Below, piece after piece: positions 1-61,630 of a stretch of DNA of 61,630 nucleotides. The notes below the pieces were generated by a model that did no database searches, was not told the origin of the DNA, and was given only the letters and a program-made list of their open reading frames with translations. Numbering within the stretch: the stretch's first letter is position 1; each line of letters opens with the position of its first letter. The DNA comes from a virus (Duplodnaviria; Caudoviricetes), in the IMG/VR virus record IMGVR_UViG_3300031949_000034, positions 1-61,630 of that record. One strand, 5' to 3'. Position numbers and translations under genes: made by a program.

Positions 1-8767: not shown

Positions 8768-9370
8768 CTACCGGGCGCCCTTCCGGGGGTCAAGACGGCC
8801 CCGAAGGTAGCGGTTTTCATCGTCGTACATGACCCGGGGCTCGATGAGCGGAATCGTGGGGTGCTTGCCCGCCATGGCTTCGAACACGAACGTCCGGGCC
8901 AAAACGGCCACGCTCGTTTTCATCTTTCGAGCCCGGAGCTGCAGCGCCCGGTAGGCTCCGTAGGGGATGTTCATGGAGAGGCGATACTTCTTCGGATCGT
9001 TCTGCGGCAGAATGTACCGGCGCCCCTTCCAGTACCAGAGGTGCACTCGCTCCTCGGGCGCCAGGTCCCTGTCCGACAGCAGGAACTCGTGAATGATGCT
9101 CCTCAGTAGCGTTGCGCCCTCCACACCTCGAAAGCGGCACTCCTCGCACCATGCCTCGTAGATGAGATTCGGAAAGTACAGCTCGTAGGTCTTCACGCGC
9201 TTGCCGGCTGGAAACCTCGCCGTGCTCTCACCGGTGATGCGCTCGATGCGGGCACGCGCCCGGACCTCCGCGAGCAGATCGGTCTGGACACCGATCCTCC
9301 TCGCGACCTCGTCGAGCTTTTCGTCCGGGATCGGCCGGACAGCGTGCTGACTCGAGAGCAGCCTCTCCAT
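8768..9370 (-). CDS. putative DNA-binding protein (two RHH-like segments)
   Basis: Basic protein with two strand-helix-helix-like units. Confidence 0.45.
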   Translation of the reverse strand: MERLLSSQHAVRPIPDEKLDEVARRIGVQTDLLAEVRARARIERITGESTARFPAGKRVKTYELYFPNLIYEAWCEECRFRGVEGATLLRSIIHEFLLSDRDLAPEERVHLWYWKGRRYILPQNDPKKYRLSMNIPYGAYRALQLRARKMKTSVAVLARTFVFEAMAGKHPTIPLIEPRVMYDDENRYLRGRLDPRKGAR

Positions 9371-9401
9371 GAGCCACTCCCGGAAGGAGACGCCGCCACC
9401 A

Positions 9402-9722
9402 CTACCCGGCAGGGCTGACGATCCTCTGTCTCTGCACCCAGGTGAGATGCTTCACATCCGATGGGCGGACAGAGACGGCAACGGTCACGCCATTCGGCGC
9501 TTGCATCGTCATGATGAAGAGCAGCTCGTTCTCGGCGCTGCCGCTCGTGATGTGGAAGATGCCTTTGAGCACATCCGTGCCCTCCCGGCCCTCCGGTGTG
9601 ACGGCGGCGACGTAGGGCTCGAAGAGCTGCATCAGCACTTCCTGCCCGTGAAAGTGATGCCAACCCGTGGGAAACGGATCATCAGTCGGTGCTGGCGTGT
9701 TCTCTGCTGCTGGCGTTTCCAT
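9402..9722 (-). CDS. hypothetical protein
   Basis: Start moved to METPAAEN, preceded by AAGGAG. Confidence 0.65.
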   Translation of the reverse strand: METPAAENTPAPTDDPFPTGWHHFHGQEVLMQLFEPYVAAVTPEGREGTDVLKGIFHITSGSAENELLFIMTMQAPNGVTVAVSVRPSDVKHLTWVQRQRIVSPAG

Positions 9723-9723
9723 C

Positions 9724-10821
9724 TCATTCTCCTTCGTGAGCGCCTTCGGTGAGGCGTGCGATCGCTGCGGCATTGCGCTTCTCCCACGTCCACTCGCCGC
9801 GAATGAACGGGGCCTGCTCGAGCGCGGCCTCGTGCAGCTCTGGCCATCGCTGACACGCAAAGGCCATGGCCGCCACGATGTCCTCGGGCTCGACCCTGGG
9901 CGCCACGGCTCCGGGGTAGTCGTCCAGCGGCGCGTCCTCATGGGCGAGGACCTCCACGACGCCAGGCCCGTCCAGGTGCCCTTCCGAGTGCCCGGTCACA
10001 CGCGTTGCCACGACGGGCACTCCGCACGCCCGCGCCTCTAGCGGCACGAGCCCGAACCCCTCTGCTCGAGACGGCTGGCAAACGACGTGAGCGCGGGAGT
10101 AGAGTTGGGTGACGACGTGCAACGGCGACAGCGCGAGCCCAGGCACGACGATCACCTCTTCGGGAGCATGACCAGCCGCGCTCGCCCACCAGATGACGCG
10201 GTTACACTCGAGTGGATTCATGACGACGGTCAGGCTGGCGCGCTTCGGAAGCAGGTTTCGCTTGCGGAGCTCCGCCCAGGCCTCGAGCAGAAGCCTCGTC
10301 CCCTTCCGCTCGGAGTCCGTGCTGGACAGGTGCAGCACCCGAAACTCCCCATCATCGTAGAGCCGGCGAGCCGCGGCGCGGAGCTCGGCGTCGGGCCGGT
10401 AGATGTCCGGGTCGATGCCGTGCGGCGCCGTGACCACCGGGAGCGTCGGGAAGGCCTCCGCCAGAACACCGGCCGCCCACTCGCTCGGAGCAAGCAGGCC
10501 CCCGTCGAGCAGACCCCTCGGGAGCTCCTTCGAGGGTTCCGTGAGCTTTCGAGCGAACTGTGTCGGAAGGTGCTGGGCATTCGGCGCCACGAGCAGCCAG
10601 TGTTCCCTGTGCCCGCCGCAGCGGTGGGCCGCCATGAGGCCGGCAGGCGCTCCGATATTGAGCGACACAGGCGCCATCGCGCCGCCGGGCGAGTCCGGGG
10701 GATCGCCGTCGACCGGGAAGAAGCCCGCGAACGCTGACCAGTAAGTGAGCGCCCGCTGCATGCCGCGCGTCACCTGCGCGAACGAGCTCTGGCCGATGCC
10801 GTAGCCGTAGAGTCGGATCAC
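9724..10821 (-). CDS. glycosyltransferase family 4
   Basis: PHGID, ERKG and PSRAEGFGLVPLEARACGVPVV motifs. Confidence 0.9.
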   Translation of the reverse strand: MIRLYGYGIGQSSFAQVTRGMQRALTYWSAFAGFFPVDGDPPDSPGGAMAPVSLNIGAPAGLMAAHRCGGHREHWLLVAPNAQHLPTQFARKLTEPSKELPRGLLDGGLLAPSEWAAGVLAEAFPTLPVVTAPHGIDPDIYRPDAELRAAARRLYDDGEFRVLHLSSTDSERKGTRLLLEAWAELRKRNLLPKRASLTVVMNPLECNRVIWWASAAGHAPEEVIVVPGLALSPLHVVTQLYSRAHVVCQPSRAEGFGLVPLEARACGVPVVATRVTGHSEGHLDGPGVVEVLAHEDAPLDDYPGAVAPRVEPEDIVAAMAFACQRWPELHEAALEQAPFIRGEWTWEKRNAAAIARLTEGAHEGE

Positions 10822-11057
10822 TGGTTCCACGGAGCCTTTCGGAGCCGCGCCTGCTGCTCCTTGGACATGTAGTCCCAGTGCAAGCACTTCGGCCCGCAGA
10901 GGTGTCCGCTCATCGCCTCAATAGGATCGGCGCCGGCCTTCACGGCATCCGCGTAGAACCGCGCCCTGTCTACGATCTCGCCGACGGTCATCTTGCGGAC
11001 CTTCTCCCAGAAGGCCTTCGTGTGCTGCCGGTCTTCTGTCGCCTTTGCTTTCTTCAT
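10818..11057 (-). CDS. hypothetical protein
   Basis: Overlaps both neighbours by 4 bp. Confidence 0.6.
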   Translation of the reverse strand: MKKAKATEDRQHTKAFWEKVRKMTVGEIVDRARFYADAVKAGADPIEAMSGHLCGPKCLHWDYMSKEQQARLRKAPWNQ

Positions 11058-12403
11058 CCGAAGCCTCCTGCCATGGCGAGTTCGTCTTCCACGGCCGCGT
11101 TGAGGCGACCCGCGAGCTGAAGCACGTGCGCTCGCATCTCCTCGCCTACGACACCAGACAGGTATCGGTTCAGGTGGGCGCGATGCACGCGGGCAGGCGG
11201 CGGAGCCGCGCGTCGCAGCGCCGTTACGATGTCCTCGTGACTAGCCACTGCCCACTCAGCATTGCTCTCCCACCCGTATTCCGGCTGTTCCACAGGCTCT
11301 AGCCTCCACGGGATCCGCACGAATGACGGCTCGTCCTCGGCGTATTCTTCCGATCCTCCGTACCCGGTATGCACGAGCGTGTTGCCGGCCGCCACCGCGT
11401 CAAACGCCGGCAGGTCCCAAGCCTCTCCCCGGGAGACGCTCACGTAGATGTTGTTCGCGCGGTGAAGTTCGTTGAGCTCGCTCGCCGAGACCATGCGACT
11501 CGAGACACGCACCCGCTGCCGAATCGTCTCCGGCGTCCACGCAGGGCAGAGCGGCGCCCACCAGGCGAGACTTTGCGCGGGAGACGGGTACTTCTCCCAT
11601 TTGCCCCATGAGCCCGTCTTGATGAAAAGAGACGCCCGATCCTTCGGGGTGAACGCCTGCAGAAACGCACCGATGAGCGCGTGGTAGTTCTTGCGCGGCT
11701 CCCACTTGCCGATGGCGTAGAACCGCTTGCCGTACGGAACCGCGTCCGATCCGTAGGGAGCGCCGATCTGGCTCGGCCCATGCGTGCGCGGCTCGTACGG
11801 ACAGGGCACGACCTTGGTCCGAATGCCGGCCGATAGGAACACCTCGGCGTTGCGCTCGCACGGCACCCAGACCTGCCCGACGCGGCCGAGGACCTCGGCG
11901 AGCTCCCGGCTCAGCGTGGAGCGCTCCCAGCTCGTGTAGACGATGCTGGCCGCGTACACCGCCCGCTCAGCCTCGAAGCCGCTGAGCCGTGCGCCAGGCG
12001 GGCATACCTGGTACTCGAGCTGCCGTGGATGCTGGATGATCATGTGGTGGATCGCGATGGGCACCTTCGAGAACGAGATCCGCCGGAGCCAGTCGACCTG
12101 GCGGATGACGTCCGGAGCGATGTCCGAGTCCACCAGGAATCTCGGATCGGCCAGGTGCCGGAGAGCCACCGGTAGCCCGCTTCCAGCGAGAGCCACGACG
12201 CTCCGCCGGCTGTGCTCACCGAGACCGTCGAACGCGCTCCTCCACGGGGCGTAGTAGTTCACGCCGATGGGCAGGAGCGCCGCCTCGCCTGGCGCTGCGA
12301 CCTCGTTCTCGAAGTCCGCGTCGCTCGGACTCGGCGCCGCTTCCCCCTCGAGCATACTCGAGGGGGCCCGGTACCGCTCCACCAACTGGGGGAGAGTGCT
12401 CAC
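11054..12403 (-). CDS. glycosyltransferase family 4
   Basis: WEPRKN and SRGEAWDLPAFDAVAAG (EX7D variant). Confidence 0.88.
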   Translation of the reverse strand: MSTLPQLVERYRAPSSMLEGEAAPSPSDADFENEVAAPGEAALLPIGVNYYAPWRSAFDGLGEHSRRSVVALAGSGLPVALRHLADPRFLVDSDIAPDVIRQVDWLRRISFSKVPIAIHHMIIQHPRQLEYQVCPPGARLSGFEAERAVYAASIVYTSWERSTLSRELAEVLGRVGQVWVPCERNAEVFLSAGIRTKVVPCPYEPRTHGPSQIGAPYGSDAVPYGKRFYAIGKWEPRKNYHALIGAFLQAFTPKDRASLFIKTGSWGKWEKYPSPAQSLAWWAPLCPAWTPETIRQRVRVSSRMVSASELNELHRANNIYVSVSRGEAWDLPAFDAVAAGNTLVHTGYGGSEEYAEDEPSFVRIPWRLEPVEQPEYGWESNAEWAVASHEDIVTALRRAAPPPARVHRAHLNRYLSGVVGEEMRAHVLQLAGRLNAAVEDELAMAGGFG

Positions 12404-12711
12404 TACTCCTCGATGATCCCGTAGATGTCGTCGTCCGTCATCAGGCGGTAGTCCTTCCTGTCCGGCCCCTGAAACTCGTTGCCCGAGTACTTGCCGTACA
12501 GGACTCGCTGTCCGGCCTTCACGGGCACCTCGATGAACATTCCGGTCTTCTCATTCACCTTGCCGGGACCTGCGGCGATCACGGTACCGCGCGTGAGCGG
12601 CTGCTTGGCCGTCTGCGGGACAATGATGCCGCCAGGCGTCTTCTCATCGGCGTCGTCGACTGCGACAAGCACCTTGTTCTGGATGGGCTTCAGGCTTCGG
12701 ATGTCTTTCAT
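12403..12711 (-). CDS. groES: co-chaperonin GroES
   Basis: LKPIQNKVLV, KTPGGIIVP, VKAGQRVLYGKYSG. Confidence 0.95.
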   Translation of the reverse strand: MKDIRSLKPIQNKVLVAVDDADEKTPGGIIVPQTAKQPLTRGTVIAAGPGKVNEKTGMFIEVPVKAGQRVLYGKYSGNEFQGPDRKDYRLMTDDDIYGIIEE

Positions 12712-12722
12712 GTTCGTCTCCT

Positions 12723-14438
12723 TTATTCTGCAGCTGTTGCTCGTTCGGCCGGACGGTGATGCTCCGGATACTGGCGCAGGAACTCCTCCGCAAGACGCTT
12801 CACATGCGCGCCCGCCGTGTCATGCTGCACGAGCCCCCGCTGCCCATCGGGGTCGCGCAGCCCCTCGAGCTGCTCTCGCTTCACTCCCAGCACGTCCGCC
12901 ACCACCGGGTCGGAGCCGTTGTCCGTGAGCAGGTAGTACGACACCACCGGGTCGGGCTGCCCGTCACGATCGATCCGCCCCTCGCACTGCTCGTGCGCGG
13001 ACGGGCTCCAGTCGAGCTCGCCGTGCACCACCGTGCGACAGCCGCTGTACTGAAGCCCATCGAGCCCTGCCCCTGAGCGGAGCGACACGATCATCACCCG
13101 CGCTGCTCCCTTGCAGAAGGCCTGTTTCGACTTGTCCTTCTCAGCGGGCGACTCCGTACCTGTGTAGAGCACCGGGCTGAACTCCTTCAACAGCTCGAGC
13201 CACACGTCGAATACGGCGCGGTGCCAGCCAAAGAGCAAAACGCGGGGCTCTGCCGCGAGCGTCATCCTCACGAACTCCGCGACGTACGGGGCCTTGGCGA
13301 TCCCAGTCGCCTGTCGAAGCCTCATATCGAACTCGCCACCGGCGCGGAACTGCTCCCCCTTGGCCAGCTCGCGCCCTGCCTGCCCGAGGATGATCCGAGC
13401 GAGCTCGCCGGCGGAGCCCCTGATCGAGGCAATCGCCGAGGTGTCGCAGTTCACGTAGTGCGGCACTCGTGTGAGCCCCTTGAGCTCTCGGCCGACGTCC
13501 TGCCGCGTGCGCCGGAGCATCAGGCCGGCCGATCGCATGTACGCTCCGAAGGCCTCCGGCTCCTTGAGCGCCCCGCCAGAACACCACTCCTGCACGAACT
13601 CCTCGCGGTCGCCGAGTGCCCCGGGGCGGAGGGTGTTCATGATGTAGAACATCTCCCCGCCGAGATTGAAGATCGGTGTGGCGGTCAATCCGACCCGGAA
13701 CTCCGCCGCGTCCGCAATCACCTTCGCCGCAGTGCACTTCGCGCTGCCCTTGACACGAGACTCATAGGGGCCACGGCGAAGTTCATGGGCCTCGTCGAAC
13801 GCGACGAGCTTCACCACGCCCGCGAGCGTCTCCGCCCACCCGTGTAGCTTCGAGTACGTGCAGATGAGCACATCCGGACTGGTCTTCACGGAGTAGTCAT
13901 AGGGCTCGCTCTGCTTCAGGATGTGCACGGACAGCTGCGGCGCAAACCTCCCGATCTCGTCGCGCCATTGCCGCTGCAGATGTGCCGGCAATACCACGAG
14001 CGCGGGCCGGGTCCGCGGATCGGTGAGCATGCAGATCACGCAGAGTGACTTCCCGGTGCCGAGCTCGTCTCCGATCAAGAGCCCCCGTGTCGCGAGGGCT
14101 AGCCGCGCCGCGGCGGCCTGGTAGTCCCGCGCAGGCATTGCGAGCGCGAAGGGTGTCCCCTTCGTCCGCCGCGCGAGCAGGCGTTCCACGAGCGTGTCTC
14201 GCTCCTGGTGCTCCGCCTCCCGCTTGGCCAGGTAGTCCTCCGGCGTGACCTTGAGCGGGTAGCGGCGGCAAAACCAGGCAAGATCGCGGCACACATCGAT
14301 CGTGTCCGACAGCACGATGGGGGACACCCTTCCCTTCGCAATGCCGCCGAAGGTGCGCTTCAGCCGAAGGATGACGTGCGGCTCCGCCCGGATCACCCAT
14401 TTGCCCTTACTGAGCTTGGCCGTGCCGAGCGTCTTCAT
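12723..14438 (-). CDS. SNF2-family helicase
   Basis: DELGTGKS, DEAH, LTATP, GAGLDGLQ, QCEGRIDRDGQ. Confidence 0.92.
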   Translation of the reverse strand: MKTLGTAKLSKGKWVIRAEPHVILRLKRTFGGIAKGRVSPIVLSDTIDVCRDLAWFCRRYPLKVTPEDYLAKREAEHQERDTLVERLLARRTKGTPFALAMPARDYQAAAARLALATRGLLIGDELGTGKSLCVICMLTDPRTRPALVVLPAHLQRQWRDEIGRFAPQLSVHILKQSEPYDYSVKTSPDVLICTYSKLHGWAETLAGVVKLVAFDEAHELRRGPYESRVKGSAKCTAAKVIADAAEFRVGLTATPIFNLGGEMFYIMNTLRPGALGDREEFVQEWCSGGALKEPEAFGAYMRSAGLMLRRTRQDVGRELKGLTRVPHYVNCDTSAIASIRGSAGELARIILGQAGRELAKGEQFRAGGEFDMRLRQATGIAKAPYVAEFVRMTLAAEPRVLLFGWHRAVFDVWLELLKEFSPVLYTGTESPAEKDKSKQAFCKGAARVMIVSLRSGAGLDGLQYSGCRTVVHGELDWSPSAHEQCEGRIDRDGQPDPVVSYYLLTDNGSDPVVADVLGVKREQLEGLRDPDGQRGLVQHDTAGAHVKRLAEEFLRQYPEHHRPAERATAAE

Positions 14439-14785
14439 AGAAACCCCCACTGCATGGCGACACGCACCGGTTTGCCGTTGAGCTCGGTCGGCACGGCAAC
14501 GAGTTGCATCCGGCTGGTCACTAGCAGCAACTCACTGACGCGCTCATGCTGAGCGTAGCGGGACAGCTGCCTGGTCACCTCGGTGACCCCTCCTTTGATC
14601 TTCACCTCGACCGCGACGCCGCCGACCATGAAGTCCGGGCGGTCCTTCCCGGAGAGGCGCGGCTCTCGCTCGAATGGAATACCCAGCCGGACGAGCGCGC
14701 GCGCGATGTCCTGCTGCAGATGCTCCTCGGTACCAGTGCGCATACGTACGGCCTCCAGTTTGACAGCGAGCGCAAGCGCCGTCAC
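14435..14785 (-). CDS. small PD-(D/E)XK nuclease-like protein
   Basis: RPDFMVGGVAVEVK ... QLSRY. Confidence 0.7.
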   Translation of the reverse strand: MTALALAVKLEAVRMRTGTEEHLQQDIARALVRLGIPFEREPRLSGKDRPDFMVGGVAVEVKIKGGVTEVTRQLSRYAQHERVSELLLVTSRMQLVAVPTELNGKPVRVAMQWGFL

Positions 14786-14798
14786 GAGTCTCCCTGGT

Positions 14799-15150
14799 TG
14801 GTGGAGCCGCCGGGAATCGAACCCGGGTCCGCTGCCGCTCCGAAAGGACCTCGCTCACGTGCGTAGCCCGGATGAGCTCCGGGCGGGCTTGGTGCCCGGG
14901 GGCGCGGCACCTCCACCACTGCATGTGGAGCACGGCGGGGCGCCATGCAGAGCCTCCCCGCCGCTCGGCGTCGTGTTGACGGCGCTACACTACCACGCAG
15001 ATCTCGTGCAGAACCGCTCGTGGCTACGCGGCCACGAGTTGCGCGTTGTCGTTCTCGACTAGCGTGTGCTGCTTTGATTACGGAAGACGCAGCGCTCCCG
15101 GCACGGTCAGTCCCTTCGTCGCAGGCCGCGTCGAAACCTATTTCGGCCCC
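14799..15150 (-). ncRNA. ssrA: tmRNA, 352 nt, tag (A)ENDNAQLVAA
   Basis: 5' GGGGCCG...TTCGAC; 3' GGTTCGATTCCCGGCGGCTCCACCA; G3-U acceptor pair; tag frame 15056-15024. Confidence 0.95.
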
Positions 15151-15647
15151 TTGAAATTCAGGAGGGCAAAGCCTCCGAAATGCTTTTTGGCCGCGGCATC
15201 GTATGCCTGCGCAGCGGCCCGTGGCGACTTGAACCTGCCCAGATGACAAGTGCGTCCACTGATCGTGATCACCGCCCGCCACTCGCGTCGGTGCGGATCC
15301 CACTTGATGCCTTTGTATGGAGCCGCAGAGTCGCGGCGCTTGGCCCGATTGCCCTGATTCTGTGTAGCAGTCGCAATCCGCAGGTTCCGGCGTCGATTGT
15401 CCAGCGGATCGCGATTGCGATGATCCACCAGGCATCGCTCCGACGTAAGGCCTAACACGACCCTGTGTAGCAATCGCTTTTTGACCTTTCCACATGCTCG
15501 GTAGTCGTTGACCACGTACCTTGGCTTTAGCGAACCCCTTCGTCGCTTGGCGAGCCGCCACGTGAATACGACAATCCGCTCGTAGTCTCGACGGTCGACA
15601 AGGGCAGGACGGGCTGAGCCACGAACAAGTATAGTCCTGCTCGTCAA
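15138..15647 (-). CDS. HNH-AP2 homing endonuclease
   Basis: LHRVV, VDHRNRDPLDNRRRNLR, then AP2 (YKGI, WRAVI, HLGRF, AAQAYD); TTG start inferred. Confidence 0.9.
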   Translation of the reverse strand: MTSRTILVRGSARPALVDRRDYERIVVFTWRLAKRRRGSLKPRYVVNDYRACGKVKKRLLHRVVLGLTSERCLVDHRNRDPLDNRRRNLRIATATQNQGNRAKRRDSAAPYKGIKWDPHRREWRAVITISGRTCHLGRFKSPRAAAQAYDAAAKKHFGGFALLNFKGPK

Positions 15648-16210
15648 GCACTGCGCACCTTGCTGTCGATGATGGTCGCGTGCCAGAGCCCGCAACTGTC
15701 GCACTTGATCGTCTCGTCGCAGGTGACGGTGCCGCAGATCTTCACGTGCAGTGGTTTGCCGTCCGGATCCCGAAGCTCCACGAACGTCCCCGCTAGCCGG
15801 GTGTCGAGATGGAACTTCCTATTGCTGTTCATGACCTTCATCTGAGCAAGGCCATGCGTCTCCCCGCGCTCGAGGCAGCGCGGGCACACGAGCGTGAAGC
15901 CGGTGTCGTCCGCGGTCGCGAAGAACTCGGAGACACACTCCTGCTTCGTCGTCCCGTCGGCGTTCAGGTAGTAGAGCACCAACTGCGGGTGGCCGCGGTC
16001 CATCATGTTCAGGCTGTGGAGCCTGGACGCCACGAAGCCGCCATCAGTGATGGCATCGCCGGCGGCCACGGCCTGCCGCTGCTTGGCGACCTGGCGCTCT
16101 CCGGCAGCTTGCGCCTCACGCGCTAGGTGGCGCTGCTTGTCGTGCCTGGCGCTGGTCGTGCCTCCGCGAAAGAGTACTCCGCCAGCAGGCGGCGCCTTCG
16201 GGTTGGACAT
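15644..16210 (-). CDS. Zn-binding hypothetical protein
   Basis: CPRC and CDSCG motifs; own promoter. Confidence 0.65.
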   Translation of the reverse strand: MSNPKAPPAGGVLFRGGTTSARHDKQRHLAREAQAAGERQVAKQRQAVAAGDAITDGGFVASRLHSLNMMDRGHPQLVLYYLNADGTTKQECVSEFFATADDTGFTLVCPRCLERGETHGLAQMKVMNSNRKFHLDTRLAGTFVELRDPDGKPLHVKICGTVTCDETIKCDSCGLWHATIIDSKVRSA

Positions 16211-16217
16211 TGCTCCA

Positions 16218-16246
16218 CGGCTAGCAGAGCTATCTCAGCGGGTCAA
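16218..16246 (-). promoter_or_regulatory. promoter TTGACC-N17-TAGCCG with AGATAGCT box
   Basis: Directly upstream of 16210. Confidence 0.55.
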
Positions 16247-16542
16247 CGAAGATAAGATATCCCGCGTTTTACGAGCCGCTGATGCATGATCCGCTGCACC
16301 ACGATGCCGCTCGCAATGCTGACCACCAGCGAGGTCGCGATCGTCAGGAAGAGCTCGCCCCGGTACCACGGCAAGGGCGGCAGGCGCCCCTCCTGACATC
16401 CTTCGCAGCCCGGGTGAGTGTCGCCGTCCTCGCAGACCGTGCAGCCGCCGTTCGAGAGATACGAGCAATGCGGGCAGACGAAGACCGCCGCCCGGGTTTG
16501 CCCGAGCGGCTGCCTCATCACGATGCCGAGGCCCGCGTACAA
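16243..16542 (-). CDS. small Cys-rich membrane protein
   Basis: CxxC motifs and C-terminal hydrophobic helix. Confidence 0.55.
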   Translation of the reverse strand: MYAGLGIVMRQPLGQTRAAVFVCPHCSYLSNGGCTVCEDGDTHPGCEGCQEGRLPPLPWYRGELFLTIATSLVVSIASGIVVQRIMHQRLVKRGISYLR

Positions 16543-16549
16543 GACGCCT

Positions 16550-16897
16550 CTACCTCTTCGGCCCCTGCCACCAGGCGTAGCCGAAGAGGACTCCCATCAC
16601 GATGCCGCCGGCGGCGGCGAGCATGACGTGGCCCCACGTCGTCTCGTTGTACTGGTCGCTCTCGATGGCGCCGATGCTGGCCCCCGAGCAGCCACAGCCC
16701 GAGAGCGGGGCGTAGCGAGGCAGCACGGCCTGGTTCACGGCGACGGTGCTCGCTTCGTAGTACTCGCCGACGCCCACCCGGCGGGGCCCCGCTCGGTAGG
16801 GGTTCGTGCCCCAGCCGGGGACGGGGGCGTGCTGCCAGCCCGGGGTGCCGGCGGGGCCTTCGCGGTACATGTCGTCGGTGACGGTGTAGAGGCTCAT
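16550..16897 (-). CDS. tail-anchored putative virion membrane protein
   Basis: GVGEYY motif and C-terminal TM. Confidence 0.7.
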   Translation of the reverse strand: MSLYTVTDDMYREGPAGTPGWQHAPVPGWGTNPYRAGPRRVGVGEYYEASTVAVNQAVLPRYAPLSGCGCSGASIGAIESDQYNETTWGHVMLAAAGGIVMGVLFGYAWWQGPKR

Positions 16898-16905
16898 GGC
16901 TTCTC

Positions 16906-17643
16906 CTAAACTCTCTGTGCGTGCGACTCTCGCGCCTGATCGAGGAGGTCCTTCGCGAGCTCGTCGAGCTCCTCGTCTGTGTCATCGGCACCGATGGTGC
17001 CCGCGCCCCAGTCGCCGCGGTGATCGGTGTCGTCCCCCGCGTCTCCGGTATGCAGATCCCAGTCGAGATCGCCGCCCCACCGCCGCACCTGCAGACGGAC
17101 GTCGATCTCGTCGAAGTCCTCCTTCTTGGCGTAGGCGCGCTCTTCCTTCAGCATGCGGCGGAGTTCGTCGAGCACCGCGCCGTCCTCGAGCCGCTCCGTC
17201 AGGACATTGTATTCGGCGCCGGCATGGATCTCGTCACCGCCCCACTCCCAGCTCGGGATGTAGTGCCCGTGCTTCATCGTGGTGTGGCCGATCTGTGTGA
17301 GATCCTGTTCTGCGTGCTGGGCGACCTTTTCGAACTCGCTATCCCCGTGGTCCGGCCAGTCGGGCTGCCACCTGATGTTGAGGTCCTCAGCGGCCTCCTT
17401 CAGATCCGCTTCCGTCACGTCGACCAGGATGCCCGGCGCGTTGTCATCGAGCCACTCGACGGACTCCTCGAAGGCGGTCTCGAAGTCGTCCGCCCAGACG
17501 TACACGATCGTGTCGCCGTAGGCCCCAAACCACATCCGGTAGAGGTTCGACTTGTTGTCGTTCGCCTCGAGCATCGGGGCCGTCTCGGCCTCCTCGGTCT
17601 TGCTCGGGCCGTTCCGTCGCTGCGTTCGCGGCTTACTCGTCAT
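16906..17643 (-). CDS. acidic hypothetical protein
   Basis: D/E-rich globular sequence. Confidence 0.7.
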   Translation of the reverse strand: MTSKPRTQRRNGPSKTEEAETAPMLEANDNKSNLYRMWFGAYGDTIVYVWADDFETAFEESVEWLDDNAPGILVDVTEADLKEAAEDLNIRWQPDWPDHGDSEFEKVAQHAEQDLTQIGHTTMKHGHYIPSWEWGGDEIHAGAEYNVLTERLEDGAVLDELRRMLKEERAYAKKEDFDEIDVRLQVRRWGGDLDWDLHTGDAGDDTDHRGDWGAGTIGADDTDEELDELAKDLLDQARESHAQRV

Positions 17644-18097
17644 CGTCGTTGTACTCCGGTTCGCGGCCTTCCTCATCGAGTCCGTACGCCTGCCGCTCTA
17701 TGGCGCGCCCCAGCTCACTCTCCTCAGCCTTCTCGCGCTCGTGCTGCTCGAGCCAGTCTCCCCAGCTCGCCATCACGAACGCCCCCTTCGCCGTGTCGTA
17801 GCCGATTGTCTGTACGTACGGATCGCCCATGTTCACGTATAGGAAAATGATATTTTCGTAGTAGTCGAGCCTGACATCATCGTCCCAGAGTTCCTCGACG
17901 CCGTGCCCCTCCAGAAGCTCGCTTGCTCGCTCAAGGACGCCACCCACGTCCGCCGGACCCTCCGCGCCCCGCATCTCCCGTAGGAGCGCCCGGGCCGCCT
18001 CCTCATCAAGCGCGTCCGGGTCATGCGACGTTCGTCGAGCGTCACGGAAAAGCCCCTTGATGTCTCGCAGAGCCTGGGCGGAGTCCACGGAAGGCAT
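17633..18097 (-). CDS. acidic hypothetical protein
   Basis: HGVE...YVNMGDPY; operon packing. Confidence 0.7.
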   Translation of the reverse strand: MPSVDSAQALRDIKGLFRDARRTSHDPDALDEEAARALLREMRGAEGPADVGGVLERASELLEGHGVEELWDDDVRLDYYENIIFLYVNMGDPYVQTIGYDTAKGAFVMASWGDWLEQHEREKAEESELGRAIERQAYGLDEEGREPEYNDDDE

Positions 18098-18101
18098 CCT
18101 A

Positions 18102-18581
18102 TCACCCTTTCTTGATCCACCACGCGGCCAGGCCCACGCCGAGGAGCGTGGTCGCCGTGAGGAGGAGGAGCGCCTTCAGGGCATCTTCCTTGATGAGGTT
18201 CGTCTGGGCTAGGAAGACCCCGAGCTCGCCCTCGAGCATGGGGCTCACCTGCTCGCGGAGCACCTCGTCCACGAGCACCGGCACGAAGTACTTCATGTCG
18301 TCTTCGATTCCGACGACGAGTTGCTCGAGCTTCGGCTGCGCCTGAGTCCAGACGTTATCGACGATGCCGGGGAGCTCGCGATCGAGCTGCACGCGGATGT
18401 CGTTGATCAACTGGTTGACCGGCATCTTGATGACGGTCTCGCCGAGGAGCGGCAGATCCACCTTGTAGCCGATCTCGCACGGGTCCCTCTGCGGGTTGTC
18501 CCGATTGAACGTGCTCGGCGGGCACCAGCTAGGCGCGCCGAGCCCGAGGAGCTTTCCCTGAAGCGCGCCGTGGTAGCTCAC
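18102..18581 (-). CDS. tail-anchored membrane protein
   Basis: LLGLG near the N-terminus; C-terminal TM followed by KK. Confidence 0.7.
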   Translation of the reverse strand: MSYHGALQGKLLGLGAPSWCPPSTFNRDNPQRDPCEIGYKVDLPLLGETVIKMPVNQLINDIRVQLDRELPGIVDNVWTQAQPKLEQLVVGIEDDMKYFVPVLVDEVLREQVSPMLEGELGVFLAQTNLIKEDALKALLLLTATTLLGVGLAAWWIKKG

Positions 18582-19231
18582 TGCGCTCTCCAGAAGGAGA
18601 GTCCACCCGGGGTCTGGTGGATATCGCCGTCGTAGCGGGCAACGAAGTGACCCTCGCCGTCTGCGCCGACCGCTTCCTCTGCAGCGGCCTCGATGTCGAT
18701 CCCGCCTAGCTCGAGGGCCTTCTGAAGGGCCTCCTCCTTGCTGTAGATCTCTTCCAGATACGCGATCGGCTCGCGCAGCTGTTCCACAGCGAGGAGATCG
18801 ACGAGCTCGTCCACCTCCTTCGTATTCGGGTCGCGGCGCTCGCCGTCCTCGTCCTCCTCCGGCACGTCGAGCCCCTCTCTCTCCCTGTCTTCCCAGACGC
18901 GATCGGGCTCCTCCCCGTACAGGTCGTAGAGGCTGTTCTCGACGTCGTCCTCGAGCTCCTTTCGGAGCTGAGCCTTGTCGATGTGATGCTCGAGGAAGTT
19001 TCGGTTGAAGTTCTCCGGCTCCTCCTCCAGGTCCTGCGTCACGATGGCAATGGCGAGCGCGTGCACGACATCGTCGTCCTCGGCCACGCAGTACTCCTTC
19101 GAGCCGAAGGTGACGCGGTAGACCTGGCCCACTCGGAAGCTCGAGTAGCCGCGGTCCACTTCCGCGTCGAGGTCGCGCTTCTCGGCGTCGAGCGCGAGGG
19201 CCATTTCCTTCAGGACGGTGGACTTGTTCAT
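18578..19231 (-). CDS. highly acidic protein (~27% D+E)
   Basis: Manual count about 59/217. Confidence 0.75.
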   Translation of the reverse strand: MNKSTVLKEMALALDAEKRDLDAEVDRGYSSFRVGQVYRVTFGSKEYCVAEDDDVVHALAIAIVTQDLEEEPENFNRNFLEHHIDKAQLRKELEDDVENSLYDLYGEEPDRVWEDREREGLDVPEEDEDGERRDPNTKEVDELVDLLAVEQLREPIAYLEEIYSKEEALQKALELGGIDIEAAAEEAVGADGEGHFVARYDGDIHQTPGGLSFWRAQ

Positions 19232-19506
19232 ACGCCGCGCCTCCTGCCTGCTATCAGCACGTCATACGTATCTCGTCCAATCTCTCTCCATCTCCATTCC
19301 TTGGTTTTCAAAGCTACCAACTTCCTGGATCTGCCTATTTTCTTCTCCATGAAGTCAGCGGCAGCCTCCTCTGCCATCCGACGCAGAGAGCGTTCTTGTT
19401 CTGGCGAGAGCCCGTCGATCAATTCTCGCGGCAGCTCGACAGAGATCAGTACATTGACGTCCGCCTCGACTGGTATTTCCAGGCGTACCGGGCCTCGCTT
19501 TTTCAT
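19228..19506 (-). CDS. hypothetical protein, lower GC
   Basis: 4-bp overlaps on both sides. Confidence 0.6.
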   Translation of the reverse strand: MKKRGPVRLEIPVEADVNVLISVELPRELIDGLSPEQERSLRRMAEEAAADFMEKKIGRSRKLVALKTKEWRWREIGRDTYDVLIAGRRRGV

Positions 19507-20171
19507 GCTGCCTTCTCCTGAAAATGCGTGCGCAGGAGCTCGTACGCGGCGTTCAGGCGCTGAAGGCGCTCCGTGTTCTTCTTCCGGCTCGCCTCCGACT
19601 GCGGAGCATCCGCGTTGTGCTTCACGACGAGCGACTTGTACCGCCGCTTCACCTCGTCAACCGTCGCTCCGGGGCGGAGCTTCAGGGTACGGAACGCCGC
19701 GGCTAGCTTGCTCGCGTCGGTCTCTTCAGAAGCTCGGCGCGGTCCCGGGCCCGGGCCCCGGCCTCGGGTCGTCGCCCGCGCGCCGGCAACGCATACGCCG
19801 CAGATCGCTGAGGCCGTGTAGTCGATCCGACAGTGAGCAAGGCAGCACGGCCGCCCGCAGCAATCGCACTGCACGACGGCCGCGGCGTCGCAGGAACTGA
19901 GCCTGCCGTCACGCCCCATGTGGGGTACGCTGCAGATCTCGCCCCGCGCTACTGCGATCGGCCACTTCGCAAGCGCATGCTGGGTGAGGTAGATGCCCCA
20001 CTCACGAATCTGCTCTACGATCTCGGTCGCCGTGCTCGCGTGCACGCGTCCGGTAGCGAGCACTGCCTCGAGCCACCCATCGAGCAGCGACGTGAACGCC
20101 CCTGTGCCGCGGCGTGCCCCCGTGAAGAGGCTGCCGAGCTCGGTGATGGGATCGCGACGTCTGCTGGCCAT
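19503..20171 (-). CDS. Zn-finger plus J-domain-like protein
   Basis: Cys cluster; TLKLRPGATVDEVKRRYKSLVVKHNAD...LNAAYELL. Confidence 0.8.
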   Translation of the reverse strand: MASRRRDPITELGSLFTGARRGTGAFTSLLDGWLEAVLATGRVHASTATEIVEQIREWGIYLTQHALAKWPIAVARGEICSVPHMGRDGRLSSCDAAAVVQCDCCGRPCCLAHCRIDYTASAICGVCVAGARATTRGRGPGPGPRRASEETDASKLAAAFRTLKLRPGATVDEVKRRYKSLVVKHNADAPQSEASRKKNTERLQRLNAAYELLRTHFQEKAA

Positions 20172-20221
20172 TTCCCGGTTCCCTGGCAGGGGGGCCCGGG
20201 CGCCCGGGGGCCCCGGCCCGG

Positions 20222-21052
20222 CTACTTCTTCTTCCTCTTCTGCACGACGAGCACCACGCCCGCAATGACCGCCGCTCCGAGGCCGTACATAGCCATCCGG
20301 CTCATCTGCATGGGCGACGCCGGCGCGGCCTCTCCCGTCACCTTCTCTTCGAGCGAGAAGTACGGCGGGCTCACCTCCGCGCCCGATCCAGCGGCCAGGC
20401 GCGGGAAGGTCGACGCGAGGTAGGCCTCGCCGTAGGAGGCGCTCGAGCGGTAGCTCTCGACGAGCGCGGCGATGCCGGCACCGTTCGGGTACATCCGTGG
20501 CTCCATCACCGTGAGCGTCTCCGGGGCCACGCCCTTCGCGGTGGCTACGGCCTGCGCCGCCTGAAACCACGCTGCCGAGGCTGCGTCGTCCCAGATGCCG
20601 CTGTCGTACCAGGCGGGGCTGTAGATCTGCTGCCCCTCCGGCGTGAGCGTGAGCGCTGGCGCCGCCAGGGCGACGGCCATCTTGAGCTCCGTCAGCACGG
20701 CAGGATCGGAGAGATCGAGCGACGCCGTCGCGCCGAGTCCCGAGAGGAAATACTCGCCAAGCCCGCGGAGGCCCCTGCGGCGCCGGTAGCGGCCGAGGCT
20801 GCCGTCCCGATAGGCTAGGAGCGCGCCGTTGCCGTCCGCGCCCGGGCGTCCGCCGAGAACGCCGTCCGCGTACGCGTGGAGCTGGCCCTCGATCTGCCCG
20901 AGGCTGCCGTCCCGGAACGCCTGCAGCGGCCCCGGCATCGGATCGCCTCCGTGGCCACCGACGACGCCGTCGCGGTACGCCGCGAGCATGCCGTCGTACT
21001 GTCCCAATCCCGCAGCGCCTTCTGTGATCGCAACCGGTCCGAAGTACGACAT
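20222..21052 (-). CDS. putative virion membrane protein with A(Y/F)RDG repeats
   Basis: Four repeats, GLGEYF, C-terminal TM and KRKKK. Confidence 0.75.
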   Translation of the reverse strand: MSYFGPVAITEGAAGLGQYDGMLAAYRDGVVGGHGGDPMPGPLQAFRDGSLGQIEGQLHAYADGVLGGRPGADGNGALLAYRDGSLGRYRRRRGLRGLGEYFLSGLGATASLDLSDPAVLTELKMAVALAAPALTLTPEGQQIYSPAWYDSGIWDDAASAAWFQAAQAVATAKGVAPETLTVMEPRMYPNGAGIAALVESYRSSASYGEAYLASTFPRLAAGSGAEVSPPYFSLEEKVTGEAAPASPMQMSRMAMYGLGAAVIAGVVLVVQKRKKK

Positions 21053-21086
21053 CTGGATCTATCCTTCTCGGGGAGAATACCCCGAC

Positions 21087-21320
21087 CTAGCCCTCGACGA
21101 AAGCCTGGAACTTGTCGTGCAGGGCGTGCATCACGACGGCGCCGGCCAGAGCGCCGACCCCAAACCATGCCCACCCCGGCACACTCTCACCCGGGGCGAA
21201 GCCGAGCGTCCGCCCGACCAGGCCGAGCGGCCCCCCCATGTGATCGAGGAGCGGCCCCGCCGCCCGGGCCGCGGCCCTGGCGTTCTCAGGGGTTCCAGCG
21301 ATGGCGACGAGGTTGTTCAT
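21087..21320 (-). CDS. small membrane protein
   Basis: Hydrophobic C-terminal half. Confidence 0.6.
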   Translation of the reverse strand: MNNLVAIAGTPENARAAARAAGPLLDHMGGPLGLVGRTLGFAPGESVPGWAWFGVGALAGAVVMHALHDKFQAFVEG

Positions 21321-21331
21321 GCTGGTGGAGC

Positions 21332-22093
21332 TTACCGCCTACTTCTCCGGTAGAGGTAGTAGCCGCCGCCCCCGGCGGCCAGGAGCAGGAGGATCCCACC
21401 GACGCCGAGCATGCTCGCCGAGCGGTTCCCGCCCTCCTCCAGAGGAGGCACACCGGTGGGAGGCGCGGGGGGGACGTACGGAGGCGGCATCGCCGTCGTC
21501 GGTGGCGAGCCCGACGGCGGGGGTTCACTCACGCTCGAGCACGACGGGATGGCGAGCAGACGGTTCCAGTACGTCTGGTCCTTCATGTAGAGCCAGCACA
21601 TCGCGTTCTTGACGTTGTCCGGCCCGTTGAATCCGTACGACTGGCAGTAGCCGATGAGGGACGTGACGCTGTCCTCGAGACACGGCGGCGTCCGCAGGAA
21701 GGACGGCGTCGTGCAGTACGGCAGCCCGAAGTACAGAATCCACGCGCCGCTCTCGATCCAGCTCCGGACGTCGTCCGGTACGGGCTCTCCCATGATGTAG
21801 CGGGACATGTACTGCGCGGTCATCTCGTCGATGCAGTGCGGCCGCTGGCAGTCTGGCAGCCCCTGCAGCATGCACGGATCCTGTCCGGCAAGCCTACCGG
21901 TCATCTCCTGCGGGCTCCGCGTCTGCCCGAGCCCGCGGAGCGTGCGTGACCGACACGCGCGCTGCGCCTCGATGCGCTCCTCCGGCGTCACGCACGTGGG
22001 TCCGCTCGATAGAGCCATACCGGTCGGACCGATGTTCGCAAACCCGAGTCCGCTCTGACCTCGACCTCTTCGGGCCACGTTGCCGTACATCAT
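21332..22093 (-). CDS. Cys-rich tail-anchored protein (paralog 1)
   Basis: YCQSYGFNGPD...NAMCW; Pro linker; TM. Confidence 0.75.
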   Translation of the reverse strand: MMYGNVARRGRGQSGLGFANIGPTGMALSSGPTCVTPEERIEAQRACRSRTLRGLGQTRSPQEMTGRLAGQDPCMLQGLPDCQRPHCIDEMTAQYMSRYIMGEPVPDDVRSWIESGAWILYFGLPYCTTPSFLRTPPCLEDSVTSLIGYCQSYGFNGPDNVKNAMCWLYMKDQTYWNRLLAIPSCSSVSEPPPSGSPPTTAMPPPYVPPAPPTGVPPLEEGGNRSASMLGVGGILLLLAAGGGGYYLYRRSRR

Positions 22094-22911
22094 GTCCTCC
22101 GCCGTCGCGTGACGTAGACCACGGCTCCGACGCCGACGACGACGGCGCCGATGATACCGAGTGTGCGCATGCTCATCCGCTGTCGCTCGGGCAATGGCTC
22201 GAGATCAGGCGGCACGTCGAACGCTCCCCCGTCGTCGGGGTACACCGACGACGGCGTGGAATCGTCCGGGGTGTAGGACGACGGAGGCGCGTAGTCCGCC
22301 GGCGGGGCGGGCGGCGGCATGTCGTAGGCAGGAGGCGAGTACGCCGGCGGCGAGTACGCTGGAGGCGCCGTGTAGGCGGGAGGACTCAGCACGGGCGTAG
22401 GCGTCGTCTCTGAACGAGGCGGCGCTGGGGGCGAGTACACCGGCGGAGGAGGAGCCGGCGGCGCCAGCGCGCTACACCTGGGCGTGTCGAGGACGCGCCG
22501 GTACGCCGTCGGCCAGCGGGAGCCCACCCAGCAGGCAGCGTTCAGGGTGCGATCCGGACCTTGGAAGTTCGGATACCGGCCGCAGTACTCGATGCTGGCC
22601 AAGTCACTATCGGTGTCCTGATAGCACTCCGGCCACTCCGCCACTGACGGCGCATCCCCTGCGCAGCCCGGCTTCAGGAATACCCCACACTCCGTCAGCG
22701 CCTGGCACACGGCCGCGAAGGCGAGGGGGTTCATGTCGTCGGGCGGCAGTCCGGCGATGCACGACCCGAACATCGTCGCGTAGTCCATCGTGAGACACGG
22801 CATCTGTGAGAAGCCCTGCCGCACCGCGTCCGTGCAGCCCCCTGCGCGCCAGATCGCTTCGAGGAAGGCCCGCTGCACCGCGGGACTGATCACACCGAGT
22901 CCGTGCATCAT
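22090..22911 (-). CDS. Cys-rich tail-anchored protein (paralog 2)
   Basis: YCGRYPNFQGPD...NAACW; YSPPA repeats; TM. Confidence 0.75.
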   Translation of the reverse strand: MMHGLGVISPAVQRAFLEAIWRAGGCTDAVRQGFSQMPCLTMDYATMFGSCIAGLPPDDMNPLAFAAVCQALTECGVFLKPGCAGDAPSVAEWPECYQDTDSDLASIEYCGRYPNFQGPDRTLNAACWVGSRWPTAYRRVLDTPRCSALAPPAPPPPVYSPPAPPRSETTPTPVLSPPAYTAPPAYSPPAYSPPAYDMPPPAPPADYAPPSSYTPDDSTPSSVYPDDGGAFDVPPDLEPLPERQRMSMRTLGIIGAVVVGVGAVVYVTRRRRT

Positions 22912-23504
22912 CTCGGGCCTCGCTTCTTTTTCTTCATCATGAGCGCCACGAACCCGATGCCGACCGCGCCGATTGCAGCGGCCGCGAGCAGATTCTTCTT
23001 GGTTGCGTCCGCTGGCGCCGTAGCCTGTCCGGGCACCACGACTTCATCGGGCGGCGCATCCTGCCCGACGCCGAAGATCGAGCGCGACGTCGATTCCGAT
23101 GCGCCGACGCCGCTTGCCCCCGGGCATAGGGCACGCTGCAGCCAGCGCGTCCTGTACGCTGGGTACCGCGCCATTTTGAAGCAGTACTTGTTCCAGTTGC
23201 CGTCAGCCCCCCTGAAGGTCGGATTGGCGAGGCAGTACTTCCGCACCGCATTCGTCCCCGTGTTGATGCACGTCGGGATCTGCCCGAACATCGCCACCTC
23301 GTCCGTCGGACACCCCACCTTCGTGAGCGCGCCGCAATCACTGAGCGCCATGCATGCTGCGGCATGTATCCACGGATGCACGCCCGTCGGCGGCGCGCCG
23401 TAGCAGGTGGACAGATCGCGGACCATGCTGGTCGAAAGGCACTTCTGCGCCCGCGCCTGCTGGCAGTAGATCTGCGGATTCATATACATGTCGAGGATTG
23501 CCAT
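22908..23504 (-). CDS. Cys-rich tail-anchored protein (paralog 3)
   Basis: YCLANPTFRGAD...NKYCF; TM and KKKKR. Confidence 0.75.
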   Translation of the reverse strand: MAILDMYMNPQIYCQQARAQKCLSTSMVRDLSTCYGAPPTGVHPWIHAAACMALSDCGALTKVGCPTDEVAMFGQIPTCINTGTNAVRKYCLANPTFRGADGNWNKYCFKMARYPAYRTRWLQRALCPGASGVGASESTSRSIFGVGQDAPPDEVVVPGQATAPADATKKNLLAAAAIGAVGIGFVALMMKKKKRGPR

Positions 23505-24313
23505 CACGCAGTCTCCTTTTTGACCTGGCGCCACACGAAGAACGCGCCCACCGCGACCGCCACGCCCACCGCCCACGGCTTCCAGTCGGGCGAAGGAGCG
23601 ATGGCTACAGAGCGCGGAGTCGCTGACGCAGGCGCAGGCGCCGCAGGCGCGGGCGGCAGAGGAGGAGGAGAGGCGCGGGCGGGCGACTCGATGAGATTGT
23701 GCATCTCGAGCGCGCTCGAGAAGGACGTCGCTGGCCAGTCGCGCGTGGTGCTCGAGCCGGCGGGGATCTGCATACCAAAAACGAGTACGCCTTCAGCGAT
23801 CGCCGCCGTCTGCTCGAGGCTCCGGGGATGAGCGGGCACCTCGGGATCGTCGAGCCGCTCTCCCCAGTAGAGAAAGAAGATGGTCGGGATGGGCTTGCCG
23901 TCGTCCTGACGGTAGACCGCCTGCGTTTCGTACGCTCGGTAGGGCGTGCCGCTCCAGAGCGAGTCCGCCTCCAGGCTCGTGAGCGGCGTCTGGCTCAGGA
24001 TCGCCACGAACGGCACCGGTGAGCCGAAGGTCACGTCCAGCGCAGCCTGCAGGGCCACGTCGGTGAGCCGCCAGAGCGCTGTGTTCGTGTCGGGTGCGCG
24101 CTCCGGAGACTCCCACTCCACGTCGCTTACCCGCGTCGCCCACGGCGTGTAGACGCCGAGAGGAGCGAGGCCGAGCGCGTCGACCAGATCGGTGAGGAGC
24201 GACGCCATGGGGAGCTGCCCGAGGCTGGTGCCGAGCGGCGCGGCATCGAGCCTGAGGCCGCTTCGCACCGGATCGGAGATCCGGCTGTATGGGACGCGCA
24301 CGGGGGACTTCAC
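23504..24313 (-). CDS. tail-anchored putative virion protein
   Basis: Pro/Ala linker and C-terminal TM. Confidence 0.7.
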   Translation of the reverse strand: MKSPVRVPYSRISDPVRSGLRLDAAPLGTSLGQLPMASLLTDLVDALGLAPLGVYTPWATRVSDVEWESPERAPDTNTALWRLTDVALQAALDVTFGSPVPFVAILSQTPLTSLEADSLWSGTPYRAYETQAVYRQDDGKPIPTIFFLYWGERLDDPEVPAHPRSLEQTAAIAEGVLVFGMQIPAGSSTTRDWPATSFSSALEMHNLIESPARASPPPLPPAPAAPAPASATPRSVAIAPSPDWKPWAVGVAVAVGAFFVWRQVKKETA

Positions 24314-24327
24314 GGCTGGCTCCTCGT

Positions 24328-24473
24328 GTCAGCGAGAGAAAGAGACTGGTCGACAGTTTCCGAACACCGGGTGACTCTACGCATTTTGTCCAACGCGAAA
24401 GCGGTCCGCTGCCCACCGCCACGTCCGAAGACGTAGTGAAGATGCTCTCGACCAGCCTCTTTCTCTCGCTGAC
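24328..24473. repeat. 26-bp inverted repeat (1 mismatch) enclosing 94 bp
   Basis: 24328-24353 vs reverse complement of 24448-24473. Confidence 0.85.
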
Positions 24474-24482
24474 CTCGGGGTG

Positions 24483-25403
24483 TCACCGGGGACCTCCCCC
24501 ACGCGAGGCGTATCCACCGCTCGCGTTCGTCATGGGTTTCATGCACTCGTTCATCGAATCGATCCACTCCTCTGGCAGTAGCAGTCCTCCGATATCGTAC
24601 TCGAAGAATGCCACAGGACTCGGGATGGGCCGAAAGATCACGCACCGGAGTTGCACGACCTGGTTGGCGCGCACGAGCAGCGTGAACGGCACACTCGTCG
24701 GTCCGTAGCCCTGCGGCCGCTGCGGCATGAGGGAGGTGCCGGCGCCGCTCGCCGCTGCGAACGAGCTCGCCGCTGCGATGTTGAACCGCGACGCCGGGTT
24801 GAACGGCAGCACGAGCCCGAGTTCGGTGAGGACGGGGCCGGGGTTGCCGGGAATGATCGGCGCCGTGAACGCTTCCTGCGTCGTCTGGATGGGCACCGGA
24901 TCGAGTTGAAACATCGTGTTTCCCGGGTGTTGCCCGTCGATCCTCAACTCGAACCCGAGGATGCTCGAGAAGCGCCGGGACTCGACCGGCACTGTGTCGC
25001 CCGGATCGATCCCGCTGAAGCGGTAGATGTCGGGGCGCAGATCGAAAAGGAGGAGCCCGAAGGTCTGCGGGCACTGGAACGCGCCGAGCTCGAACACGAA
25101 CGGCCTGTCCGGGTTGACGCTCGCCTGGAACATCCCTTCCTCGGGCAGCCGCCGGTAGAGCTGCTCGAACGGCGTCACCATGGGGTGCACCATGAGGGAG
25201 TTCAGAGCGCCGCCGGCGAGCTGGACGCGCTGCGCGGCGTTGCAGTCCCAGTTCGTGCCCATGCCCTCGTTCGGGGAGGCGGGGGGCGGCACATCGCCCA
25301 CTCCGCCAGGGCGGAGCATCTGGACCGCGCGCGGGGCTTCCCACGGCGGTACCCGGATGCCAGCCCGCGCCGGGTCACCCAAGAAGAGCGGCGGAGCTTG
25401 CAT
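24483..25403 (-). CDS. putative minor capsid protein (possible jelly roll)
   Basis: Beta-rich, downstream of the MCP candidate. Confidence 0.5.
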   Translation of the reverse strand: MQAPPLFLGDPARAGIRVPPWEAPRAVQMLRPGGVGDVPPPASPNEGMGTNWDCNAAQRVQLAGGALNSLMVHPMVTPFEQLYRRLPEEGMFQASVNPDRPFVFELGAFQCPQTFGLLLFDLRPDIYRFSGIDPGDTVPVESRRFSSILGFELRIDGQHPGNTMFQLDPVPIQTTQEAFTAPIIPGNPGPVLTELGLVLPFNPASRFNIAAASSFAAASGAGTSLMPQRPQGYGPTSVPFTLLVRANQVVQLRCVIFRPIPSPVAFFEYDIGGLLLPEEWIDSMNECMKPMTNASGGYASRGGGPR

Positions 25404-25412
25404 TCACGCTCC

Positions 25413-26393
25413 TTACGCTAGACGCGGCACACCGGGTGGCTGAATGATCCGGAAGCCGTGGAAGCCGATGGTGAGGAATCCGTCGGGAAGACGGCTCGCC
25501 GGATCGGTCGTGGCCGCGGGGTTCAGGGGGTCGTTCACTCCTTCCTGGACGTCGTACTGGCTGTCCAGGAACGGGAAGAGGGCGCCGGCGGCAAGGCCCG
25601 AGACGTTGCCGGCGCGGGGATTGTTCACGTGCGTCGGCCGGATCTTCCATTGCATGGTCTCGCCGCGCTCGAAGAAGTCGAGAGCGCCGAGTTGGAAGGC
25701 CGTGCTGGTCTCGCTCGCCCAGAAGACGCTCGGCACGAGCTGATTGCTGCGCGGGTAGGCCGAGCCCTGGTTCAGGAACTCGATGAAGCCGTCCCACTCC
25801 ATGGAACGGAAGCCGGACATGTTGCTCGGGCTCGCGTAGATCGGAGCGCCCGTGCCCGGGAACGCGATTCCCACCGTGGGTTGAAAGACACCCGCAGAGG
25901 CGTCGTTGACGTCGTGCACGGAGCTGATCGGCCGCCACCGGCCGCTCGAGCGCCCGACGAAGGTCCCGAGGGCCTGCGTCACCGGATCGCGCACCTGGAA
26001 CTGGAAGGCGGACAGGAAGCTCGCCATCCGCGCGACGGCTACGAAGGGACCGTCCTGCGTCACTGTCCGCGTGCCCTGGAGCTCGCCAACGGCGTTGGTC
26101 GGGATCGGGATGTCGACGAGCAGATCGTACGGGATACGCCGCCCGGGAATGCTCTCGATGTAGCGGACGTGGGCGTCTCCCGGTCCGCCGCTTCCGCTGC
26201 CACCGATGCTACGGGACTCGACCTGGCCGAGCGCGCCGGAGAGGCGACTCACCTCGCGCCGCATCTCGTCCATGTCGCGACGACTGGCACCCAGCCCGCG
26301 CGTCGCCTCTTCCTTCAGATCGTTGAACCCTCGGCCGAGAAACCCCACCTTCTGGTGGAGGTCGCCGAGCGCCTTTTCGAACGGATGCGTCAT
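25413..26393 (-). CDS. putative second jelly-roll capsid protein with N-terminal coiled coil
   Basis: QDGPFVAV...LTIGFHGFRI pattern; adjacent to the MCP candidate. Confidence 0.55.
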   Translation of the reverse strand: MTHPFEKALGDLHQKVGFLGRGFNDLKEEATRGLGASRRDMDEMRREVSRLSGALGQVESRSIGGSGSGGPGDAHVRYIESIPGRRIPYDLLVDIPIPTNAVGELQGTRTVTQDGPFVAVARMASFLSAFQFQVRDPVTQALGTFVGRSSGRWRPISSVHDVNDASAGVFQPTVGIAFPGTGAPIYASPSNMSGFRSMEWDGFIEFLNQGSAYPRSNQLVPSVFWASETSTAFQLGALDFFERGETMQWKIRPTHVNNPRAGNVSGLAAGALFPFLDSQYDVQEGVNDPLNPAATTDPASRLPDGFLTIGFHGFRIIQPPGVPRLA

Positions 26394-26456
26394 GAAAGGA
26401 TCTCCTCAAGTGAGGGAACTCGGGCTAGGCCCGGAACTCTTTCGAGAGACGAGGCC

Positions 26457-26484
26457 GCCCGGGGCGGGATCGATCCGCCCCGGG
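26457..26484. terminator. GC hairpin after the MCP gene (terminator or stabiliser)
   Basis: gcccggggcgg...ccgccccgggc; no clear U tract. Confidence 0.4.
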
Positions 26485-26499
26485 CACCCCGAAGGGCGA

Positions 26500-27288
26500 C
26501 TACTGGACGTCGCGAGCGAACAAGCCGTCGAAGGTGAACTGAATCACCTTCTGGACGCCGTCCGCAGCGTTCAGATTGTCGCGGAGCGCGAGCATGTTCC
26601 GGCCGTTGACGACGACGAAACCGAAGAGGTTTCCGTTGCCGCCGTCGGGGAGCCGGCCCATTTCCGCCTGGCACTTCACGTTCTGGCGTGGCGGCAGGAG
26701 GATCGCGCGGGCGAGCCGCAGGATCGCCGTGTGGTCCGGCGTGCCGTTGTTCCAGTGAATGAGGTCGGACGTGCCGCCCATGTCGCCATGGAGGCCGCCG
26801 CCCTCGGGGAAGTACCGAGTCGGCATGTTGGTGATCGAGAACTTGTCACCCGTGCCGTAGCTCCAGTGGAGCTGCTCTTCCGCTTGCCAGTGGAGGCGGT
26901 ACACGTCCTGGACGCTGCCGGGGTAGTTGGCGGCGCCGGGACCCGGCGCGGGCGCGGGACCGGGAGCGAAGAACGCGGCCGCACCGGCGGACGAGAAGTC
27001 GCCGTTCTGCAGCTGCGCACCGGCCGGTGCACCTTCCGCCCGGATCATCGGGTTTCGGAACCAGGTGAAGACCCGCAGGGCGAGCGTCACGTGGGACTGA
27101 TCCGATGGGAGCGTCGAACCGTTCTGCAGGTTCGTCAGCATGTTGATGTCGTCGGTCCGGGCCCGGTTGGTGAAGAGCGACTCGCGGTCGTTCACCTGGG
27201 GGCTGGTGCCGCCGAGGCCGGCGGTCCTGATCAGCGTATCGAAGAAGGGCTGGTGCACGCGCTCGCGTACGTTGGTGAGCTTTGCCAT
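26500..27288 (-). CDS. probable major capsid protein, single jelly roll (262 aa)
   Basis: QPFFDT, TNLQNGSTLPS and terminal DGLFARDVQ resemble P23-77 VP16/VP17-like proteins from memory; strong AAGGAG RBS. Confidence 0.7.
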   Translation of the reverse strand: MAKLTNVRERVHQPFFDTLIRTAGLGGTSPQVNDRESLFTNRARTDDINMLTNLQNGSTLPSDQSHVTLALRVFTWFRNPMIRAEGAPAGAQLQNGDFSSAGAAAFFAPGPAPAPGPGAANYPGSVQDVYRLHWQAEEQLHWSYGTGDKFSITNMPTRYFPEGGGLHGDMGGTSDLIHWNNGTPDHTAILRLARAILLPPRQNVKCQAEMGRLPDGGNGNLFGFVVVNGRNMLALRDNLNAADGVQKVIQFTFDGLFARDVQ

Positions 27289-27454
27289 GTCTTTGAACTC
27301 CTTTGGAGGTCGGTTTGTCGGCCCCGGGTACCGTTTTTCTTGGGGTGTCGTCCCCGTGATCCCGAAGCCTGGGGTGTTTGCTTTCAACGCCCCGAGCCCC
27401 GGGTCGCCGGTTTTCCGGCGGGTCCCGAGGCTGGGGCGGCTTGTGACCAGTCGC

Positions 27455-30046
27455 CTAGCCGGAGAGGCTTCCGTTCCCTCCAGGACCCTGGAGGATGCCG
27501 GCAGGAATCTCGCTTTCCGAGGTGCTGTCACCGGCGTTCATGGTGCCCGCCCACAGGGGGTTGTTCGGGATCCACTGATCGTCGGTCGGCACCTGGAACT
27601 CGTTTCCGCTCTGGGCCGAGTAGTACTCGCCCATCCCGCGCATCCCGCGCCGCCCGCCGCGTCGGCCGAGTCCGGCAGCCGCCTGCCGGTACTGACCGAA
27701 GCCCGCGGCGGCCTGGCGGTACTGCCCCATGCCGGCAGCTGCCTGCCGGTAGGGAGCACCGAGCCCAGCCGCGCTCTCCGCGAGGGTCATCACCTGGTCG
27801 ATGTCGGAATCCGGGCGGATGCCGTCGTCGATCGGGAGTTGGCCCATGTGAGAGCGGCTCGGGAGAAGTGCGAGGGTGCCTGCCGGCTCGTAGCTGCCGA
27901 CGCCCTGCACTCCCGGCTCGGCGAAGTACTCGCCGACGCCCGCGTTGCCCGTGAAGTACTCACCCGTGCCACTCACGGGCGCGTACTGGGGCATGATGGA
28001 GCGCGCGTTCCGCTCCATGGCGCCGAAGCCCCGGAACCCCTTCTTCGGCCGAGCGCGGCCGAGGCCACGCAGGCGGTAGGAAGTGCTGTTCTGGTAGCCG
28101 GCCAGCATGGACGCGGCGTCCGGCTGGTTCACGGCGTTGAGGACTCCGATGACCACGGACTGAAGCCAGCTGACGACGATGCCGGCCTGCATGGCCGTCC
28201 GCGTCTCCGCCTTCATCTTCTTCCCGAGGACACTGAGGCCACCGACGCCGAGAAGACCGATCGCCGTGCTGGTGATGGGCTTCTCCCAGCGCGCGAGCGT
28301 CATGTTGGAGGCGAGCGTCGGCCCGATGGCGCGGCCGCCGAGGTTCGTGAGGACGCGGTGGATGATGAAGCCGGTGAGGACGATCGCGCCCGCCTTCAGC
28401 ACCATCTTCAGATCGGACGCGAAGCCGTTCCGACGGTACCGGCGACCGTTCCGGCGCATCTTCCGCCGGCGACGGTTCTTGGCGAGGACCCGCACGCTCT
28501 GGCCATGGCGCAGACGCACGGCCTTCCGTGCCCGGCGACCGCGGCGCGGTGCGCTTTTGCGAGTGCCCTTGCGCCGGCTAGCCTTCGAAGAGCGGCGTGC
28601 CTTCTTCGAAGAGCGGCGTGCCTTCTTGCTCCCGGACTTCTTCCGTCCACGGCGGGAGCTCTTCCTCTTCCCGCTCCGCTTGCTCTTCGTGGTGGTCTTG
28701 CGGCGGCCCTTGGTCGACTTGCGCTTCTTCTTCTTCTTTGCCACGGATGATGCTCCTCGGTTGGAGATGCCCCTGAAGGTCTTGCCTGCGGCGACTTCTG
28801 CCTTCGTGAACGGCACTGCACGCACGGCGCCAAGGGCAGCGACGCGCTTGCTATTGCCTGCGGACCGCAGGCGGTTGAATGCTGCCAAGCGCCGGCCGGA
28901 ACGAAGCCGGGCGGCCGAGCTTCGGGCTCGGTTCGGGACGAACACGCCGCCGCGCTTCTGGATCCGAGCCGCGGCGCTCGCGCGGCGCTTCTGGATCCGA
29001 GCCCGGCGCTTGTCGTACTTGGGGCCCTTGTAGTCGGCCCGGCTGCGTGCGCCGCCGACTGCCCACTCGGGGATCCGCTTCAGTCCTCGCTTCGTCCGGC
29101 GGAGATAGGAGAGGCGCTTGCGGCCCGTCACCGGATCGGTGACGCGCGCCCGCTTGTATGGACCGTACGCGATGCGCTCGACGCGACGCCGAGTGCTCTT
29201 GACGGTGCTCTTCCGGACGCGGGTCTGCTTCGGCCACTTCGCCGCCCGACGCTTTCCCTTCCTGGCTCCCTTCTTCTTGCCACCACGGCGACCGCCCTTG
29301 CCGGCGCGACGCCCGCTCTTCGGAGGCTTGCGAGCCCCGCCGCCTCGAGCTCGCTTCGGTGCTGCTCGGCGCGCCTTCGTCGTCGTCTTCCGGGTCGCCT
29401 TCTTCTTGCCGCCCCGGCGCTTCTTCTTGCTGGCGGCCGCCTTGCGCTTCTTCGGAGTCCGGACCGTCACCGCCGTCGAGCTAGCCGACGCCGGCGCGTC
29501 GTAGCCGCCGCGGACCGTGGCGGCGCCTCCGCCGGAGCGCACCGTGGCCGGCGCCTCGTCCGAGAGGTTTCGGCGATAGCGCTGCTTCACGCCCTTGAAC
29601 TTCGCCCCGCGGCGCCGCTCGTTCTGGGTGAAGGGCACGTTGCGGACGGCCGAGCGGGCCGCGCGGTTCTCGTTCATGCCGCGCGTGCGGGCCGCGCGGT
29701 AGGCAGCGAGTCGCTTGCCTCCCCGGCGGCGCGACGCGTTCGCACGCATGGGGCCTCCCCGGTTCTTGCCCATCTTCTTGACGAATGCAGCCCGACGCGC
29801 ATTTCCGATCATCCCGCTGCTCCTGTTCTGCATGAGCGACCGCGCCCGGTGAGCGCGCTCCGCGTGACTCCGTCCACGTGCAGCGCTGCGGGCGGACGCG
29901 TACGCGCCCCTCCCGTTCACGCTCGATAGCGTCGTGACCCCCATGGGATTCGAGCGCAGGCGCTGGCCCGGCGCTCGAGTCATTTGATATGACCGAACGT
30001 CGGCTTCCCGAATTGGAAACGCTCTACCGTGGTTCTTCCGACTCAT
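27455..30046 (-). CDS. Arg/Lys-rich putative DNA-condensing core protein with hydrophobic segments
   Basis: About 540-aa basic low-complexity N-terminus, hydrophobic helices, three YRQAAAGxG repeats. Confidence 0.75.
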   Translation of the reverse strand: MSRKNHGRAFPIREADVRSYQMTRAPGQRLRSNPMGVTTLSSVNGRGAYASARSAARGRSHAERAHRARSLMQNRSSGMIGNARRAAFVKKMGKNRGGPMRANASRRRGGKRLAAYRAARTRGMNENRAARSAVRNVPFTQNERRRGAKFKGVKQRYRRNLSDEAPATVRSGGGAATVRGGYDAPASASSTAVTVRTPKKRKAAASKKKRRGGKKKATRKTTTKARRAAPKRARGGGARKPPKSGRRAGKGGRRGGKKKGARKGKRRAAKWPKQTRVRKSTVKSTRRRVERIAYGPYKRARVTDPVTGRKRLSYLRRTKRGLKRIPEWAVGGARSRADYKGPKYDKRRARIQKRRASAAARIQKRGGVFVPNRARSSAARLRSGRRLAAFNRLRSAGNSKRVAALGAVRAVPFTKAEVAAGKTFRGISNRGASSVAKKKKKRKSTKGRRKTTTKSKRSGKRKSSRRGRKKSGSKKARRSSKKARRSSKASRRKGTRKSAPRRGRRARKAVRLRHGQSVRVLAKNRRRRKMRRNGRRYRRNGFASDLKMVLKAGAIVLTGFIIHRVLTNLGGRAIGPTLASNMTLARWEKPITSTAIGLLGVGGLSVLGKKMKAETRTAMQAGIVVSWLQSVVIGVLNAVNQPDAASMLAGYQNSTSYRLRGLGRARPKKGFRGFGAMERNARSIMPQYAPVSGTGEYFTGNAGVGEYFAEPGVQGVGSYEPAGTLALLPSRSHMGQLPIDDGIRPDSDIDQVMTLAESAAGLGAPYRQAAAGMGQYRQAAAGFGQYRQAAAGLGRRGGRRGMRGMGEYYSAQSGNEFQVPTDDQWIPNNPLWAGTMNAGDSTSESEIPAGILQGPGGNGSLSG

Positions 30047-30122
30047 CTCGACGCATCTCCGCTTTCAAGCAGAGCGCGCGGTGAAGTCGGAAAGCCACCC
30101 GCAGCGTTGCCGTAACGAGCTC

Positions 30123-30151
30123 AGGCTAGCCTGAGCCCCGGCTCAGGTCAA
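30123..30151 (-). promoter_or_regulatory. promoter TTGACC-N17-TAGCCT for core/capsid genes
   Basis: -10 lies inside the palindrome GCTCAGGCTAGCCTGAGC. Confidence 0.6.
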
Positions 30152-30155
30152 ACAC

Positions 30156-30277
30156 TAAAAAGGGAGCCCCAGGAGGGTGCTTTTCCCGGGGAGGCTGGCG
30201 AGGAAATGGCCGAACGCACAACGCCATGAAGGAGGGACCACACCGAACAAAGCAGCGTGCCCTCACGGGGGCTCCCG
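30156..30277 (-). ncRNA. possible ~120-nt small RNA (closing stem plus U tail)
   Basis: GGGAGCCCC...GGGGCTCCC-TTTTT; TAGGCT just upstream. Confidence 0.4.
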
Positions 30278-30309
30278 CTCGAGAGCCTAACCCACGAGAG
30301 CCGCCGCGG

Positions 30310-32196
30310 CTACTTCGACAGCCCGCGGAAGAGCAGATAGCCGCCGCCGACTACGGCGGCGCCAACTGCCGCTTTCTTCATCACTTGCCGCAGTTTACGA
30401 GCCTGTATTCGTGCCTCTGCCCGCGCCTTTGCGGCCCCGACGAGCCCCTCCACGCTCCGCTCGACGCCGAGGACCTCGATGCGGCAGTCGGCGCCCACGG
30501 TAGGCGGAGGCAGGACCCCTTCGTAGGGGCCCCCGCGTCGATAGCCGCGCTGCCGCTGGCAGGCGCGATAGAGCTCGCGCTCGGCGTCGGTCATGTCGTC
30601 CGAGTACGGATCGGGCACGGCATGGAGCTGGACCATCGGATTTAGCCGCGCGCCCGCAGCAATGCAGAGGTAGCGCGCGGCGATCGTCTGGCCGCTCGGG
30701 TCGTAGCACTCGCGGAATCGCGCGTGCTGATTGCTGGCGAGCGATGCCTCGAGCAGGTCGAGCGCTGCGGTGGCGCCCGCAGCCCAGCTCGCCGTCGCAA
30801 TGATGTCTCGGCTCACGAGCCCCGAGAACTTCTCGAGTTGCATCATGTTGTCCTGGAGGCGCTTGATCGAGTCGCCGATCGCGCAGTCGCTCGTCGGATG
30901 CGCGCCGCCGCTGCCTTCCACCCAGACCTCGCCGACGTAGGACGCGGTCTCGAGGTTTTGCCGATCCGTCTTCTCCCAGCTGTAGGTCGTCGCCGGAAAC
31001 GTCTTCAGCCGCTCGGTCCACCAGTAGAACAGTAGAGCGCGCGGATCGATCGTACCCGTGCCCGCTCGGAGTGTGCCGCCAGGACCTATGTCCACCGTCT
31101 CGAGCATGTTCTTCACGGGGTTGTCCAGCAGATCGTAGCGGTGCCGGATCTGCATCGTGAGCGCCCCGGTCCAGTCGCATCCCTCTGCCTGCCCTGATCG
31201 GCAAAGGTAGAGGCAACCGTTCGGATTGTACGTGCCATCCGTCAGGAGGCAGAAGTGGCTGTAGTACATGGCATTGGGATCGTAGGTGACCCCGAAGTGC
31301 CGCACTCCGCCCGATGCCCGGATGAGCCATCCCATCTCCGCCGAGTCGAGCATCGCGCTGAGGTTGCCGATCACCGTGTCCCAGTACTCGTTGTACGAGG
31401 CCCAGGCGTCGAGCCCCGCGGACATGCACTCAGCCATGCGGGCCTGACGCGCTCGCTCCGCCTTCCGCCACGCTGCGCGCTGTTTCTCGCTCTCGCTCGG
31501 GCCGAAGATGTTCTTGAACATCCCGACGAAGCCGTCGGTGATGAGGCTTGCCGCGAGAGCCCCGAGGGGGGCCGGGATCCCGAAGGCCTGCGCGATCGCG
31601 GCTCCGGCGACGCACGCCGCGGCAACGGCGAGGTTCTCGGCATCCTCTGCGGTGAGCTTGCCGTCCCCGAAGACGGAGTCGACGACGTCGACCAGTCCTG
31701 GAGACACGCCGACGTACGTGCACGCGATGCGGGCCGCGGCCAGCGCGACTCCCTTCGTGGAGAGCGGGATGCCGTAGGACTCGGCGAAGGTCTTCCCGAG
31801 CTCAAGCGACCACGCCGCTCCCTCGTCGAGGGTCGTGGGCATGTTCTTGATCAAGTCGTATCCGGCGACCATTTCCGCCGGCACCCCGATCTTGGTGGCG
31901 TTCGACGTCACGAACGCCTCCATCATGCCGGCCATCTCGTCCGTGTCTCGCGGCAGCCCGTGCTTCGAGAACCATTCGTCTGCCCAGGCCGTCACTTCGT
32001 TGCCGACCATCGGCGTGCCCTGGGGGAGATCGAGGACGAAGTCCTTGGCGACCGCGCGCCGGACATCGGCCGTCGCGGCCGCCATCTGCGGCGTGTAGTA
32101 GAGCTCGGCCGTCGCCGAGAGTTGCGCCATCACCTCGGGCCCCGTCACGGGGACAGGCGGGCTAGCCCCGAGTCCGGAAGCACCGACGTAGCTCAT
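30310..32196 (-). CDS. large putative virion membrane protein (628 aa)
   Basis: N-terminal SGLG, central hydrophobic hairpin, C-terminal TM. Confidence 0.75.
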   Translation of the reverse strand: MSYVGASGLGASPPVPVTGPEVMAQLSATAELYYTPQMAAATADVRRAVAKDFVLDLPQGTPMVGNEVTAWADEWFSKHGLPRDTDEMAGMMEAFVTSNATKIGVPAEMVAGYDLIKNMPTTLDEGAAWSLELGKTFAESYGIPLSTKGVALAAARIACTYVGVSPGLVDVVDSVFGDGKLTAEDAENLAVAAACVAGAAIAQAFGIPAPLGALAASLITDGFVGMFKNIFGPSESEKQRAAWRKAERARQARMAECMSAGLDAWASYNEYWDTVIGNLSAMLDSAEMGWLIRASGGVRHFGVTYDPNAMYYSHFCLLTDGTYNPNGCLYLCRSGQAEGCDWTGALTMQIRHRYDLLDNPVKNMLETVDIGPGGTLRAGTGTIDPRALLFYWWTERLKTFPATTYSWEKTDRQNLETASYVGEVWVEGSGGAHPTSDCAIGDSIKRLQDNMMQLEKFSGLVSRDIIATASWAAGATAALDLLEASLASNQHARFRECYDPSGQTIAARYLCIAAGARLNPMVQLHAVPDPYSDDMTDAERELYRACQRQRGYRRGGPYEGVLPPPTVGADCRIEVLGVERSVEGLVGAAKARAEARIQARKLRQVMKKAAVGAAVVGGGYLLFRGLSK

Positions 32197-32753
32197 CCAA
32201 CAATCCCGTCCTTGGAGATGTCGAGCTCGCCGCCAGCGAGCACCATGTAGATCTCGCTACTGTCGTGGATGAACAGGAGCGTTTCCCCTGTCTTCGGATG
32301 CTTCGCCGCGCCGAGCGAGCACCGGGGCGCCCGAATCTCGTAGAAGTTGCGACCGTTGGGAAGGAAGTGCTCGCCATCCCGCTCCTCGTAGAGCTGCACC
32401 TGGATGCCGATGACTGGACCGAGACGCGCGAAGTGCCGTGGCATCGGCTCCTCGAAGGCCACCATCGGGCCGACAGCAGGCACGATCGCGCGGGGGCTGC
32501 CCCAGCTCCGGATCCAGCCCGGCCTCTGGTAGACCAGGCGACTGCTCTCGACGACGTGCTTGTAGTCCTCGTAGTCCGTGGCGTTCTTCTGCCACTTGTT
32601 CGAGGAGTACATCTCGGCCCGACCCTTGCCGATCTCTTGCATCTCCCGCGGCCACTGAAAGCGCATCGGGACGGTCCGACTGCTGTCCTTGTCGTGGAAC
32701 GCCCGAAACGTCTTTCGCGCCTCTGCGCTCGTGTCGACGACGCGGACGGTCAC
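32193..32753 (-). CDS. hypothetical protein in the structural operon
   Basis: Coupled overlaps with both neighbours. Confidence 0.7.
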   Translation of the reverse strand: MTVRVVDTSAEARKTFRAFHDKDSSRTVPMRFQWPREMQEIGKGRAEMYSSNKWQKNATDYEDYKHVVESSRLVYQRPGWIRSWGSPRAIVPAVGPMVAFEEPMPRHFARLGPVIGIQVQLYEERDGEHFLPNGRNFYEIRAPRCSLGAAKHPKTGETLLFIHDSSEIYMVLAGGELDISKDGIVG

Positions 32754-33094
32754 CGTGCCCTCGCCGCGACCACTACGACCCCAGCGATGAGAAGGACGCC
32801 CACCAGGACGATGGCGTCCGCACCGCCCCGCGGCGCAGGCTCTAGCGCGCCGATATGGGAGCGGCTGACGAGGCGGCGGGAATCGACAGGAGCCACCAGC
32901 CCGATCGCATCGTCGCCATTGCCCACCCAGCTAGCGCCCGCCGGGATCGGGCGACCGGCCTCGATTGACGGCACGCCGAGGCGGCCAGCCTCCCGCAGAT
33001 CGGGGGTCGGCAGATCGTCGTTGATGTTCACGACCTCATCGACGTCGAAGTAGTCGTAGCCGTCGCCTTCGGGACGCCAGCGCGAGTAGATCAC
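32750..33094 (-). CDS. tail-anchored protein
   Basis: GTG start overlaps the upstream stop; C-terminal TM. Confidence 0.65.
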   Translation of the reverse strand: MIYSRWRPEGDGYDYFDVDEVVNINDDLPTPDLREAGRLGVPSIEAGRPIPAGASWVGNGDDAIGLVAPVDSRRLVSRSHIGALEPAPRGGADAIVLVGVLLIAGVVVVAARAR

Positions 33095-33981
33095 GCGGCC
33101 TCCTTTCGGGACCTCACGAGCCCCACGGCCCCCTTTATGACGCTCGGCGCAGCCAGAAGCGCCACATAGGCGAGAAGCCCGATGCCGAGCCACTTCACGA
33201 CGTCCTGGGCGGGCTTGAATAGCTGCGAGAGGGAGTCGTTCTGCATCTCCTGCAGGGACTCGATGCAAGCGCCGGCGTTCGCGGGGTCCGCTGCGATCAA
33301 CTGATCGCACCAGGCGACCACCTTGTCCTGGAGCTTTGCCGCCCGCGTCGTCGACCAGATCAGGTAGGCCACGCCGAGGATCAGCACGACGCCGGCGACG
33401 ACGAGCATCCACACTGGTATTGCGAGCGGAGCCACGCCGAGGCCAGCCGTCGGCTCCTGCCTCCGGATCTCGTCGAACGCCCCGTCACCGTCGAGCCTCA
33501 CGAAGGTCTGCATGACCTTCGTCACGTCGTCGGCGTGCGCTTGCACCTCCGTCGTAGTGAATCTCCCCTCCGTGAGGCCCTGGTACATCACGCCGTCGAG
33601 ATGGAGATACGCACCGTTTACGGCGTAGCCGGCGACGGTGGCGAGAGCATCCTTCATCGCCTCCCTGCTGATCTGCAGGGCCTCGTTCGGGGAGAGTTCC
33701 CAGATGTTGTCGCTCATCGCGTTGAGAGCGTCCCCCGCCACGCCCTGGAGGGCGGACGAGAGATCAGCGAGTGACGTCCGCCCCTCCTGAGCACGCACCG
33801 TGCGATAGCGCGCCTCCACGTCGATGCGGCCGATGACGTCGAAAAACGCACTCATCTCCTGGATCATGACGTCGAGGTACTGGCTCCCCATGACGCCCTC
33901 TGGGAGCGACGCCCAGGGCAAGCCCCGGGGGGCGGCCTGGGCCTCCCACGCGAGGGCGAGCTCGACGACGGCGGGGTTCAT
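33091..33981 (-). CDS. two-TM putative virion protein
   Basis: AGLGV followed by two hydrophobic helices. Confidence 0.7.
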   Translation of the reverse strand: MNPAVVELALAWEAQAAPRGLPWASLPEGVMGSQYLDVMIQEMSAFFDVIGRIDVEARYRTVRAQEGRTSLADLSSALQGVAGDALNAMSDNIWELSPNEALQISREAMKDALATVAGYAVNGAYLHLDGVMYQGLTEGRFTTTEVQAHADDVTKVMQTFVRLDGDGAFDEIRRQEPTAGLGVAPLAIPVWMLVVAGVVLILGVAYLIWSTTRAAKLQDKVVAWCDQLIAADPANAGACIESLQEMQNDSLSQLFKPAQDVVKWLGIGLLAYVALLAAPSVIKGAVGLVRSRKEAA

Positions 33982-34346
33982 GCGGCCTTCCTCTTCTTGT
34001 CCCCGCGGTACGCGAGGTACGCGAAGCCCCCGAAGAGGACCGCAGCGGCGCCCCACGCCCAGCGCGGCACCTGATCGATGGCCGTGCCGACGTCCCGCAT
34101 GAACGTTCCCGGCTTCTCACCCGTCCCGGCGAGGTACTCGCGCATGCCGCCCGGGAACGCCTCGAGCGGCTCGTAGTAGCCGAGGTTTGCGAGCGTGGCA
34201 GGATCGGCGTGGCCTGACGACGACATGGGATAGGCGCCGCGGCCACTCTGCTGGTAGGCGAGCAAGGCCCCGTAGGTGGTCGCGTCCCACTCGCCGGTCA
34301 CCCGGACGCCGAGGTTTCGCTGGAGGGTGTCGACCGGTCCCGGCAT
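33978..34346 (-). CDS. peptidoglycan-binding-like domain membrane protein
   Basis: LQRNLG...TGEWDATTYGALLAYQ. Confidence 0.7.
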   Translation of the reverse strand: MPGPVDTLQRNLGVRVTGEWDATTYGALLAYQQSGRGAYPMSSSGHADPATLANLGYYEPLEAFPGGMREYLAGTGEKPGTFMRDVGTAIDQVPRWAWGAAAVLFGGFAYLAYRGDKKRKAA

Positions 34347-34900
34347 CAGCGCTTCTTGTTCTTGAGGATGACCGCCGTCCCGATCGCGAGGAGCCCGACG
34401 CCGGCGCCGACGAGGAGCCAGTTCGGTCCGCCGCTCATGCCCGCGCGGGACACGACGGGCGCCGATGACGGCGGCAGGCTCGGGACCGTGGGCGTTGTGG
34501 TGCGAGCGCCGCCGCCGCTGCCGCGGAGTGTCGGCGCCGTGAAGCTCTGGCAGGTGCCTGGCGGCATTGCCCAGGACTCGCCCGTGGCTTGGTAGATCTC
34601 GCGGAGCGCCCCGCACGTCCCTGGGCCGAGCTTGCCGTCCTCCTCAATGAGGTTGTACCCGGCGTCTCCGAGGACCTCGTTCACCTCCTCCTGCAGGGCC
34701 ATCGTGTCGGGGCTCTCCTCGCGCCACGGAAACGCGGGGTCCGACTGTCCAACTGCGCGCGTCTTGAGCGCGTTGCCGGAGAGGATGCCGTTCGAGGTCC
34801 CGAGGCCGAGGCCTGCGACGGCGGGAAGGGCCTGATCCCACTTCGCGTTCAGGTCGGACAGATCCACGTAGTGGTGATTGCCGAATTCCACGGTCTGCAT
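34346..34900 (-). CDS. peptidoglycan-binding-like domain membrane protein
   Basis: LQEEVNEVLGDAGY...DGKLGPGTCGAL; TM. Confidence 0.72.
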   Translation of the reverse strand: MQTVEFGNHHYVDLSDLNAKWDQALPAVAGLGLGTSNGILSGNALKTRAVGQSDPAFPWREESPDTMALQEEVNEVLGDAGYNLIEEDGKLGPGTCGALREIYQATGESWAMPPGTCQSFTAPTLRGSGGGARTTTPTVPSLPPSSAPVVSRAGMSGGPNWLLVGAGVGLLAIGTAVILKNKKR

Positions 34901-34902
34901 GA

Positions 34903-36114
34903 TTACCTCGCCTTGCTTGCCGCGTAGAGACCACCGACCAGACCGGCGGCCAGAAGACCGCCGATGGCCCACATGGCTGCCTTGCTCATCTTCTTGCCGC
35001 CGATCTTCCTCGGCCGCGGCGCGCCCGGGCAGTCGAGCGGAAGCACGAAGCCCGCAGGGCACTCGGCGACCTCGGGCACCCAGTCCATGAAGTCCGGCTC
35101 GCCCTTGAGCGCAAAGAAACCGCCGCAGGTAGCGAGATCCCATACGCCCGTCTCGGGGACAGGCTCGTAGCCAGCCTCGCCGAGGACCGCGTTCAGGTTG
35201 CGCTGGATCTGGGTGATGACCGGACCGCTGTCGCCCACCTCCACGTAGCAGGCGTCCCAGTCGTCCGCCGCCCCGGGTTCGGGGACTGGCGCGGGAGGGG
35301 CAGGGCGTGGGGGCGCGGGAGCAGGACCGGGAGCAGGCGCGCCGCCGGTCCGCACGGGCGCTGACCATGGCTGCGCTCCAGCGCAGACGGTCTCGAGGAT
35401 GCTCCCGAACCGCATCCCTCCGAACGTCTCGTTGATGGCGCCCGCGAGCGCGCTGCCCGAGCCCGGCCGCGCGCCCGCAGCTATCTGGCTCGCCACGAAC
35501 TGCACCGCTCCGCAGAGCGCGGGAGTCACCTGGCCGTCGTAGCCGACGCCGCCGTACCCCATCTCGTCGAGGACGTCGTTCAGGATGTACTGGAAGCCCT
35601 GGACGGCGCTCATCCACTCCTCCGGAGCGATGCCGGCCGGAAGCGCCGCGCCGCCCGGCCGGGGAGCGGTAACCGGAGCCGGACCGGCTCCTCCACTGCC
35701 CGTGGCAACCCAGGAGGGTGGCAGGACGAGCATGTTGCCCGGGTAGATCCGGAGCCCGTACGTCGCGTCTCGGCGCGATGGGTTCGCCGCGACAAGCTCG
35801 TTCCACCGATTGCCGTCGCCCGTGATCCTACGGGAAATGGTCGTGCCCGTGTCCCCCGACTCGACGCGATACTCGGGGCTCGGGTAGCCGTTCGGGTACT
35901 CGGAAGGAGGAGGAAAGACGCCCAGGCCCGGGATCGATCCGAAGCCCATGTTCGATCCGTCGAAGAGGCCGCCGCCGTATCCGCCCGGGCCGAAGGCGCC
36001 GCCGCGCGTGTTCACGTCGGGCCGCGTGATCGCAGCGAAGTCGAGGGCCACCTCGTGATCGTAGAAGGCGTCGCCGGCGCGGTGGGGAGTCGGGGAACCG
36101 TTGGTGAAATACAT
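34903..36114 (-). CDS. LysM plus two PG-binding-like domains, membrane anchored
   Basis: YRVESGDT...AANP...IYPGNMLVLP. Confidence 0.82.
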   Translation of the reverse strand: MYFTNGSPTPHRAGDAFYDHEVALDFAAITRPDVNTRGGAFGPGGYGGGLFDGSNMGFGSIPGLGVFPPPSEYPNGYPSPEYRVESGDTGTTISRRITGDGNRWNELVAANPSRRDATYGLRIYPGNMLVLPPSWVATGSGGAGPAPVTAPRPGGAALPAGIAPEEWMSAVQGFQYILNDVLDEMGYGGVGYDGQVTPALCGAVQFVASQIAAGARPGSGSALAGAINETFGGMRFGSILETVCAGAQPWSAPVRTGGAPAPGPAPAPPRPAPPAPVPEPGAADDWDACYVEVGDSGPVITQIQRNLNAVLGEAGYEPVPETGVWDLATCGGFFALKGEPDFMDWVPEVAECPAGFVLPLDCPGAPRPRKIGGKKMSKAAMWAIGGLLAAGLVGGLYAASKAR

Positions 36115-36569
36115 CAGCCGCTCTTTCTGCCGAAGAGAAACCCGACGATGAAGACGGCGCTGATTCCGATGAGCCATCGCCGGCTGTCCTGACCCGATTT
36201 CACGCGCTCGCGGCACGCTAGGTTCTGGGCGTAGGCCGCGAACTCCTCCCCGCTCGTCACGCTCACCGGAGTCGGGTAGCGCGAGTCGCACTCGATGAAT
36301 GTCCTCGGATCGAGCACGTCCGAGATCACGGCGGACTCAGGCACGGGCGTGGTCGCGGTCAGCACGGGCGACGCCTCGTCGGCGCCGAGGCCCTCGAGCC
36401 CGACGTCCACCGCGAAGTCGTACGGGCGATTGACCCACGGCAGCTGCGCCATCGGGCGATCGTAGAGCGGGCCGTGGTAGCGGGTCGGGTACGCATGGAC
36501 GCGCATCCCGTAGGGGTTCGGGACACCGTCCGGGTACGGCCCGTCGTACACGTTTCGGATCGACGTCAT
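36114..36569 (-). CDS. tail-anchored protein
   Basis: LEGLG motif; C-terminal TM. Confidence 0.7.
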   Translation of the reverse strand: MTSIRNVYDGPYPDGVPNPYGMRVHAYPTRYHGPLYDRPMAQLPWVNRPYDFAVDVGLEGLGADEASPVLTATTPVPESAVISDVLDPRTFIECDSRYPTPVSVTSGEEFAAYAQNLACRERVKSGQDSRRWLIGISAVFIVGFLFGRKSG

Positions 36570-36940
36570 CGGCCCTTCCTCTTGCCGAATCCCTGGGCGA
36601 GAGCGACGGGGATCGTGACGATCGGCGCGAGCGCTCCGAAGAAGCCCCACAGGAGCGCCCACCCGATCTTCTCGGTGCGCTTGTAGCCGTGGTAGACGCC
36701 GACGCCGCCGCCGATGAAGCTCGCCCAGTCCCAGAAGGCGCTCCGCGTGCCGCCGAGGACTCCAGCGTGGGACGCGTCGCTCATGTCTGGTGGAGGCAAC
36801 GGCTCGAGGATGGGCGCGTTCGGGTCGCCCTCGATCATCGTCTCGGTGATCGTGACCGGCGCCGCGGTCGTCTCGTCGGCGCCCATCGGCACGACGCCGA
36901 GCCCGCTCATCTCGCCTGTGAAAATGCCTCCGCGCTTCAT
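36566..36940 (-). CDS. small membrane protein
   Basis: MSGLG; YHGYKR...GWALLWG. Confidence 0.72.
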   Translation of the reverse strand: MKRGGIFTGEMSGLGVVPMGADETTAAPVTITETMIEGDPNAPILEPLPPPDMSDASHAGVLGGTRSAFWDWASFIGGGVGVYHGYKRTEKIGWALLWGFFGALAPIVTIPVALAQGFGKRKGR

Positions 36941-37140
36941 GTAACGCCTCCGGGTTCGATCATTCGGGAAGTGGCCCACAGAGCGAGACCGACGAGGCCG
37001 AGGACCATGAGCGCCGAGGTCCATCGTGGGCGCGATTCCCAATATTTGTCGTCGGCACCGATCCCGCCGTAGCCCCGCACCAGAAGCTCGGGGTTCAGAC
37101 CCATGACGCGAGGGTCGGGGCTGGCGGCGCAGGGACACAT
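36937..37140 (-). CDS. small membrane protein
   Basis: GGIG motif; TM. Confidence 0.6.
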   Translation of the reverse strand: MCPCAASPDPRVMGLNPELLVRGYGGIGADDKYWESRPRWTSALMVLGLVGLALWATSRMIEPGGVT

Positions 37141-37517
37141 CAGCGGCGGCCCTTCTTGTTCGAGACGAGGCCCATGATGCCGAGCCCGATCGGGCCGGTG
37201 GCGAGCCCCACGGGCACGCCGATCCAGCCCCACAATTTCTCCTTGCTCGAGCTTGGGGCCATGGCCTTGCCGGCCTGGTAGGAGAGCGCCGCTATGGCTA
37301 ACGCAAAGAAGGCGTAGTAGAGCGTATCGTCGTGGTCTATAGACCCAACTCCGCCAGCGGGCTGATCGAGCGCGCGGAGCATTCCGAACGCCGGCGATAG
37401 GGCGAGCCCCACCCCGAGCACCTGATCGGGGTGGCCAGACGAGGGCAGCGGATACGGGGGCGTATCGAAGCTCATCATCCGGGAGAAGATCGTGTCCTCT
37501 TGCGGAACGCGCATCAT
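37140..37517 (-). CDS. small membrane protein
   Basis: Two C-terminal hydrophobic segments. Confidence 0.65.
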   Translation of the reverse strand: MMRVPQEDTIFSRMMSFDTPPYPLPSSGHPDQVLGVGLALSPAFGMLRALDQPAGGVGSIDHDDTLYYAFFALAIAALSYQAGKAMAPSSSKEKLWGWIGVPVGLATGPIGLGIMGLVSNKKGRR

Positions 37518-38212
37518 CGGCGACCTCGCTTCACAGGCATGAGAGTCGCGGCGGTGATCCCGACGGCGACGCCCACGATCGCCAGAGCGATGACGAGCCG
37601 GCTCACATTCGGCCGAGCGTCTTCCGCGGCCCCGAGTCCCCCAATGGGGAAGGCGTAGTCCCGTGGGATCCACGTGGACTGGTCTGCCGGCAGGCCGTGG
37701 GGCTCCTCCGGGAGCGGGATCTCGTAGAGGAGCTGCGTCGCAGCGTAGGCGTCCTCCTGCGCCTGGTCGATGGCCACCGCGCCCGAGGGCACGAAGAGCA
37801 CGGCCTCGCCCGTCGTGCCGTCGATCACCGTGCTCGGCCGGTAGAACCTGTCCCGCACGATGTACCCGGGCAGGCTCTCATGATCGGCAAACACGCCTTC
37901 GTCGGGGTGGATGTTACCGTGGCTTCCGGCCGGATCGAAGACGCCATTGCCCTGCACGTCGTCGGCCTCAGCGAGCACGTTGAGCTCGTTCGGGTAGTCG
38001 CGAATGCCTTCGTCAGCGGTCATGCTGTCCTGTCCGAGACCGGCGAGGTTTCGTCCCCACGCGGCTCCGTAGACGTTGTACGCGGAATTCATCGAGCTCG
38101 GCCGCGTATCAGGCGGTCCGATCTCCTCGATCGACGGTAGCGATCCCCCGAAGAGCGGCGTCGAGTCGTAGACCGGGTACGGAGGCGCGAGCGGAAGGGT
38201 GCGGTTCGACAT
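37514..38212 (-). CDS. acidic tail-anchored protein
   Basis: LAGLG and IGGLG motifs; TM. Confidence 0.72.
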   Translation of the reverse strand: MSNRTLPLAPPYPVYDSTPLFGGSLPSIEEIGPPDTRPSSMNSAYNVYGAAWGRNLAGLGQDSMTADEGIRDYPNELNVLAEADDVQGNGVFDPAGSHGNIHPDEGVFADHESLPGYIVRDRFYRPSTVIDGTTGEAVLFVPSGAVAIDQAQEDAYAATQLLYEIPLPEEPHGLPADQSTWIPRDYAFPIGGLGAAEDARPNVSRLVIALAIVGVAVGITAATLMPVKRGRR

Positions 38213-38769
38213 CAGTACCTCATCATTCCATGACCCGGGGGCTCGTCGAGGCTCACGGTGTAGTAGGTGGTGACGCGCTCGAGCATCCCACGCTCGTCAG
38301 TGCCCGCGACCGGGTCGCAGATGATCGTTTTTTCGCTCCGGGGCTCGACCGTGCCCTCGAAGACGTGGCTGTAGGCGCCCGGGCCCCCGAATCCCACCAC
38401 GAAGAACTTCGCCACCCGTCCGAGGCACAGGTGCATGCAGCCGATCAGGGTCGCGATGTCGTCGCAGTCCCCGCTCGCGATCCCGTACTCGTCGACCTCC
38501 TCGATGAGCCGCTCGGGGTCCTTCACCATCTCGACGTGCAACTGGTCGTTGATGTAGCGGACGTTCTCGGTCACCCAGTAGCGGACGGCAAGAATCTCGC
38601 CCAGGTAGTCCTTACCCTGGAGGCCTCGGGTGATGTCCTCCACGCGGGTCCGGACGCGCATCGACTGCTCGCCGCGCGGACCCTGAGCCGCCTTCTGCAT
38701 CTCCCGCAGCGTGTCGGGGTGGCCGCTGAAGCCACTGAGCATGTACGCCGGCTGGTGCAGAGAGTGCAT
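38212..38769 (-). CDS. transglutaminase-like Cys protease (candidate maturation protease)
   Basis: GDCDD...YSHV...ICDP Cys-His-Asp triad. Confidence 0.82.
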   Translation of the reverse strand: MHSLHQPAYMLSGFSGHPDTLREMQKAAQGPRGEQSMRVRTRVEDITRGLQGKDYLGEILAVRYWVTENVRYINDQLHVEMVKDPERLIEEVDEYGIASGDCDDIATLIGCMHLCLGRVAKFFVVGFGGPGAYSHVFEGTVEPRSEKTIICDPVAGTDERGMLERVTTYYTVSLDEPPGHGMMRY

Positions 38770-38815
38770 AGGTATCCCAACGCGCGGCGTCGGAAGCGCC
38801 CAGCACCCGGAAACT

Positions 38816-39103
38816 CTACTTGGAGCGGCCAGCTAACTCAAGCGTGCTCGGTTTCAGGGCCGGTTTCCGTGCCCGGGCCGCCAAAGCCGGAGCGCGGAGG
38901 AGCTGCCAGCGGCGTGCCGAGCACGCTCCGGGGCTCCTCCCGAGCGTCTTCGCCGCCACGAACGCGGGGTGCTTCCGCCACTCCCCCATCCACTTCACCC
39001 GCCGATCGCCCGCTGCGAAGATGTTGAGGAGCCGCCGGTCCTCGACGGGATGCCAAGGCTCCCTGTTCCGGAAGCATGCGGCGCGCCAATCTGGATCCAT
39101 CAC
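38816..39103 (-). CDS. Myb-like HTH protein
   Basis: PWHPVEDRRL...AKTLGRSPGACSARR. Confidence 0.6.
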   Translation of the reverse strand: MMDPDWRAACFRNREPWHPVEDRRLLNIFAAGDRRVKWMGEWRKHPAFVAAKTLGRSPGACSARRWQLLRAPALAARARKPALKPSTLELAGRSK

Positions 39104-39112
39104 GAGCGCTCC

Positions 39113-39580
39113 TTAGCCGGGTACCGTGATGCTAGTCATGACCGCGCCCATGTAGCGTGTGCCCATCTGGGCGCCGGCGAGATACGTGTCGACCTCGATC
39201 ACTGTTTCGACTCCGCCCGGCTCCAGGAAGCGAGCCGCGATCAGAGACTGCACCCGCGCGCGGGCAGCCGCGAGCGCCGACGCTTGCGCTGCCTGGTAGA
39301 AGAAGAGCCTGATGATGCTCGGGGCGCCCCCGTCCACGAACACGACGTTCTCTCCCAGCTTTTTTGCCCACTGCGTGTGCAGCACGAACGTGTGCCCGTC
39401 GCCGCCTCCAGCTAGATCGATGTGCGAGAGAGATAGGCCCGCCAAGATCATCTCATTGGCCAGCGCCTCGAACGCTTCCGCCATGTCGTCGGCCTGAGTC
39501 GCCTGCAGGAAGCGCGTGACGACGGTCTGGACCGCGGCGCCTACGACCCGTAGACTGGTCGTGCTTCGGTATCGCGCCAT
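39113..39580 (-). CDS. conserved hypothetical protein, paralog of 1517-1984
   Basis: Roughly 60% identity by eye. Confidence 0.85.
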   Translation of the reverse strand: MARYRSTTSLRVVGAAVQTVVTRFLQATQADDMAEAFEALANEMILAGLSLSHIDLAGGGDGHTFVLHTQWAKKLGENVVFVDGGAPSIIRLFFYQAAQASALAAARARVQSLIAARFLEPGGVETVIEVDTYLAGAQMGTRYMGAVMTSITVPG

Positions 39581-39937
39581 TACGAATGGGAAGTGTGCCG
39601 TCGGGGTGGCCCGCCTGTCAATCGCTGCCCCATCACCACTTGATCCGAACGTCCACACGGTTTGGGATCCATCAGTGCCTCCCCGGGTGCCGCATCAGCG
39701 CGGCGCGCTCCCGACGTTCCGGGTCCCGCGCCTTCTGCCGAGCAAACCATCCTTCCGACCGAAGCGCGATGTCGGGCTCCGTGTGCCGTAGCTCCTGGGG
39801 CTGTTGCCGCCAGAAAGCCGGGACGGAATTGATCTCGTGGACCTCCTTCGATCTCCCGTAGAGTGGGTCCAGTCCGATCACCAGGCGGAGAGCGTTCATG
39901 AAGCGCTGCAACTCCGCCGCTTCCCTGCCGCAGCGGT

Positions 39938-40270
39938 TCACTCCCACGGAAGCCTGACCTTCGCTGCCCGTTCCCGCTGGGCGCGCTGCTCGGCGGGGCT
40001 CAACCGGCTGAAAAGGTTTGCGGCGCCGGCGTCGCGCTCGACAGCCCTCCCCTTCTCGTAGTCCGAATACACCTCCCCGATCTTCTTCCGCTGCGCCTCG
40101 GAGAGGTGACCACGGTCGTCGAACTGCTCGCGGATGCTGAGCAGGAAGTTCCGCTCCCACTCCGTGAGGTAGGCGCCGCCACGCTCAGTCGGCACGGCGG
40201 CCGCCTCCTCGAGCTCAGTGAGCTGCTCGATGGCCATGGCATGCACCGAATCGATCTCTCCTGCTTTCAC
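39938..40270 (-). CDS. hypothetical protein
   Basis: LTEWERNFLLSI...LSEAQ. Confidence 0.6.
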   Translation of the reverse strand: MKAGEIDSVHAMAIEQLTELEEAAAVPTERGGAYLTEWERNFLLSIREQFDDRGHLSEAQRKKIGEVYSDYEKGRAVERDAGAANLFSRLSPAEQRAQRERAAKVRLPWE

Positions 40271-40650
40271 GCCGGCTCCTTTTGCGTCGGCAGAACCACC
40301 TCGTACTTGAACCGCTCGAATACCCACGGAAATCGTGCCCGCGCCATCGAGCACATTTCCTCAGCCGACCAGGTACCCGCGACAACGAAGGTCGAGTGAC
40401 TTCCCGGTCGGCTGTCGATGCTGTTATCCCACCACGACAGGGAGGTCCAGCCGTGCGCGTGCATGAGGCGCGCGACGCCGTTTGCCACGGCGGCCCTACC
40501 CTCCTGCAGCGGCGTCAGCCCTCCGTCGATCCAATGGCCCCAGGGCTGGATCGTGTCGGTTTCCTTCCAGCTCACCTTGTGCTGGTTCTCGCGCCACAGG
40601 TAGTGACCGGGCTCGGCGAGGCACCCGCAGTAGAACATTGGCGCGTTCAT
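40267..40650 (-). CDS. hypothetical phage protein
   Basis: GHYLW...GWTSLSWWDNSIDSRPGSHS. Confidence 0.65.
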   Translation of the reverse strand: MNAPMFYCGCLAEPGHYLWRENQHKVSWKETDTIQPWGHWIDGGLTPLQEGRAAVANGVARLMHAHGWTSLSWWDNSIDSRPGSHSTFVVAGTWSAEEMCSMARARFPWVFERFKYEVVLPTQKEPA

Positions 40651-40919
40651 GGCATGCACCCCCAGTCCGAGCACTCGGCGACATCCACCCGCGCGTCGTA
40701 GCCGTGGTCCTTGTCGTGGTTCCCGGTGAGCCACACGTCTCCGAATCGGCTGGCCCCGGTCACGCGGTATCGCCGCCCCTGCCACGTGCAGAAGAGGCGA
40801 CTCGTGACGAACTTCCGCGCGAGGACCTGCATTGCCGCCGGCAGCCGGAACAGCATGAACATCCAACGCGCGTAAGCGTCCTGGTCGTAGTCGTTGATGA
40901 ACTTGTCCACGTGGGTCAC
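40647..40919 (-). CDS. hypothetical phage protein
   Basis: RYRVTGASRFGDVWL; 4-bp overlap. Confidence 0.65.
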   Translation of the reverse strand: MTHVDKFINDYDQDAYARWMFMLFRLPAAMQVLARKFVTSRLFCTWQGRRYRVTGASRFGDVWLTGNHDKDHGYDARVDVAECSDWGCMP

Positions 40920-41179
40920 TGGAGGTTACCTTGTGCGAAGGCTTCTTCGACGATCTTGCGCAACGCTTTCTCCCAGCTCTCGAGCGACTGGTCCTCGCTT
41001 TCGCTTTTCGGCATCGCAGTTGTTGCAGCGGTAGACTTTGACCGCCGGCTTTTCCTGCAGCGTGCCGAACAGTTGCCAGATGTGGCGACACTCGGGGGCG
41101 CGGTGCGTGCAAGTCCAGTCGCGTCCATCGATGTAGACGGTACCCGAGCAGTCAGCCACGAACCCGGGGCACATTCGGG

Positions 41180-41485
41180 TCATCTCGTCCCTTCCTGTCG
41201 GACGTAGGGGGCCCAGTCCAGCGCGAGCCAGTCGGGGGACCTCGGAGCATGCTCGTCACACGCGCCCAGGTCGCCGTTTTGGTACGTCGCTGGTCGATTG
41301 CAGCGGGCACCGTCGTTGTGATCACAGAGGGGCAGCTCGGAGATGAGCCCCGCGAGCTCGGCGCGGAGACGGTCCACTTCTGCGAGAAGTTCCTCGGCCC
41401 TTGGTTCCGGCTCGCCAGCGTTGGCGGCTGCCAGAATGCACTCGCGTGTTTCACGTAGACGCTCTTCGGTCATCTCGTCAGCCAT
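41180..41485 (-). CDS. hypothetical phage protein
   Basis: LLAEVDRLRAE. Confidence 0.55.
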   Translation of the reverse strand: MADEMTEERLRETRECILAAANAGEPEPRAEELLAEVDRLRAELAGLISELPLCDHNDGARCNRPATYQNGDLGACDEHAPRSPDWLALDWAPYVRQEGTR

Positions 41486-42104
41486 CGGGGCGGGGCCTTT
41501 CGGGGACAGTGGGCCCGACGCTGTCAAGCCATGCCAGAACATCCGCGGCGCGGAAGTCCACCATCGTGCGCTTCGGCCCCACCTCGCCAACGACACGACC
41601 CGTCGGACTGCCCGGGCCAGCGAGGCGCATCCGTTCGCCTCGCCCCATGGCGCGCGGCAGCACGAGCTGGACGTAGTCCTTGCCGGGGTGAGTGCACGCT
41701 GCGCGGAGATCGGAGAGATCCACCTTACGCCTTCCCCTTCCGCCCGCGGGGCTTGGGGCGAACTCTATCCACATCGGCACCACGTTTCAGTTCGGTGTAG
41801 GTGCGGAAATCGTTCTTAACCTCGTACGCCACGCCAACTATTTTGCCGGTGGCCCAGCCGGTGGGCGACGAGTCCCTGCGCCACCGCACGCGAGTGCCAC
41901 GCCGCATCACCATCCACTTCGCCGTGGGAGTCATCAGCGCTCAATGCCCCCAACTTTCGATCACCTTGCACACGGTGCACACGTAGCCGTCGCGGAACTC
42001 CTGGCACCGCGCGTAGCCGTCCTGGTACTGCGCGAAGCAATGCACCCGTCCCAATAGCGTCACGAGCGCGAGCATGCCGGCCGCGAGGCCCACTACCACC
42101 ACCA

Positions 42105-42383
42105 TCACTTGCTGCCCTTCGCCAACATCTCCCAGCTCGCATCCTCGGATGCCGCGACGGCTTCCAGGTGGGCGATCTGATCCGGCAGGGGATCGATCTT
42201 CTCGTGGAGAGCGTCCACGCGGAGGCGCGCCTCGACCAGCGCGTCCTTGGCGGCACCGTAGGCTTCCAGGGCGTCGTCGAGCTCTAGCTGGTACTGAATC
42301 CGGACGTTCTTCAGGTGCCCGGCGCGGTCCTTCGCCAGCTTACGAACGGTCTCGGGCGAGTTCCAGTCCGCTGCGTCTGTCAT
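42105..42383 (-). CDS. coiled-coil hypothetical protein
   Basis: AGGAG RBS; overlaps the upstream stop. Confidence 0.6.
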   Translation of the reverse strand: MTDAADWNSPETVRKLAKDRAGHLKNVRIQYQLELDDALEAYGAAKDALVEARLRVDALHEKIDPLPDQIAHLEAVAASEDASWEMLAKGSK

Positions 42384-43117
42384 GTTCGGCTTACTCCTAC
42401 GAGGTGCGTGGCCTGCTCCAGGATGAGCGCCACCTTCTCGAGATCGAACTTGTCCCCCGTCCGCGCTCCCGTCTCGAGGTCCACGCCGAAGGTGTCCGGC
42501 ACAGGCGAGGACAGGGCTCCAGGCGGCCGCAGGACCGATAGCCCCTCGACTACGCTCGCGAAGTTCTCCGGAGTGATTCCTCCGGAGTAGGCGATGTGCC
42601 ACGTGTTCGGCGGAGCCGGCCACTTCTTCGGGGCCGTGCCCGTGCCGCCAGAGGCGTCGAACAGGATCACAAACCGATGACTTCCTCCTCTGACCCGACA
42701 CAGGTTGCACGCCATCGCGAGGGTATCGTCGTCGTACACCTGCAGGATCCACTGCCGGGTGAGGTACGTGTGCATGAGGCCTACGATTCCGTCGTAAGCA
42801 CTTCGCCCGAAGCCGTTGAGCTGTACCCGTACGTACGGGGTGGACTCGACTCGCCCGATCCATTCCTCGCGCCCCGCAAGCGTCTGCCGCGCGAGTTCCC
42901 CGCAGAGGTGCGCCGAGAGATTCATGGCGCGGTTCTGCTCCCAGACTTGCTCGAGGCTCTGGCGCCACTTGAAACTCGGATACCGCGGCTGGCCCTCTCT
43001 CGTCTTCGAGAAGAGGATGCCCCACTCCACGAACGGATACCGCCGGCTCAGGTTTCCGAGCTGTGCAGGCTCGACGTCGTCGTCGGCCCCGGTGATCGTA
43101 ACCCGCGTGAGTCTCAT
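42380..43117 (-). CDS. PRAI-like TIM-barrel protein
   Basis: VTITGAD, EWGIL, HLCG, DASGGTG, YSGGITPEN, DLETG. Confidence 0.7.
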   Translation of the reverse strand: MRLTRVTITGADDDVEPAQLGNLSRRYPFVEWGILFSKTREGQPRYPSFKWRQSLEQVWEQNRAMNLSAHLCGELARQTLAGREEWIGRVESTPYVRVQLNGFGRSAYDGIVGLMHTYLTRQWILQVYDDDTLAMACNLCRVRGGSHRFVILFDASGGTGTAPKKWPAPPNTWHIAYSGGITPENFASVVEGLSVLRPPGALSSPVPDTFGVDLETGARTGDKFDLEKVALILEQATHLVGVSRT

Positions 43118-43295
43118 GACGGCTTGTCGTCCTTTCTGTCCGCGCCGACGCCTCGCCGCACTGGCGGACGAAACTCTTCCGGCACCTGTACGGTCGTATC
43201 CGTATCGAGCGCTTTCTTCAGATGGGCGAGCGCCGAGAAGGCGGTACTCGCGGAGACCCACCACGCCGCATGCGGACTCTTGATCTCGTAGAGCT

Positions 43296-45767
43296 TCACC
43301 CAGGCGCTCCTGCGGCGGGCGCGGCGAGACGGGCACGGACGCGGCCGATGATCGCGACCCAGCACGACTCGAGCCATTTTCTGCCGTCACGGCGGAGGAT
43401 GGGAGAGCTCGCCCCGTCCGGCATCGAGACGATTGCCTCGATGAGGTGGTCGAGCCTGTACTGGCTCACGAGACCCGCCACGGGCTCCGGGTAGAGTTGC
43501 TCGAGCCGCTCGGCGAACGCCTCTGCCGGAAAGCCCGCCTCGAGCGCGCGTTCGATCTCTGCCCGGAGGGTCACCACTATCTCCGGGGCGAGGAGTCCCC
43601 CGCCCGCCGGCGGAGCCCCATTGCTCGGTGCCGGCGCGGCCGGCGGCGGGGCAGCCGCCGCGGCAGGAGCAGGCGCGCCCGGCGCGGGCGGCGGCTCCTG
43701 CATGCCCATCGGCGTCGCTGGGATGCCGACCGGACTCATGGGAGGCGGCGCCCCGACCTTCGTGGCCCACGCCACTCCCCGCGAGGAAGCGGCCGGAGGG
43801 CGCTGCTGCTGCGGCGGTCCCTGCGGACGCGCGCCCGGCGGCAGCTGCGGCATGCCGCCCTGAGCCGTCCGCCCCGCCGTGAACTTGTCCACCACCGCGG
43901 GTAGCCAGGTACCGATGTCCTCGAGCGCCTTGCTCGCACCGGCACTGATCCCGGCGACGAATCGCTCGCCGGTCGTCTTCGGCCCGTTGTCGTCGGGCTT
44001 CACGTAGCCGTACGCCTCGGCGAGCTCGTCCGCCTTCTCCTTCGCCTTGATCGGATCCTTGGCGTCCTCCGCCTCCTCACGGGCCTCCTGCGCCTCGTGC
44101 TCGAAGCGCTTCGCCCGCTCGCGCTCGTTCTCGATCCGGAATTCCAGCGTCGTCTTCTGGCTCTCCGCGCGTGTCGTGTACTGCTCGCTCAGCATGCGGA
44201 GCTCGCGCTCCTGCTGCTCCTTGATGTCCTTGATGCGGTCGTCGTAGCGACGCTCTGTCTCCTTCACACGGGCGTCGGTGACCTCCCGCTCGCGCTTGCG
44301 CGTCTCGTCGAGCTCCTCCCGGAGCTCGCTGACGCGACGGCGGATCTCGTCCTCCCGCTCCACGAGCTTCGTCTTGTAGAAGTTCTCGAGATCGCGGTAG
44401 CGCGCCTGCTCGCGGCTCATCTCGTCGACCTGCCGCTCCTTCAGCGCCTTCACGGTGTCGTCGCACGACGCGCGGACCTGCCGGATCTCGGCCTCGTGCG
44501 CGTCCCGCATCCGGGTCGTGAGCTCCGCCGTCTGCCCCGGGGGCGACAGGTGCTTCGCGAACTCCACGAAATCGTTCGGGCTCGTCGCCCGAGCGGTCTG
44601 CACGGTCCGGAGCTCCGTCTCGATCGTCTGCATCCGCTCGGCGAGCGCCTTCTTCTCGTCCTTCTCGCGGTTGATCTGCTCGAGAAGCGACTGCTCCCGT
44701 CGCTCGGCGGACTTCCGCTCGGCCTCGAGCACCCTGTCCTGGCTGCCCGTCACGACCTGCAGGATGTCTTTGGTGCCCGCCGCGTTGCCAGTCTCGGCCC
44801 GCTCCCGCAGGCGGGCGTTCTCCTTGTCGGTCCGATCGAGCAGCGTCGTCACGAACTCCAGGTTACCCTTGTGCACCTGCGCCGCGGCCGGGGTGAGCGG
44901 GCCCTGGAGGAAACTGGCGAAGGGGTTCGAGGGGTCTTGCATGGGGGGGTCCTGCTTGGAAGCGGGTGGTCTCGGATCCGGCAGGACCCGAAGGTTGGGC
45001 GGGTAGATCGGGACCGTCACCTTGATGGCATCGGTCTTCCTCACTATTTTCGGCAGCTCGGTATTCTCGTCGCGCCGGCCGCGCGGGTCGGGGCCCCACA
45101 CGGTCACCTCGTACTCGCGGCCGCCGAAGTAGCTCTGAAACTCCGCCTCTGTGATGGGGTGAGTGATCTTCGCGATCTCCCCGGAGCAGGGGACGCTTTC
45201 CCACACCTTGGGAAGCGTGCGCTCGACGCGGAGGTGGTTCTCGCCCTCTCCGATGCCGACGGGAAAGTGGGCAAAGAGGTCCCCGAGAAAGCGGATCGGG
45301 TTGGCGCGGAGGCGCACGTCGTCTTCTTCGAAGAGCGCCTTCGCGGCTCCGATCGAGACATGCTCACGCCGGCGAGCATCGATCTCCGTATCGGGCACGG
45401 CCGTCTCGACCCAGTCGTCCTCCTCGCCTCCCTCCGCCTCGGCCGCCTCGCGGGGCTCGGGCGCCGCCGGCGCCAACTGCCGAGCCGCGTGCTTCTTGGC
45501 GATGTGCTCGATATCTGGCTTCTCCGGGTGCTCCGCCCGCAGACGCTCCCGATCGGCCTCCGTCGCCTTCGTGAAGGCGTCCGGATCGATGCCGCGGGCC
45601 TTCGCCTCCTTCCGGAGTTTCTTGGCGTGGCGCATCCGAAGCGCGCTCAGTTCCTTCGGGGAGAACTCCCTCATGCGCGCGTAGGGAAGGCCGTTCGCTC
45701 GCGCGAGCGCGAAGAGCTCCCGATCCACGGGCTCCTCCGGCACTTCACTCCGCGGCTCGGCAGTCAC
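43296..45767 (-). CDS. large coiled-coil protein
   Basis: Long E/R/K heptad region and Pro-rich linker; no Walker motif seen. Confidence 0.75.
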   Translation of the reverse strand: MTAEPRSEVPEEPVDRELFALARANGLPYARMREFSPKELSALRMRHAKKLRKEAKARGIDPDAFTKATEADRERLRAEHPEKPDIEHIAKKHAARQLAPAAPEPREAAEAEGGEEDDWVETAVPDTEIDARRREHVSIGAAKALFEEDDVRLRANPIRFLGDLFAHFPVGIGEGENHLRVERTLPKVWESVPCSGEIAKITHPITEAEFQSYFGGREYEVTVWGPDPRGRRDENTELPKIVRKTDAIKVTVPIYPPNLRVLPDPRPPASKQDPPMQDPSNPFASFLQGPLTPAAAQVHKGNLEFVTTLLDRTDKENARLRERAETGNAAGTKDILQVVTGSQDRVLEAERKSAERREQSLLEQINREKDEKKALAERMQTIETELRTVQTARATSPNDFVEFAKHLSPPGQTAELTTRMRDAHEAEIRQVRASCDDTVKALKERQVDEMSREQARYRDLENFYKTKLVEREDEIRRRVSELREELDETRKREREVTDARVKETERRYDDRIKDIKEQQERELRMLSEQYTTRAESQKTTLEFRIENERERAKRFEHEAQEAREEAEDAKDPIKAKEKADELAEAYGYVKPDDNGPKTTGERFVAGISAGASKALEDIGTWLPAVVDKFTAGRTAQGGMPQLPPGARPQGPPQQQRPPAASSRGVAWATKVGAPPPMSPVGIPATPMGMQEPPPAPGAPAPAAAAAPPPAAPAPSNGAPPAGGGLLAPEIVVTLRAEIERALEAGFPAEAFAERLEQLYPEPVAGLVSQYRLDHLIEAIVSMPDGASSPILRRDGRKWLESCWVAIIGRVRARLAAPAAGAPG

Positions 45768-46183
45768 GGCACGCCTCGCTCCGGGACTGGGTGCACCGGG
45801 ATGCCGCTCGTCCGAAAGCGCCGCGTCGCGTCCCGCGTGCCCGCGCCTCCCGGAAACGAGAGCCCCACGCCGCGATCGGGAGGCGCGGCACTCATGAGGA
45901 GATAGGCGACGCGGGTCATGAGCTCGTTTCGGATCGGGCCCGACACGCCGCCCAGGCGCCGCCAGATGCCGCGGGTCACCGGCACCCGCACCGTGAATAC
46001 GCCATGATCGTCCGCCCACTCCTTCGCGAACGCGTCCGCCCCGTCGCCGTCCCCATGGATGACGATCGCAGGCTTCACGCGATCGAGCTCCGCGAACACT
46101 TGCGCCCGATCACGATAGTCACGGCCGCCGGTCACGACCGCAATCGGCCCATCCCAGGGTGTCTCCCAGTTGGGGGCGTTCAT
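45764..46183 (-). CDS. SLOG/YspA-like (DUF2493-type) protein
   Basis: VVTGGRDY, IHGDGDGAD, GPIRN, FPGGAGT. Confidence 0.8.
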   Translation of the reverse strand: MNAPNWETPWDGPIAVVTGGRDYRDRAQVFAELDRVKPAIVIHGDGDGADAFAKEWADDHGVFTVRVPVTRGIWRRLGGVSGPIRNELMTRVAYLLMSAAPPDRGVGLSFPGGAGTRDATRRFRTSGIPVHPVPERGVP

Positions 46184-46824
46184 TCTGGCTTCCTTTGCTC
46201 GGCGCTCTCGACGCCGACCGCCGGCACATCGCCCTCGCGAAGCTCTGCGCGGACAAGGCCGAGACAGTCGTCCAGCAATGGCACCGAGTCGCGTAGCCCT
46301 CCCACCTCGAGCCGCCACAGCAGCGCCTTGAGCACGCTCTCCAATAGTCCGTCGTGTCCAGTGGACACTACGGTCAGTACTGCAGTGGCGCATGCCGCGG
46401 CGTCCAGCGCGGACCCCGCCACGCGCGCTAGCTCCCGGCGGAGGTACCACTCGGCCTTGCTGAGGTCCTGCTCACGATCGCCCTTCTTCCCGGCACGCCA
46501 GACGTACTTGACCGCGTTGCCCAGGTTGAACGACAGGTGTTCGCAGACCTCGATCGCCTGGACGCCGCTCGGATGCGAGGTGTAGTGCGGCGGGTTGTTC
46601 ACCATCTCTACCGGCTCGATGCGCTGGTTCCAGAGGAGGATGGCCTCCGCCTCGAGATCGACGGGGCCGTCCTCGTCCGGGTCCCGGCAACCGATCGTGG
46701 TCGCCGGCCCGTCGATCATGCACTCGTCGTTCTCGCAAACGATCCAGCACTCGGTGCCGCCCTCGGAATAGACGACGTCGAGCTCGGTGCCTCCGCAGAA
46801 CGGACACGGCGCCATCGCCATCAC
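46180..46824 (-). CDS. Lar-like Zn ribbon fused to DUF3310
   Basis: PCPFCGG; VNNPPHY...GNAVKYVWRAGKK...DLSKAEWYL. Confidence 0.8.
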   Translation of the reverse strand: MMAMAPCPFCGGTELDVVYSEGGTECWIVCENDECMIDGPATTIGCRDPDEDGPVDLEAEAILLWNQRIEPVEMVNNPPHYTSHPSGVQAIEVCEHLSFNLGNAVKYVWRAGKKGDREQDLSKAEWYLRRELARVAGSALDAAACATAVLTVVSTGHDGLLESVLKALLWRLEVGGLRDSVPLLDDCLGLVRAELREGDVPAVGVESAEQRKPE

Positions 46825-47137
46825 GCGCTCCCCGGCATGCGCTGCCGCGCGGCGGCGAGGAGCGCCGGGTCGAGGACGGCTTCGGCGCAGCTACTGCACA
46901 GAACTGCGCAGCGCGCCGGCACCTCTCCGACCGGGGTCACGAGCGTCATGTACCACCCGGTGGCGTTCGCACACTTGAAGAGGTCATCGCCTGTAAATGG
47001 CATGGCCATTACCAGACTGCGGGTGCAGTTCTGGGGCGGCTCGGAGAGCGGTCCGGCGCAGTGCAGGTCCACGTGCGTGCTCGCCACCCGGCTCTCGGTG
47101 ATGCCGCGGGCGGCGGCGGCGCGGCGGGCGCGGCGGT

Positions 47138-47656
47138 TCACCGGGGCCTTTTGGAGCTTGCGAACTTCACCTGCGCTTCGATCGCGGCCTGGACACACTC
47201 CTCCGGACGAAACCCCATGTCGTCGCACCACCGGATCGTGGAGAAGATGAGGTTACCGAGCTCTTTTCTCACCTCGGCTCGCCACGCGTCGCGGTCCCGG
47301 GTGTACTGCGGGGGAGCGATGGGCTCGTGCCCGAGGCTCTGCGAGACGGTGAGCGTCGCGGGACATCGGTCGCGCGCCTTTCGGGCGAGGTCGCCGACGC
47401 CGACCATCAGACGCACGACGATCTCCTCGAGCGGTTGCTTGAACTGCGGCCCCCAGATGCCCCTGGCCTGATGAAGGAGGCCCTCGAGAGACGTTTTCTC
47501 GTAGCGCGCGCGGAGTTCGAAGACTTGGCTGTAGGCGCTCGACCAGTTTCCGTCGCCTTCACGGAGTGCGGGCTTGTCTCCGCGCGCCGCGCTCGCACAC
47601 GCCCACAGCTTCGCTGAAAGGCGCTGCTCCTCCGGGGAGGGATAGGGATCCGTCAC
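47138..47656 (-). CDS. possible MazG-like protein
   Basis: VGDLAR...EVRKELGNLIF. Confidence 0.5.
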   Translation of the reverse strand: MTDPYPSPEEQRLSAKLWACASAARGDKPALREGDGNWSSAYSQVFELRARYEKTSLEGLLHQARGIWGPQFKQPLEEIVVRLMVGVGDLARKARDRCPATLTVSQSLGHEPIAPPQYTRDRDAWRAEVRKELGNLIFSTIRWCDDMGFRPEECVQAAIEAQVKFASSKRPR

Positions 47657-48192
47657 GGGCGCGTTTCCTTCTCCGGCTCCGGCTCCTCCTCCTCTTCCTC
47701 CTCCTCCGCTCGGATCTCTTCCACGAACGCTAGCCGCTCCTCGGTGAGGCGCACGAGCGCCGCCATGGCCTCGGCTTGCTGGGCCTCCCCGGCGCTCACG
47801 AGCCCCGAGCGGAGCCCCTCACCGATCGAGCGCCACTGCTCGAGCACGCTCTTGAACGTGTCCGCCTCCTCGTCACTGAGGACGTTCTCGGGCGTCTCGC
47901 CCTCCGCGAGCGCGTCCACCCGCTCGTAGAGCTCGGTCGCGTCCTCCTCGAGCTGGGCAAGCGCGGCGCCGCTCTCCCTGACCAGATCCCGCATGAGACT
48001 GAGGACGGTATCGGCCAGTTCCCCGAGCAAGCGCTGCTCGACCGGCTCCGTCGCCGCCTTGGCGAATTGAGTGATGCGCTTCGTCTCCGTCTCGATCTCC
48101 CGGTACAGCGAGCGGAAGACCGCTTCTGAGACGCCCGGATCGGCGTCGTCATCGCCGGTCTCGGTCTCGGGCTCTTTTTCTGACATGGTCAC
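47653..48192 (-). CDS. acidic helical hypothetical protein
   Basis: Coupled ORF. Confidence 0.65.
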   Translation of the reverse strand: MTMSEKEPETETGDDDADPGVSEAVFRSLYREIETETKRITQFAKAATEPVEQRLLGELADTVLSLMRDLVRESGAALAQLEEDATELYERVDALAEGETPENVLSDEEADTFKSVLEQWRSIGEGLRSGLVSAGEAQQAEAMAALVRLTEERLAFVEEIRAEEEEEEEEPEPEKETRP

Positions 48193-49016
48193 TCCTTCTT
48201 CTCGGAAACTTGTGGCGGCCCGAAGATCCCACCGGCCTCGGTCGCCGTCATCGGATGAAACTCCCGATTCGCGCCCTCTCGGATCTTCCTCGCGTCGAAC
48301 TCATCGAGCAGCCGCTCCGACTCGACGTCACGCGGCTGACGCATGTCGCACGCGTACACGCCCGTGTCCGAGAGCCCCATGAAGGTCCCCTCGGTCGTCC
48401 GGCGCGCCGCGCAGAGGCGGGCAACGGACTGGTGCTGGGCGTTGAACTTGAACGCCGTCATCTGCCGCACGTAGTGCTTGCATGGTTTCCGCAGGGGCTC
48501 GACGACGAGTATCTTCTCGCCCGCGCGGCCAAGTCGCCGGAGATGCCCATGGAGCGGCACCATGGGCGCGGGAATCAGAGGGCGACGCGCGTCCGGCGTG
48601 GCCGGGTAGAGCAGCGGCCACCGCTTTTCATGCTCGCCCAGCAGTACCCCCAGGTACGGCCACGCCTGTTCCAGCGGGACCGCGTACGCGCCAGAGGGGG
48701 TCCGCGTCACCGCGCTCGGCGGAAACCTCACCACACCGAGCTCGATCTCGAGCACGAACGCCGAGAAGTCCCCCATGCACACGAGCGACTTCGGATTGAG
48801 TGCCGGGACGTCGCTCTCCGTCTCCTGGCTCACCGCCGCCGGCATACCGTCGCTCCCCTCGACGTAGCGCCCCGCCTCCGGCTCCCCGAACGTATCCGTC
48901 ACGTCGTCGAACGGATGAAACTCGGTCTCCGCCTCCTCGCTCGCCTCCTGAGGTACGGTGGCGTCCTCCGGCGAGGCAGCTTCGTCCCGAGTCTCGGGAC
49001 CCTCAGCGTTGGACAT
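48189..49016 (-). CDS. hypothetical protein
   Basis: ORF with promoter-like TTGCCG-N18-TACGCT upstream. Confidence 0.7.
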   Translation of the reverse strand: MSNAEGPETRDEAASPEDATVPQEASEEAETEFHPFDDVTDTFGEPEAGRYVEGSDGMPAAVSQETESDVPALNPKSLVCMGDFSAFVLEIELGVVRFPPSAVTRTPSGAYAVPLEQAWPYLGVLLGEHEKRWPLLYPATPDARRPLIPAPMVPLHGHLRRLGRAGEKILVVEPLRKPCKHYVRQMTAFKFNAQHQSVARLCAARRTTEGTFMGLSDTGVYACDMRQPRDVESERLLDEFDARKIREGANREFHPMTATEAGGIFGPPQVSEKKE

Positions 49017-49064
49017 GGTTCTGAGCGTACCCGAGAGATATATCTGCCGGCAAGGGCTTTCCCC

Positions 49065-49610
49065 CTAGGTCGGAGCGTCGCCCGAATTCTTGTCGTGTTC
49101 CGCCTGAATCTCTTGGGCGCGCTCGAAACCGGGCGGCATCGGCCCCGAGCCGGGGTCTGCCTGTATTTTCGCGAGTTCCGCCCTGAGCTCCGCCGGAACT
49201 TCAATGTCTTTCACGTCGTGTCCGAGCTCCGCGAGCTTCGCGCCGCGCGCGTTCGCGACCTTCGTCGAGCGCTCGAGCTCACGCAGAAGCCACGACTGCG
49301 CCACGCTCGCCTGCCCGAGAAAATTTCGGTACAGATCGCGCCATTGCTCCGCCTCGCCCTCGAGCCCCTCGATGATGCCGAAGAACTCGTCGGCGCGACG
49401 CTTGTGCTGCGCGATCTCTTGCTGCATGGCGAGAACGCGCTCGCGGTGCTCAGCCGTCGTTCCGAACTCGCGGGCGACCCGGACCGCGATGCGCGCCTCG
49501 TCGCGCTCTGCGAGCACATTGCCGAGCCGAGAGACGAGACCGACGATGTACGCGGTGAGCAGGAGCGCGACGACGAGACCCACGGCGCCAGTGACGATGA
49601 CGCCGATCAC
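49065..49610 (-). CDS. N-terminal TM coiled-coil protein
   Basis: Hydrophobic N-terminus. Confidence 0.65.
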   Translation of the reverse strand: MIGVIVTGAVGLVVALLLTAYIVGLVSRLGNVLAERDEARIAVRVAREFGTTAEHRERVLAMQQEIAQHKRRADEFFGIIEGLEGEAEQWRDLYRNFLGQASVAQSWLLRELERSTKVANARGAKLAELGHDVKDIEVPAELRAELAKIQADPGSGPMPPGFERAQEIQAEHDKNSGDAPT

Positions 49611-49891
49611 GCTTCCCCACTGGACGCGCTCGCGGCCGATGTTGCGCTCTCGCGCCCCTCGCGCAGCACTGTCAAGTACCCTTGCCAGACGTCGAGGATC
49701 GCGCGGGCCACCGTGTCGAAGCGATGAGCGGCGTCGTCACGGTGGGGCGCATTCAAGGCGTGGAGCGCCGCCTCGGCAGCAAACTGCACACCAAGGTCGG
49801 GACCGGTGACGGCAACCGCGTAGGCGCCGTCCGGCCCGCTGATCGAGAGCTTGACCTCGTAGGGGACGGGCGGAGCTTCGGCGTCGGACAT
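49607..49891 (-). CDS. hypothetical protein
   Basis: Coupled ORF. Confidence 0.5.
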   Translation of the reverse strand: MSDAEAPPVPYEVKLSISGPDGAYAVAVTGPDLGVQFAAEAALHALNAPHRDDAAHRFDTVARAILDVWQGYLTVLREGRESATSAASASSGEA

Positions 49892-49922
49892 CCCCGCAGG
49901 GTGGACACCCGAAAGACACGGG

Positions 49923-50291
49923 TCAAGCCCGGACGATCAGGGACACGCCATGGTGAAAGCCCCACGGCCGCGCGGCGCCGCCCGGCGGGTGGTAGTGCTC
50001 CTCGATGAGGCCGGCGTACTCGTCATCGATCGGGACCACCGTCCCGAACGGCGCCCCGCCGTGGGAGGCGAGCACCGACTGCGCGGCGCTGCTGAGCTCG
50101 GCCGTGACCTCGTCGCCGCGCACCCGGCGATAACCGGCCGGCAGGTCTATCGCGACAGGGGCTCTCGGGGGACCTTCGGGTGGCATGTTTTCCTCCTCGT
50201 CGGGGAACGCCTGCGCCAGGAGCACCAGGCCCGCGGCAATGACGAAGGCAGACCCCAGAAACATAGGGTTTACGCGGGGATAGCCCATCAC
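49923..50291 (-). CDS. membrane-anchored hypothetical protein
   Basis: N-terminal TM; EEHYH...HHGVSL. Confidence 0.6.
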   Translation of the reverse strand: MMGYPRVNPMFLGSAFVIAAGLVLLAQAFPDEEENMPPEGPPRAPVAIDLPAGYRRVRGDEVTAELSSAAQSVLASHGGAPFGTVVPIDDEYAGLIEEHYHPPGGAARPWGFHHGVSLIVRA

Positions 50292-50611
50292 TTCCGCTTC
50301 CGGTCCGCCGCGTAGGATTCCTCGAACTCCACCGTGTCGAGAATCTCCGGGGCCCGCTCGAGTAGGCCGGCGACGAGCTCCGCGAGCGCCCGGGCCGCGC
50401 GGTCCCCCCGGAACCGGTCCACCCGGACCGTCACCAGGTCGTCGACCCCCGAGACCACCACGAACCGGACCGGTCCCGCGCCCTCCGGGTGACGGTATTC
50501 CACGTGAATGCGGCCACTTGGGACTCGGGCCACGGTCAGGAGTTGGAGGAGCTCCGCCGTCGTGAACCGCGGCTCGACGGCCGGCGCCGCCCGGGCCTCA
50601 TCCGCTGCCAT
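50288..50611 (-). CDS. hypothetical protein
   Basis: Coupled ORF. Confidence 0.5.
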   Translation of the reverse strand: MAADEARAAPAVEPRFTTAELLQLLTVARVPSGRIHVEYRHPEGAGPVRFVVVSGVDDLVTVRVDRFRGDRAARALAELVAGLLERAPEILDTVEFEESYAADRKRK

Positions 50612-51029
50612 TCGGCGGCCCTCCCGCTTTCACATGCAACAGTAATTCCACAAGAAAGTCACCGACCTCAGGTCGATTGCGAGGCTCCTGGGACCGGAAC
50701 CGATCGATCGCCTCGCGGATCGGCGCCGCGGCCACATACCCCGCGTCCCGGAGATCCCGGTCGGTGGCATAGTCTGTGCCGGCGGGTTTGAAGTTCTGGG
50801 CACCGTTCCGGAGGGCGGCGCCGGGGAGGCTCACGTTGCCGGTGCCGGGGCCGGTCCGGGCGATGAGCAGCACGAACGTCGTCGGGTCCGGCCGCACGAA
50901 CGTCACCGGCTCGTCCATGGCGAATCCCGCCCGCCGGCACGCGTGGTTGAACTCCTCCGGCGAGGACGCGCCGATGAACTCCCGGAACGGGACGCTGTCG
51001 GCGCCGCCGACGTCCGGCGGGACTTTCAC
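50598..51029 (-). CDS. hypothetical protein
   Basis: Coupled ORF. Confidence 0.55.
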   Translation of the reverse strand: MKVPPDVGGADSVPFREFIGASSPEEFNHACRRAGFAMDEPVTFVRPDPTTFVLLIARTGPGTGNVSLPGAALRNGAQNFKPAGTDYATDRDLRDAGYVAAAPIREAIDRFRSQEPRNRPEVGDFLVELLLHVKAGGPPNGSG

Positions 51030-51565
51030 TTCCGCCTCCCGAGGAGCCGCCGCGCGCCACCGAGGAGGCCCCGGCCGGACGCGGGGGGCAACTGGGCGCT
51101 GATCCGCTCGGCGAGTTCGCCCACCTGCCCGATGAGCTCGGTCATCTGCTGGGTCTGCCGGATCTGCAGCTCGCTCGCCGTGTGCCGGCTGCCGCGGTGG
51201 TGGGCCTCCGGATCGTACACGGGCGTCGCGATTGGACCGCCGCCGAAGATGCCGCCCCCGGTGCTCCCGCCGATGCCGTGGACGCCGTCGACCAGGTCCG
51301 CCTCCTCGGCGAGCCAGCGCTCCTCGGCATCTTCCGGGCTCTCCTCGGTGTCGCGCCGGCTCCGGACGACCGGGCTCCCGAACTCCTCCCGCTCACGCCG
51401 CTCGCGCGCCATCTCCGTCCCGCTCCGCGCGAGCGCCTGCGTCGGGCGCGCCGCCGGCGCCGCGCCCCCGAGCCGATTGCGGAGCAATTCCCGCTTCAGC
51501 TCCTCGACGGTCTTGCCCTCGGCGCGGGCGAGCGCCTCGAACGCTGCGTCGAGATCGTCAGGCAT
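51026..51565 (-). CDS. hypothetical protein, RHH-like N-terminus
   Basis: MPDDLDAAFEALARAEGKTVEEL; GAGGAGG RBS. Confidence 0.6.
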   Translation of the reverse strand: MPDDLDAAFEALARAEGKTVEELKRELLRNRLGGAAPAARPTQALARSGTEMARERREREEFGSPVVRSRRDTEESPEDAEERWLAEEADLVDGVHGIGGSTGGGIFGGGPIATPVYDPEAHHRGSRHTASELQIRQTQQMTELIGQVGELAERISAQLPPASGRGLLGGARRLLGRRK

Positions 51566-52016
51566 TCGCCTCCTCGTTCGCAGGCGCAGCATCCGGATTC
51601 TCCAGGAACGCGACCAGCTCGCCGGTCGGATCAATCGGCTGCACAACTTTCGGCGCGCGCTTCCGCCGCCAGCGGCGCTTCCGTTCCGCTCGCACCGCAG
51701 CGAGCGAAGCGTCGTCGAGCACCCAGTCGGACGTCGCAACGCACCGGCCGGTCGCGAGCGAAAAGGCCGCGTTGTTCGCGGGCGCAAACGCGACGACGAG
51801 CCGGCGCGGAGAGGAGTCCGCCGGAACGTGCTCGTCGCCCTTCAGATGCTTGCCTTCGAAGACGAACTCGTAGCCGACGACGGCGACCGCGCGCTTCTCG
51901 AGCGGCGTGAGGGTGCGGCGGAGTACTCGGTTCACGCGCTCGAGCACTGGCCATCGCAGAATGGTTACCGCGAGGGTGCGGTCATCGGACTGGAGGATGC
52001 GAGAAGTGTCGGCCAT
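51558..52016 (-). CDS. hypothetical protein
   Basis: ORF downstream of a tandem operator-like motif. Confidence 0.55.
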   Translation of the reverse strand: MADTSRILQSDDRTLAVTILRWPVLERVNRVLRRTLTPLEKRAVAVVGYEFVFEGKHLKGDEHVPADSSPRRLVVAFAPANNAAFSLATGRCVATSDWVLDDASLAAVRAERKRRWRRKRAPKVVQPIDPTGELVAFLENPDAAPANEEANA

Positions 52017-52044
52017 GGACCCGATCGTAGCCCGGATGCGCTAG

Positions 52045-52656
52045 CTAAGCTAGCTCAGAGGTGTCGGTGCGCGCGACTTCGCTATCGAGCGCGCGGTCGA
52101 TCTCGCGAGCCTCCTCGGCCGCGCTTCGCAACGGCAACCCCACGAGCGCCGGCGGCCTCACCCGTTGAGCTCTCGCCCACGCATGCACTTCGCCGAGTGT
52201 GTCGGGGGCATAGCCGAGGCGCGTGCGGCACAGATGCAGCACGAGCGACTCCACCGGCCCGAACGGTGTCACGAAGTGGGCGGGAGGCTCCGGGTGTCGC
52301 TGCCAGTAGGACCAGATCTTGCGATCGAGGAGGCGGAAGCTCCGGCCCGCCTCAGCGAGCACGTTGTCGAGCACCTCGATGTCGCACCTGCCGGTCGCCA
52401 CGAGCGCGAGCAGCGCGTGGTTTCCGCCGCGCATCGTGTCTGCGTCTGCAAACGTCGTCTCCTGCCACGCGCGCCGAGCGCTCGCGAACACGCGCTCACG
52501 GCGATAGCGCTCGAGTAAGCGCACGACCGATATCTCACACGTGAGCCAGGCGTCTAAAAGATCCGCGCCGAGTTCGAAGTCCTGCTCGGTCCAGCCGTGC
52601 TGCTCGTCGAGCATGCGCAGCGGCGGAGTCGGGACGGCGAGCGGCGCGGGCAGCAT
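52045..52656 (-). CDS. hypothetical protein
   Basis: ORF downstream of DnaB. Confidence 0.55.
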   Translation of the reverse strand: MLPAPLAVPTPPLRMLDEQHGWTEQDFELGADLLDAWLTCEISVVRLLERYRRERVFASARRAWQETTFADADTMRGGNHALLALVATGRCDIEVLDNVLAEAGRSFRLLDRKIWSYWQRHPEPPAHFVTPFGPVESLVLHLCRTRLGYAPDTLGEVHAWARAQRVRPPALVGLPLRSAAEEAREIDRALDSEVARTDTSELA

Positions 52657-52736
52657 CGGGGGCTACCGTATCGCCCCGACGAGGATCCTGGCAAGCCCCG
52701 GTTGTTTCCCGCGGGTTACATGCAGGATCGTGAGCG

Positions 52737-54143
52737 TCACTCGTTGTCGAAGTCCACCGGAATGTCATCCATCGGCCCGGTCTCCTCGTAGTTTCGGAAG
52801 CGCATGGTCTCTTTCGTGAACGCCACTTTCACGATCCCGGTCGGACCGTTGCGTTGCTTGCTCACGATGACTTCGCACCAGCCAATGAGCAACGGGTCGG
52901 GCTCGCGCATGTAGTACTCGGGCCGGTACAGAAACAGCACGGTGTCGGCGTCCTGTTCGATGGCGCCCGACTCGCGTAGATCTCTCAACTCGGGACGCTT
53001 GTTCGCGCGGTCGCGGTTTTCTACGGAGCGGTTGAGCTGGCTCAAGAGCATCACGGCGACGTCCTCGTCCTTCGCGATCTGTTTGCAGCCTCGCGAGAGC
53101 GAAGAAATCTCCTGCTCGCGATTCTTCCCGCGCTCGCCCACCACGTGCATGAACTGCAGGTAGTCGATGACGACGAGCGCGAGCTTCCCACACGGCACTC
53201 CGGCCGCTCCGCGCGCGATGAGGCTCTTCAACTTGCGGACGCGGGCCCGGATCTGACCGAGCGTCGTCATCGAGTAGTCGTCGACCCAGAGCGGGAGCGC
53301 GCCGATGCGTGCGACGCTTCCCGAGACGGCGTCCCAGTCATTGGGCTGCATCCCGATGGGGTTACGAATGCGGCCGTGCACGATGCCGGTATCGATGGAC
53401 AGAGCGCGCTGCGCGAGCGCGACGCCGAGCTGCTCCAGGCTGAAGAACGCGACCCCGTCTCCAGTTCCGGCCACGTGCATGGCCACATTGAGCGCGTACG
53501 CGGTCTTGCCCATGCCGGGGCGCCCGGCAACGACGTAGAGGTCTCCGCGTACGAGCCCCATCATCATCGCGTCGAGGTGCGTGATGCCAGTCGGCGCGCC
53601 GAGGAGCGCCACGCCGCGCTCCTTGGCCATCTGCATTGTCGCGTACGCGGCGTCGGCGTGCGAGCCGAGGAGCACGAGATCTCGCGCCATCGACTGGTGC
53701 GCGATCTGCCCGAACGCCTCCTCGGCGCTCTCGAGGTAGCCCTGCAGGTCCTCCGCGGAGTTGGTCTTCAGGACGCCGACGATCTCCTGGGCCTTGCTGA
53801 TCGCCTGCCGCGCTCGCCACTTGTCGCGGATGAGCATCGCGTGGTGCTGGGCGTTCACGACGGACGGCGTCGCGTCGGTGAGAAGCGCGAGGTACGGCGT
53901 GCCGCCGACTTGCGGGAGGCGATTGTTCTGGTTGAGCCAACTGGCGACGAGCACGACGTCGATCGGCCCCCCGTCGGCGCGGAGCGCGCAGAGGGCGCGC
54001 CAGACCCAGCGATTGGCGTCCGAGTACCAGGCCGCGTCGGGCAGGAGCGGAATGAGCTCGTCGAGCAAGTCCGGCTTCAGGAGGCACGCGGAGAGCACGA
54101 CGCCCTCGGCGAGCATGTCGGCCTGGGTGGACGCCTCGCTCAT
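52737..54143 (-). CDS. dnaB: replicative DNA helicase
   Basis: GRPGMGKT, FFSLE, IDYLQ, LSQLNR, DLRESGAIEQDAD, KQRNGPTG. Confidence 0.97.
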   Translation of the reverse strand: MSEASTQADMLAEGVVLSACLLKPDLLDELIPLLPDAAWYSDANRWVWRALCALRADGGPIDVVLVASWLNQNNRLPQVGGTPYLALLTDATPSVVNAQHHAMLIRDKWRARQAISKAQEIVGVLKTNSAEDLQGYLESAEEAFGQIAHQSMARDLVLLGSHADAAYATMQMAKERGVALLGAPTGITHLDAMMMGLVRGDLYVVAGRPGMGKTAYALNVAMHVAGTGDGVAFFSLEQLGVALAQRALSIDTGIVHGRIRNPIGMQPNDWDAVSGSVARIGALPLWVDDYSMTTLGQIRARVRKLKSLIARGAAGVPCGKLALVVIDYLQFMHVVGERGKNREQEISSLSRGCKQIAKDEDVAVMLLSQLNRSVENRDRANKRPELRDLRESGAIEQDADTVLFLYRPEYYMREPDPLLIGWCEVIVSKQRNGPTGIVKVAFTKETMRFRNYEETGPMDDIPVDFDNE

Positions 54144-55069
54144 CGCATGCGTCCGTCGGGGCCCTTGAGCGGCACGCCGCGCAGATCGGATACGAGCCGG
54201 CTGTACGCGCGCTCCCCGAGCGTCGCGTTGCACTCGTCGGCATTGCCGTTCTGGGTGACGAGCGTCGGCAGCCCACTCGCCCAGCGCTCGTTCGTCAGGA
54301 TGAGCAACTGTTCGCGCACCCACTCGTTGGTGCGGTGGGCGCCGAGGTCGTCCAGCACGAGCAGTTCGGCGCGCTTCGCGCGATCGACGACGAAGCCGTA
54401 CTCGTCCGGGTTGTCGAAGCCGCGGCGAATCTTCTCGAGGAACTCCGGCACGAACTCGAACTGCGCCCGCCTGATCTTACCCGTCCGCAGGAGCTCCGCG
54501 ATGATCGACGCGGCCAGGTGAGTCTTGCCGACGCCTGGCGTCTCGCTCGCGAAGAGCAGTCCCGTCTTCGTCCTCCGGCGATCGAACGCGCTCGCGTACG
54601 CCTTCGCGACCTCGAGCCCGTTTCGCTGCGAGCGGTGTTTGGGCTCGTAGTTCGAGAAGCGCATCGTCGCCTGCCGATCGCGGACCCCGGATAGCAGGAG
54701 CTGTCGGTAGAGCAGGTAGTCGTCCCACTTGTCGCACTTGCGATCACTGATCTGCTGGATGGCGTCGTCCCAATATGGCCTCCTCCCTTGTCGGAAGAGA
54801 GAATCGTTCTCGATACGCTCGACGCAGCGGCCTCCGTGCGACGGACAGTCGTCGCACTCGACCAGTCGCGCTTCCGCATGTGGCGCAAGCCCGTGCACGC
54901 CGGAGAAGTCCTTGGTCGTGATGTCTTCTGGGATCCCGCTCGCGAGCCGCGGGTACTCGGTCTTGAGCCACGCGCTCAACGGTTGCCCGTTCATCGCGCT
55001 CTCGAGTCGAGCGCTCTGGGCTTCCTCCGCCGGGCGCACGAGTCGCAGGTGATGCTTCAATGTGTCCAT
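54140..55069 (-). CDS. DnaC/IstB-like AAA+ helicase loader
   Basis: GVGKTHLA, LLVLDDLG, GERAYSRL. Confidence 0.9.
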   Translation of the reverse strand: MDTLKHHLRLVRPAEEAQSARLESAMNGQPLSAWLKTEYPRLASGIPEDITTKDFSGVHGLAPHAEARLVECDDCPSHGGRCVERIENDSLFRQGRRPYWDDAIQQISDRKCDKWDDYLLYRQLLLSGVRDRQATMRFSNYEPKHRSQRNGLEVAKAYASAFDRRRTKTGLLFASETPGVGKTHLAASIIAELLRTGKIRRAQFEFVPEFLEKIRRGFDNPDEYGFVVDRAKRAELLVLDDLGAHRTNEWVREQLLILTNERWASGLPTLVTQNGNADECNATLGERAYSRLVSDLRGVPLKGPDGRMR

Positions 55070-55077
55070 GCGTATGG

Positions 55078-56343
55078 TCAGTCCGCTAGAAAGTCGTCCA
55101 GGTTGTCGAACAGGGCTCGGTCGAGCGCTGTCCCGAACGCGGTCTTCTTCGGGGCTGCCGGCGGCGCCGCGCGACTCTGGCGGCGCTCGGGCTCGCGCTT
55201 CACCCACCCGAGGATTCTGGAATCGAACGCCGCCTGTGTTTGCACCCGTGGCTCCTCGGCGTGCTCCCGGAACCGCCCCACGAGGTCCGCGAACCCGGCC
55301 TCGCTGATCCCGAGCTTGGTGGCCGACTCGACGATCCGGACGCTTGGCCAGTAGGTCTCGACGGGCAGATCCCACTTCGCCCGTCTCCCCGGCCCATTGT
55401 TCGATTTGGGGGGTACCTCCCCCTCCTCCGGCGGCGCTGATGGCCCGCTAGGATCCTCTCCCGAAGGGAGATCAGCACGGCTAGGCACGGCTAGGCACAG
55501 AGTGACAGGGTTGCTCTGAATATTACAGGTGGATTTCGGTAAAATGTCACGCTGCGTGACACTCGTGAGCAGATCTGGGTCACGATTCGTGACCGAGATC
55601 TCGTGAGCCTCGGCCAGGGAGCGAGCCGCCATGACTGTCACGTTTCGTGACATGTCACGTTTCGTGACACCAACATCGCGTGCGCCCTGCACTTCTGCGG
55701 ACAGCCTGGCTAGAAAAGACGCAAGCGCTCCGTCGGCCCGGAACCACTCCTGGTCGATGCGGTAGTCCCGAAAGTCGTGGTGGAGGCCGCCGGCGATCGC
55801 CCGGCCCCCGGGGAAGTCGGCGACCAGGCGGAGGGTGTCCTCGGGGTAGGCCTGGGAGAGGGCGGCGAGGCGGCTCTCGAGGATGTTCGTGTAGCTGATC
55901 CGAACGGCGCCATCCCGAGCGCGCTCGACGATGTAGACGCGCGACGCCGCATCGTTCTCGGCGGGCTCGGCCTCGCCGCGGAGGATGCTCTCGCGGTGCG
56001 CGACGTTGGCTCGGCGCGCTCGCGACTCCTGCTTCCGGACGGCGTCGCTGCTCTTCGCTTCCTGCGCCTCCAGAAACTTCGTGACGATGAGCCAGCGGCC
56101 GCGGAGCATCACGACCTCGTGCTCGGTGAGCTTCGAAAGCCCGAAGTCGACGACCTCGTACGGCATCCGCGTCACTGCCGCGAGCCCCGAAATGGGGCCA
56201 TCCGCCCCGAACTCGAAGACCCCTGCGCGATCCACCCGACGCAAGAGTTGCATCAGCGTGCACTGCCCCTGCCACAGGATCATGACCCATGTGGCGGTGT
56301 CGCGAGTGAAAAGTCGAACGTACCTCTCGTCTGAGAAGTCCAT
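55078..56343 (-). CDS. replication initiator with embedded degenerate T5orf172/GIY-YIG-like domain
   Basis: Lies upstream of loader and DnaB; internal iterons; VYIVE...RL...LHHDF...EWF. Confidence 0.75.
   Translation of the reverse strand: MDFSDERYVRLFTRDTATWVMILWQGQCTLMQLLRRVDRAGVFEFGADGPISGLAAVTRMPYEVVDFGLSKLTEHEVVMLRGRWLIVTKFLEAQEAKSSDAVRKQESRARRANVAHRESILRGEAEPAENDAASRVYIVERARDGAVRISYTNILESRLAALSQAYPEDTLRLVADFPGGRAIAGGLHHDFRDYRIDQEWFRADGALASFLARLSAEVQGARDVGVTKRDMSRNVTVMAARSLAEAHEISVTNRDPDLLTSVTQRDILPKSTCNIQSNPVTLCLAVPSRADLPSGEDPSGPSAPPEEGEVPPKSNNGPGRRAKWDLPVETYWPSVRIVESATKLGISEAGFADLVGRFREHAEEPRVQTQAAFDSRILGWVKREPERRQSRAAPPAAPKKTAFGTALDRALFDNLDDFLAD
55545..55669. repeat. four palindromic iterons GTCACG-N3-CGTGAC (probable origin)
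   Basis: At 55545, 55578, 55636 and 55653, next to an AT-richer stretch at ~55515-55545. Confidence 0.8.
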
Positions 56344-56376
56344 GCATGCCCTCCGAGCGGTTGCTGGCGGTTACGC

Positions 56377-56571
56377 TCAGCCACCGCTCGCGAGGGCGAG
56401 CTTGGGCTTGTCTTCGAGGGCCTTGAGGGCTCCGGTCTGCTTGGCGAAACGACGAAGAGCGCGGCGGAGGACGTCCGACTTCGTCAGGCGCTCGTTCTCG
56501 GCGCAGGCGTCCAGGATGCGCACGTGCTCGTCGTCCATGACCAGGGTGAAGATTTTTCTGGGTGCGGCCAT
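56377..56571 (-). CDS. CopG/ribbon-helix-helix regulator
   Basis: IFTLVMDDEHVRILD...TKSDVLRRAL. Confidence 0.8.
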   Translation of the reverse strand: MAAPRKIFTLVMDDEHVRILDACAENERLTKSDVLRRALRRFAKQTGALKALEDKPKLALASGG

Positions 56572-56592
56572 TCCACTCCCATACAGGGGTCG

Positions 56593-56609
56593 TCTTGATC
56601 GGGTCAAGA
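56593..56609 (-). promoter_or_regulatory. palindrome TCTTGATCGGGTCAAGA over a TTGACC -35 (candidate operator)
   Basis: Just upstream of the RHH gene. Confidence 0.5.
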
Positions 56610-56662
56610 TATGTTCCTGCGGCAGGGGCGAGAGGCCACGAAAAAACGGGCCGGTCGCAGGG

Positions 56663-57226
56663 TTACGGGCGCGGCTCGGGGCCCGCAGGCGCGGGCAGCG
56701 CCGCGTCCGGCGCGAACAGCGTCAGGAGGCGCAGCGTGAACGGCCCGCGCATCACGACGCCGCGCTTTAGATCGTCGAGGTACTTCACCTCCTCCTTCAT
56801 GACGTAGCGCGCCTTCATTCCCTTCGGGAGCATGTCGACGGTGAGCCGCGCCACCGGCCGCCCGTCGAACCGCACGAAGCGAGCGATGCTCATCGGGCAG
56901 TCAAACCCGTCGGGCACGCCCTCCTTCTTCGAGTAGCGCGTGAAGAAGTACTTCCGGAGGAGCCCATCGACCAGGAGCGCGCCGCTCTTCTTCTGGTTGA
57001 GGACGATAACGGTGACGGGGTTGGCCTCTTTGTGGATCCAGACGGGGCCGACCGGGATGTGAGCCCAGGACAGTTGCCAGTGCGCCTCGCAGGGTACCGC
57101 CCCGGCGACGACGAGCGCGGGCTGTCCGTCGGCAGTGATGAGCCCCGGATACTTCCTGGATAGCTTGACCACGACGCCACGATCGTGGAGCTCCTTGGCG
57201 ACCTGGCGCACGTAGTCCTCGCTCAT
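56663..57226 (-). CDS. hypothetical protein
   Basis: Preceded by TTGATT-N17-TAGCCT. Confidence 0.7.
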   Translation of the reverse strand: MSEDYVRQVAKELHDRGVVVKLSRKYPGLITADGQPALVVAGAVPCEAHWQLSWAHIPVGPVWIHKEANPVTVIVLNQKKSGALLVDGLLRKYFFTRYSKKEGVPDGFDCPMSIARFVRFDGRPVARLTVDMLPKGMKARYVMKEEVKYLDDLKRGVVMRGPFTLRLLTLFAPDAALPAPAGPEPRP

Positions 57227-57279
57227 CCGCGAAGGCTAAGAGGCGAGGGCCGGGAAATCAAGCCGGCAAGCGAGCGCGC

Positions 57280-57310
57280 TTGACCGCCGCAGAGATAGCT
57301 GAGATATCTT
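57280..57310 (+). promoter_or_regulatory. rightward promoter with AGATAGCT-G-AGATATCT
   Basis: At the divergent strand switch. Confidence 0.6.
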
Positions 57311-57311
57311 T

Positions 57312-57587
57312 GTGATGCTCACCGCCAAGCCCTTCGAGGTCCGCCCTGGTGACATCGGCTCTCTGCCGGTGATCCCGAACACAGCGACGACGATCGAGTT
57401 GACGATCGACGAGGTGACGACGGCGCTGACGGACTACGCGCTGCGCGAGCGCGACGAGCCGAGGCTCGCGCGGCGCGTGCTTCTCCAGGTGCGGCAGCAC
57501 CCAAACGAGATGCCGGTGTTTCGTCTGTCGTACTGGCCGGCGGGGGACGCCGGCACCGTGGCAGCGCCGGAGGAAGCTCCGCAGTGA
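57312..57587 (+). CDS. hypothetical protein
   Basis: First gene of the rightward operon. Confidence 0.55.
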   Translation: MMLTAKPFEVRPGDIGSLPVIPNTATTIELTIDEVTTALTDYALRERDEPRLARRVLLQVRQHPNEMPVFRLSYWPAGDAGTVAAPEEAPQ

Positions 57588-57753
57588 ATGAGGGGGCGGT
57601 AACGCTGATCCGGATCGAACTAGTCGTAGACGGCAAGCGCCGTGAGATGCTGTTCGTGCGTCCGTCGAAAATAGCGGACCTCCTCGGCGCCGAGGACTCC
57701 GTCGGTAGCTTCCTCCGGGCCTTCCGAGACACGGAACTGGGGCAGGGCGAGCG

Positions 57754-58131
57754 ATGAAGACTGGGGACGCGGTTGCGGAGCTGTCGGCATTGCTGCGCGA
57801 GGCGGACCTGCGCCCGTACTTCCACCAGGACGGCTGCGCGATGGGGACCGATGAGCACGGTCGCCCCTCGTGCCGGTGCTGGGCGCTCTACTGGCCGGAG
57901 TTGCAGCAGAACTCCAAGAGCCCCGACGATCTCCGCCAGCTGGGTTGGATGGTCGCGGTGCACAACGACTACATGATAGATGGGCGGCGGTACACGTTCT
58001 GGCTCATGAGCAAGGGAGAGCGATGCCTCAAGGGGGAGGGGAGTTGCGACGCCGTGGCGCTCGACCAGATCCGTGCGAAGCTCCGTCCGGAAGAGATGCA
58101 GCGGAAAACTGACCAGCACTGGGGGCTGTAA
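57754..58131 (+). CDS. hypothetical phage protein
   Basis: LRQLGWMVAVHNDY...TFWLM...KGEG. Confidence 0.65.
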   Translation: MKTGDAVAELSALLREADLRPYFHQDGCAMGTDEHGRPSCRCWALYWPELQQNSKSPDDLRQLGWMVAVHNDYMIDGRRYTFWLMSKGERCLKGEGSCDAVALDQIRAKLRPEEMQRKTDQHWGL

Positions 58132-58336
58132 TGCTGGTGACCCCGGACGAACTCGCCGCCCACTTTCGGAGGCGCACGCTCGAGCACTACGTGGGTCTGG
58201 CCCTGAGGGACTGTGTGCGTGCGCGCCTTGCCGGGGAGCTTACAGAGGACCGCTGGTCCGCGCTCGGGGCGGAGCTCGTGCGCGCGCTCGCTGCGAACGG
58301 CGTGGCGGTGAGCCTCAGGAAGGATGAGAAGACGCC

Positions 58337-58747
58337 GTGACTCCGGACGATGCGGTCCCGGTCCATGCCGTGCGTCGGATCGACGCTATCGACCTCGCTG
58401 GGCAGACGATCGGCAAGGTGGAGGTCCTGGGCGTGCACGAGGGGCCCGGGGAGATTCGCTGGCTCTGCAAGTGTGAGTGCGGCGAGCGGTTCGTCGCGAG
58501 TTCCGTAAACCTCCGCGAGGCCGGCAAGAACTACCGCTGCAGCAAATGCCGACGCCGTCCCGGCCAGAGCCGCGTCCACAACTGCAGCATCTGCCACTCC
58601 TCGGCCCACAACCGCCGCAACTGTCCGGATCGGAAGGAGGATGGCGCTGGGAAGTTCTGCGGGGAGTGCTTCGGGCTCGGGCACAGGCGTCCGCACGAGG
58701 GGTGCCCCGGGTGCGGGGCGGCGTTCGTGGAGGAGAGAAGTGCGTGA
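58337..58747 (+). CDS. multi-Zn-finger protein
   Basis: WLCKCECG; CCHC knuckle CSICHSSAHNRRNC; CGEC...CPGC. Confidence 0.7.
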   Translation: MTPDDAVPVHAVRRIDAIDLAGQTIGKVEVLGVHEGPGEIRWLCKCECGERFVASSVNLREAGKNYRCSKCRRRPGQSRVHNCSICHSSAHNRRNCPDRKEDGAGKFCGECFGLGHRRPHEGCPGCGAAFVEERSA

Positions 58748-59386
58748 ATGGCAAACATGATCCAGAACCGCCTGAGCGTGATCGCGTCCCCGGCCGAGGT
58801 GGCGCGGTTCGTGGGCGCGGCGGAGGGGTTCCCTCACCGATGGTCGACCGATCTGAATCCGGCTGTGCGGCAGGTGTTCTCGTTTCATCGGCTCGTGCCG
58901 ATCGCGGAGCACCTGCTCAGGAATGCCGCGGCGGCAGAAGAGGTTGAGCACGAGCGCGCGGCGTGGGGAATCAAGTGGGGCGACGTGCCCGACCCGACGA
59001 GGGAAATGTCGCCGCCCAATGTCGTCACGTACAGCTACGAGACCCCATGGGGCCCCGGTGATCTCTTCCTCGCGAAGCTCGGGTGGAAGTGGACATCGGG
59101 CGGCAGCAACGCCGTGATCGTGGCGTCCTGGAGCGATCGCTACTTCCCGTGTCGGGGGCGGATCGCATACGAGGCGGGGATCGCCCTCGCGAAGTGGCGG
59201 GAATACGGCACGCCGCTCCGGCTCAGGGAGGGAGCGTTCAGAAAACAGCACGAGCTCGCCACGTGGAGCGATGAGGAGCGCGAGCGCGTCCGAAATGAGG
59301 AAGTGGCGACGTGGGCCTCTGGTTATCTCGATGGGCACGACGGCGCCGTGGCAGGGCTGCTCGAGGCCTGGAGGCAAAACCAGTGA
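58748..59386 (+). CDS. DUF1281/YubB-like ferredoxin-fold protein
   Basis: FSFHRLVP...WGIKWG...YETPWGP. Confidence 0.65.
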   Translation: MANMIQNRLSVIASPAEVARFVGAAEGFPHRWSTDLNPAVRQVFSFHRLVPIAEHLLRNAAAAEEVEHERAAWGIKWGDVPDPTREMSPPNVVTYSYETPWGPGDLFLAKLGWKWTSGGSNAVIVASWSDRYFPCRGRIAYEAGIALAKWREYGTPLRLREGAFRKQHELATWSDEERERVRNEEVATWASGYLDGHDGAVAGLLEAWRQNQ

Positions 59387-59766
59387 GCGAGCGGACGCTG
59401 CTTGGTTGGCTCCTGGAGCCGTGGGACGGAGGGGCGCTGCCCTTCGGTGGAGCGCCACCGGTGCTCCCCCCTCAGCCCTCGCGCCTTGCGGTGTACGCCG
59501 CCCTCATCGGCATGAACGGTGGCCACGTCACGGTGAGCGGCTGGGGCGTCTCGCACATGGGCGGCCCCTACGGTAAGCACGGGCTCGACCAGGAGGAGGC
59601 GCTGACGCTCCTCGGGCTGTCGGCGTTCGTGGAGGGCTGGCTCATGGGGACCGCCGGCGCTGAGGCCGCAGCCGTCAACGCGGCGGTGGACGAGGAGCAC
59701 CGGCGCGTGATCGGCCTCTTTCGGGCGGGCCTAGCCGAAAATGAAAAAGTTGACGACCAGAGCTAG
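59383..59766 (+). CDS. hypothetical protein
   Basis: GTGA overlap with the upstream gene. Confidence 0.5.
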   Translation: MSERTLLGWLLEPWDGGALPFGGAPPVLPPQPSRLAVYAALIGMNGGHVTVSGWGVSHMGGPYGKHGLDQEEALTLLGLSAFVEGWLMGTAGAEAAAVNAAVDEEHRRVIGLFRAGLAENEKVDDQS

Positions 59767-59778
59767 CTGAGATATCTC
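59750..59778 (+). promoter_or_regulatory. promoter TTGACG-N17-TATCTC with AGCTAGCT-G-AGATATCT
   Basis: Same motif as at 57293 and 6511. Confidence 0.6.
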
Positions 59779-59831
59779 ATCGGCGTCCTCGGTCGTCGCC
59801 GGAACGCCGGCCGGGGGAAGGAACACCGAGT

Positions 59832-60110
59832 ATGAGTGACCTGGCCGAGCCCTGGGATCAGAACGACGCCGCGATCGAGGAGTTGTCCAACTGGGTCGTG
59901 TCCCTTCTCGAGGCGCGCACTGCGAACAGTCGAGCAGCCATGCAGCTGCTCTGTCTCGTAAAGTATCGGTTTGCTGGGTGCTGCAAGGGGCGAGAGCTCG
60001 CCGTGGTCGCCGAGTACGACGAGGTGGACGTGCTCTGCCGTGAGGGGTTCGATCTCGCTGCTGCGGTGGGGTTCGACGGAAGTAAGCTCACAGGAGGCGG
60101 CAGCGCATGA
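59832..60110 (+). CDS. hypothetical protein
   Basis: RBS-like AAGGA upstream. Confidence 0.55.
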   Translation: MSDLAEPWDQNDAAIEELSNWVVSLLEARTANSRAAMQLLCLVKYRFAGCCKGRELAVVAEYDEVDVLCREGFDLAAAVGFDGSKLTGGGSA

Positions 60111-60997
60111 TGCCCAAGCTCACCATCGTTGCCGACAGCGCGGCGCCGGGCCGGCGTCCGGATGGAGAGCCATGGGTCAGGTGGGGACGGAGCGGGGACT
60201 ACAGCGGCTGGTACGCGATCGGGACGCGCGTGCCCGAGCAGCGGCAGGGGCTGCCCTTCTGGCAGAGCGTCGTCGTCGCCGTGGCCGCGCTCTCCGGGCG
60301 CCGCCTCGACGCCGCGCACGCGCTCGGCCCGGCGATCCTGGAGATGGGCGCGCTCGGGGTGACGCTCGCGGACGGCGACGCGCAACTCCTCCTCCATCGC
60401 TGCCTCCTGGCCGCGCCCGCCTGGTACACGGAGGTGATGGCGGAGCTCTTCCATCTCTCGGGCTTCTACACGAAGGAGCGCGGACGCTCTCCCGACGGCG
60501 GCACCTTCCGCGTCGGCCCCATCGCCGTGCTCTGCGACCACACCGGCCACGCGCTCTTGAGCGAGGACGAACTCCGCCGGCTCGTGATGCTCGGATCGGG
60601 GTCACTCCGGTGGACGAAGGCCGAGAAGGACCGGAGCCGAGTCTGGGTGGCGGCTGTGAGCAAGCTCCTGCGGCACGAGGCGATGGACGCCGTGCAGGCC
60701 GGAGTTGCCTCCGAGCTTTTGCCACGCCTGGTGCCGCCGCGCGTGCTCACGAGCATCAGTTGGTCGGGGGACCCCGGCGCGGAGTGGCAGTACACGCCGG
60801 AGCGGCAGTTGCTCTGGGCGTACGCGATGGTGCGGGCGGCGCTCGGGGACCGGGAGATGCGGGAGCTCGAGAGCGAGAGGGAGGAGGCGACCGTGCAGAT
60901 CCCGAAGGTCGCCGCCCGTGTGAAGCGAGAGACCGAGAAGGAAGACGCCCTCGGTGTACTTGCCGGGCTCTTCAAGTGCGATCTGGGGGGCGGATGA
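60107..60997 (+). CDS. hypothetical protein
   Basis: 296-aa coupled ORF. Confidence 0.65.
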   Translation: MMPKLTIVADSAAPGRRPDGEPWVRWGRSGDYSGWYAIGTRVPEQRQGLPFWQSVVVAVAALSGRRLDAAHALGPAILEMGALGVTLADGDAQLLLHRCLLAAPAWYTEVMAELFHLSGFYTKERGRSPDGGTFRVGPIAVLCDHTGHALLSEDELRRLVMLGSGSLRWTKAEKDRSRVWVAAVSKLLRHEAMDAVQAGVASELLPRLVPPRVLTSISWSGDPGAEWQYTPERQLLWAYAMVRAALGDREMRELESEREEATVQIPKVAARVKRETEKEDALGVLAGLFKCDLGGG

Positions 60998-61488
60998 TGT
61001 GGGCTTTGCTCGGAACGATGGGCTTTGCGGCGTACCTGATGAGGGAGTGGCTCCCAGATCGGCTCTACGCCCCGGACGGCCGCGACATTTGGCCGCGCCC
61101 CCGGCGTCCGCTTCGGCTCTACGCCCCGGACGGCCGCGACCTGGTGGAGACGTTGGCGGCTCGGCGCGTCTACGCCCCCGACGGAGTAGATCTCGACGCT
61201 GCCCGCATGCGCAGCACGTGGGCAGAGAGCGAGGAGGAACTCTCCCAGGAGGGCATTCGCTGGCAGAGGACATGGGGGCCGAGCTTGTCGCCCGACGTGC
61301 CCGTGCCGGCGCCCAGTTGGCACGCGGTGCTAGGCTGGTGCCCGCCCGGGCCGCGGACGTTTGCGCCGGACGGCCGGGACCTCCGGTACGAGGCGCGCGC
61401 GGAGCAGATCCGCCGGCGCGACTCGGCGGAGGCCGTCCCGGAGCTCGAGCCGGGCGGCGCCGAGGTCACGATGGAGGACGGCCCGTGA
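60994..61488 (+). CDS. protein with four (Y/F)APDG(R/V)D repeats
   Basis: Hydrophobic N-terminus; repeats also visible at DNA level. Confidence 0.6.
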   Translation: MMWALLGTMGFAAYLMREWLPDRLYAPDGRDIWPRPRRPLRLYAPDGRDLVETLAARRVYAPDGVDLDAARMRSTWAESEEELSQEGIRWQRTWGPSLSPDVPVPAPSWHAVLGWCPPGPRTFAPDGRDLRYEARAEQIRRRDSAEAVPELEPGGAEVTMEDGP

Positions 61489-61630
61489 TCAGTGGCGACA
61501 CCCCGAAGGGCACGCGCGTTATGGTGCGTCTATTGCGTGGCAACCGCGGCCTGCTCCGCACTGTCACCCTCTCCGCGTGCCGGTCCCCGGGTGTGGTCAC
61601 CGTAGCCGATGAGCGCGGGCACCCGTGGGA

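What the first reader, a model, noticed from the sequence alone, without database searches (positions are those of the whole stretch)
16243..38769. Very large tailless membrane-containing virus
Seen: no terminase, portal or tail genes; a jelly-roll-like MCP candidate with two possible relatives; about 20 proteins with a C-terminal TM and basic tail; LysM/PG-binding proteins. Known: characterised single-jelly-roll prokaryotic viruses (P23-77, SH1, SNJ1) have genomes of about 16-31 kb. Inference: a lineage at least twice that size infecting a high-GC bacterium, possibly Myxococcota (weak).
Basis: partly seen in the sequence, partly recalled or inferred. Interest (0 to 1): 0.78.

Follow-up and report, generated by a model that had tools for sequence, protein, structure and literature searches.

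The report
Large tailless membrane virus, jelly-roll shell
This stretch is the particle-building gene block of an uncultured soil bacterial virus that seems to have a jelly-roll protein shell over a lipid membrane, with no tail or DNA-packaging motor found, in a genome several times larger than known viruses of that build.

Summary
Window 16243-38769 is a one-strand block of 31 called genes. Twenty end in a hydrophobic segment plus a short, mostly basic tail, against 2 of 60 genes outside. Nearly all lack Pfam or PHROG matches.

The window is a whole 61.6-kb virus record rated 45% complete. Three relatives with terminal repeats (111.6, 135.4 and 136.2 kb) keep the block in order. Six-frame searches found no terminase ATPase, FtsK or HK97 capsid family in them. 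DnaB is the only P-loop protein shared by all.

The best-conserved gene, 26500-27288, folds confidently (pLDDT 87) as a single jelly roll. It is nearest the shell proteins of Sulfolobus polyhedral virus 1 (Z 8.6) and P23-77 (Z 7.2).

Next to it lies an 829-aa protein with a +170 polybasic half and membrane segments. A transglutaminase-fold protein closes the block.

I read this as the virion module of a large, tailless, membrane-containing bacterial virus that condenses rather than pumps its DNA. The host hint is Pirellulales, not Myxococcota, and it is weak.

The scan found this lineage before on other DNA. I found no paper on it.

The parts
26500..27288 (-). Candidate major capsid protein, 262 aa, single jelly roll. 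The true start is the Met at 27288, not the longer ORF reaching 27387 or 27531.
   Evidence: Homologues are 252-271 aa and begin at this Met. AF2 gives pLDDT 87 and pTM 0.86. Best structural match is SPV1 6oj0_A (Z 8.6, 137 aa, 3.8 A), then P23-77 VP17 (Z 7.2). It is the best-conserved of the 20 core genes, at 77.5/68.5/55.8% identity to three complete relatives.
25413..26393 (-). Second conserved shell candidate, 326 aa: N-terminal helical hairpin (about residues 4-58) plus a beta-rich domain (about 83-324).
   Evidence: 533 homologues. The AF2 model is poor, pLDDT 56.8. Its beta domain weakly matches jelly-roll capsid proteins: PBCV-1 Z 5.6, ASFV p72 5.1, HCIV-1 5.0, SPV1 4.9. The gene is core in all relatives.
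24483..25403 (-). Third conserved soluble beta-rich protein, 306 aa; possible vertex or minor shell protein. Fold not determined.
   Evidence: Core gene at 59/42/37% identity. The order 35-34-33-32-31 is kept in 7 of 7 related loci. There is no sequence relation to the other two, no PDB match, and the Atlas model is poor.
27455..29944 (-). Polybasic membrane-anchored core protein, 829 aa. Residues 1-505 are 36% Lys+Arg with net charge +170. There are two hydrophobic segments (514-532, 584-602). The C-terminal Gly-rich domain carries repeated AAAG-[MLIF]-G-[EQ]-[YF] motifs.
   Evidence: Composition and segments. The same architecture is seen in the 814-aa protein of G004 (+134) and in the open frame at 101313-103889 of G002. 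No Pfam or PHROG match.
38212..38769 (-). Transglutaminase-fold (papain-like Cys-His-Asp type) protein, 185 aa; candidate virion maturation protease.
   Evidence: ESM Atlas feature score 0.97 and TM 0.78-0.96 to clusters carrying PF01841 in 63-97% of members. A distant homologue in genome G015 matches PF01841 at E 6.4e-11. It is the second best conserved core gene. It has no direct Pfam or PHROG hit of its own.
30310..34346 (-). Five conserved genes: 30310-32196 (628 aa, 12 Cys, C-terminal anchor); 32193-32753 (186 aa, soluble); 32750-33094 (114 aa, anchor); 33091-33981 (296 aa, two membrane segments); 33978-34346 (122 aa, anchor, weak PG_binding_1).
   Evidence: Gene calls, anchors and orthologues in G002, G004 and G005. 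PG_binding_1 scores E 0.012, below cut-off.
34346..36114 (-). Two tail-anchored proteins with peptidoglycan-binding-like repeats (184 and 403 aa); candidate wall-binding or entry proteins of the virion membrane.
   Evidence: phrog_380 endolysin E 2.4e-7 and LysM E 0.0027, below cut-off. They share a repeat at E 4e-4. Anchors.
36114..38212 (-). Five small tail-anchored proteins: 36114-36569, 36566-36979, 36937-37104 (doubtful call), 37140-37517 and 37514-38212.
   Evidence: The proteins at 36114-36569 and 37514-38212 are core in all three complete relatives.
20222..24313 (-). Six tail-anchored proteins. Three are tandem Cys-rich paralogues (21332-22093, 22090-22911, 22908-23534; 10-11 Cys each, Pro-rich linker, anchor, Arg/Lys tail). 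23504-24313 is a core gene.
   Evidence: Paralogy at E 3e-10 and 4e-11. Anchors. Orthologues.
16243..20171 (-). Distal part of the block. It holds three tail-anchored proteins (16243-16542, 16550-16897, 18102-18581). Three acidic soluble proteins (16906-17676, 17633-18097, 18578-19231) have pI 4.2-4.4. A Cys-rich protein with a C-terminal J domain lies at 19503-20171.
   Evidence: DnaJ domain E 2.4e-6, 28.0 bits against a cut-off of 27.8.

Best explanation
Window 16243-38769 is the virion-morphogenesis module of an uncultured dsDNA bacterial virus from soil. The lineage's complete genomes are about 112-136 kb, and the window is roughly half of one.

Proposed workings:
1. An outer shell is built from the 262-aa single-jelly-roll protein (26500-27288). 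The two adjacent conserved beta-rich proteins probably act as a second shell or vertex component.
2. Beneath the shell lies a lipid membrane taken from the host. About 20 virus-encoded tail-anchored proteins are inserted in it, with short Arg/Lys tails on one face. They include Cys-rich paralogues and peptidoglycan-binding-like proteins that would serve attachment and wall penetration.
3. The genome is not pumped into a preformed head. The +170 polybasic half of the 829-aa protein next to the capsid gene condenses it, and that protein's membrane segments tie the nucleoprotein to the membrane.
4. A transglutaminase-fold cysteine protease at the end of the block matures virion proteins, possibly at the recurrent A-G-[LMI]-G sites.

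Shown: the fold of the capsid candidate, the anchor architecture, the polybasic protein, conservation and synteny, and the failure to detect packaging or tail genes in complete relatives.

Inferred: the membrane, an icosahedral shell, packaging by condensation, and protease function and sites.
For: - The record is a virus record, 45% complete by CheckV.
- Relatives G002, G004 and G005 have direct terminal repeats of 123, 132 and 120 nt and are rated 100% complete.
- The block is syntenic in all of them. Gene order around the capsid gene is kept in 7 of 7 loci.
- Six-frame searches of G002-G005 and the window found 0 of 5 with Terminase_6N, TerL_ATPase, FtsK_SpoIIIE or Phage_capsid, while controls rang.
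- 150 of the 159 called proteins of complete G004 showed no terminase, portal, head or tail family among the 25 families listed from Pfam (41 matched) or PHROGs (77 matched).
- Of the [AG]x4GK[ST] proteins, only DnaB is shared by the window and all three complete genomes.
- The core genes outside the window are wall-lytic and modifying enzymes, not ATPases.
- Capsid candidate: pLDDT 87. The top matches are shell proteins of membrane-containing single-jelly-roll viruses: SPV1 Z 8.6, P23-77 VP17 7.2, VP16-VP17 entry 6.8, HCIV-1 6.0, HHIV-2 5.8, SH1 5.4. Foldseek's weak list is almost all viral jelly-roll coats.
- Anchors: 20 of 31 genes in the block against 2 of 60 outside.
- Polybasic protein architecture is conserved in G002 and G004.
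- Transglutaminase fold.
- G-[LMVIF]-G occurs 51 times in 7,193 block residues against 15 in 11,722 outside. Sites are positionally kept in orthologues of 37514-38212, 36114-36569, 33091-33981, 20222-21052 and 27455-29944.
- SPV1, the nearest structural match, is itself reported to lack a packaging ATPase (PMC8812541, passages read).
Against: - Z 7-8.6 is in the range the tool calls middling. Non-viral jelly rolls follow closely: peptidylglycine monooxygenase 6.7, nucleoplasmin 6.3. The fold is secure, but kinship with SPV1 or P23-77 is not.
- Foldseek found nothing at E <= 0.001 in the PDB.
- The second shell candidate modelled poorly, and the third was not modelled here.
- Absence of a packaging ATPase, portal or tail rests on profile searches and on a P-loop motif. 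A very divergent or motif-less enzyme would be missed. Portal and tail families were not searched one by one in six frames.
- Only the top 25 families were visible.
- No lipid, particle or expression data exist, and no RNA run was listed.
- Relative G002 carries at least six collagen-repeat proteins, so fibres of some kind exist in the lineage.
- A distant small relative integrated in genome G015 has a 283-aa P-loop ATPase close to its capsid-like genes. So the wider family may use a motor.
Confidence: 0.58

Rival explanations
1. A capsid-less, pleomorphic or vesicle-type enveloped virus or element. The many tail-anchored proteins form a membrane envelope around a protein-coated genome. The jelly-roll protein is a spike, lectin or matrix protein rather than an icosahedral shell.
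For: The jelly-roll fold is also common in lectins, nucleoplasmins and monooxygenases, which score Z 6-6.7 here. There is no packaging motor. The block is dominated by membrane proteins, and a polybasic protein could coat the DNA.
Against: The top matches are specifically shell proteins of membrane-containing icosahedral viruses. The protein has no membrane segment or signal-like end. It is the most conserved gene of the lineage. It sits in a fixed trio of soluble beta-rich proteins, as capsid gene sets do. Known pleomorphic membrane viruses are small (recalled, not tested).
Confidence: 0.2
2. A very divergent tailed phage (HK97-fold capsid, terminase, portal) whose hallmark genes escape profile searches. 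The jelly-roll protein would be a decoration, cement or fibre protein.
For: Jelly-roll cement and decoration proteins of tailed phages appear in the match list: Pam1 5.7, KHP40 5.5, GP4 5.2. Atlas clusters for two block proteins are labelled mostly Uroviricota, though that label is automatic. Collagen-like fibre genes occur in G002.
Against: No TerL, HK97 capsid or FtsK family in 5 of 5 records, including 3 complete genomes. None of the 20 four-way core genes has a P-loop except DnaB. No phage in 50,697 GenBank records encodes a relative of the protein. The block proteins lack PHROG matches.
Confidence: 0.08
3. Not a virus: an integrative element or large plasmid that encodes a cell-envelope or secretion module. 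It would have been mislabelled viral by metagenome pipelines.
For: A 1353-aa tyrosine-recombinase-domain protein, DnaB/DnaC-like replication genes, glycosyltransferases and a CRISPR-like array lie in the window. Two copies sit in Pirellulales MAG bins.
Against: Three relatives are discrete 112-136-kb molecules with terminal repeats. The core includes amidase endolysin, SLT and M23-like wall hydrolases. The capsid-like fold. No relative in 72,556 plasmid records. A close copy was found in only 1 of 401 sampled Planctomycetota genomes.
Confidence: 0.07

Closest known systems
Portogloboviridae: Sulfolobus polyhedral virus 1 (PDB 6oj0)
   Same: It is the best structural match of the capsid candidate (Z 8.6, 137 of 178 residues, rmsd 3.8 A). 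It has a single-jelly-roll shell protein. It has no genome-packaging ATPase (PMC8812541 passages). From my own recall, it also has an internal membrane and a protein-coated genome core.
   Different: Sequence identity is only 8-9%, with no sequence-level link. SPV1 infects an archaeon and has a genome of about 20 kb (recalled), against 112-136 kb here. Nothing like the 829-aa polybasic membrane-anchored protein, the roughly 20 tail-anchored proteins or the transglutaminase-fold protein is known to me in SPV1.
Realm Singelaviria, kingdom Helvetiavirae (P23-77, SH1, HHIV-2, HCIV-1, SNJ1)
   Same: Jelly-roll shell proteins encoded side by side, and an internal membrane. P23-77 VP17 scores Z 7.2, HCIV-1 6.0, HHIV-2 5.8, SH1 5.4. 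P23-77 has a bacterial host.
   Different: Helvetiaviruses have two demonstrable single-jelly-roll capsid proteins; PMC8812541 (passages) says most share a packaging ATPase with double-jelly-roll viruses. Here the second jelly roll is unproven and no such ATPase was found. Their genomes are about 16-31 kb (recalled); these are 4-8 times larger.
Tectiviridae, Corticoviridae and other prokaryotic double-jelly-roll viruses (PRD1, PM2)
   Same: Tailless with an internal membrane. Many small virus-encoded membrane proteins sit in the structural module, and wall-lytic enzymes are associated with the virion (recalled).
   Different: They have one double-jelly-roll capsid protein and an FtsK/HerA-type ATPase, and genomes under 20 kbp (PMC8812541 passage). 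The protein here is a single jelly roll of 262 aa. PRD1 P3 appears only at Foldseek E 0.09-0.11.
Adenovirus-type core and maturation (protein VII/mu, adenain)
   Same: By analogy only: Arg-rich core proteins condense the genome, and a cysteine protease cleaves virion proteins at short Gly-containing motifs. That matches the polybasic protein, the transglutaminase-fold protein and the enriched A-G-[LMI]-G motif here.
   Different: There is no homology and the protease fold is different. Adenoviruses have a double-jelly-roll hexon, a packaging ATPase and no membrane (recalled). Cleavage here is untested.

Membership tests
Singelaviria / Helvetiavirae | Vertical single-jelly-roll major capsid protein | tested here: met
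   The AF2 model (pLDDT 87) is a single jelly roll matching P23-77 VP17 (Z 7.2), HCIV-1, HHIV-2 and SH1. Orientation in a capsid cannot be tested.
Singelaviria / Helvetiavirae | A second, adjacent single-jelly-roll capsid protein forming heteromeric capsomers | tested here: inconclusive
   The adjacent 326-aa protein modelled at pLDDT 56.8. It gave only weak jelly-roll capsid matches, Z 4.9-5.6. Profile comparison shows no relation.
Singelaviria / Helvetiavirae | FtsK/HerA-superfamily (A32-like) genome-packaging ATPase | tested here: not met
   PF01580 was found in 0 of 5 records, including 3 complete genomes. DnaB is the only P-loop protein shared by the window and the three complete genomes. 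A motif-less or extremely divergent enzyme cannot be excluded.
Singelaviria / Helvetiavirae | Internal lipid membrane | not testable with these tools
   Indirect only: 20 of 31 block proteins are tail-anchored, against 2 of 60 outside.
Portogloboviridae (SPV1) | SPV1-type single-jelly-roll shell protein | tested here: inconclusive
   It is the best match in both structure searches (Z 8.0 and 8.6, 135-137 residues). But the Z is middling, identity is 8-9%, and no sequence link was found.
Portogloboviridae (SPV1) | No packaging ATPase; genome held as a nucleoprotein core | tested here: met
   No ATPase was found. A conserved +170 polybasic protein lies next to the capsid gene. DNA binding is inferred, not shown.
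Portogloboviridae (SPV1) | Archaeal (Sulfolobales) host, genome of about 20 kb | tested here: not met
   Complete relatives are 112-136 kb. Bacterial-type genes (DnaB, Cpn10, tmRNA, LysM-like) occur in the window. Copies sit in Pirellulales MAG bins.
Duplodnaviria (tailed phages) | HK97-fold capsid protein, large terminase, portal | tested here: not met
   PF05065, PF03237 and PF03354 were each found in 0 of 5 records while controls were positive. No such family appears in the visible Pfam or PHROG lists for 150 of 159 proteins of complete G004. Portal families were not searched separately.
Bamfordvirae prokaryotic viruses (Tectiviridae, Corticoviridae, etc.) | [quoted passage not shown] | tested here: not met
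   The candidate has one jelly roll in 262 aa. Double-jelly-roll coats appear only as partial, weak matches.

The most novel reading that the evidence does not exclude
This is a widespread, undescribed high-rank lineage of 110-140-kb bacterial viruses, probably infecting Planctomycetota. They build a jelly-roll shell and an internal membrane around a genome condensed by a membrane-anchored protamine-like protein, with no packaging motor at all. They mature through a transglutaminase-fold protease that cuts at A-G-[LMI]-G sites. That would be a bacterial, giant-scale counterpart of the archaeal SPV1 design. It would also be a convergent echo of adenovirus core chemistry.
Probability: 0.3. Interest if true: 0.92.

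Novelty: new variant of a known kind. Interest (0 to 1): 0.78.

Why it matters
All characterised prokaryotic viruses with jelly-roll shells over a membrane are small. PMC8812541 states under 20 kbp for the double-jelly-roll ones; the single-jelly-roll ones are about 16-31 kb from my recall. Large prokaryotic virus genomes have so far meant tailed phages.

A lineage with hundreds of environmental members and complete genomes of 112-136 kb would break that size rule for bacteria.

It would also give a second, independent case, after SPV1, of a dsDNA virus that packages without a motor. That makes the question of how over 100 kb of DNA is enclosed by condensation directly testable. And it would add a deep branch bearing on the origin of the single-jelly-roll virus realm.

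Practically, these viruses are invisible to hallmark-gene virus classifiers, so they are probably undercounted in soil viromes.

Tried and rejected
Structure and binding
- Complex prediction of the capsid candidate with residues 78-326 of its neighbour: no verdict (score 0.00). This is no evidence either way.
- Foldseek against the PDB: no match at E <= 0.001.
- BFVD: three weak matches at E 6e-4 to 1e-3, to small ssDNA-virus coats and unnamed proteins. Not informative.
- The model of 25413-26393 was too poor for a firm fold call.
- The ESM Atlas gave only unnamed clusters for 24483-25403.

Sequence relations
- Profile-profile tests of the three tandem proteins against one another: probabilities 0.06-0.15%. 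The 'paralogue' idea is dropped at sequence level.
- Profiles of all three against PDB sequences gave only chance hits.

Host
- The capsid profile hit 3 of 401 sampled Planctomycetota genomes, and only one was close.
- BLAST of 19.9 kb of the block against 401 Pirellulales genomes gave short 25-75-nt matches in 48 further genomes. I fetched the flanks of 5 of them, and 0 of 5 lay in a repeat array. I treat them as chance, not spacers.
- tmRNA comparison was uninformative. The two MAGs gave no tmRNA over cut-off, and the tags of two other Planctomycetota differ from the viral tag.
- Myxococcota could not be tested, because I had no handle in that phylum.

Expression, habitat and signals
- No RNA holder was listed. 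Two soil-metagenome DNA runs appeared; one is the probable source and one holds a small share that I did not lay.
- The promoter/terminator consensus scan of 23000-31000 found nothing above shuffles.

Literature
- Seven searches found no paper describing large bacterial single-jelly-roll viruses or this protein family.
- Passages were read from PMC8812541 and PMC12714852. All other papers were seen as search listings only.
- Supplementary files were not opened. The datasets of PMC8812541 could list further jelly-roll families that I could not see.

Facts recalled, not from any call
- Genome sizes of P23-77, SH1, SNJ1 and SPV1.
- The SPV1 membrane and nucleoprotein core.
- PRD1/PM2 membrane proteins.
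- Adenovirus core and protease chemistry.

Full report
WHAT THE WINDOW IS. The window is an entire record: one 61,630-bp contig with no terminal direct or inverted repeat. The genome tool lists it as a virus record, 45% complete by CheckV. G+C is 64-71% throughout.

I called genes with a codon-usage score trained on the longest high-GC3 frames and got 91 genes. Genes 18 to 48 fill 16243-38769. All but one doubtful 41-codon call lie on the minus strand, mostly with 4-nt start/stop overlaps.

THE OBSERVATION. I scanned 17 of the 31 block genes against PHROGs and 19 against Pfam.
- The only PHROG hit is an endolysin-like family in 34903-36114, E 2.4e-7.
- The only Pfam match over its curated cut-off is a J domain at the end of 19503-20171.
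- LysM, PG_binding_1 and DUF732 appear below cut-off.

Outside the block, ten larger genes gave:
- a 1353-aa protein with a tyrosine-recombinase domain;
- a GT4 glycosyltransferase;
- Cpn10/GroES;
- an SNF2 helicase;
- DnaB;
- an IstB/DnaC-like ATPase;
- DUF3310/Lar.

ARAGORN and Rfam both find a tmRNA at 14799-15150.

Under a strict hydropathy rule, 15 of 31 block proteins end in a membrane segment followed by at most 20 residues, against 0 of 60 elsewhere (Fisher p 5e-9). Fourteen of these tails are net basic. A lenient rule gives 20 of 31 against 2 of 60.

RELATIVES SETTLE THE 'JUST OUTSIDE THE WINDOW' QUESTION. The capsid candidate has more than 628 homologues. The 120 listed are 62-98% identical, none is named, and they sit on contigs up to 134 kb. 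A full HMMER pass over 1.84 billion cluster representatives found only 90 representatives. None links to a known family.

Six IMG/VR contigs and two genome-collection contigs encode close copies. Three of the IMG/VR records have direct terminal repeats and are rated 100% complete: G002 at 136,226 bp, G004 at 111,584 bp and G005 at 135,429 bp.

I fetched all three and called genes. The block is syntenic in each.

Twenty window genes have orthologues in all three complete genomes, and 13 of them lie in the block. Those outside it are two glycosyltransferase-like genes, 8768-9370, 15644-16210, the 823-aa coiled-coil protein at 43296-45767, 48189-49016, and DnaB.

Genes shared by the three complete genomes but missing from the window are of three kinds:
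- wall enzymes: an SLT transglycosylase and a weak M23-like match, and G004's amidase/PG_binding_1 endolysin, whose G002 homologue has no G005 match;
- modifying enzymes: a GDSL esterase, a methyltransferase and an M48-like peptidase;
- collagen-related proteins and unknowns.

Six-frame family searches of five records, with controls positive, found none with Terminase_6N, TerL_ATPase, FtsK_SpoIIIE or Phage_capsid.

The classical P-loop pattern occurs in only a few proteins, and DnaB is the only one present in all genomes. The others are a ChlI/ComM-like AAA+ in G002, a MoxR ATPase in G004, a small kinase-like protein in G005, and DnaC-like loaders.

A bulk scan of 150 of the 159 proteins called in G004 matched 41 Pfam and 77 PHROG families. 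The 25 shown from each held no terminase, portal, head or tail family. I could not see the rest of those lists.

THE CAPSID CANDIDATE. With a 50-sequence alignment, AlphaFold2 gave pLDDT 87 and pTM 0.86.

An exhaustive structural comparison with 48,161 PDB representatives ranked as follows:
- the SPV1 shell protein first (Z 8.0, 135 residues, 3.6 A);
- P23-77 VP17 second (Z 7.0);
- the STIV turret jelly roll third (Z 6.5);
- HHIV-2 and HCIV-1 at Z 6.0-6.1.

The second look at Foldseek's candidates gave 6oj0_A Z 8.6, 3zmn_B 7.2, 3zn6_A 6.8, HCIV-1 6.0, HHIV-2 5.8 and SH1 5.4.

Non-viral jelly rolls (peptidylglycine monooxygenase, nucleoplasmins) score 6-6.7. The tool itself warns that a best Z of 7-8 is common. 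I therefore take the fold as established and kinship to SPV1 or the helvetiaviruses as a lead.

Three things support a capsid role:
- It is the best-conserved gene of the lineage, at 77.5, 68.5 and 55.8% identity.
- It has no membrane segment.
- A perfect 11-bp G+C hairpin follows its stop codon.

THE TWO NEIGHBOURS. The protein from 25413-26393 has 533 homologues. It modelled at pLDDT 56.8. Its beta domain gives only weak matches, though mostly to jelly-roll capsid proteins (Z 4.9-5.6).

The Atlas model is poor and its neighbours are unnamed.

Neither protein shows any profile-level relation to the capsid candidate or to the other.

Earlier follow-ups of this scan, on other genomes of the lineage, reported that two of the three fold as jelly rolls. 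I did not reproduce that for a second protein.

THE MEMBRANE SET. The tail-anchored proteins include:
- three tandem paralogues with 10-11 Cys, a Pro-rich linker and Arg/Lys tails (E 3e-10 and 4e-11);
- two proteins sharing a peptidoglycan-binding-like repeat;
- a 628-aa Cys-rich protein.

Several are core genes. A structural module dominated by small virus-encoded membrane proteins is, from my knowledge of PRD1 and PM2, the signature of internal-membrane viruses. This is inference.

THE CORE PROTEIN. The 829-aa product of 27455-29944 has three parts:
- residues 1-505 with 36% Lys+Arg, 2.4% Asp+Glu and net charge +170;
- two hydrophobic segments;
- a Gly-rich C-terminal domain with repeated AAAG-[MLIF]-G-[EQ]-[YF] motifs.

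The same plan is kept in G004 (814 aa, +134) and in G002.

At +170 per copy, about 1,350-1,600 copies would neutralise a 115-136-kb genome (my arithmetic). Together with the missing motor, this suggests assembly by condensation onto the membrane, as proposed for SPV1. PMC8812541 says SPV1 lacks a packaging ATPase. That step is inferred.

THE PROTEASE CANDIDATE AND THE MOTIF. 38212-38769 has no Pfam or PHROG hit itself. The ESM Atlas places it among transglutaminase-like clusters (0.97; TM 0.78-0.96). A distant homologue in G015 matches Transglut_core at E 6.4e-11. It is the second best conserved core gene.

A first-stage note pointed me to Gly motifs. G-[LMVIF]-G occurs 51 times in 7,193 block residues against 15 in 11,722 outside. 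Several sites are positionally conserved in orthologues. Some copies lie inside Gly-rich membrane segments and are not informative. Cleavage is a hypothesis.

HOST. Both genome-collection contigs with close copies are labelled uncultured Pirellulales MAGs. That is binning evidence only. The tests for spacers and tmRNA likeness were negative or uninformative.

Distant capsid-family members occur in two further Planctomycetota genomes. One lies inside a 9.3-Mb contig, next to an integrase, a Transglut_core protein and a 283-aa P-loop ATPase. Nothing supports Myxococcota, but it was not testable.

KNOWN OR NEW. No relative is in 50,697 GenBank phage records or in 72,556 plasmid records. Seven literature searches found no description.

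Current taxonomy places single-vertical-jelly-roll dsDNA viruses in the realm Singelaviria (PMC12714852, passages). This lineage fails that group's packaging-ATPase criterion and its size range. It resembles SPV1 in fold and in lacking a motor, but differs in host domain, in size (about sixfold) and in most gene content.

The scan met this lineage before on other DNA and reached the same reading. My structural and gene-content results were obtained before I read those notes.

LIMITS. There is no particle, lipid, protein or RNA evidence. The absences rest on profile methods. Two of the three shell candidates remain unfolded here. The window is about half a genome.

Noticed in passing
window 6965-7810: CRISPR-like array on the viral contig: 12 copies of a 36-38-nt repeat at 71-78-nt spacing, with the last two copies degenerate. 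It fills the gene-free gap after the 1353-aa recombinase gene. No cas gene was seen in the window.
   Followed up: partly
window 14799-15150 (-): Virus-borne tmRNA with tag ENDNAQLVAA, found by ARAGORN and by Rfam RF00023 at 94.6 bits. It lies beside Cpn10 (12403-12711) and not far from the J-domain protein in the structural block.
   Followed up: partly
window 1517-1984 (+) and 39113-39580 (-): Two 155-aa paralogues, 65% identical, in inverted orientation 37 kb apart. In relative G002, the same domain matches proteins 078, which carries collagen repeats, and 057. They may be fibre head domains.
   Followed up: partly
window 24334-24482 (-), 26394-26499 (-), 27289-27430 (-): Strongly structured intergenic RNAs around the shell genes. 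A 149-nt element after 24483-25403 is closed by a 20-bp stem (z -5.4). An 11-bp perfect G+C hairpin follows the capsid gene (z -2.7). The capsid gene has a structured leader (z -4.1).
   Followed up: no
window 2451-6512 (+): A 1353-aa protein whose only recognised part is a tyrosine-recombinase domain at residues 469-540. Found in G002 and G004 but not in G005.
   Followed up: no
L034/L035 (genome G015, contig 1, about 5.884-5.914 Mb): A low-GC (34%) integrated element in a 9.3-Mb Planctomycetota contig. It has a distant, roughly 207-aa member of the capsid family followed by two more unannotated genes. It also has a 283-aa zinc-ribbon P-loop ATPase, a 416-aa Transglut_core protein and a tyrosine integrase. 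It may be a small, motor-bearing cousin of the large lineage.
   Followed up: partly
L011 and L014 (relative G002, 43-59 kb and 114.2-115.7 kb): Six collagen-triple-helix proteins lie among a GDSL-lipase-domain protein and glycosyltransferases in the complete relative. None of these is in the window.
   Followed up: no
window 43296-45767 (-): An 823-aa core protein with a long charged coiled-coil middle and a Pro/Ala-rich stretch. It has no family match and is conserved in all three complete relatives. It could be a scaffold or size-determining protein.
   Followed up: no
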